Positions 1-63,361 are shown, counted from the first letter of the whole stretch. The stretch is DNA of 63,361 nt, filler included, from Octopus bimaculoides (GCF_001194135.2; 5 parts of 4 records of this genome joined end to end with filler, not necessarily neighbours in it), one strand, 5' to 3'. Translations and numbers: made by a program. Notes: generated from the letters alone by a model not told the origin.

Positions 1-1460
1 TGGTCCTCATGACACTGAACATAGGCAAACTTCTTTTCTGCTTCCCTCTTGGCTATCTGATACAGTTCCCTGCTGCCCTCACACTTCCAGGCCTGTTTCT
101 TTGCTCNNNNNNNNNNTGACCCTGTCTACAGTATTGTTTCACTGCCACGTTACCCTAGGTCTGGAAGGGACATTGCACCAGCCACAGATTTGGTCTGTGG
201 CACTCAGTAAGCTGCCTCACAGGAATTCCCAGTTGACCTTTATGCCACAAGTAAGTAGTTCCTCCTCCCTCTCACCAAATTTCCCAATTAGGGTGTCTCT
301 AAATCTCTGATCACTGAAAGGTCCTTGAGCTCCCAAATCCTTCTTTTTCAGATTGGTATGCTTCTTGGCTTCCTTATGGCCTGGAGTCTAAAAGTCACTA
401 ACGATTAGTCTATGCTCGGTGGTACATTCTTCACCATGGAGGGTTTGTATTTAAGAGCAACCATGCATCCGACTGTCTAGTGAGAANNNNNNNNNNNNNN
501 NNNNNNNNNNNNNNNNNNNNNNNNNNNNNNNNNNNNNNNNNNNNNNNNNNNNNNNNNNNNNNNNNNNNNNNNNNNNNNNNNNNNNNNNNNNNNNNNNNNN
601 NNNNNNNNNNNNNNNNNNNNNNNNNNNNNNNNNNNNNNNNNNNNNNNNNNNNNNNNNNNNNNNNNNNNNNNNNNNNNNNNNNNNNNNNNNNNNNNNNNNN
701 NNNNNNNNNNNNNNNNNNNNNNNNNNNNNNNNNNNNNNNNNNNNNNNNNNNNNNNNNNNNNNNNNNNNNNNNNNNNNNNNNNNNNNNNNNNNNNNNNNNN
801 NNNNNNNNNNNNNNNNNNNNNNNNNNNNNNNNNNNNNNNNNNNNNNNNNNNNNNNNNNNNNNNNNNNNNNNNNNNNNNNNNNNNNNNNNNNNNNNNNNNN
901 NNNNNNNNNNNNNNNNNNNNNNNNNNNNNNNNNNNNNNNNNNNNNNNNNNNNNNNNNNNNNNNNNNNNNNNNNNNNNNNNNNNNNNNNNNNNNNNNNNNN
1001 NNNNNNNNNNNNNNNNNNNNNNNNNNNNNNNNNNNNNNNNNNNNNNNNNNNNNNNNNNNNNNNNNNNNNNNNNNNNNNNNNNNNNNNNNNNNNNNNNNNN
1101 NNNNNNNNNNNNNNNNNNNNNNNNNNNNNNNNNNNNNNNNNNNNNNNNNNNNNNNNNNNNNNNNNNNNNNNNNNNNNNNNNNNNNNNNNNNNNNNNNNNN
1201 NNNNNNNNNNNNNNNNNNNNNNNNNNNNNNNNNNNNNNNNNNNNNNNNNNNNNNNNNNNNNNNNNNNNNNNNNNNNNNNNNNNNNNNNNNNNNNNNNNNT
1301 GTCTTGCCTGTGAAGAATCTGGCAGAAGCTCCTCTCTACCTTACCGCTTGAATGCAACATACATCAACACGCCTCCATTCAAGCATTTCTACAATCTCGT
1401 TAAACCTACATTTCAATGTGCCTATATTTACAGTGCCAACTCCAAAAACTGGGAAAGGGA
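1..1460 (-). mobile_element. RTE-clade LINE 5' part (APE endonuclease and linker), decayed, split by an N gap and running off the window start
   Basis: Minus strand 1300-1450 translates as GTVNIGTLKCRFNEIVEMLEWRRVDVCCIQAVR (APE N-terminus). 330-485 gives LTRQSDAWLLLNT..EECTTEHRLIVSDFR (APE C-terminus), and 1-105 gives RELYQIAKREAEKKFAYVQCHED. Stops and frameshifts present. Confidence 0.85.
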
Positions 1461-1874
1461 TGTGGGAGGGAACATGGGAAGGAGAGATGTTATTNNNNNN
1501 NNNNNNNNNNNNNNNNNNNGATTGTTTGATACCAGACATGTTATAACAGTTGTTCTCACTTTTCACCTATCATCATTCAAACATGTTAAAATTGTTGCCT
1601 CTACTGGAGGTGAGAGTAAAGTAAGCATTGTAATATAAGCATTACTGCAGCTGCAAATATAGATATAAATATGCCAATGTTGAATTAAGTCAGTAAGCAA
1701 TGGGCTGCGATTTGGTTGGATTAGTCCATTANNNNNNNNNNNNNNNNNNNNNNNNNNNNNNNNNNNNNNNNNNNNNNNNNNNNNNNNNNNNNNNNNNNNN
1801 NNNNNNNNNNNNNNNNNNNNNNNNNNNNNNNNNNNNNNNNNNNNNNNNNNNNNNNNNNNNNNNNNNNNNNGTAT

Positions 1875-2043
1875 GTCTTCTGGTGCAGAAGTGAGGCAGT
1901 GGTCTGTGGGAGCTTTCGGTATAAGAGAAGAGTTTAACACCATTTCAACACATACTCTCAATTCTATCAAGAAAACATCTAAGCAGAGGAACACACTTAA
2001 CAGGACACCAAAGCTTCAGAACATTCCATAAAGCATTTCTATT
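1875..2043 (+). mobile_element. Possible C-terminal (RLE region) fragment of an R4/Dong-like non-LTR element
   Basis: Translates as ..WSVGAFGIREEF..LNRTPKLQNI, resembling the VVIGALG..LQKxxLLGT C-terminus of R4/Dong ORFs. Short and diverged. Confidence 0.35.
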
Positions 2044-2959
2044 NNNNNNNNNNNNNNNNNNNNNNNNNNNNNNNNNNNNNNNNNNNNNNNNNNNNNNNNN
2101 NNNNNNNNNNNNNNNNNNNNNNNNNNNNNNNNNNNNNNNNNNNNNNNNNNNNNNNNNNNNNNNNNNNNNNNNNNNNNNNNNNNNNNNNNNNNNNNNNNNN
2201 NNNNNNNNNNNNNNNNNNNNNNNNNNNNNNNNNNNNNNNNNNNNNNNNNNNNNNNNNNNNNNNNNNNNNNNNNNNNNNNNNNNNNNNNNNNNNNNNNNNN
2301 NNNNNNNNNNNNNNNNNNNNNNNNNNNNNNNNNNNNNNNNNNNNNNNNNNNNNNNNNNNNNNNNNNNNNNNNNNNNNNNNNNNNNNNNNNNNNNNNNNNN
2401 NNNNNNNNNNNNNNNNNNNNNNNNNNNNNNNNNNNNNNNNNNNNNNNNNNNNNNNNNNNNNNNNNNNNNNNNNNNNNNNNNNNNNNNNNNNNNNNNNNNN
2501 NNNNNNNNNNNNNNNNNNNNNNNNNNNNNNNNNNNNNNNNNNNNNNNNNNNNNNNNNNNNNNNNNNNNNNNNNNNNNNNNNNNNNNNNNNNNNNNNNNNN
2601 NNNNNNNNNNNNNNNNNNNNNNNNNNNNNNNNNNNNNNNNNNNNNNNNNNNNNNNNNNNNNNNNNNNNNNNNNNNNNNNNNNNNNNNNNNNNNNNNTATA
2701 TATATATATATATAGTTCACAGATTAGATCCAGATATTCTCCATATAGAAAACACTTAACAGTGCTCAAAAGATTCAGACTTAGACTCCGATGTCTTTAC
2801 AGGGGATCATTTCACAAGGTAAAGAAAGGCTATAAGAGGGAATGTGGTTGAGCAGATATAGAAGCAATTATGGAGATAAAAAATTGGACACATCAAATAT
2901 ATTAAATACATCAAATAAGAAATAAGTATACATGCAAAACGAGAGAAAGTGTGTGTGTG

Positions 2960-3790
2960 TGTGAGTGTAAGTAGTTTCCTGTGAGTTGAGGACTTTTTGT
3001 GATTCANNNNNNNNNNTGTGTGAGTGTAAGTAGTTTCCTGTGAGTTGAGGACTTTTTGTGATTCACTTTGGATCTCAACAACAGTGTTAAAACAGCAACC
3101 TTTGAGCTACATTTTCATCTNNNNNNNNNNACCTTTGAGCTACATTTTCATCTTGGGGAAGAGATAGGAATCCGGAGATGATAAATCTGGCAAATAGGGC
3201 AGCTGCAGAAGAGATACCATATTGCTTTATGAGAAACTCATGAGTGAGGAGAGCTCAGTGACAGTGTGCATTGTTGGCATGAAGAATCCAGTTCTTCATG
3301 CTCCACAGATATGGTCACTTCCACTGAATGTCCTCCCTCAAANNNNNNNNNNNNNNNNNNNNNNNNNNNNNNNNNNNNNNNNNNNNNNNNNNNNNNNNNN
3401 NNNNNNNNNNNNNNNNNNNNNNNNNNNNNNNNNNNNNNNNNNNNNNNNNNNNNNNNNNNNNNNNNNNNNNNNNNNNNNNNNNNNNNNNNNNNGAAGTTCT
3501 TCTACTTTTGAAGTGCCCATGCCACAAGAAACATTGCATCATCACCATGAGCTTGTAGAAGCATGCTTAATGTCTCTGCAACAGACTGACCAAGTTTAAC
3601 ACAAAATTTCCCATTGGCTCTTTGTTCTTGTCCATGACAAAATCGCAGACTACAGCATACAAGTGATCACAAAACCACAAATTTCACAACTTGTGAAGTA
3701 ATCACAGCTATGTCACACAGCACTCTGCCTTGTGAAAGCCACTTCTAGCTCTCACTGTGTACACAAACTGTGTGCTGCCATATGTTGGCA
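2960..3790 (-). mobile_element. Decayed mariner (Tc1/mariner) transposase remnant
   Basis: Minus strand gives EQRANGKFCVKLGQSVAETLSMLLQAHGDDAM (mariner N-terminal HTH) and LREDIQWK*PYLWSMKNWILHANNAHCH*ALL, then a frameshifted YSPDL-like region (catalytic domain). Many CpG-type stops. Confidence 0.85.
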
Positions 3791-4019
3791 GGCTATAGAT
3801 TTATGGCTGATTCAGCAAAATACTAATGTACAAATTATAAAATACAAAGGCAGCTATACACAATATAAAACCGAAAGCAAAAATTCGATTGTCACTAATT
3901 GTGACTGAGGGCGCCAGATAGCCCCTATGTTGTAAGAAATAAGAGTTAAAAACCTTTAACTGCATGTTGGAAGAGAATGGAGGCCCCATTTTGCAACAAG
4001 AGGAATCTAAGACCAGCTT

Positions 4020-4990
4020 CACTTCAGAATTACGGTATATTGATGACCTTGCTCTCATAACAGAATCTGTAGCAAAGTTGGAAAAGAATTCCAGGTGTGG
4101 AAGAACAACCTGGAACTGAGTAGCCTTAAAGTTAATTTAGGAAAGACCAAGATTCTAGAAAATAAGAATATAAATAAGACTCTACCCATTTCAGGTAAAT
4201 GGCTATACTCAATATGGAGGAAAGGTATAGGCAGGAATTCCATACAGTAGACCCAGTGAAAGCAATGGATAAACAAGAGATGCAGTGGAATCACAGGAAG
4301 GTTAATGGAGAGAGAAGTATTTGTACATAGAATATGCATAGGAGCCATGAAGTCTACAGATACAAGGGAAATTGATTCACTGACATGTCCAAAGGCTCCC
4401 TAGAGGTAGTAGATAATTTCTGTTATCTAAGTGACTAAGTAGCAGTGGAGGAAGATGTTCTGAAAGTGTAGTTGATGGAATAAGAAGAGGATNNNNNNNN
4501 NNNNNNNNNNNNNNNNNNNNNNNNNNNNNNNNNNNNNNNNNNNNNNNNNNNNNNNNNNNNNNNNNNNNNNNNNNNNNNNNNNNNNNNNNNNNNNNNNNNN
4601 NNNNNNNNNNNNNNNNNNNNNNNNNNNNNNNNNNNNNNNNNNNNNNNNNNNNNNNNNNNNNNNNNNNNNNNNNNNNNNNNNNNNNNNNNNNNTGGAAAGT
4701 TAGGTGTAAGAGGAATTAGATATAGTGTGCAAGAGAGAAGACTGCACTGATTTGGTCATGAGATGCATATGGACAAGGAGGGTTGCATAAAGAAATACTG
4801 ATCACTTAAAGTGGATGAAAATTGTGGAAGAAGGAAACCGAGAAAGACTTGGAATGATGTGTTGAAGGCTGATCTAAGATGCTCAGTCTTACAAAGATGA
4901 CAAAGGACCTAGATGATTGATGGTTTTTGTACTTAAGAAGGCCATTACCNNNNNNNNNNCAAAGGACCTAGATGATTGATGGTTTTTGTA
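4020..4990 (+). mobile_element. RTE-clade LINE 3' half (RT YxDD motif, degenerate Cys/His region, C-terminus), decayed
   Basis: Translates as ELRYIDDLALITESVAKLEK.., KVNLGKTKIL, GKGIGRNSIQ..WINKRCSGITG and QERRLH*FGH..GRRKPRKTWNDVLKADL. Confidence 0.85.
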
Positions 4991-5899
4991 CTTAAGAAGG
5001 CCATTACCACAGTCAAATTGATATCCCGAAACCACATTTGTAAAGCTTGAACATGTGGAGCNNNNNNNNNNNNNNNNNNNNNNNNNNNNNNNNNNNNNNN
5101 NNNNNNNNNNNNNNNNNNNNNNNNNNNNNNNNNNNNNNNNNNNNNNNNNNNNNNNNNNNNNNNNNNNNNNNNNNNNNNNNNNNNNNNNNNNNNNNNNNNN
5201 NNNNNNNNNNNNNNNNNNNNNNNNNNNNNNNNNNNNCCCTCTTAATGCCTTCACATATCTACCATAGTCTTCATCCCACCCCATCCTGAGCCACACCTAT
5301 ATCTCCCATGTTCACTTAATACAATCACCTCTACCCCATCTCTAACCCACTCTCCTCACAATCATATGAAACTTGCCATTCTATCACCCACACCTATTCA
5401 CTGTACCACATACTGCATTAATATCAATTGCGCTGTTGCCTTTATCGAATTCATAAAGCAAAATATATCAAATATGCTTGCTCCTTTGTCACTTCCATTA
5501 AAGCTTTGCAAAAATAACTGTTAAAGTCAAACTGCATTCTTTAAAACTGACACTAAGAATAAGGACAAGGGAAAATTACTACTTGCTTTTTCATGCAATT
5601 GAAAAAACTGCATTAATTATGGGATGACCCAATAGAATCATTACCATCGAACAAGACATTTTGTTTCTTCCTTTTAAAACCAAGTACATTGGCTCCTACT
5701 GAATACACTTAATGTTTAAAGTTCTTCATGTTCTATCAGAGTTGAGACTATGAAATTGTTTGTTTAAGGTTTCATGTACATCTACACTTTCAATTTTGTA
5801 ACATCAATGCACTTTGGTANNNNNNNNNNNNNNNNNNNNNNNNNNNNNNNNNNNNNNNNNNNNNNNNNNNNNNNNNNNNNNNNNNNNNNNNNNNNNNNN

Positions 5900-6330
5900 N
5901 CTCCACATCACATGTATGTTACATACCTCACTAAGGTCATATCTGCAGGTGATGATAAAGTTTATCATGTGACCATTTGTAGATCTTCATGTATTCATGT
6001 AACTTTGTGCTTGAGATTTTGATGAAAGAATGTATTGCAGATGATTAGGTTTACTTCTGAACAAAGTTCAAGTGGCTTTAGACCATTAGTCTTCATTTTA
6101 CTGATACCATGGTAGCCAAGTATTNNNNNNNNNNNNNNNNNNNNNNNNNNNNNNNNNNNNNNNNNNNNNNNNNNNNNNNNNNNNNNNNNNNNNNNNNNNN
6201 NNNNNNNNNAACAGTTTTGTATGAACTGGTCTGGATGTAGTAGCAGTATATTTGTAGAAAATAGATTTTTGTAGAAAGTTATGATAGTTTCTTCATTAGC
6301 TTGAAGAATTAGAGAATAAACAAACAAGAC
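5900..6330 (-). mobile_element. RTE (BovB-like) APE endonuclease fragment
   Basis: Minus strand gives MKTNGLKPLELCSEVNLIICNTFFHQNLKHKVT*..GHMINFIIT, the NTFF/KVTW/HxIDF pattern of RTE endonucleases. Confidence 0.7.
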
Positions 6331-7449
6331 TGNNNNNNNNNNNNNNCCACATGAAAGAGGAAAGTGAAGCTCAATTATGCTCTAAGTAATACTAGAAGGA
6401 CACTCCAAATGTTTTACCAAAATTGTTTTGACTGCAAAACCTACACCACCATTTCACAAATCACCTTTTGGTTTGCTAAACCAGAAGAGTGAGTAACCTG
6501 ATGAAACTTCAGTTAGCTGATCCTGTGTTTCAGACAAAGTTGTAGTATCTATGTACAGTCTTTGAAGTTCTTTAGTCTATAAGTGTTATTCTTTTTCTCA
6601 GGACAGTAGATGAATTTAGGTCCAGTAGTTATGTAATGATTAAGCAGCAAAAATTGTGTTTAACTTTTGGAAATATTTTATTACATCTTTCCTCTTTCCC
6701 ATTCCTACTTGAATGAGTCATTGTTAACTGCAGGAAGATGACCAATGTCAATATGTCAGGCAATGTTTAGTGTACCTTTTCTAACACCTTCTCAGGTAAG
6801 CAGTGCACTTTCTCAAAGAAAGAGCTGCTCAACCACAGGGATCTCCATCAGAGTTGGTTCCTGTCAAGGGAAGACATAACAATGATGTCAGGATAAGACT
6901 CCTGCCACGTATGTGCAGATTTGTAACTGTGCACTTCAAACTGGTTGGGTATGCACATGTTGCCACTCTTCCATCATCATATGACTTTCAAAAGATGGAA
7001 TGACAAGATCACCCTAAAGACACATCTACACATCTTTGGATTATAGTGATAAAGGCTTGTACAGCACAAGTACCACACTCTGTTTTTGTGATTAGTACCT
7101 AGTGACAGACCAGAACAAGATGACCAGTGAAATACAGATTTTACATCAGAGTGTCCCCCTCCTAGATGGATGCTGTGACAACAGCTAGAAGTTCCTCACT
7201 CTCTGTGGTTTTTATTTGAANNNNNNNNNNNNNNNNNNNNNNNNNNNNNNNNNNNNNNNNNNNNNNNNNNNNNTTTTATCTCACTGGGTGTCACAAACCC
7301 ACTCCACTCACCAAAAGGGCTTGATGGGGTTACCAGTTTAGATGTTGATGCTTTAACCATGCAACAAGTTGTATGGTGTTACATGTTCTAAGTAGCACAG
7401 AAGAGTGACCTGACATAAACATTCATACATACATAAAGATATCACTGCT

Positions 7450-7890
7450 GTTAACAAAATGCCCAGGCTACATGTTGGAATATGCAGAAAAGAATAAAAC
7501 TAATAGCACCCACACATTTTTTGTTGATGATCTAAAGTTATAGTCTGATAGCATAAACATCACAAGACCATTACAATTTGTCATAACATTCNNNNNNNNN
7601 NNNNNNNNNNNNNNNNNNNNNNNNNNNNNNNNNNNNNNNNNNNNNNNNNNNNNNNNNNNNNNNAACTGAGGAAAGATTGCCAACCAGACAGAGAACACAA
7701 ACATCAATGGCTTGTCTATCTCCCCTCCCTCTAATGATGAAAACTGTATCTTGAAATTGATGAAAATGTTGCATACATTGGTGCTGAGAGTAAAGCCAGA
7801 GTAACAAAAGAATAAGTCACCAGACTCCAGAAAATATGAAACTCAGTGCTGTTTGCATTTCATAAAACTATATCTCATAATGCTTTTCAA
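7450..7890 (+). mobile_element. R4/Dong-like non-LTR RT fragment
   Basis: Translates as THTFFVDDLKL*SDS, GKIANQTENTNINGLSI and YLEIDENVAY..KARVTKE..RLQKI*NS, matching the xxDDLKLY and YLG..E motifs of R4/Dong RT. Confidence 0.65.
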
Positions 7891-9569
7891 TCTCTAAAAG
7901 TTTCTGAGGAGGGATTTCTCACTGTCACTAACTTGTTTATTTAAATGATTGGAGATCTTTATTCTCTATCTCATAAAAACTCTTTTGTTTCAAGAAATGA
8001 TGTTTTTGTATGTGGTTACTCACTTATCTGGGACAAATTTAATGCATATTGCTTATGTTATTGTCATGAATTATTTAATTTTCATCTCAATATCTTCAAT
8101 AGAGAGATTTTAAAGCCAATTTAGCTGGATAATCCATTTTACAGTTGACTTTCAGTCAACCGTGTAGAAGTTCAGACTGCATAGAGTTTGGGTGTTGTCT
8201 GTGTGGAATACATTATTAATCGGTTTTGGACCAAACATCGTCAGTTCCATGAAGCTGAAGTCTGAGAAAACTGTCAGTGATACCATTACATTGNNNNNNN
8301 NNNNNNNNNNNNNNNNNNNNNNNNNNNNNNNNNNNNNNNNNNNNNNNNNNNNNNNNNNNNNNNNNNNNNNNNNNNNNNNNNNNNNNNNNNNNNNNNNNNN
8401 NNNNNNNNNNNNNNNNNNNNNNNNNNNNNNNNNNNNNNNNNNNNNNNNNNNNNNNNNNNNNNNNNNNNNNNNNNNNNNNNNNNNNNNNNNNNNNNNNNNN
8501 NNNNNNNNNNNNNNNNNNNNNNNNNNNNNNNNNNNNNNNNNNNNNNNNNNNNNNNNNNNNNNNNNNNNNNNNNNNNNNNNNNNNNNNNNNNNNNNNNNNN
8601 NNNNNNNNNNNNNNNNNNNNNNNNNNNNNNNNNNNNNNNNNNNNNNNNNNNNNNNNNNNNNNNNNNNNNNNNNNNNNNNNNNNNNNNNNNNNNNNNNNNN
8701 NNNNNNNNNNNNNNNNNNNNNNNNNNNNNNNNNNNNNNNNNNNNNNNNNNNNNNNNNNNNNNNNNNNNNNNNNNNNNNNNNNNNNNNNNNNNNNNNNNNN
8801 NNNNNNNNNNNNNNNNNNNNNNNNNNNNNNNNNNNNNNNNNNNNNNNNNNNNNNNNNNNNNNNNNNNNNNNNNNNNNNNNNNNNNNNNNNNNNNNNNNNN
8901 NNNNNNNNNNNNNNNNNNNNNNNNNNNNNNNNNNNNNNNNNNNNNNNNNNNNNNNNNNNNNNNNNNNNNNNNNNNNNNNNNNNNNNNNNNNNNNNNNNNN
9001 NNNNNNNNNNNNNNNNNNNNNNNNNNNNNNNNNNNNNNNNNNNNNNNNNNNNNNNNNNNNNNNNNNNNNNNNNNNNNNNNNNNNNNNNNNNNNNNNNNNN
9101 NNNNNNNNNNNNNNNNNNNNNNNNNNNNNNNNNNNNNNNNNNNNNNNNNNNNNNNNNNNNNNNNNNNNNNNNNNNNNNNNNNNNNNNNNNNNNNNNNNNN
9201 NNNNNNNNNNNNNNNNNNNNNNNNNNNNNNNNNNNNNNNNNNNNNNNNNNNNNNNTCCTCCGGGCATGGTTTTGTCCTATCTTGGAGGTGCATCTTGTCA
9301 TATGTACCATTCTATCTGTGATTTGGTTGTACAAAGCAACAGTCTGTCCCCATTTCCTCATACCAGCAGATACCTTTAACATGGAATTTACAAATGGTAT
9401 GTGCTTCATGTAACATCTTTCTGTTTCTATTTCCTTTCCTTNNNNNNNNNNGTTTCTTTTCTGATTCTTAATTCACAGTTCCTTTACCTTTTCCATTGTT
9501 CTGGGAGTTGGTGTTTGGACTATTTTTCTTGGAGGTTTTTGTATTCCTTCCTTTTTCAATTTCTCCACA

Positions 9570-9860
9570 AGAAAAATTGGGTAAGCTTCAGAGTACAAGT
9601 GAGAAGATTGAGCTGGTATCATCATCTGATGCAGATGGGTGAAGACAACCGCATAAAGAAATACCAATCTCTAATTGTGAAGGGAACTTNNNNNNNNNNG
9701 AAGACAACCGCATAAAGAAATACCAATCTCTAATTGTGAAGGGAACTTGTGGCAGGGGTAGACAGAAAGACATGGGATGAAGTGGTGAAGAAGGATCTTC
9801 AGACTGAGGAGATGACAAGGGACCAGGACTTGTAGAGATTTGTTGTACATGGGAATACAC
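9570..9860 (+). mobile_element. RTE LINE C-terminal fragment
   Basis: Translates as VQVRRLSWYHHLMQMGEDNRIKKYQSLIVKGTCGRGRQ..TWDEVVKKDL, the same family C-terminus as 11721-12041. Confidence 0.75.
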
Positions 9861-9899
9861 GTTCAGTAAAGTAAAACTGTGGCTACCCATACATACAGG

Positions 9900-10530
9900 C
9901 ATGTCCTTTATGGCCATCCCCACCTCATTCCTTTTCCAGCTGAGAGATCTTTGTCTAGCAGNNNNNNNNNNNNNNNNNNNNNNNNNNNNNNNNNNNNNNN
10001 NNNNNNNNNNNNNNNNNNNNNNNNNNNNNNNNNNNNNNNNNNNNNNNNNNNNNNNNNNNNNAAAATGCGGATGTCAAGTTGATTCAGGTTGCCTCCATGT
10101 TGGTCCTTGGGATGTTGGTAGAGTATGGAGGACTGTTTTTTGTCTAAAATGTTCATTTAGTCTTTCCGCAATGCTCCTAGATGTCTCCCCTATGTATTAA
10201 TTCTTTTGTTGCCCACAGGGGGCTAAACATAGAGGAGACGAACAAGGACAGATGTCTCCTCTATGTATGTCATGTTCATGTCTTTACAACCACCTTCTAT
10301 GCATCTTATGCTGTAGACTACATTTCCAGTTCTACAGTTAATGCTAGGGTTAATCCTACATACCATGCAATTATCATTGGTGCATATGGTATTCTCAAAG
10401 GGGTATGTCCTACATAGTTATGATCTGATGGAGTTCCCTAGCTTTTCAAAAATCTTCATGTTGAGTTTGGTCTCCTTCAGAGCTTTCCTAAATCTATGGG
10501 CTAGTTCTCCATGGGCTGTGGTCTCTACAA
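9900..10530 (-). mobile_element. Penelope-like element, GIY-YIG endonuclease fragment interrupted by a SINE tail
   Basis: Minus strand gives VMFVETTAHGELAHRFRKAL..CTNDNCMVCRINPSINCRTGNVVYSIRCIEGGCKDMNMTYI(E/G)ETSRSIAERLNEH: Cys motif, VVY and YIGET..R..EH. Confidence 0.8.
10198..10249 (-). mobile_element. 5'-truncated SINE 3' tail with 19-bp target-site duplication
   Basis: Reverse complement matches the tail of the SINE at 17953-18185. Flanked by AGATGTCTCCCCTATGTAT (10179-10197) and AGATGTCTCCTCTATGTAT (10250-10268). Confidence 0.7.
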
Positions 10531-10668
10531 ACATCACTCCTTGATATTTGTTTTCTTTTTTATATTATATGTTGTGTTCACCCTGTGTACTTTGTCACAA
10601 GTGTTAAAAAATATGGCACTAAAAGAGAATGACTCTCCCGAGAATACAACATTTCTATTCTTTTTTTC

Positions 10669-10708
<40 letters not shown>

Positions 10709-10774
10709 GAAAAATAAGGAAATGGAGATACATCAATTAATAAGTATATTTATTAACTGCAAAATAAACATGAA

Positions 10775-10857
10775 CTCTAACAACTGTTTTGATTTGTACT
10801 TTAAAGATTATAATTGTAATAACTAAATCATTTTATAAAGCAGAATCTCATCAGAGG
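10775..10857 (-). ncRNA. Degenerate type-I hammerhead ribozyme motif upstream of the PLE fragment
   Basis: Minus strand reads CCT-CTGATGA-GATT..47 nt..AATC-AAAA-CAGTTG-TT-AG. G12 and the CAGCTG stem-III palindrome are altered by transitions, and stem I has only 2 bp. Confidence 0.3.
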
Positions 10858-10967
10858 CAGAAAAAAAGATATACCAGTATGTTATCAGTTGTTAAGTATG
10901 CAGAGCATTACAGCAAACTGAGTATTGCTACATGGATAAGTTTGGTATAAACCTATTAAAGGGGACA

Positions 10968-12088
10968 TCATCATCATCGTTGTTTAACGTCTGCTTTCCA
11001 TGCTAGCATGGGTTAGACGATTTGACTGAGGACTGGCGAATCGGATGGCTGCACCAGGCTCCAATCTGATCTGGCAGAGTTTCTACAGCTGGATGCCCTT
11101 CCTAACGCCAACCACACTGAGAGTGTAGTGTGTGCTTTTACGTGCCACTGGCACGAGGGCCAGTCACGAGGTACTGGCAACGGCCATGCTCAAAATGGTA
11201 TTTTTTACGTGCCTCCTGCACAGGAGCCAGTCCAGGGGCACTGGCAACGACCTTGCTCGAATGTTTTTTCACATGTCACTGGCACAAATGCCAGTAAGGT
11301 GATGCTGGTAATGATCACGCTCAAATGGTGCTATTTATGTGCCACTGGCACGGAAGCCAGACAGCTGCTCTGGCAATAATCATGCTTGGATGGTGCTGTT
11401 AGTGTTCTACTGGCACAGGTGCTAGTCATCGAATTTGGTTCAATTACGATTTCGATTTCACTTGCTCCAACAGGTCTTTGCAAGCAGAGTTTAGTGTCCA
11501 ATGAAGGAGAGGTTGGCATGGTTTTCANNNNNNNNNNTTGCAAGCAGAGTTTAGTGTCCAATGAAGGAGAGGTTGGCATGGTTTTCAGTCATCGAATTTG
11601 GTTCAATTTTGATTTAACTTGCCTCAACAGGTCTTTGCAAGCAGAGTTTAGTGTCCCATGAAGTAAATGTACAAATAAGTGAGCTGGCTACACCCCTGGC
11701 AGAGGCCATGGATTATGGTCTCACTTGGCTTGCCGGGTCTTCTCACGCTCTGCATATTTCCAAAGGTCTCGGTCACTAGTCATTGCCTCGGTGAGGCCTA
11801 ATGTTCGAAGGTCATGCTTCACCACCTCATCCCAGGTCTTCCTGGGTGTACCTCTTCCACAGGTTCCCTCAACCATTAAGGTGTGGCACTTTTTCACCAC
11901 ACAGCTATCCTCACCCATTCTCACCACATGACCATACCAGCGCAATCGTCTCTCTTGCACACCACAACTGATGCTTCTGAGGTCCAACATTTCTCTGAAG
12001 GTACTTACACTCTGTCGAGTATGCACACTGACATTACACATCCATCAGAGCATACTGGCTTCATTCCTTGCAAGCTTACACATGTCCT
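10968..12088 (-). mobile_element. RTE LINE 3' end: ORF C-terminus, ~750-bp 3' UTR and (GAT)n tail
   Basis: ORF 11721-12041 reads QERRLRWYGHVVRMGEDSCV..GTCGRGTPRKTWDEVVKHDLRTLGL. The UTR carries repeated TGGCACGTAAAA-type modules and ends in (GAT)n at about 10970-10980. Confidence 0.9.
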
Positions 12089-25025: not shown

Positions 25026-25767
25026 CAATAAGCGCATCCGTGCTTGCCAACTGAGCTCTCATGTCTGTGTGGTTAAACTCATTGTGCTTTCAAATCTGCG
25101 GCCGTAAGTTCAAATCTGTTGCCAGCATAACCCTTTTAATTTTTGTTCTCTGTCTTTCTATTTTTCAGCTCCGTTCAAGCAGACCAAAGAAAAATCCAAC
25201 CGTACCCATCCCATCTTTTCTGTTATATCTAGAACTGTAATATCCAAAGTGGAGGCAGTACAAGTCCTTTAAGACGACAGAGAAAAAGTTGGAGATATTT
25301 AACCACTATTTCTAACAGGACTAGCAGCTGCGTAGATACACAACGTTAAGTTATTTAAGAATTTGTATAATCAAGACCGAAGTCCATCAAGGAGTATAAG
25401 ATGCGGCCTTACAGTCGTAAATTCGCCATGTCTCTTCCAGTTCTTACTATTCAGTTTGCGGTGCAAACGTTATGCTGCGAAATGTTTTCTTACTTGTACA
25501 AATATGTATGACATTGTGTAATTAGCATAATTATTAATTAGTAGATTCACTTGGGTAATTAACCTTTTGTGTTAATATTAATTTATTGCAAGTGTAATCC
25601 GTAACGATATCACGTTTGCACGCGCACAAAAGCATGGCTTACAGAGAACAGCGATCTGAACATTAGCTTTGATTACGTGATTGCGCCTGACGCCAGCATG
25701 TGTGTGTGCCAGCTCGCCCTATATATTGATGTAAGTTAATCGTATACGTATACGTGTGTGCCTCCAC

Positions 25768-25863
<96 letters not shown>

Positions 25864-26165
25864 NNNNNNNNNNNNNNNNNNNNNNNNNNNNNNNNNNNNN
25901 NNNNNNNNNNNNNNNNNNNNNNNNNNNNNNNNNNNNNNNNNNNNNNNNNNNNNNNNNNNNNNNNNNNNNNNNNNNNNNNNNNNNNNNNNNNNNNNNNNNN
26001 NNNNNNNNNNNNNNNNNNNNNNNNNNNNNNNNNNNNNNNNNNNNNNNNNNNNNNNNNNNNNNNNNNNNNNNNNNNNNNNNNNNNNNNNNNNNNNNNNNNN
26101 NNNNNNNNNNNNNNNNNNNNNNNNNNNNNNNNNNNNNNNNNNNNNNNNNNNNNNNNNNNNNNNNN

Positions 26166-26229
<64 letters not shown>

Positions 26230-26377
26230 TACATATATACACACTTACATACACATTCATGTTTATAACGATGTTTACAACGATATAGCAAATATAATAT
26301 TAAAAGTGTGTAAAAACTAATTGTAACTATATATGTGTGTGTGTATGCATATATATGTATATATATATATATATGTA

Positions 26378-26444
<67 letters not shown>

Positions 26445-27041
26445 AAATATAAACATGTCAGTGTTAATATTCTATATATCTATCTATATATATATATATA
26501 TATCGGTTGACACTTCTGTTCTGGTTTTCTCATCGGTTACCGTCTCAAGAACACAGGAATTCTCACCATTCTTCGCACCATTTCCCTCTGTTCCTTGTCT
26601 TTCTCTCTCTCTCCACACCCCCTCTTTATTTCCCGCTTTCTCTTCAGTCTCTCTCTCTCTCTCTTCTTTTCTCCCCTTTTTTCTCCCTCTCTCCTTTAGA
26701 ATATCTCACATTCTCTTACTTTCCTCGTCGTCTGTGTTTCTATTTCCTTGCTCTCCCTTACTGCTACTTTATCCATGTTACATTCCGTCTTTCTCTTTCT
26801 TAATGACTCCCTCATACTCCCTCACGCTCTCTCTCTCTTTCTGCCTGTCTGTCCCTCTCTCTCTCTCTCTCCCTCCCTCCCACTCTAATCATATACCTAT
26901 GCCTCACTTTCTCTCCCCTTCACCATTATTTTTCTTTCTGTCTGAATTTCCGTTTCTTCTATTTCTTTATTGATTTTCATATTTACATAATTATTATTAT
27001 GAGCGCGCGTGTGCGCCTTTGCATATCTGCACGCACGCACG

Positions 27042-27072
<31 letters not shown>

Positions 27073-27163
27073 ATACATGTAAATACATACACACACACAT
27101 ATACATGTGCGTGTGTATATATTTACATATATATATATACATGTGTGTGTATCTATTTGCTAC

Positions 27164-27212
<49 letters not shown>

Positions 27213-27574
27213 AATATACAAGCATTTATGTGTATATTTGTGTATACACACACACACACACACACACACAAATAACATGTATGTATGTATGGATGGATGG
27301 ATGTGTGCTTGTATGTGTGTGTCTGTGTGTGTGTGTGTGTGTATGTACGGAAATGTATTAGCTTTACCCCCTGACAGTTGGGTAAATGCCATGCCAGTTC
27401 CAACTGAAAACCACAACGAAATGACTCACACCTTTTGCTTTGGGTGTTGTCGAAATTGGTAAATTGGTGAGAGTACCTTTCGTTGTCTCTATAACGCCAG
27501 TGTGTGAGTGTGCGTGCGCGCGCGCGTGTATTTACATAGACATACACAGATATACACACATACACACACATACT

Positions 27575-27628
<54 letters not shown>

Positions 27629-27728
27629 NNNNNNNNNNNNNNNNNNNNNNNNNNNNNNNNNNNNNNNNNNNNTTAATTAATTAANNNNNNNNNNNNNNNN
27701 NNNNNNNNNNNNNNNNNNNNNNNNNNNN
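27629..27728. other. Assembly join: N44 + TTAATTAATTAA + N44
   Basis: Linker at 27673-27684. Confidence 0.95.
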
Positions 27729-29452
27729 ATATAATATATATATTTATTATTTAATTGAACGCGACGCTTACATTTCCAAGTAAGTCTATCTTCACATTTT
27801 TTTGTTGCGACTCTACTCTATATTGTTTTCCTCCTCCATCCTTCATTAATTCCATTTTCTTCCCTCCCTCCTTCACCGTTTTCTATCTGTCTGTCTGTCT
27901 GTCTCCCTTCTTTCTTTCTCTCTGTCGTTGCTCACACGTGACCGACGTCCATCTTTCTTTTCCAGCATGGACGTTCATTGAATATCTATATATATGGTGT
28001 CAGGTTACAAGCATATATACACAAACACACACACACACACAAACACACGCACACACTCGTATGCGCACACACAAACCTACATATACTTGCATAAACACAT
28101 ACATACACGAATATGTATATACGTAAATGTGTATGCGTGAGTATATATATGCATATGCATGTGTGTTTGTGTGCGTGTGTGTGTCTACACATTTAATAGG
28201 GACCTGTACATTGGTTTTTAACCGGCTCTTGTACACTACAACATGAAAAGCATTCACTGCGGTATGTTGTCTCAGAGATAAAATTCTTGCTAAAGATTTT
28301 GTGTGGGGGAAAAAGACGATTTTTTCTTTAAGACAAAATCTTGAAATGAATGCTTTTCATTACTGTACAAGTGCGCGTCAAAAGTAAAAATGAATGCACA
28401 CCTTTATTTGGATTTACTTTGCTCTGTGCACTTATAGGATATATATATATATATATATATANNNNNNNNNNNNNNNNNNNNNNNNNNNNNNNNNNNNNNN
28501 NNNNNNNNNNNNNNNNNNNNNNNNNNNNNNNNNNNNNNNNNNNNNNNNNNNNNNNNNNNNNNNNNNNNNNNNNNNNNNNNNNNNNNNNNNNNNNNNNNNN
28601 NNNNNNNNNNNNNNNNNNNNNNNNNNNNNNNNNNNNNNNNNNNNNNNNNNNNNNNNNNNNNNNNNNNNNNNNNNNNNNNNNNNNNNNNNNNNNNNNNNNN
28701 NNNNNNNNNNNNNNNNNNNNNNNNNNNNNNNNNNNNNNNNNNNNNNNNNNNNNNNNNNNNNNNNNNNNNNNNNNNNNNNNNNNNNNNNNNNNNNNNNNNN
28801 NNNNNNNNNNNNNNNNNNNNNNNNNNNNNNNNNNNNNNNNNNNNNNNNNNNNNNNNNNNNNNNNNNNNNNNNNNNNNNNNNNNNNNNNNNNNNNNNNNNN
28901 NNNNNNNNNNNNNNNNNNNNNNNNNNNNNNNNNNNNNNNNNNNNNNNNNNNNNNNNNNNNNNNNNNNNNNNNNNNNNNNNNNNNNNNNNNNNNNNNNNNN
29001 NNNNNNNNNNNNNNNNNNNNNNNNNNNNNNNNNNNNNNNNNNNNNNNNNNNNNNNNNNNNNNNNNNNNNNNNNNNNNNNNNNNNNNNNNNNNNNNNNNNN
29101 NNNNNNNNNNNNNNNNNNNNNNNNNNNNNNNNNNNNNNNNNNNNNNNNNNNNNNNNNNNNNNNNNNNNNNNNNNNNNNNNNNNNNNNNNNNNNNNNNNNN
29201 NNNNNNNNNNNNNNNNNNNNNNNNNNNNNNNNNNNNNNNNNNNNNNNNNNNNNNNNNNNNNNNTATATATATGTGTGTGTGTGTACATATATAAAATTAA
29301 TCAAAGGACATACTAAGTATGTCTACCTGCTTGAAATAACAATCAAAACTCGTTATTAAATCGCCAAAAATACACTGGTGATTACTACAGAAATCAAACG
29401 AAGGCAAATTTGGTTAAGACAATCTACTTACATACATTCAAGTATATGGATT

Positions 29453-29506
29453 TACGTGGACAATTTTCTGTATTGGCATAATATACCTTAGCGTCTTCAG
29501 CACGCA
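29453..29506 (-). ncRNA. Type-I hammerhead-like motif, partly degenerate
   Basis: Minus strand reads TGCGTG-CTGAAGA-(25 nt)-GAAA-ATTG-TC|CACGTA: 6-bp stem I (one G.U), intact CUGAAGA, GAAA and GUC. Stem II pairs poorly at its base, and stem III looks like ACAATTGT missing 2 nt. Confidence 0.45.
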
Positions 29507-29624
29507 TTACCAGAAAGCGATTCCCAACCTATCCTTCCGAAATCTGTGCTGCTACTGATTCGTTTCGCGCCGAAATCACAGCAGCTTCTCAGTGTAAAAT
29601 AATCTCGTTGCCGAATTACGAGAA

Positions 29625-29866
29625 AAATTATTTAATAAAATTAATTTACAAAGGTACCGTTAATTCTATTATTATCCAATGTCATTAGTTTAAGAATGAT
29701 AATAACAGAATCAATGATACAGGCGACTTCAAGCCAAAAAATAGCATTTAAATAACCGAAGGATTAAAATTAATCGTTGATTCTGTTATTATCATTCTTA
29801 AACTAGTGACATTGGATAATAATAGAATTAACGGTACCTTTGTAAATTAATTTTATTAAATTATTT
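29625..29866. mobile_element. Near-perfect foldback (MITE-like or PLE-derived inverted repeat)
   Basis: 29630-29714 pairs with 29777-29861 at 84/85 around a 62-nt loop. AAATTATTT at 29625-29633 and 29858-29866 could be a 9-bp TSD. Confidence 0.9.
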
Positions 29867-30343
29867 ATGCGTGTGTGCATGCGTGTGTGTGCGTGCGTGC
29901 TGCGCTTGCGCACACGCATTCGGGTTATTCTTAACTAGCAAGTGACTGCAACTGAAGCTGTACTTTCAAGCTAAAACAGCTGCATCATGTAAGACCATCT
30001 TCATCAACTTAATAACGCATAAAGCTGTTAAATTTACTTAAATCTATTTCATAGTTTGCAGTGGAACTGTGTCAGTGTCGCAGTTTTGAGACGAAAATGT
30101 TTTGACGTGTCATGGAATACATTTAAATTTAAATTTACGATGCAGTGGTTTTAGTTTGAACGGACAATTTTTACTTCATTAAATGACCCCCCCCCCACAT
30201 ACACACAAAGACATGTATATTCACACATATATGCGTATATGTATACCTGCACACATACATATATATATTATATTTAAATGTAGGAGGTGATGCAGATGCG
30301 TAGGAAGGTTTAATATACGCCACCCGAGGTGCTGCCATTTATA

Positions 30344-30890
30344 TAGGCGCACACATGGTTGTGTGGTAAGAAGCTTGAATCCCAACCACATACTTCCAGG
30401 TTCAGTCCCACTACGTGGCACCTTGGACTTCTATTATAGCCTCGGTCCGATCAAAGTTTTGTGAGTGGATTTGTTGGACGAAAACTGAAAGTGGCCCGTC
30501 GTATATATGTATGTATATATCTCTGTGTGTGTTTATAGACGAGAGACAGATATTCTCCGTATAGAATACACTTTGTAGTGCTCAAGAAGTTTAAACTTGA
30601 GCAGGTAGAGGAGTAAATGTAAGGACAAGCAAGTTAGGCAAGTTGATATAAAAAAATCTACGGTGATCTATATGTGTGTTTTTGTGTCAGTATTTGTCTC
30701 CCACCACAGCTTGACAACCGGTTTTGGTGTATTTACGTCCCCGTAACTTAGCGGCTCGGTAAAAGATATCAATAAAATAAGTACCAGGCTTAAAAAATGT
30801 ACTGCGATTGATTCATTCAACTAAAATTTCTTTGAGGCGGTGTCCCAGCACGGCTGCAGTCTCATCACTGAAACAGGTAAAAGATAAAAG
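30344..30890 (+). mobile_element. Full-length bipartite SINE with a ~125-bp insertion in its internal microsatellite
   Basis: Head 30344-30510 and tail module 30675-30890, separated by (TA)/(TG) repeats plus unrelated sequence at about 30540-30665. Confidence 0.8.
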
Positions 30891-31366
30891 TTATTTTTAC
30901 TCCCTGGAGTGGAAAACATTTTTGACATTTAAAGTTATCACTGAGAATCAGTTTACTTTGAATCAATGAATAAGACGGAAACGGTCTTTCGAATAATAAA
31001 CAAGAATTAGATACCAAACCATGTAATATATACATATATGTGTGCACAGACACGAATGCACATGTGTACGCGTATGTTTGTACGTAGTTCATCATGTGAG
31101 TATACATACACATTCACTTACACACTTACCTAGATACACATACATGCATACATGCATAGATACATGCATACATACATACATACATGCGTACATACAAGTA
31201 TGCATATATATAATTATATATATATATATACATACACATACGCACATGCAGTATATATATATGCATATACGCCCACATTTATGTATGTATACACACACAC
31301 ACACACACATATATATGCACATATATATATGTATATATATATACATACATACATACATACATATAC

Positions 31367-31425
<59 letters not shown>

Positions 31426-31593
31426 NNNNNNNNNNNNNNNNNNNNNNNNNNNNNNNNNNNNNNNNNNNNNNNNNNNNNNNNNNNNNNNNNNNNNNNNNNN
31501 NNNNNNNNNNNNNNNNNNNNNNNNNNNNNNNNNNNNNNNNNNNNNNNNNNNNNNNNNNNNNNNNNNNNNNNNNNNNNNNNNNNNNNNNNNNNN

Positions 31594-31625
<32 letters not shown>

Positions 31626-32399
31626 TACATACTTTCTTGTACACATGCATTCACACATATAAACAGTTGATTACGGTAGGTCTTTGATATTTTTATTGAG
31701 ACGTCTCTTTCAAAAGGTGAATCAAATGGATTTTAATTAAGGTGAATAATAAGAATTAAGTGATCGGTTTGAAAGATTGCAGAGGACAATTATACTGGGA
31801 AGATGTCGTAAGAAATGAAATGGTATAAATGTTAGGAAATCAAAGTGTAAAATCACAAAGATACCAAATTCATCAACCGGAAATAATAAAAGTTCCTGGC
31901 TTTGAAGTTGAGTGTGTAAGAGGCAGAAAACTCTCCAAGATATTTAGTCAGACATCAAGAATTAGCGCCATCTTATTCTCTGTATTTGTTAATTATTCTT
32001 GTTAAAGCAACACCCCCTACCCACAACACACACGTCCTTTCGTAAAGAAAAACATAAGAGCTTTTAAACAGTTAAATGGAGTTTTCATGACATCCTAATC
32101 ATTTTTTTCATCCTCTCATTCTCCTCTGCTCCCTCCTCTTCCTCCTACTCCACCTCTTCCTCCTTCTCAACATCATCACCACAACTACGAACATTACTAC
32201 TATCACCATCGTGGTGGTCGTCATCATCATTATCACTATGACTACCATCACATCATCATCATTGTCTGTCAGTGTTGTCTTTTAATGAGGATTTCTAAAA
32301 CTACATTTTTCTTACGTTATTCCTCTTCTTAGCTTATGTTCTTTGCCTTTCCCTCTTATCCTCATAACTATTATTGTTGTTACCACCATTACATCGAGC

Positions 32400-32448
<49 letters not shown>

Positions 32449-32558
32449 CCTATGTGTGTATTATATTTATATCGTTTACTTGTTCTAGTCATTAAATCGC
32501 AGCCTTTCTGGAGCAACGCCTTGAGATGTATGCAGGTATATGCACATGTGTATATATA

Positions 32559-32780
32559 TGAGGGTGAGTCAAAAAGTAATACCATTTTGTTTAGGCCAGG
32601 TATAATTACCAATACAGGAACATGTATCATACATCAAAATGAAGCTGGTCCTCTGTGGATCACTTCCCTACTTCTCAACATAGTCAACGTTTCTCTCAAC
32701 AGCAATGTTCCACCTTCGAATGAGAGCATGTATCCCTGCCCCGTAAAATTCTGTTGACTGTTCTTTGAGCCACTTCTTCA
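32559..32780 (-). mobile_element. Mariner 3' end with one TIR
   Basis: TA|TGAGGGTGAGTCAAAAAGTAAT terminus. Minus strand encodes VKKWLKEQSTEFYGAGIHALIRRWNIAVERNVDYVEK*, a mariner C-terminus. Confidence 0.85.
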
Positions 32781-32839
32781 CTTAATAATCTTTGCCTCTC
32801 AAACCGTCTTTCATGGGGTCGAAGAGATGATAGTCCAGT

Positions 32840-33060
32840 AAAGAGGAAGCTCCATGAGGCTCCGGCAGGGGGTGGTGGCGACCCCTGTTGTACTCTTTTG
32901 CCCCAACTTTCTCTCACTCTTTCTTCTTGTTTCTTGAGTAAAGTTGCAATGGACTGGCGTCCCGTCCAGCTGTGGAGGGTGGGGGTGGAGCATATACGCC
33001 ATAGAATCCGGGAAACCGGGCCCATGAGCCTGGCTAGGCTTTAAAAGGGCGCATAAAAAG
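32840..33060. mobile_element. Two juxtaposed SINE fragments in opposite orientation
   Basis: 32840-32940 is the reverse complement of 50035-50125. 32940-33060 is a GGACTGGCGTCCCGTCCAG..CCCATGAGCCTGGCTAGGC tail related to 59000-59070. Confidence 0.65.
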
Positions 33061-33105
33061 ATAAATAATATGACACTATATATTATGTAAATTATATGGA
33101 AACAT

Positions 33106-33320
33106 TTCTAGTATTGGCACAAGATCAGCAATTTCGTGGGAGGGCGTAAGACGATTACATTGATTCCAGTTTTCAACTGGCAGTTATTTTATGGATCTCG
33201 AAAGGAGATGAAAGGCAAAATCGGCCTCGGAGGAATTTGAACTCAGAACATAAAGACGGACGCAATGCCGCTACGCATTCCGTCTGGCGTGCTAACGATT
33301 CTGCCAGTTCGCCGACTTAA
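33106..33320 (-). mobile_element. tRNA-derived SINE, same family as 17953-18185
   Basis: GATGAAAGGCAAA..GGAATTTGAACTCAGAAC..GCTAACGATTCTGCCAG.TCGCCG is the reverse complement of the head and core. Confidence 0.85.
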
Positions 33321-33650
33321 ACATTTGATATCATACTCTATTTCTCTCTTCGGAGATATTGATCGGTCTTTTAGTTCATAAGGCAGGTTTGAACTTACCC
33401 TGCCACGATATGGTAATCACTTCCAGCTACAATACCAGCTAATTGCTAGATAGCTATATACCGTAGAGCAATATTTGATTCGCCTAAGGCGGCGTGCCGG
33501 CAGATTTATTATCACGAATGCTTAGCGGCATTTCGTCGTTTTTATGGTCTAAGTTCACACACACACACGCACATACGCACCTGCGCGCGCGCGCACACAA
33601 TACACACAGACAGACAAACACGCACGGACTTCTGGAAGGTCATTACAGCA

Positions 33651-33795
33651 CAGAATAAAATAGAGGGTACCTCTGCTCAAAATAACAGATAGGGGTACCT
33701 CAGTACAGAGTAAAAGAGAGGGGTACCTTATTACAAAGTGAAAGATTGGGGTACTTCAGTACAAAATAAACGACAGACGCACCTCAGTGCAAAAC
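33651..33795. repeat. ~28-bp minisatellite, about 5 diverged units
   Basis: Units of the type CAAAATAAAAGATAGGGGTACCTCAGTA; three contain GGTACC. Confidence 0.85.
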
Positions 33796-33964
33796 TCAGT
33801 CAAATTGAGCCCATGAAGGATCCTCTACTCGGTCGCTCAGTCTGTTAAACTGTTAGAAATAGTAGTCAAATTTCATTCAGATTACATTATGCTGTTTTAA
33901 AAATAGAAGAATACATTAAAAAACGTAGTTTTAAATATACATAATATATTACCGAGCAAATAAA

Positions 33965-34125
33965 TTAGCAGCATTTCGTCTGTTTTCAAATTCCACCGCG
34001 GTCGACTTTGCCTTTCATCCCTTTCGGGGTCGATAAAATAAGCACCAGTTGAGCACTGGGATCGACGAAATCGGCTTACTTCCTCTCCCAAAATAGCTGA
34101 TCTCGTGCCAAAATTTGAAATTTGG
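33965..34125 (+). mobile_element. SINE fragment (core and tail)
   Basis: TTCAAATTCCACCGCGGTCGACTTTGCCTTTCATCC..GGGGTCGATAAAATAAG. Confidence 0.85.
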
Positions 34126-34169
34126 GACCAATGTAGAACGTTATATCACAACAGAAAGTAGTATTCAAT

Positions 34170-35330
34170 ACCATAATCTGCAACACTACACTACAATACC
34201 TAGTAATTCATTATAACATACCAACGACGCCACAATGCGTACCACTGTTATACCACAACACTCATTACTACATTAGAACACACTACACCATACTATATAA
34301 TTATTTACAACACTTTGCTGCAACACAACACTACATCACAACTTATAACACCATGCTACGTTACAGTATATAACACTACATCACGTCAAGCATCTGTATA
34401 ACAACACAATAAACTATATCTTAGAGCACCTCTCAACGCTTCAGTACATGGCAACACTCAACACTGTACCACAACATATACGACTATACTTCATCAAAAC
34501 ATACAACATTACATCAGTACAGACAACACACAGGACCAAACTATAGCACTAACTACAACGCTATACAGGCATCACATAATCTATATCATAACTCGTAACC
34601 CTCTAGTGCACCACAACTCACAATTCTATATAGTACAAAAATCTACATCACACTATACAACACTACTTTACAACACCCGAAATTATATAGCAACAAACAA
34701 GAATATCCCACATCACAAGATACAATACTACATGCCGACACCCAACGCTATGTTGTAGTGCAGTGACAAAACTATACTGTCACACAAAACACAGCGCTAC
34801 ATTACAACAGTGATATTATTATTCGCCACAACACACAACACTGTATCACACCATAGAATATTATTATACACTAGAACACACAACACTGTATCACAACACA
34901 CAATACTATATTACAAGACAACCTTGCAACACAACACATAACACTATATCACAAAACACGACATTATATCACAACTCACAGCACTGTATCAGAACACAAC
35001 CTTGCCCCACAACACACATTATATCACAACAGACAACAATATACCACGACACAATCTTACACCACAACACACATTATATCATAGCACGCAACACAACCTT
35101 ACACCACAACACACAATACTATATCACAACACAACCTTACATCACAACACACAACACTATATCACAACACAACCTTACATCACAACACACAACGTTATAT
35201 CACAACACACAGAACACACTGTACAAGACTACAGATCAAATCTCAATACTACATTCAACGCTCTTCGCTGCATCATAACGCACAGCATTATTTCTCATAA
35301 ATATGCACTCACCACAGCACTGCAATGATA
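34170..35330. repeat. Degenerate A/C-rich minisatellite of ~18-20-bp units (ACAACACACAACACTATATC-like)
   Basis: Units are clear at about 34820-35220 and increasingly scrambled leftward. Confidence 0.8.
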
Positions 35331-35377
35331 CCAACATCATCACCACCACTCACCATCACTATAACCCCCCCCCCCCT

Positions 35378-35459
<82 letters not shown>

Positions 35460-35505
35460 GCTGCTGCCACCATCACTATCATCGTCATGACCACTACCAC
35501 CACTA
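35378..35505. repeat. (TAC)n trinucleotide microsatellite
   Basis: Read directly. Confidence 0.95.
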
Positions 35506-36209
35506 ACTATGTTATTAAACTTTGTTCAGTTTTAATGAGTTTTTGTTTAGTTTTATGCATGGAAGTTCTCGACTTGAAAAAGAAGGAAAAAATAGATAAA
35601 AACAATGTCGGAATATGAAAAGCCGAAAATAAAAGAGTTGAAAGAGTTTGCCAATCTTTTAACCTCATTCTTCTGTTTATTACTGCATGTGATTTTGAAA
35701 CGAAATCTGAATTACTTTAATCTGTTTTCTTATTGTCTCTAGAATGTTCCATTAAACAACAAAAACAAAACAAAACAAAACAAAACAGACAAACAAACAA
35801 AAAACAAACAAGCACACAAAAGGAAGAAAAACAGTGTTTGCATATTCATATTATGAACGCAAAACAAAAACAATATGTAAATATAGACGTGGAAAAACCA
35901 AACGACACAAAACAAAACAACATTAGTGATGAATAATAAAAGAAAAAAATAGACATGAACATATCATAAATAAAATGTTACAAAGCTAAAATTAATAGTG
36001 TTTCAATTTAATAAGGGGTTTCAGATTTATAGGGACATGAGGATAAATGTCAGATCTTATATTTACAGTATATTTTATATGGAAAATAAACATCAAACCG
36101 AACGCGTTAGGGAGATGAAGCTGTTGCAACAGTGAACCATTCCTTAGTGGGGAACATGTTTTTTTTTTTCATTCTAAGATTTGAAAAAACAGCAAATGCA
36201 CTAGTAGTG

Positions 36210-36215
36210 ATGGTT

Positions 36216-36269
<54 letters not shown>

Positions 36270-36350
36270 ATAGTATTGGTGGTGGTGGTGGCGTTAGTAG
36301 TAATAGCGGAGTGAGGGTGGTAGTGGTGGAGGCAGTAGTAGTAGTAGTAT
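36210..36350. repeat. (GTA)n/(GTG)n trinucleotide microsatellite
   Basis: Read directly. Confidence 0.95.
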
Positions 36351-36384
36351 GTGACAGTTGAATGTCTTAAATGAAAATAGCTCT

Positions 36385-36530
36385 TTCTGATTTTGGTACA
36401 AGACCAGCAATTTTGTGGAGACAGAGGCAAGTTGATTTCAAGGACCTCAGTGCTTGACTAGTACTTATTTCATCGACCGCTTAAGGATGAACAATGCTGA
36501 CTTCCATGGAATTTAAACTGAAAACGTCGG
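36385..36530 (-). mobile_element. Diverged SINE fragment
   Basis: TTTTGGTACAAGACCAGCAATTTT tail and TTCATCGACC..GGATGAA core on the reverse strand. Confidence 0.6.
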
Positions 36531-36809
36531 AGGTGGCTGAACAAGGGTGACATAAAAAGAATACTGTAAGTCTAATCATCGCTACCCAGGAACTGGTTAG
36601 TCATACGGATTTTCTTTCCTTTATTCCCCTTTATCTTCTGTTTCTTTTATCTTCTGTTTCTTTTATCTTCTGTTTCTTTTATCTTCCATTTAATCTATTT
36701 TTAATTTTCTTTGTTTTTCTTTGTTTTTATCTTTTTATTTTTCTTTCCTTTTTCTTCTTTTCCTTCTTCCCCCTTTTATTTTATCACATGACATTGTAAA
36801 TGAACAATC

Positions 36810-37058
36810 TGGTGTGTTTATTTTAATGGACCTTTTGAGCATGATGGGCTACTCGACCTGAAGAGAATTCTATCTGGGCACCACCGGCAAGGTCATGTGC
36901 TGTTTATCTTGATATAAAATCACCAAGTCGCACACATCTGGTTGTGATGCATGTGCCTGGCGTACCCTTATCAGACGATTAGACATGATGTGTATACTGG
37001 GCTTTGTATATTTGTACCCCAGTGTCACTCTGATGGCATGCACTGCTCTCTCACTCAA

Positions 37059-37060
<2 letters not shown>
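36810..37060 (+). mobile_element. Probable 3' UTR of an R4/Dong-like LINE ending in a (TAC)n tract
   Basis: Non-coding segment ending ..GATGGCATGCACTGCTCTCTCACTCAATA directly into (TAC)n at 37060-37117. Family assignment is from recall of this repeat, with no ORF evidence. Confidence 0.45.
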
Positions 37061-37117
<57 letters not shown>

Positions 37118-37127
37118 ATAGTGATAA

Positions 37128-37225
37128 TCCTTTCTACTAAAGACACAAGGCTTGAAAGTTTTGAGGAGGGGAGTAGTCGATTACGTTGACCCAAGTGTTT
37201 CACTGGTACTTAATTTGTCGATCCC
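37128..37225 (-). mobile_element. SINE 3' fragment running into an N gap
   Basis: CTTTCTACTAAAGACACAAGGC..GTCGATTAC.TTGACCC..CTGGTACTTAATTT, as at 55461-55560. Confidence 0.75.
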
Positions 37226-37772
37226 NNNNNNNNNNNNNNNNNNNNNNNNNNNNNNNNNNNNNNNNNNNNNNNNNNNNNNNNNNNNNNNNNNNNNNNNNNN
37301 NNNNNNNNNNNNNNNNNNNNNNNNNNNNNNNNNNNNNNNNNNNNNNNNNNNNNNNNNNNNNNNNNNNNNNNNNNNNNNNNNNNNNNNNNNNNNNNNNNNN
37401 NNNNNNNNNNNNNNNNNNNNNNNNNNNNNNNNNNNNNNNNNNNNNNNNNNNNNNNNNNNNNNNNNNNNNNNNNNNNNNNNNNNNNNNNNNNNNNNNNNNN
37501 NNNNNNNNNNNNNNNNNNNNNNNNNNNNNNNNNNNNNNNNNNNNNNNNNNNNNNNNNNNNNNNNNNNNNNNNNNNNNNNNNNNNNNNNNNNNNNNNNNNN
37601 NNNNNNNNNNNNNNNNNNNNNNNNNNNNNNNNNNNNNNNNNNNNNNNNNNNNNNNNNNNNNNNNNNNNNNNNNNNNNNNNNNNNNNNNNNNNNNNNNNNN
37701 NNNNNNNNNNNNNNNNNNNNNNNNNNNNNNNNNNNNNNNNNNNNNNNNNNNNNNNNNNNTAATGATAATAAT

Positions 37773-48557: not shown

Positions 48558-49834
48558 CAGGGGTTGGACAAAATAATGGAAATACCTTGAAATTTCAAAC
48601 AAATTTAATTTAATATGGAGTAGGACCACCTCTGACAGTAATTACAGCTTGAATTCTACGAGGTATGGACTTGTACAAAGTTTGAATTGTTTCCGAAGGA
48701 ATTTTTGTCCATTCTTCAGCTAAAACAGTCTCCAGTTCTTGTGGTGATGATGGTGGAGGATATCGACTCCTTACTTGTTTTTCTGAAATGCACCATAAAT
48801 GTTCAATGATATTGAGATCTGGGGACTGTGGTGGCCACATAAGATGTTCAACTTCACTAGAATGTTCCTCGTGCCATTCAGTAACAATTTTAGCTGTGTG
48901 AATTGGTGAATTATCATCCTGAAAGATTGCGTTTCCCTCCAGAAACAGTTCCGCAACCATAGGATGAATGCTTAAATAGTCTTGACTATTAATTCTGCCA
49001 TGGAGGGGAACCATTGGGCTGGCGGATTTGCAAGGTATAGCCCCCCGCCTCCCCCAGATTATCACAGATCCTCCTCCATGTTTAACAGCTGGAAGAAGGC
49101 AGTCTGGGTCAAATGCTTCTTTTGACTGTCTCTACACGTATACTCGGCCGGTGGTTGGAAATAGGGTAAAGGATGACTCATCCGAGAAAATAACATTTTT
49201 CCACTGTTCTAGGGACCAATTCTGTGGGTTTTTACTCCACTCTAAACGCTTTACAACGTTTTTCTCTTTTTTTTTTCAAAGTAGCGGTTTTCTGATTGCA
49301 GCCCTCCCGTGAAATCCGGCTTTGTGCAGCTCCTGGCGAACAGCTTTTGTGGAAACTGGGTTCTCGAGGTGGTCGTTAAGCTCTGCAGTAATTTTGGGAG
49401 ATGTACTTTTGTGATCTTTTCTAACAATTTGCGTAAGAGTCTGACGGTCCCTGTCTGAAAGTTTTGGTTTTCTTCTAGAGTTTTGTTTCGACAAGGAGGC
49501 TTTTCCCTCTTTGTCAAAGGCTGTCATTACTTTCAAGACAGTACTTCTTGATACATCAAACATTTCAGCTGTTTTCATTACGCTAGCGCCTGCTATATGA
49601 GCACCAACAATTTAACCTTTTTGAAAGTCCGATAGATCTGTCATTTTAATGAATTTTAATTACCTTTTTCTGATGATCTCTGAAAAGAAACAGCTATTTT
49701 AACAAAATATATTAAGCAACACTAATAATAAATCAAAAAAACTTTAAAATAAACAGGCTTTTGACGGTTTTATAGATATTTCAAACTTATGATACTATGA
49801 TGCCAGGTGTTTCCATTATTTTGTCCAACCCCCG
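48558..49834 (-). mobile_element. Near full-length Tc1-type DNA transposon with DD36E triad (Incomer-like), ~30-bp TIRs
   Basis: TIRs CAGGGGTTGGACAAAATAATGGAAATACCT (48558-48587) and the reverse complement of 49805-49834 (28/30), with TA after 49834. The left flank is an N gap. Confidence 0.93.
48610..49644 (-). pseudogene. Tc1-type transposase pseudogene (stops and frameshifts)
   Basis: MTDLSDFQKG*IVGA..GRAAIRKPLL / FSDESSFTLF / HGGGSVIIWG / FQDDNSPIHTA..WPPQSPDLNIIEHLW..GGPTPY*. I count 36 residues between the second catalytic D and the E. Confidence 0.9.
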
Positions 49835-49847
49835 TATATATATATCG

Positions 49848-50208
49848 TCGTCGTCGTGGCACTCCGTCGGTTACTACGAAGAGGGTTCCAGTTGATCCGA
49901 TCAACGGAACAGACTGCTCGTGAAATTAACATACAAGTGGCTGAGCACTCCACAGACACGTATACCCTTCACGCATTTCTTGGGGAGATACAGCGTGACG
50001 TGACAAGGCTGGCCCCTTTGAAATACAGGTACAACAGAAACAGGAAGAAAGAGTGAAAGACAGTTATGGTGAAAGAGTACAGCAGGGTTCGCCACCAACC
50101 CCTGCCGGAGCTTCGTGGAGCTTTAGGTGTTTTCGCTCAATAAACACTCACAACGCCCGGTCTGGGAATCGAAACCATGATCCTAACCACTGGGCTATTG
50201 CGCATCCA
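49848..50208 (-). mobile_element. tRNA-derived SINE (head at right, tail at left)
   Basis: Minus head CAGTGGTTAGG..GGTTTCGATTCC; its tail is the reverse complement of 50640-50770. Confidence 0.85.
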
Positions 50209-50447
50209 CTATACACACACACACACACACACACACANNNNNNNNNNNNNNNNNNNNNNNNNNNNNNNNNNNNNNNNNNNNNNNNNNNNNNNNNNNNNNN
50301 NNNNNNNNNNNNNNNNNNNNNNNNNNNNNTATATATATATATATATATGCTTGTATAGTGCTATTAAGTTAGACATGGACTGGACTAATATTTGGTCGAA
50401 ACAAGTTATCTAAGTATATATACATATATGTATATGAGTGTGTGTGT

Positions 50448-50775
50448 GGAGGGGCGTGGCTCAGTGGTTAGGGTATTCGATTCACGATCGTAAGGTCGTG
50501 GGTTCAATTCCCGGCGACGCGTTGTGTCCTTGAGCAAGGCACTTTTATTTCACGTTGCTCCAGTTCACTCAGCTGGCAAAAATGAGTAGTACCTGTAATT
50601 GAAAGGGGCCAGACTTGTCACACTCTGTGTCATGTTGAATCTCCCCGGAGAACTACGTTAGGGACACACGTGTCCGTGGAGTGCTCAACCACTTGCACGT
50701 TAATTTCATTGGCAGGCTGTTCAGTTGATCGGATCAACTGGAACCCTCGTCGTCGTAACCGACGGAGTACCAGTT
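50448..50775 (+). mobile_element. Full-length tRNA-derived CORE-like SINE
   Basis: A-box TGGCTCAGTGG, B-box GGGTTCAATTCCC, CORE-like TGTGTCCTTGAGCAAGGCACTT, tail hairpin CAGTTGATC-G-GATCAACTG. Confidence 0.9.
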
Positions 50776-51226
50776 TATATATATACAAATGTGTGTGTGT
50801 GTGTGTGTATGAATATGTACGAATACAGCCATTTTGCGTATTTATTTAAATACTAAATGGGAATATACAAATCCATCCTTATTCCTTCAGCCAACAATAT
50901 AACTACCACTACTACTACTACTAGAATTATAACTCCAGCTACCGCTTCTATCACAGCTATTGCTACAATTATCAGCATCATATCATCATCATCATCATCA
51001 TCATCATCGACAACATCATCATCATCATCATCATCAGTCATATTTGATCTGCACGCATCGTTAATAGGTTCCTGGGTATATTGCGGGACAAACTGGTGTG
51101 CATAATTGTGTGTGAATGTATATACGCATTGTATGCTGTACATATATATCTATTGTATATGTAACTATATATATATGTGTGTGTGCATGTGCGCGTGCAT
51201 ACATATGTGTATATATATATATATTG

Positions 51227-51271
<45 letters not shown>

Positions 51272-51718
51272 GTATGTATATGTATTTATTCATAATGTGT
51301 ATGCATATATGTGCCTGTGTGTCTGTGTTTCTGTGTGTGTGTACGTATACTCACGCATACGCATGTACTTATTCTTAATTTATGTAATTTATCATGCGTG
51401 TGTGTGTGTTTGTGTGTATAGACAGGTATGCCTATATATATATATAATATATATACATGCATACATACATACATACATACATACGTATATGTATATGCAA
51501 ATATATATATATATATATATTGTGATATTCTAATTTGGTTATTTATTTGCGTTTATATAAACACATGTGTAATATCAACATACATTTATACAGATATATA
51601 TGTTTGTCAATAATATATAAATATATGCGTATATATGTCATAATATGTATGCTATATAGTATATGTTGTAAATATATGTGTTATACATAAGTTACATATA
51701 TATATGTAACTTATGTAT

Positions 51719-51782
<64 letters not shown>

Positions 51783-52087
51783 GTATCTGTACATATGGAT
51801 ATACATACATATATATGAATTGTACAACCAGCGCACGTACACGATATAAGTACAGATACAAACACATGGGCTCACACACAATAACACACACACACACACA
51901 CACACACACCGCACATACAAACAAGAGCAAATTATCTCGATTCTATTTGACTACTGGAATAGAAATTATTCGAAAATATATTGTTTCTACAGATCTTTCA
52001 ATAATTGTTGTGGCTGTTGTATATATATATATATTACTTACAGAGCAGAGATAGCGTAGAAATAATTACGCTACAACTACACACCCA

Positions 52088-52124
<37 letters not shown>

Positions 52125-52207
52125 ATCACATCTCAGTACACATCTCTGGAAGCAAACACACATGCATACATACACCCATATATATGTATATATATCGATA
52201 TATATAT

Positions 52208-52307
52208 NNNNNNNNNNNNNNNNNNNNNNNNNNNNNNNNNNNNNNNNNNNNTTAATTAATTAANNNNNNNNNNNNNNNNNNNNNNNNNNNNNNNNNNNNN
52301 NNNNNNN
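52208..52307. other. Assembly join: N44 + TTAATTAATTAA + N44
   Basis: Linker at 52252-52263. Confidence 0.95.
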
Positions 52308-52837
52308 TATATATATATATATATATATTCATACTTGTACACACACATACAAATAAACATACACACAGTCACATATATATGTACACCTTTATGTATTTGC
52401 CTTGCCAGATTTTTTATGTAAAATCGTGTATTGAAACTGATATTGCTATATTTGAGGATGTTATTGGCAAAACAGGCATGTGCAGGCTGCACATGTAAAT
52501 ACACGCAGAGATACTGACTGATACGCATGCGCAAATAGGGATGCATAACATAGAGACACAAAATGAAATAGGCCGTGCAAGAGAGAATAGAACTCTCAGA
52601 ATACACAAAGGCGTAAAAGAGATCACATAATGTATGATGAAAAAACTCTGACAAATATACTAACTAATAAAAATAAAGCTAAAATGAATACCAAATAACT
52701 AGGTGCATTGGCCGTCCCCAAATATAATATATATTTATATACATATACACAGACACACACACACACACACGTATATACGTATACACACATTTGCACACAC
52801 ACACGTACACACACACACACGTACACACACACAACAT

Positions 52838-53009
52838 AGGCGCAGGAGTGGCTGTGTGGTAAGTAGCTTGCTTACCAACCACATGGTTCTGGGTTCAGTC
52901 CCACTGCGTGGCACCTTGGGCAAGTATCTTCTACTATAGCCTAGGGCCAACCAATGCCTTGTGAGTGGATTTGGTAGACGGAAACTGAAAGAAGCCCGTC
53001 GTATATATC

Positions 53010-53010
<1 letters not shown>
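52838..53010 (+). mobile_element. Well-preserved SINE 5' module ending in (TA)n
   Basis: TAGGCGCAGGAGTGGCTGTGTGGTAAG..GGGTTCAGTCCCACTGCGTGGCACCTTGGGCAAG..CGGAAACTGAAAGAAGCCCGTCG. Confidence 0.9.
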
Positions 53011-53044
<34 letters not shown>

Positions 53045-53284
53045 TATTATATATGTATATATATGCATGAGTGTGTGTGCGCGTGTGTTTGTGTTAAGTT
53101 ATAATAAAATTCTACCTGTCTTTAAACTGCAGCATTAATATATTTTTGTAGCGTAGCTATTTACAAGTAGGGTGACAATGACTTCAAATTTTCTATCTGT
53201 TAGCTTTCATCACACAGTCCAACGAAGACGTTTAGACTCAAACTTCAATTGTTAATAGCTAACACATACATAAATACATACACA

Positions 53285-53328
<44 letters not shown>

Positions 53329-53781
53329 ACCCAAATAATAAGACAATGCTTTAACACATCATTAGATTCGTTACAATTATATCTGTGCTATATTTGTGAG
53401 CGCGCGCGCGTGTGTGTGTGTGTGTGTGTGTGTGTGTATCTGTGTATGTGTGTTAACCAATCGAGCCTTCGATGGATTGTTAGTCCAATAGTCGTGTACA
53501 CATGCAATGGCTCAATATCACTTCTTTACTGTTAGTCAGCCTGTTAAGTATTTTACTCACTATCTAATCGATCTTTTGTTCAATGTGTTTGTTGAACAAT
53601 CAATCTGTTATTTGTTTGTTTGATGTGTCAAGGGTTTTTGTCATTTCGGCTCACTTTTAACTACGTCTTCAGAACAATGGAAGTGTATATTTGTATATAC
53701 GCTTCCGTATCTGTGTAGTAAGTAAACTCTCATTCCTACAATAATACAGATGAGCGTGCTTGTGTGTGTATGTGTGCGTAT

Positions 53782-53822
<41 letters not shown>

Positions 53823-54235
53823 TCTGTGTGTGTGTGCTTCTCTGTGTGTGTGTGTGTAAGTCAATGTGTTAAAATATTAAGATATCCCCTAAAATACGTC
53901 ACAAAAATATTTCAGCTAACCCTCAGTTTCTACATATTATATATATATATATATATATATATNNNNNNNNNNNNNNNNNNNNNNNNNNNNNNNNNNNNNN
54001 NNNNNNNNNNNNNNNNNCGATATATATATATATATATATACACAAACATATATATATACACACACACACACATACATACATGCATACATACATACATACA
54101 TACATAGACACACACACGTGCGCGTACGTGCGCTTACATGTATACATGTATGCGTTGCAGACAAAATGGCTTCCGTTTTTCCTGTTTTGCTATCGATTTT
54201 TTAATGTAAGCTGATACTAGAAAGAGAAAGAGGAA

Positions 54236-54251
54236 GAGAAGGAAGGAAGGA

Positions 54252-54311
<60 letters not shown>

Positions 54312-54320
54312 AAAAGAAGC
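54236..54320. repeat. (GGAA)n/(GAAA)n tetranucleotide tract
   Basis: Read directly. Confidence 0.95.
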
Positions 54321-54539
54321 GGAGAGAGAGAAGGAATGAGAAAGATTCTGTATATGATTTATAGCATGCTTGTTGGTGTGTGTCTGAGTTCTACTGTGTT
54401 GGCAGTATTATAACATGCTATGTGTGTTCCCAAACCAGCCTTTCATTTATCTTACAATTCTCTCCTCACTGCGATTTGACGTCCACTATCCTATGGTTAC
54501 CTATTTTATAATGGAAAAGCTATCGTTTATCTTTCACTT

Positions 54540-54750
54540 TTTACTTATTTCAGTCATTGACTACGGCCATGCTGGGGCACCACCTTGAAGAATTTTTAGT
54601 CAAGCGTATCGATCCCGGTATTTATCTCTTTAAAGCTTGGCATTTGCTCAGTCGCATCTTTTAGCAAACCGCTAAGTTGCTGCGTGAATGTAAATACACC
54701 AGCATCTGTTGTCAAGCGACAGTTTGGTGTCAAACACAGACACAAATACA
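54540..54750 (-). mobile_element. SINE 3' module
   Basis: CTTATTTCAGTCATTGACTACGGCCATGCTGGGGCACC..AAACCGCTAAGTT..TTGTCAAGCG is the reverse complement of the tail at 30680-30890. Confidence 0.8.
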
Positions 54751-54770
54751 CGCACAAATAAGCATAGATA

Positions 54771-54830
54771 TGTGAGAGTGTGAGAGTGTGAGAGTGTGAG
54801 AGTGTGAGAGTGTGAGAGTGTGAGAGTGTG
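54771..54830. repeat. (TGTGAGAG)n 8-mer tandem repeat, about 7 copies
   Basis: Read directly. Confidence 0.95.
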
Positions 54831-54857
54831 TGTACGTAAATGTCGAAAGATGGAAAT

Positions 54858-55020
54858 GAGTGCTCAACGCCGCATTGGTAGATATAATTTCTTTATTTGC
54901 GAATTAAGGCTACCATTGGTTTCATGTTAAGAAATGTAGGAAAATATCCCAGTGTCTTAACGATTTTTTAAGCCGATCACATGGCGAAAGGTGTTCGCCT
55001 TCATTTTGGAAAACAGTCTC
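54858..55020 (-). mobile_element. Solo copy of the PLE pseudo-LTR segment
   Basis: GAGTGCTCAAC..CGCATTGGT.GATA..TTAAG.CTACCATTGGTTTCATGTTAAGAAA is collinear with 44334-44480. Confidence 0.8.
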
Positions 55021-55084
55021 GCTTCGATTACTTGGTTTCTCGCAAATTCGCCTAGATAAAACATAATATAGATAAAATCGCACG

Positions 55085-55190
55085 GATTTCATTCCAGTTT
55101 CCCTCTACGAAATCCACTCATAATGCTTTGGTCAATCCATGGCTATTGTAGAAGACACTTGCCCACGGTGTCACGCAGAGGAAGTGTACA
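55085..55190 (-). mobile_element. SINE head fragment
   Basis: CAGTTTCC.TCTAC.AAATCCACTCA.AA.GCTTTGG..GGCTAT.GTAGAAGACACTTGCCCA.GGTG is the reverse complement of 52900-52990. Confidence 0.75.
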
Positions 55191-55460
55191 CCCACTGTTG
55201 ATTGAAGGAGATCGCAGTACTTAACTGTTACTATGTATTACTGACGCCGAATTAATGAGAGGCAAATTTGACCTATACAGAAGTCGAACTCAGCAGGTAA
55301 AGGTCAGCATGAGACGCCAACAAATGATTCCTCGAATTGTCTACCACGTCAGGGTAGACTGATATTTGTGCGCAGGGCTGGTGAGTGGGTTGTAGGTATA
55401 TGTGTCTTTTTGGTGTGCCGCTTAACCAACACAAATGCGCTTACACACACGCATAAAATC

Positions 55461-55676
55461 CTTTTCTACTATAGGCACAAGGCCTGAAATTTGGCGGAAG
55501 GGGACTAGTCGATTACATTGACCCCATTGTTTCACTAGTACTTAATTTATCGACCCCGAAAGGATGGAAGGTAAAGTTGACCTCAGCGAAATCTGAACTC
55601 ACTACGTAGCGACGGGCGAAATACCACTGAGTATTTCGTCCAGGGCGCTAAAGATTCTGCCTACTCGCTGCCTTAT
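55461..55676 (-). mobile_element. Full-length tRNA-derived SINE forming the 3' part of a chimeric retrocopy
   Basis: Same family as 17953-18185. Shares the TSD CACACACG(CA)TAAAATC (55444-55460, 55720-55734) with the adjoining tRNA fragment. Confidence 0.88.
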
Positions 55677-55718
55677 TGGCTCCCAGGCAGGGAATCGAAC
55701 CCGGTCTCTTGCGTGACA
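55677..55718 (-). pseudogene. tRNA-Asp(GUC) 3' half retrocopy ending in CCA
   Basis: Minus strand TGTCAC-GCAAG-AGAC-CGGG-TTCGATT-CCCTG-CCTGGGA-G-CCA matches metazoan tRNA-Asp from U33 to G73, plus CCA. Confidence 0.8.
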
Positions 55719-55909
55719 TCACACACGTAAAATCAAATGGTTATATACGTACGTTCGCGCACACACAGATAACTTCGATTAGGCTATGAGCAACTTAAGC
55801 GTGAATTGGAGAGCGAAACGATACTTATGTAGAAATTCTGTAAAATTACAAAAATGGGAGAATATTCTCCACTGAATAGGTGCAGGCGTATCAGTGTGTG
55901 TAAATCGGC

Positions 55910-56100
55910 GTAGGCGTGGAACTGTGGTAAGAATCTTACTTCTCAACCACATAGTTCCGGGTTCAGTCCCGCTTCGGCAAAGGATTCAGTCCCGGTTTAA
56001 AAATAAATCATGGGATTCATTTGTTCAACTAAAATCCTTCAAATGAGTGCGTCAGCATGGCCGCATCAAAATGACTGAAACAAGTATAAGATAAAAGAGA
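55910..56100 (+). mobile_element. Internally deleted SINE (head fused to tail)
   Basis: Head to GGGTTCAGTCCCG, a second TTCAGTCCCG, then the tail CAGCATGGCCGC..ATGACTGAAACAAG..GATAAAAG. Confidence 0.75.
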
Positions 56101-57325
56101 AAGAGAAACGATGAAAGAATACAAAAGAATGATATGCATGAATGCGAATCTCCCCCACCCCCACTGGGCAACTACTCTGTTTCCTTCTCTACTACTCTAT
56201 ATACACCTTCCAGTAAGACCACCACGTACAGAAATTAAATTTCCTGAGAAATCCATTCCTTTCTAATTTTATGATATAATGTTCGTTTGTACAGGATGTG
56301 AGACTTTCATTTATTTTTAATATATCCATCGGTATTTGATTTCTCCATGTGAAATGCATTAGTATGCATTCATACATACATTAGATACATACATACATAC
56401 ATACAAACACATGCATTTCAGCATGTGTGTGTGTATACGTATTAAATACATAATTTTACATTACATTATATTTTATTGTAAACATACATGTAACAGAATG
56501 AGAGTGTCTGAAATTTTATCTCTCCGTACACGCACACACACACACACACATACACATTTAGCATCACGTGCATGCACTTTTGTTCTTTGGAGTGAATAGT
56601 TGCATGCGAAAACAAACTGTACGCATATGTGAAAGTATATTTGAATTTGTGCGTGATTAAGCATGTTTAACGATTTGTACATCTGCAAGTTTCTTTGAAA
56701 TTCGTGCCAATTTGAAAGAGAAATTAGGCGTGTTTATGATTTAGCCTGTAATTATAAATGAGTGCGTTATAATGTATAATCCGCAAATGAAAGTTATATG
56801 GTTTAAGCTTTTATCCAAGTCGAATTTGATGATAACACTATAACGTGATGAGTGGGGATTTTTGTTGATCTAACTACTTGGTCGAAAACCATTAGAGACC
56901 TGGTCCCCTCATCCCTCATGCCTCATGTTTGCTTATGTCTTTCCTCTGCATGTATTCGTGTGCATTAAACTTATTCACGTATGCGATGAAGCATGGTTTT
57001 CGTTGGCTTTATCGAGAAAGAGTCCTTGTGTATTTATACAAACGTGTATATGTAATCGTTTACGCGTGTACAGATATGTGTGTTTTTGTTTTCTTCTTTT
57101 TGGGGTTTTTTTTGTTCTTTTTTGCTTTTTACACCAGTATCGCGTGCCATTGTAATGGGAGCAAGTATTCATTTGCATTAGTTTTGATCTATGGAAGACA
57201 AAATACACAACAATATTTATGTTCAGATTTGCGTAGATTCCGTGGGAATTTATGTTTGTTATATATATGTGTTTGTGTGTTTGTGTTTAATGCCAGTTTA
57301 GTGTTCTGTGTTAAGAGCATGTATG

Positions 57326-57372
<47 letters not shown>

Positions 57373-57734
57373 GCATGTATGCATTATGTATCAATGTAAT
57401 ATTTTGTAAGTGAGATAATAACAGATGACAATATAATTATTTGTGTATCTGCATAATATGGATTGCGTTCTATTGCACAGCAGACATGTATGTATTTCCA
57501 TACCTTCCGTGTACGATAAAATATATAATTGTATTTATGCGTATATGGGCTTAAATGAGCGCGTGTACGTAAGAAGCGATTTCTGTGTGCTTATGTGTAT
57601 ATGTGTTTATTCTCACTTTCTTGTCTTCGTGTGTGTTGGGATTACGATTGAATTTGCATATATTAATGCTCTCTGTGAGATAAAATATGTAATATTATGC
57701 ATTTACAAATGTGTACTTGTGTGCAGTGTGTATG

Positions 57735-57812
57735 TGTATACGTCTGTTTTATCTACGTCTGTTTTGTGTATACGTCTGTTTTGTGTATGTGTATACGTCT
57801 GTTTTATCTACA
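57735..57812. repeat. ~17-bp tandem repeat (GTGTATACGTCTGTTTT-like), 4 units
   Basis: TACGTCTGTTTT occurs four times. Confidence 0.8.
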
Positions 57813-57961
57813 ATTTTTCTATAATTTTTTCAGTGTTGGAAGCATCTATCATTTCTCTATGTGCGGTAGGATATATATTTTTCTGCAATTGTACGTAAGT
57901 TTGCATATTTGTTTTAATGTATAATTGAATGCATAATTGTAATTTGTTAATCTGATATCAT

Positions 57962-57999
<38 letters not shown>

Positions 58000-58218
58000 C
58001 ATGTATGCATCCATGCATACATATTTATGTATAATGTCATATCATATCTTATATATTATATTATATTATATTATACTATACTATATTATATTTACGTATT
58101 TATTCATTGCTTTATTTAATAACAGCTTGGTTTTGACTTGATTTCGTTACATCCGTTTTAAGCTTCGTATATACACATAAATATTTGTATATATATACAC
58201 ATATATATATATATGTTT

Positions 58219-58250
<32 letters not shown>

Positions 58251-58448
58251 NNNNNNNNNNNNNNNNNNNNNNNNNNNNNNNNNNNNNNNNNNNNNNNNNN
58301 NNNNNNNNNNNNNNNNNNNNNNNNNNNNNNNNNNNNNNNNNNNNNNNNNNNNNNNNNNNNNNNNNNNNNNNNNNNNNNNNNNNNNNNNNNNNNNNNNNNN
58401 NTACATACAGTTAGGTCTAATATATACACATAAATATATATATATGTT

Positions 58449-58495
<47 letters not shown>

Positions 58496-58959
58496 GCATA
58501 CATACAGTTAGCTCTAATCAAATAGACCTGCTGTCTATGTGTGTGCATGCGCATGTATTTATTTATTCAATATTCAGTTAAATATTATCTAGTGATATTT
58601 GTATATTTGTATTTAATTGTGAACGAGCTAGAAGTATCCGTGTATTTAGGAATAAGTCCGTACTTGTTTGTCATTTATACGCTCACCACGGTCATGGTTA
58701 TCTACATTTTAAATTTAGCTACGTTCACAAATATGTGTAAGAAGGAAAATTAAGACGCTCGCCATTGTTTACTTCAATTTGTGTCGAACGAAAGTCTTTG
58801 GTATTTTTAAGAACTTGAAATATTGCAAATAAGTTGTCAAATCAGGTTTGTTTCACCAGGTATTTTTTATACTAAGGGAAACGATACCAGAAACAATATA
58901 ACATAACCATTTTAGATTTAAGGACATTAAGAAGTACAGCATAAGGATGGAATATGTGA

Positions 58960-59223
58960 ACATAAATGAAAAATATTTCCTTCTCGAGCAATGCCAGTTT
59001 CATGAGTGCCAGTTTCCTGGTTTAAATGGCGTATATACTCCCCCACTTGCATGGGACGCCAGTCCGTCGAAGGATTACTCATTTCTGCCAGCTGGGTGGA
59101 CTGGAGCAATGTGAAATGAAGTGTTTTACTCATGAACAGAACGCGTCGTCCGGTCCAGGCATCGAAATAACAATCTTACGATCATGATTTCAGAACCCTA
59201 ACCACTTAACCACGCACCTCCAC
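58960..59223 (-). mobile_element. tRNA-derived CORE-like SINE
   Basis: Minus head GTGGAGGTGCGTGGTTAAGTGGTTAGGG, core CACTTCATTTCACATTGCTCCAGTCCACCCAGCTGGCAGAAATGAGTA. Confidence 0.85.
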
Positions 59224-59362
59224 TATAAATGAACATGGTCGCCTATAAATATAGAACCATGTATCTGAAGAAAATCATTCGACCACGATAAATGTTACAC
59301 TAAAAAGCTTGTCAATAAAGAAGAAGCATATCATTCGTCCACGTTACGTTACTCTAAAACTT

Positions 59363-59477
59363 GCCAATAAAGAAAGCTAGCTCATCAGATCATCAGAACA
59401 TCATGGCTACACCAATGGTTCACTCTCAATTGTTGGCATAATCACGATATTCTGATGATCTAGTTTTCTTTATTTGC
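59363..59477 (-). other. Imperfect hairpin; inner 71 nt are pre-miRNA-like on the minus strand
   Basis: On the minus strand 59389-59415 and 59433-59459 form 26/27 pairs (5 G.U) around a 17-nt loop. An outer 18-bp stem matches at 16/18. Confidence 0.45.
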
Positions 59478-60612
59478 ATTTACTTGCATTGATTCCTAAT
59501 ATACATTAGTATTGCATAATGCACACAATACACAATAATACACACATGTAAGTATAATTCTATCTCATACTGAAACCATTACATGCAGAAGGCTACAAAC
59601 GGCCGGAATCCTAAGGGTGTCAAGTGGTTGATTATGTATATTCACCTCTCATGTTTTCTGACATTTTATAGCTTATGTACTCCTCGTGAATAATTTCATT
59701 AATCTGTCCTTCTGGATATCAGTTGCATGGACACTCCATGTTCTTTGTTAGCCGTGTCCGTTAGAGGGGCTTTCTGTGACAGCCACACAACTCCTTGAAT
59801 CTTTTACTGCAAATTTGTGTATCTGTTCTTGTGTTTATATGCATCTATGTATGTTTATATATCCCAGGTTTATTACGGATAGCTGTGAACCAGTGATAAT
59901 CAAAAGAAGTAGAACTTGTCAACGTCTGCATATTTTCCACATTGAACAAGTCCGTGAAAATACTGAAAACATGTCAGCAGATATGCTATTTTTCACAATT
60001 AAAAATATAAGATAAATATATAAATGTTATCATTCCACTATATCCGATTTATCCTTTAAGTGAGTGTTACTTTTCACGCAAATTCTTTTATTTTATGTCT
60101 ATTAAATGTTTTGCGTTGGGAAAATTATTTTCTTGCATGGCGACAAAAGAAAGGTAAAACATTCGGTGAAAAGTTTAACGTACACGTAAATGTGTTGTTA
60201 TATTTGTAAAGTGACTGGAGTTGCTATTCTGTTGCTGCTAATTCTTCGATGGTTTTATACTTCAATCAAAAACATAGTTTTTACGCCTACTTTTCACTTA
60301 GTCACATTACTTAATCATAAGTATCCTGCCTTTATTATTATATTTTTCGATTTATTATATTCTCTATTCAGTCTTACATACATTTTCCTATTTTCAGTTA
60401 GTTTTAATTCTTTTTATACATTTTAATTTCATACGAGTAATTCTTAGTCATTTCATTTGGTACTTCACTCACATACGCATACACACACACAAGCAAACAA
60501 ACATACACACACATGCACACAGACACTCACGCAAACTCATACGCACACATACAAACATATAGACACTCATATAGATGTATGCTTACATACGTGTATACAT
60601 ACATATATAGGC

Positions 60613-60645
<33 letters not shown>

Positions 60646-61098
60646 NNNNNNNNNNNNNNNNNNNNNNNNNNNNNNNNNNNNNNNNNNNNNNNNNNNNNNN
60701 NNNNNNNNNNNNNNNNNNNNNNNNNNNNNNNNNNNNNNNNNNNNNNNNNNNNNNNNNNNNNNNNNNNNNNNNNNNNNNNNNNNNNNNNNNNNNNNNNNNN
60801 NNNNNNNNNNNNNNNNNNNNNNNNNNNNNNNNNNNNNNNNNNNNNNNNNNNNNNNNNNNNNNNNNNNNNNNNNNNNNNNNNNNNNNNNNNNNNNNNNNNN
60901 NNNNNNNNNNNNNNNNNNNNNNNNNNNNNNNNNNNNNNNNNNNNNNNNNNNNNNNNNNNNNNNNNNNNNNNNNNNNNNNNNNNNNNNNNNNNNNNNNNNN
61001 NNNNNNNNNNNNNNNNNNNNNNNNNNNNNNNNNNNNNNNNNNNNNNNNNNNNNNNNNNNNNNNNNNNNNNNNNNNNNNNNNNNTATATAGATATAAAT

Positions 61099-61130
<32 letters not shown>

Positions 61131-61804
61131 ATACAGATATAAATACACATGTGTATACCTATATATACATAAATACAGATGCATATACATACGCACACAC
61201 ATATGTATGTGCGTATGTGTTGTTTCTGTGTGCGTGTGCAATTGTGTATTGACTTGCCTATGGGTTGTCTTATATTTGGTTGAATTTTGCTTTCAAATAT
61301 TTTTTTTATTGAAAATCAATTGAAAGGAATAATGAAGAATATGTGATTTTGCTTCATGTCTTTATATATTTAAATGCAGTTTTCTAGAAAAAATATCTCA
61401 TGATCATTGAGAGTTACGAGTAATACGTGCAGTTGAAATATAAAAAACAAAAGTGAACTTATAGAGAGCGCAAAACAAATGGAAACAAAAGACACATAAA
61501 AGAGATAAAGGAAATCACTAGGGACAATATATTCCTACAAAAATTTCTCATAGTTAGTTACATACTTTACCATGGTGATGTAAATGCTAACAGAAACATT
61601 TAACCAACTATTCACGCGCTCAAAAATCACGCATATAAGTGTGTGTACACATATGTGCATACGTGTGCGTAGTTTTAGAACAGTAAATATAGACTATATA
61701 TATATACATAAATACACACACACATAGCTAACATGCGTATATGTATGTGTATACGTGTATATACGTGTGTGTATGTATATATGTTTTCACATACCAACTC
61801 TCTC

Positions 61805-61869
<65 letters not shown>

Positions 61870-61879
61870 NNNNNNNNNN

Positions 61880-61956
<77 letters not shown>

Positions 61957-62373
61957 GTATGTGTTTGTATATGTAGGTATGCATATGATTATGTATATGT
62001 ACCTATAGTTTTCAAGATTTGTTTTAAGTTTTCCCCTATGCACAATTCCAGCCATTCACTAGCAAAAACACTCTTTTGTTTAATTTGACACACCTCGTTA
62101 GGTTATTGTTCACCTTTATCGGATTTTGTATTCGTATATGTGGTTCTCTTTTATGTATGAGCACATGCATGGACATAGCTACACACGTGTGTTTTTGTTA
62201 CAATAGTTGACAAATTTGCATGTTTCATTCTTATTTATGTGGTGTACGTGCGTATGTATTTCGCATGTATATGCAATATTATACATATATTCACACCGGA
62301 CCCTCAAATAGAGAATCCCTGTTAGGTTGTTTAAATTTTCACTCAATGTATATATATATGAGTGTGTGTCCGC

Positions 62374-62437
62374 GCGCGTGCGTGTGTGAGCGCGTGCGTG
62401 TGTGAGCGCGTGCGTGTGTGAGCGCGTGCGTGTGTGA
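62374..62437. repeat. (GCGCGTGCGTGTGTGA)4 16-bp tandem repeat
   Basis: Read directly. Confidence 0.95.
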
Positions 62438-62874
62438 GCGCGAGTGTGTGTGTAGATATACACAGAATGAATATAAACAGCAAGGTGCAATATTTCATAT
62501 ATACACATTCATACATACAGACACAGTACATAGTCACAAAAACCCGATACACAAACAGACACAGACAAGCACTCACAAGGAGAGAGAAGTACACACCCAC
62601 AAGCAAACACGCACACACATATAAAGACACATAAACACGAACACACAAACACAAACACATGAATATGCGGAATAGATACATACTAACTTACACATACACA
62701 TACATATATACATGCGCGCACACACACACTCATACATGCATACACACACTTACATGCATATATATATATATATATATATGCAAGAAGAAAATGGAGGAAA
62801 ATTAATGGGAAGAAGTTGGTCGTTTTCGTTAGTAACCCATTAATTTAATTAATTAAGCAAAGTGGTAGAAATAG

Positions 62875-62930
62875 TACATTTACTATCGTTTCTGTTTACC
62901 AGTTGTAGTGGTAGAAATCATCAGAATGCA
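62875..62930 (-). ncRNA. Near-intact type-I hammerhead ribozyme motif
   Basis: Minus strand reads TGCATT-CTGATGA-TTTC-TACCA-CTACAAC-TGGTA-AACA-GAAA-CGATAG-TA|AATGTA: 6-bp stem I (one G.U), exact core, 5-bp upper stem II, ACGAT(C>A)GT stem III and GUA site. Confidence 0.72.
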
Positions 62931-62945
62931 GTCGTATGTAGAGGT

Positions 62946-63147
62946 AGGAAGAGCGAAAGACATAGGGATACATTGGTAACGAGAATAAAGACAAAGAATG
63001 GTGAATCTTACATTATAGTAGATTTCACAGTTGATAATTCTGCTGCGAAGTGGATGTATCAACTAAGAAACCTACTATAATGTCAGACTCACCATAGTTT
63101 GCCTTTATTCTCGATACCAATGTATCCCTATGTCTTTCGCTCTTCCT
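62946..63147. mobile_element. ~200-bp foldback with 91-bp arms and 20-nt loop
   Basis: 62946-63036 pairs with 63057-63147 in one register, with 9 mismatches. Confidence 0.92.
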
Positions 63148-63361
63148 GTGGTAAGTAGCTTGCTTACCAACCACATGGTCCCGGGTTCAGTCCCACTGCG
63201 TGGCATCTTGGGCAAGTGTCTTCTACTATAGCCTCGGGCCGACCAAAGCCTTGTGAGTGGATTTGGTAGACGGAAACTGAAAGAAGCCTGTCGTATATAT
63301 GTATATATATATATATATGTGTGTGTGTGTATGTGTTTGTATGTCTGTGTTTGTCCCCCAA
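63146..63361 (+). mobile_element. 5'-clipped SINE abutting the foldback and running off the window end
   Basis: Starts at TGTGGTAAGTAGC (the family head at 52838 lacks its first ~17 nt here), then head, (TA)/(TG) repeats and GTTTGTCCCCCA. Confidence 0.9.

What the first reader, a model, noticed from the sequence alone, without database searches (positions are those of the whole stretch)
29453..63147. Recurring hammerhead-ribozyme plus foldback units: candidate ultra-truncated Penelope-like insertions that leave long hairpins
Seen: five inverted-repeat structures with unrelated arm sequences each have a minimal type-I hammerhead motif beside or inside them: 29453-29506 with 29630-29861, 43211-43246 with 43341-43836, 45705-45744 with 44334-45702, 48047-48097 inside 48032-48122, and 62875-62930 with 62946-63147. 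In four, read on the ribozyme strand, the order is identical: inverted copy, spacer, original segment, then the hammerhead about 2, 15, 95 and 120 nt later. In one the spacer is a truncated PLE GIY-YIG ORF; in the others it is only a 10-62-nt loop. Established: PLE pseudo-LTRs carry minimal type-I hammerheads with palindromic stem III, and PLE copies often end in an inverted pseudo-LTR. Inference: the short foldbacks are the extreme 5'-truncated products of the same reaction, or a non-autonomous retrozyme-like class, and would be mis-annotated as DNA MITEs. They could supply much intronic dsRNA in a lineage known for heavy A-to-I editing. I do not know whether this class has been described.
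Basis: partly seen in the sequence, partly recalled or inferred. Interest (0 to 1): 0.85.

Follow-up and report, generated by a model that had tools for sequence, protein, structure and literature searches.

The report
Penelope retroelement stubs, some folded back
The hairpins and most of the hammerhead-like motifs are real, but they are likely ordinary cut-short tail ends of several very abundant Penelope-like jumping genes, some inserted with a mirror-image partner, not one new "hairpin followed by ribozyme" element.

Summary
All five foldbacks exist. Two hammerheads have the exact canonical core (sites 1, 5; 2 found, 0.02 expected), site 4 has a strong variant, and the motifs quoted for sites 2 and 3 are decayed. 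The claimed shared order (inverted copy, spacer, original, hammerhead) breaks down. Site 3 is a decayed Penelope-like element with inverted ends whose own hammerhead (U3-A8 type) lies inside both arms; the quoted motif is outside it. Site 4 is a true ultra-short foldback with the hammerhead in its loop. At site 2, reads show two separate repeat families meeting at a microsatellite, in the opposite polarity. At site 5 the outer arm is cut by a SINE. Site 1 stays open: its hairpin has a 9-10-bp direct repeat and may be an independent insertion. Predicted cleavage sites lie 77-101 nt before the 3' end in four places, as in the Anolis element (85-92). This is the known truncated-plus-inverted Penelope insertion pattern; this scan noted it before in other genomes. 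No editing or transcription of this locus was seen. Whether such stubs feed cephalopod hyper-editing is untested.

The parts
29290..29624 (-). Site 1: hammerhead-bearing fragment, likely a PLE 3' end; motif 29453-29506, exact core, 6-bp stem I, broken stem II; 165 nt from predicted cleavage site to a TA run
29634..29857 (.). Site 1 foldback: 85-bp arms (97.6%), 54-nt loop, 25% GC, no hammerhead inside; flanked by a 9-10-bp direct repeat (29625-29634 / 29858-29867) that may be a target-site duplication; link to the hammerhead fragment unresolved
43121..43319 (-). Site 2, family A: very abundant hammerhead-bearing 3' fragment ending at (TA)n; motif 43211-43246, decayed in this copy; 94 nt from predicted cleavage site to 3' end; about 46,000-49,000-fold the depth of unique bins at 43242
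43320..43340 (.). (AC)n microsatellite separating family A from the hairpin
43341..43836 (+). Site 2 foldback, unrelated to family A. Inner part 43517-43682 is family B (about 30,000-fold at 43643), whose original is the loop plus right arm on the plus strand; outer arms are low-copy (11-31-fold at three places). No intact hammerhead. Followed by (TATG)n
44309..44331 (-). Site 3 one-sided tail (at least 21-23 nt, possibly to 44298), shared with the copy at 54833; about 110-fold depth at 44319
44332..44532 (-). Site 3 inverted arm (inverted pseudo-LTR) with the element's own hammerhead-like motif at 44390-44442 (core U3-A8, 8-bp stem II)
44533..45093 (+). Decayed C-terminal part of a PLE ORF (end of RT region, linker, GIY-YIG-like endonuclease), with stops and frameshifts
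45505..45704 (+). Site 3 direct arm with hammerhead-like motif at 45595-45646; arm end about 2,400-2,700-fold depth against 24-161-fold in the body
45705..45744 (+).
47973..48047 (-). Site 4 inverted copy: the last 75 nt of family C, ending at (TA)n
48045..48122 (+). Site 4 direct copy, starting 7-9 nt upstream of the hammerhead core (48054-48090; G3-U8, 7-bp stem I, 5-bp stem II with a bulged base, palindromic stem III) and running into the N gap; about 18,000-fold mean depth
54833..55010 (-). Solitary truncated copy of the site 3 family with tail and no inverted partner; 77 nt from predicted cleavage site to microsatellite
62780..63056 (-). Site 5 direct copy: loop, arm 62946-63036, 15 nt, hammerhead 62875-62930 (exact core), then 101 nt to (TA)n
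63057..63147 (+). Site 5 inverted arm; symmetry stops where the SINE begins
63146..63361 (+). 5'-truncated SINE-like repeat (92% to 52855-53056) that cuts the site 5 arm and runs off the window

Best explanation
The window holds foldbacks and hammerhead-like motifs that are likely dead, heavily 5'-truncated 3' ends of at least four unrelated Penelope-like retrotransposon families, some inserted together with an inverted partner copy. Mechanism (inferred from published PLE work, not shown here): the element's GIY-YIG endonuclease cuts AT-rich or microsatellite DNA, reverse transcription starts inside the RNA about 80-100 nt downstream of the hammerhead, usually stops after 100-200 nt, and a second short cDNA (or a snap-back copy) is joined head to head at a palindrome or microhomology. 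Both arms therefore end at the element's 3' end, one with a short tail, and the hammerhead falls inside the arms (site 3) or in the loop (site 4). The mirror half is made anew at each insertion. Cases with a hammerhead beside a hairpin arise secondarily: two families sharing a microsatellite target (site 2), insertion next to an older fragment (site 3 motif), or a SINE cutting the outer arm (site 5). Site 1 is unresolved.
For: Site 3 spacer matches unnamed full-length RT-endonuclease proteins (tblastn E 3e-22 with P0002; 4 hits of 60 candidates). Its arms carry a U3-A8 hammerhead-like motif in both orientations, a variant described in PLEs (PMC4209133). One-sided tail shared by 2 of 3 arm copies, as in PMC8557442 and PMC3846280. 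Depth rises from 24-161-fold in the body to about 2,500-fold in the last 100 nt: extreme 5' truncation. A same-strand joint 44414 to 45622 lies on the symmetry axis (1 and 2 contigs in two DNA runs): another copy is a short foldback. Site 4: reads pass from 48122 onto the minus strand at 48031 (104 and 102 RNA reads; related joints in both DNA runs), so the left flank is the inverted 3' end of the same family; 144 contigs continue upstream of 48045; other junctions (48001-48051, 48048-48045) show differently placed fold points. Cleavage-site-to-end distances 94, 91 (inferred across the gap), 101 and 77 nt against 85-92 nt in the Anolis element (PMC11167929). Site 2: depth falls from 46,000-49,000-fold to 11-31-fold across the (AC)n; 403 and 327 contigs continue family B upstream of the loop on the plus strand; 299 and 271 end in microsatellite at 43517. 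Site 5: arm symmetry ends within 2 nt of the SINE start.
Against: Only the site 3 family is tied to a PLE ORF; families A, B, C and those at sites 1 and 5 are called PLE from hammerhead, spacing and target only, and family B has no intact hammerhead. Sites 1 and 5 were not covered by the single read-laying run. Site 1 does not fit the canonical form (direct copy would run about 335 nt past the arm; 165 nt from cleavage site to end). Both exact-core hammerheads lie within 150 nt 3' of a foldback; under uniform placement that has a chance of about 2 in 10,000. No clear target-site duplication at sites 2, 4, 5. Rfam recognises none of the motifs. Pfam named no RT or GIY-YIG family in the query or its 4 relatives. 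Contig depth is only a rough measure of abundance, and most joints were not shown (315 hidden).
Confidence: 0.75

Rival explanations
1. One reading: a distinct PLE insertion type in which only the 5'-most segment of the cDNA is copied in inverted form, so that a hairpin precedes the hammerhead on one strand.
For: Sites 1 and 5 have exact-core hammerheads 118-120 and 15 nt 3' of a foldback with no microsatellite between; chance under uniform placement about 2e-4.
Against: Fails at sites 2, 3 and 4. At site 5 the arm ends at a SINE. At site 1 the hairpin differs in GC (0.25 against 0.42) and has its own flanking direct repeat. Two adjacencies in this same window were shown or judged to be coincidental, so uniform placement is the wrong null.
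Confidence: 0.12
2. Some hairpins (site 1, perhaps the outer arms of site 2) are independent DNA-type foldback elements (Mutator/Foldback-like MITEs) that landed beside PLE fragments because both favour AT-rich and microsatellite DNA. This completes rather than replaces the best explanation; the confidence given is for site 1 alone.
For: Site 1: perfectly symmetric ends, 97.6% arm identity, 9-10-bp flanking direct repeat, no tail, no hammerhead inside. 9-bp duplications are typical of Mutator elements (recalled). Tc1-like and other terminal-repeat elements occur in the window.
Against: The direct repeat is near-palindromic and AT-only, so it can also be read as the arm tips with one mismatch. 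PLE insertions also have 8-10-bp duplications (PMC3846280). No second copy and no transposase link was found. For site 2 the inner arms are not terminal repeats in other copies.
Confidence: 0.45
3. A non-autonomous, retrozyme-like class of fixed foldback units that is transcribed and re-mobilised as a whole.
For: The outer arm of the site 2 hairpin is a low-copy repeat (21-31-fold at 43425-43428), which could be a small family of whole hairpins.
Against: Fold points differ among copies of families C and site 3. No tandem hammerhead units at any site; retrozymes are tandem 150-450-bp units with canonical type I ribozymes (PMC7229834; preprint 10.64898/2026.07.22.740005). The five arm sequences are unrelated.
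Confidence: 0.08
4. Assembly artefacts or chance palindromes with chance motifs.
For: The window has 8,721 N; site 4 ends at a gap; the relaxed hammerhead scan is not enriched.
Against: Arms differ by 2-15% with indels; contigs from two independent DNA runs match 43882-44411, 44435-44721 and 45660-46782 without a difference; strict motifs exceed all 300 shuffles.
Confidence: 0.03

Closest known systems
Insertions of endonuclease-bearing Penelope-like elements (Penelope/Poseidon, Neptune, Nematis): 5'-truncated copy with adjacent inverted 5'-truncated copy and one-sided 30-40-bp tail (Craig et al. 2021, PMC8557442; Arkhipova et al. 2013, PMC3846280)
   Same: Inverted partner at the 5' end, one-sided tail, hammerhead within the terminal repeat, strong 5' truncation, microsatellite targets without clear duplications, palindrome or microhomology at the fold point.
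   Different: Several copies here are only 100-250 nt; families are undescribed in my searches; tail seen at site 3 is confirmed for only 21-23 nt; site 1 does not fit.
Minimal type I hammerheads of metazoan PLEs (Cervera and de la Pena 2014, PMC4209133)
   Same: Long stem II, short stem I, bulged base before stem II, palindromic stem III, U3-A8 core variant, mostly solitary motifs; pairs 100-700 bp apart on opposite strands were already reported in Schistosoma.
   Different: Site 4 has G3 with U8 in this copy; the majority reading of family A has U at position 6 (or needs a U3-G8 wobble with a poor stem II). Neither variant appears in the two parts of that paper I read. No cleavage tested.
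PAc (Poseidon of Anolis), Frangieh et al. 2024, PMC11167929
   Same: Hammerhead cut 85-92 nt upstream of the reverse-transcription start; here 77-101 nt in four places. No reads beginning or ending at the cut site in either case.
   Different: All copies here are defective; site 1 spacing is 165 nt.
Non-LTR retrozymes (Cervera and de la Pena 2020, PMC7229834; Li, Clavereau and Pollet 2026 preprint)
   Same: Short, non-coding, hammerhead-bearing, PLE-related.
   Different: Retrozymes are head-to-tail tandem units; these are single or head-to-head copies with variable fold points.
MITEs / Mutator- and Foldback-like DNA elements (family features recalled)
   Same: Short hairpin with long inverted arms; site 1 has a 9-10-bp flanking direct repeat.
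   Different: At sites 2-4 the arms are not fixed terminal repeats in other copies, and sites 3-4 carry hammerheads and a tail or ORF remnant.

Membership tests
EN+ Penelope-like element (site 3) | ORF with telomerase-like RT and C-terminal GIY-YIG endonuclease | tested here: met
   Decayed C-terminal part matches 697-aa RT-endonuclease proteins, E 3e-22; Atlas neighbour cluster named GIY-YIG, 0.92, PF01541 on 21% of members. RT and YIG motifs in the relatives were read by eye; Pfam named none. The RT core itself is absent (5'-truncated).
EN+ Penelope-like element (site 3) | Inverted pseudo-LTR with one-sided tail | tested here: met
   200-bp arms; 21-23-nt extension on the left arm shared with copy 54833.
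EN+ Penelope-like element (site 3) | Minimal hammerhead inside the pseudo-LTR | tested here: met
   44390-44442 (-) and 45595-45646 (+), U3-A8 type, stem II kept in 3 of 3 copies; not an Rfam match.
Neptune/Nematis clade (site 3) | Cys-rich linker between RT and endonuclease; phylogenetic placement | tested here: inconclusive
   Relatives P0002 and P0004 have a Cys-rich linker; the window keeps a frameshifted remnant. No tree with named references was built.
EN+ Penelope-like element (sites 1, 2A, 4, 5) | Link to a PLE ORF upstream | not testable with these tools
   No genome held; collection scans gave 0 hits; loose ends give only 30 letters.
EN+ Penelope-like element (sites 2A, 4, 5) | Hammerhead about 85-130 nt upstream of a 3' end at AT-rich or (TA)n DNA | tested here: met
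   94, 91 (inferred) and 101 nt, each ending at (TA)n. Site 1 gives 165 nt.
EN+ Penelope-like element (site 4) | Inverted copy of the element's own 3' end at the 5' truncation point | tested here: met
   Opposite-strand joints 48031/48122 and upstream loose ends at 48045.
   Fails at sites 2, 3, 4; explained by a SINE at site 5; open at site 1.
Non-LTR retrozyme | Head-to-tail tandem units each with a type I hammerhead | tested here: not met
   No direct repeats of the hammerhead units in self-BLAST or motif scans.
Non-LTR retrozyme | Expression as small circular RNA | not testable with these tools
   Only standard unstranded RNA-seq was laid.
MITE (site 1 hairpin) | Terminal inverted repeats with fixed-length target-site duplication | tested here: inconclusive
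   Symmetric ends and one 9-10-bp direct repeat; one copy only.
MITE (site 2 hairpin) | Arms are the termini of the family in other copies | tested here: not met
   403 and 327 contigs continue family B beyond the loop; 299 and 271 end at 43517 in microsatellite. Outer arms not resolved.
Active hammerhead ribozyme | Self-cleavage at UH | not testable with these tools
   No pile-up of read ends at any predicted site in two RNA runs (table 6); such libraries are weak evidence.

The most novel reading that the evidence does not exclude
Ultra-short PLE foldback stubs from families present at ten- to fifty-thousand-fold abundance are a main source of the unusually high fraction of long, near-perfect dsRNA in octopus-like genomes, and so of their hyper-editing, while being filed as MITEs or unknown repeats; and the most amplified family does so with a non-canonical hammerhead core, with site 1 marking a further insertion type in which only the 5'-most segment is inverted.
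Probability: 0.2. Interest if true: 0.6.

Novelty: new member of a known kind. Interest (0 to 1): 0.3.

Why it matters
As a system it is known: truncated-plus-inverted PLE insertions with minimal hammerheads. The practical value is annotation (short foldbacks here can be retroelement debris, not MITEs) and a testable lead: octopus has an exceptionally high fraction of loci able to form long dsRNA (4.4e-3) and the strongest hyper-editing signal among the species compared, but its repeats were left out of that repeat analysis, while Penelope was heavily edited in the lizard (PMC5625713). If PLE foldbacks supply that dsRNA, they would explain part of it. The core variants (U3-A8, G3-U8, U6 majority) are cheap to test and bear on whether PLE hammerheads need to cut.

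Tried and rejected
No whole genome is held, so genome-wide enrichment, polarity and distance tests could not be run. An exact 21-nt motif of family A found 0 loci in viral, metagenome and prokaryote-genome collections. Rfam: no hammerhead or twister family at any site; hairpins only draw sub-threshold microRNA models. Relaxed motif scan: not enriched over shuffles. Single-strand folding does not give the hammerhead fold for sites 1, 2, 3, 5 (z -0.9 to 0), as expected for dimer-type motifs, so it is no test. Pfam: nothing for the 86-aa fragment or its relatives at the curated level; first protein search with the 86-aa piece found nothing. Five short window motifs were absent from the supplementary zip of PMC8557442, which holds Naiad consensus sequences (one strand each, line breaks can hide a match), so no Naiad assignment for family B. 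No RNA holder was listed by the run search; that is no evidence. In the two RNA runs laid (about 6% of each read), 6 of 6 single-copy bins had zero depth, libraries were unstranded, and A>G places (35, 37) did not exceed those in DNA contigs (49, 48); nearly all reads came from other copies (68 of 12,168 and 38 of 11,126 at 99% or more), so editing of these hairpins was neither seen nor properly testable. Opposite-strand joints at 44412-44433/45622-45630, 43553/43632 and 48023/48122 were rejected as foldback evidence: they fit loop-length or small-indel variants of ordinary copies. A possible hammerhead remnant at 45337-45390 and one at 29535-29610 were dropped (no GAAA or no stem I). Earlier-finding look-ups by place and by sequence returned nothing. 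Literature searches for short PLE hairpins mis-filed as MITEs or PLE hammerheads in cephalopods gave no paper on these families; the library lacks most subscription papers and Repbase/Dfam entries were not visible.

Full report
Setting. The window is a gapped animal assembly (8,721 N) rich in microsatellites and SINE-like repeats. It looks like an octopus genome; that is my recall of the repeat landscape, not a tool result (runs are coded as organism A). No whole genome is held, so evidence from other copies comes from one read-laying run on 43121-48122, which covers sites 2, 3 and 4 but not 1 and 5 (two DNA contig sets X1, X5, read whole; two RNA runs X21, X22, about 6% read; 82% likeness).

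Observation. All five inverted repeats are real. After masking microsatellites, the long short-loop foldbacks in the window are those at sites 1, 2 and 5, plus site 3 with its 972-nt spacer; other long inverted pairs are oppositely oriented dispersed repeats. A strict hammerhead search (CUGANGA, GAAA, UH, stem I of 6 bp or more) finds 2 motifs, sites 1 and 5, against a mean of 0.02 in 300 local shuffles, 0 of 300 reaching 2. Allowing any paired 3-8 combination gives 4 against 0.34 and adds site 4 and an unexplained motif at 56592. A relaxed scored scan is not enriched overall (score 8 or more: 5 against 2.96, maximum 7 in 25 shuffles); its top hits are site 4 (12.5), 44390-44442 minus (8.5), and 45595-45646 plus, 56592 and site 5 (8.0 each). 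Rfam lists no hammerhead at any site.

Site 3. The spacer holds a frameshifted plus-strand ORF remnant that matches unnamed RT-endonuclease proteins (4 hits of 60 candidates; tblastn E 3e-22). Arms are 200 bp at 84.5%. A third copy of the arm lies at 54833-55010. The family's own hammerhead-like motif is inside both arms: U3-A8 core in the left arm, long stem II kept in 3 of 3 copies, near-palindromic stem III. Depth relative to unique bins is about 2,400-2,700-fold at 44388 and 45648, 109-118-fold in the tail at 44319 and 24-161-fold in the body (24-fold from the lowest body bin, 1,470 over 60), so most copies are only the last 100 nt. One same-strand joint, 44414 to 45622, sits exactly on the symmetry axis in both DNA runs (1 and 2 contigs): another locus is a short foldback of this family with its centre in stem II.

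Site 4. The hammerhead has a 7-bp stem I, G3-U8 core, one bulged base, 5-bp stem II and palindromic stem III (fold z -3.1). Reads pass from 48122 onto the minus strand at 48031 (104 and 102 reads in the RNA runs), and related joints occur in both DNA runs, so 47973-48047 is the inverted last 75 nt of the same family and the direct copy very likely continues through the gap. 144 contigs in X1 continue upstream of 48045, so this copy is truncated 7-9 nt before the core. Junctions at 48001-48051 (12 letters between) and 48048-48045 (30 letters between) are foldbacks with other fold points whichever strand is meant (table 5c; one contig each by depth). Mean depth is about 18,000-fold. This is a true ultra-short PLE-type foldback, but with the ribozyme in the loop.

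Site 2. The hammerhead piece 43121-43319 (family A) reaches 46,000-49,000-fold at 43242; past the (AC)n the outer arm is 21-31-fold; the inner hairpin is another family (B) at about 30,000-fold. Loose ends show that B continues upstream of the loop on the plus strand (403 and 327 contigs) and normally ends at the 43517-equivalent in microsatellite (299 and 271). The hairpin itself may be a PLE-type inversion of a family B copy with about 160 nt of 3' extension; B has no intact hammerhead and its class is not established. The majority letters for family A (G at 43242 in 98% of depth; loose-end consensus behind 43226 and 43240) give a motif with C3-G8, bulge, 4-bp stems and palindromic stem III but U at position 6; the alternative parse needs a U3-G8 wobble and a broken stem II.

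Site 5. Exact core, 6-bp stem I, 101 nt to (TA)n. Arms 62946-63036 and 63057-63147. Symmetry stops within 2 nt of the start of a 5'-truncated SINE-like repeat whose other three copies extend further upstream. The simplest reading is a canonical inverted insertion whose outer arm, with the inverted hammerhead, was cut by the SINE and lies beyond the window. Inferred, about 70%.

Site 1. Exact core and 6-bp stem I but no basal stem II; 165 nt to a TA run. The hairpin is 97.6% identical, 25% GC against 42% next door, symmetric to the base and flanked by a 9-10-bp direct repeat; beyond its outer arm lies a (TGCG)n-type repeat and no continuation of the inverted copy.

Mechanism. Shown: sequence anatomy, abundance profile, family boundaries at sites 2-4. 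Taken from papers: PLE insertions are 5'-truncated, often with an adjacent inverted truncated copy and a 30-40-bp tail at either end, hammerheads within the pseudo-LTR, microsatellite targets (PMC8557442: passages, section 6 and supplement searches); palindromes at the inverted junction and 8-10-bp duplications (PMC3846280: passages); cleavage of both strands of AT-rich DNA, two internal reverse-transcription starts at +111-118 with the hammerhead cut at +26, hammerhead not needed for insertion in vitro (PMC11167929: parts 1-2 of 4); minimal hammerheads mostly solitary, pairs 100-700 bp apart on opposite strands, U3-A8 variant, bulged base (PMC4209133: parts 1-2 of 4). Inferred: that these families used the same route. 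The spacing agrees: 94, 91, 101 and 77 nt here, 85-92 nt in the Anolis element; site 1 is the outlier.

RNA. Six of six single-copy bins have no RNA reads in either run; reads on the repeats come from other copies; no A>G excess; no read-end pile-up at hammerheads. The locus shows no sign of transcription in these samples, so the intronic dsRNA idea has no support here and remains untested elsewhere. PMC5625713 (passages and section 8) reports the high dsRNA potential and hyper-editing of octopus without repeat annotation, and heavy editing of Penelope in lizard. Other papers seen: PMC13282606 (passages; lists Penelope-like and MITE families in O. vulgaris, no mention of hammerhead; supplements not opened), PMC8969392 (passages), PMC6962438 (passages; 235 Rfam hammerheads in giant squid), PMC7229834 (passages), preprint 10.64898/2026.07.22.740005 (part 1 of 5 and passages; supplements closed), preprint 10.1101/2020.01.19.911685 (passages). 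Repeat libraries in supplements or databases that I could not see may already name these families.

Earlier findings. This scan recorded the same pattern in other genomes (palindromic mini-insertions in a shark, truncation just upstream of the hammerhead, hairpin stubs). These are unchecked notes; my conclusions rest.

Verdict. Real features, partly mis-assembled into one story. Known kind of insertion, new families. Interest 0.3.

Noticed in passing
window 43211-43246 (family majority): The most abundant hammerhead family (about 46,000-49,000-fold) appears to have U at core position 6 in its majority reading, or else a poor stem II; either way a non-canonical core in a hugely amplified family.
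   Followed up: partly
window 48054-48060: Site 4 core has G at position 3 with U at position 8 (a swapped 3-8 pair); the family majority at position 8 was not among the rows shown.
   Followed up: partly
window 17119-18300 (+): A second, older decayed PLE ORF (N-terminal and RT parts) matching P0002/P0004 in several pieces (E 0.002-0.07); a 30-bp inverted pair at 16225-16254 / 16888-16917 lies upstream.
   Followed up: partly
window 48558-49832: Tc1/mariner-like element with 28-bp terminal inverted repeats and broken transposase frames on the minus strand (family name from motifs read by eye), directly behind the site 4 gap.
   Followed up: no
window 56592-56639 (+): Motif with G3-U8 core, GAAA, UH and 6-bp stem I but only a 2-bp stem II, with no foldback nearby; may be chance.
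   Followed up: no
window 43430-43475 (-) and 43715-43750 (+): Outer arms of the site 2 hairpin hold a core-like heptamer and a 6-bp hairpin enclosed by a stem, but no GAAA or UH: possibly a deleted hammerhead remnant.
   Followed up: partly
window 43231-43288 (RNA runs X21, X22): A 56-nt skip with 2 letters between is common in RNA (461 and 272 reads) but rare in DNA contigs (one contig in X1, none in X5): one or a few expressed family A copies dominate the RNA.
   Followed up: no
window 62863-62873 and 62911-62921: An 11-nt word occurs twice, once in stem II of the site 5 hammerhead and once just downstream of it.
   Followed up: no
window 10966-11402 / 13835-14242, 49857-50035 / 50586-50772, 33104-33247 / 33979-34121: Inverted pairs of dispersed repeats 0.5-2.4 kb apart (79-81%); a rival source of dsRNA in this genome that needs no PLE.
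   Followed up: no
window 11721-12044 (-) and 38160-39862: Decayed non-LTR retrotransposon frames (RTE-like and R2/R4-like by motifs read by eye).
   Followed up: no
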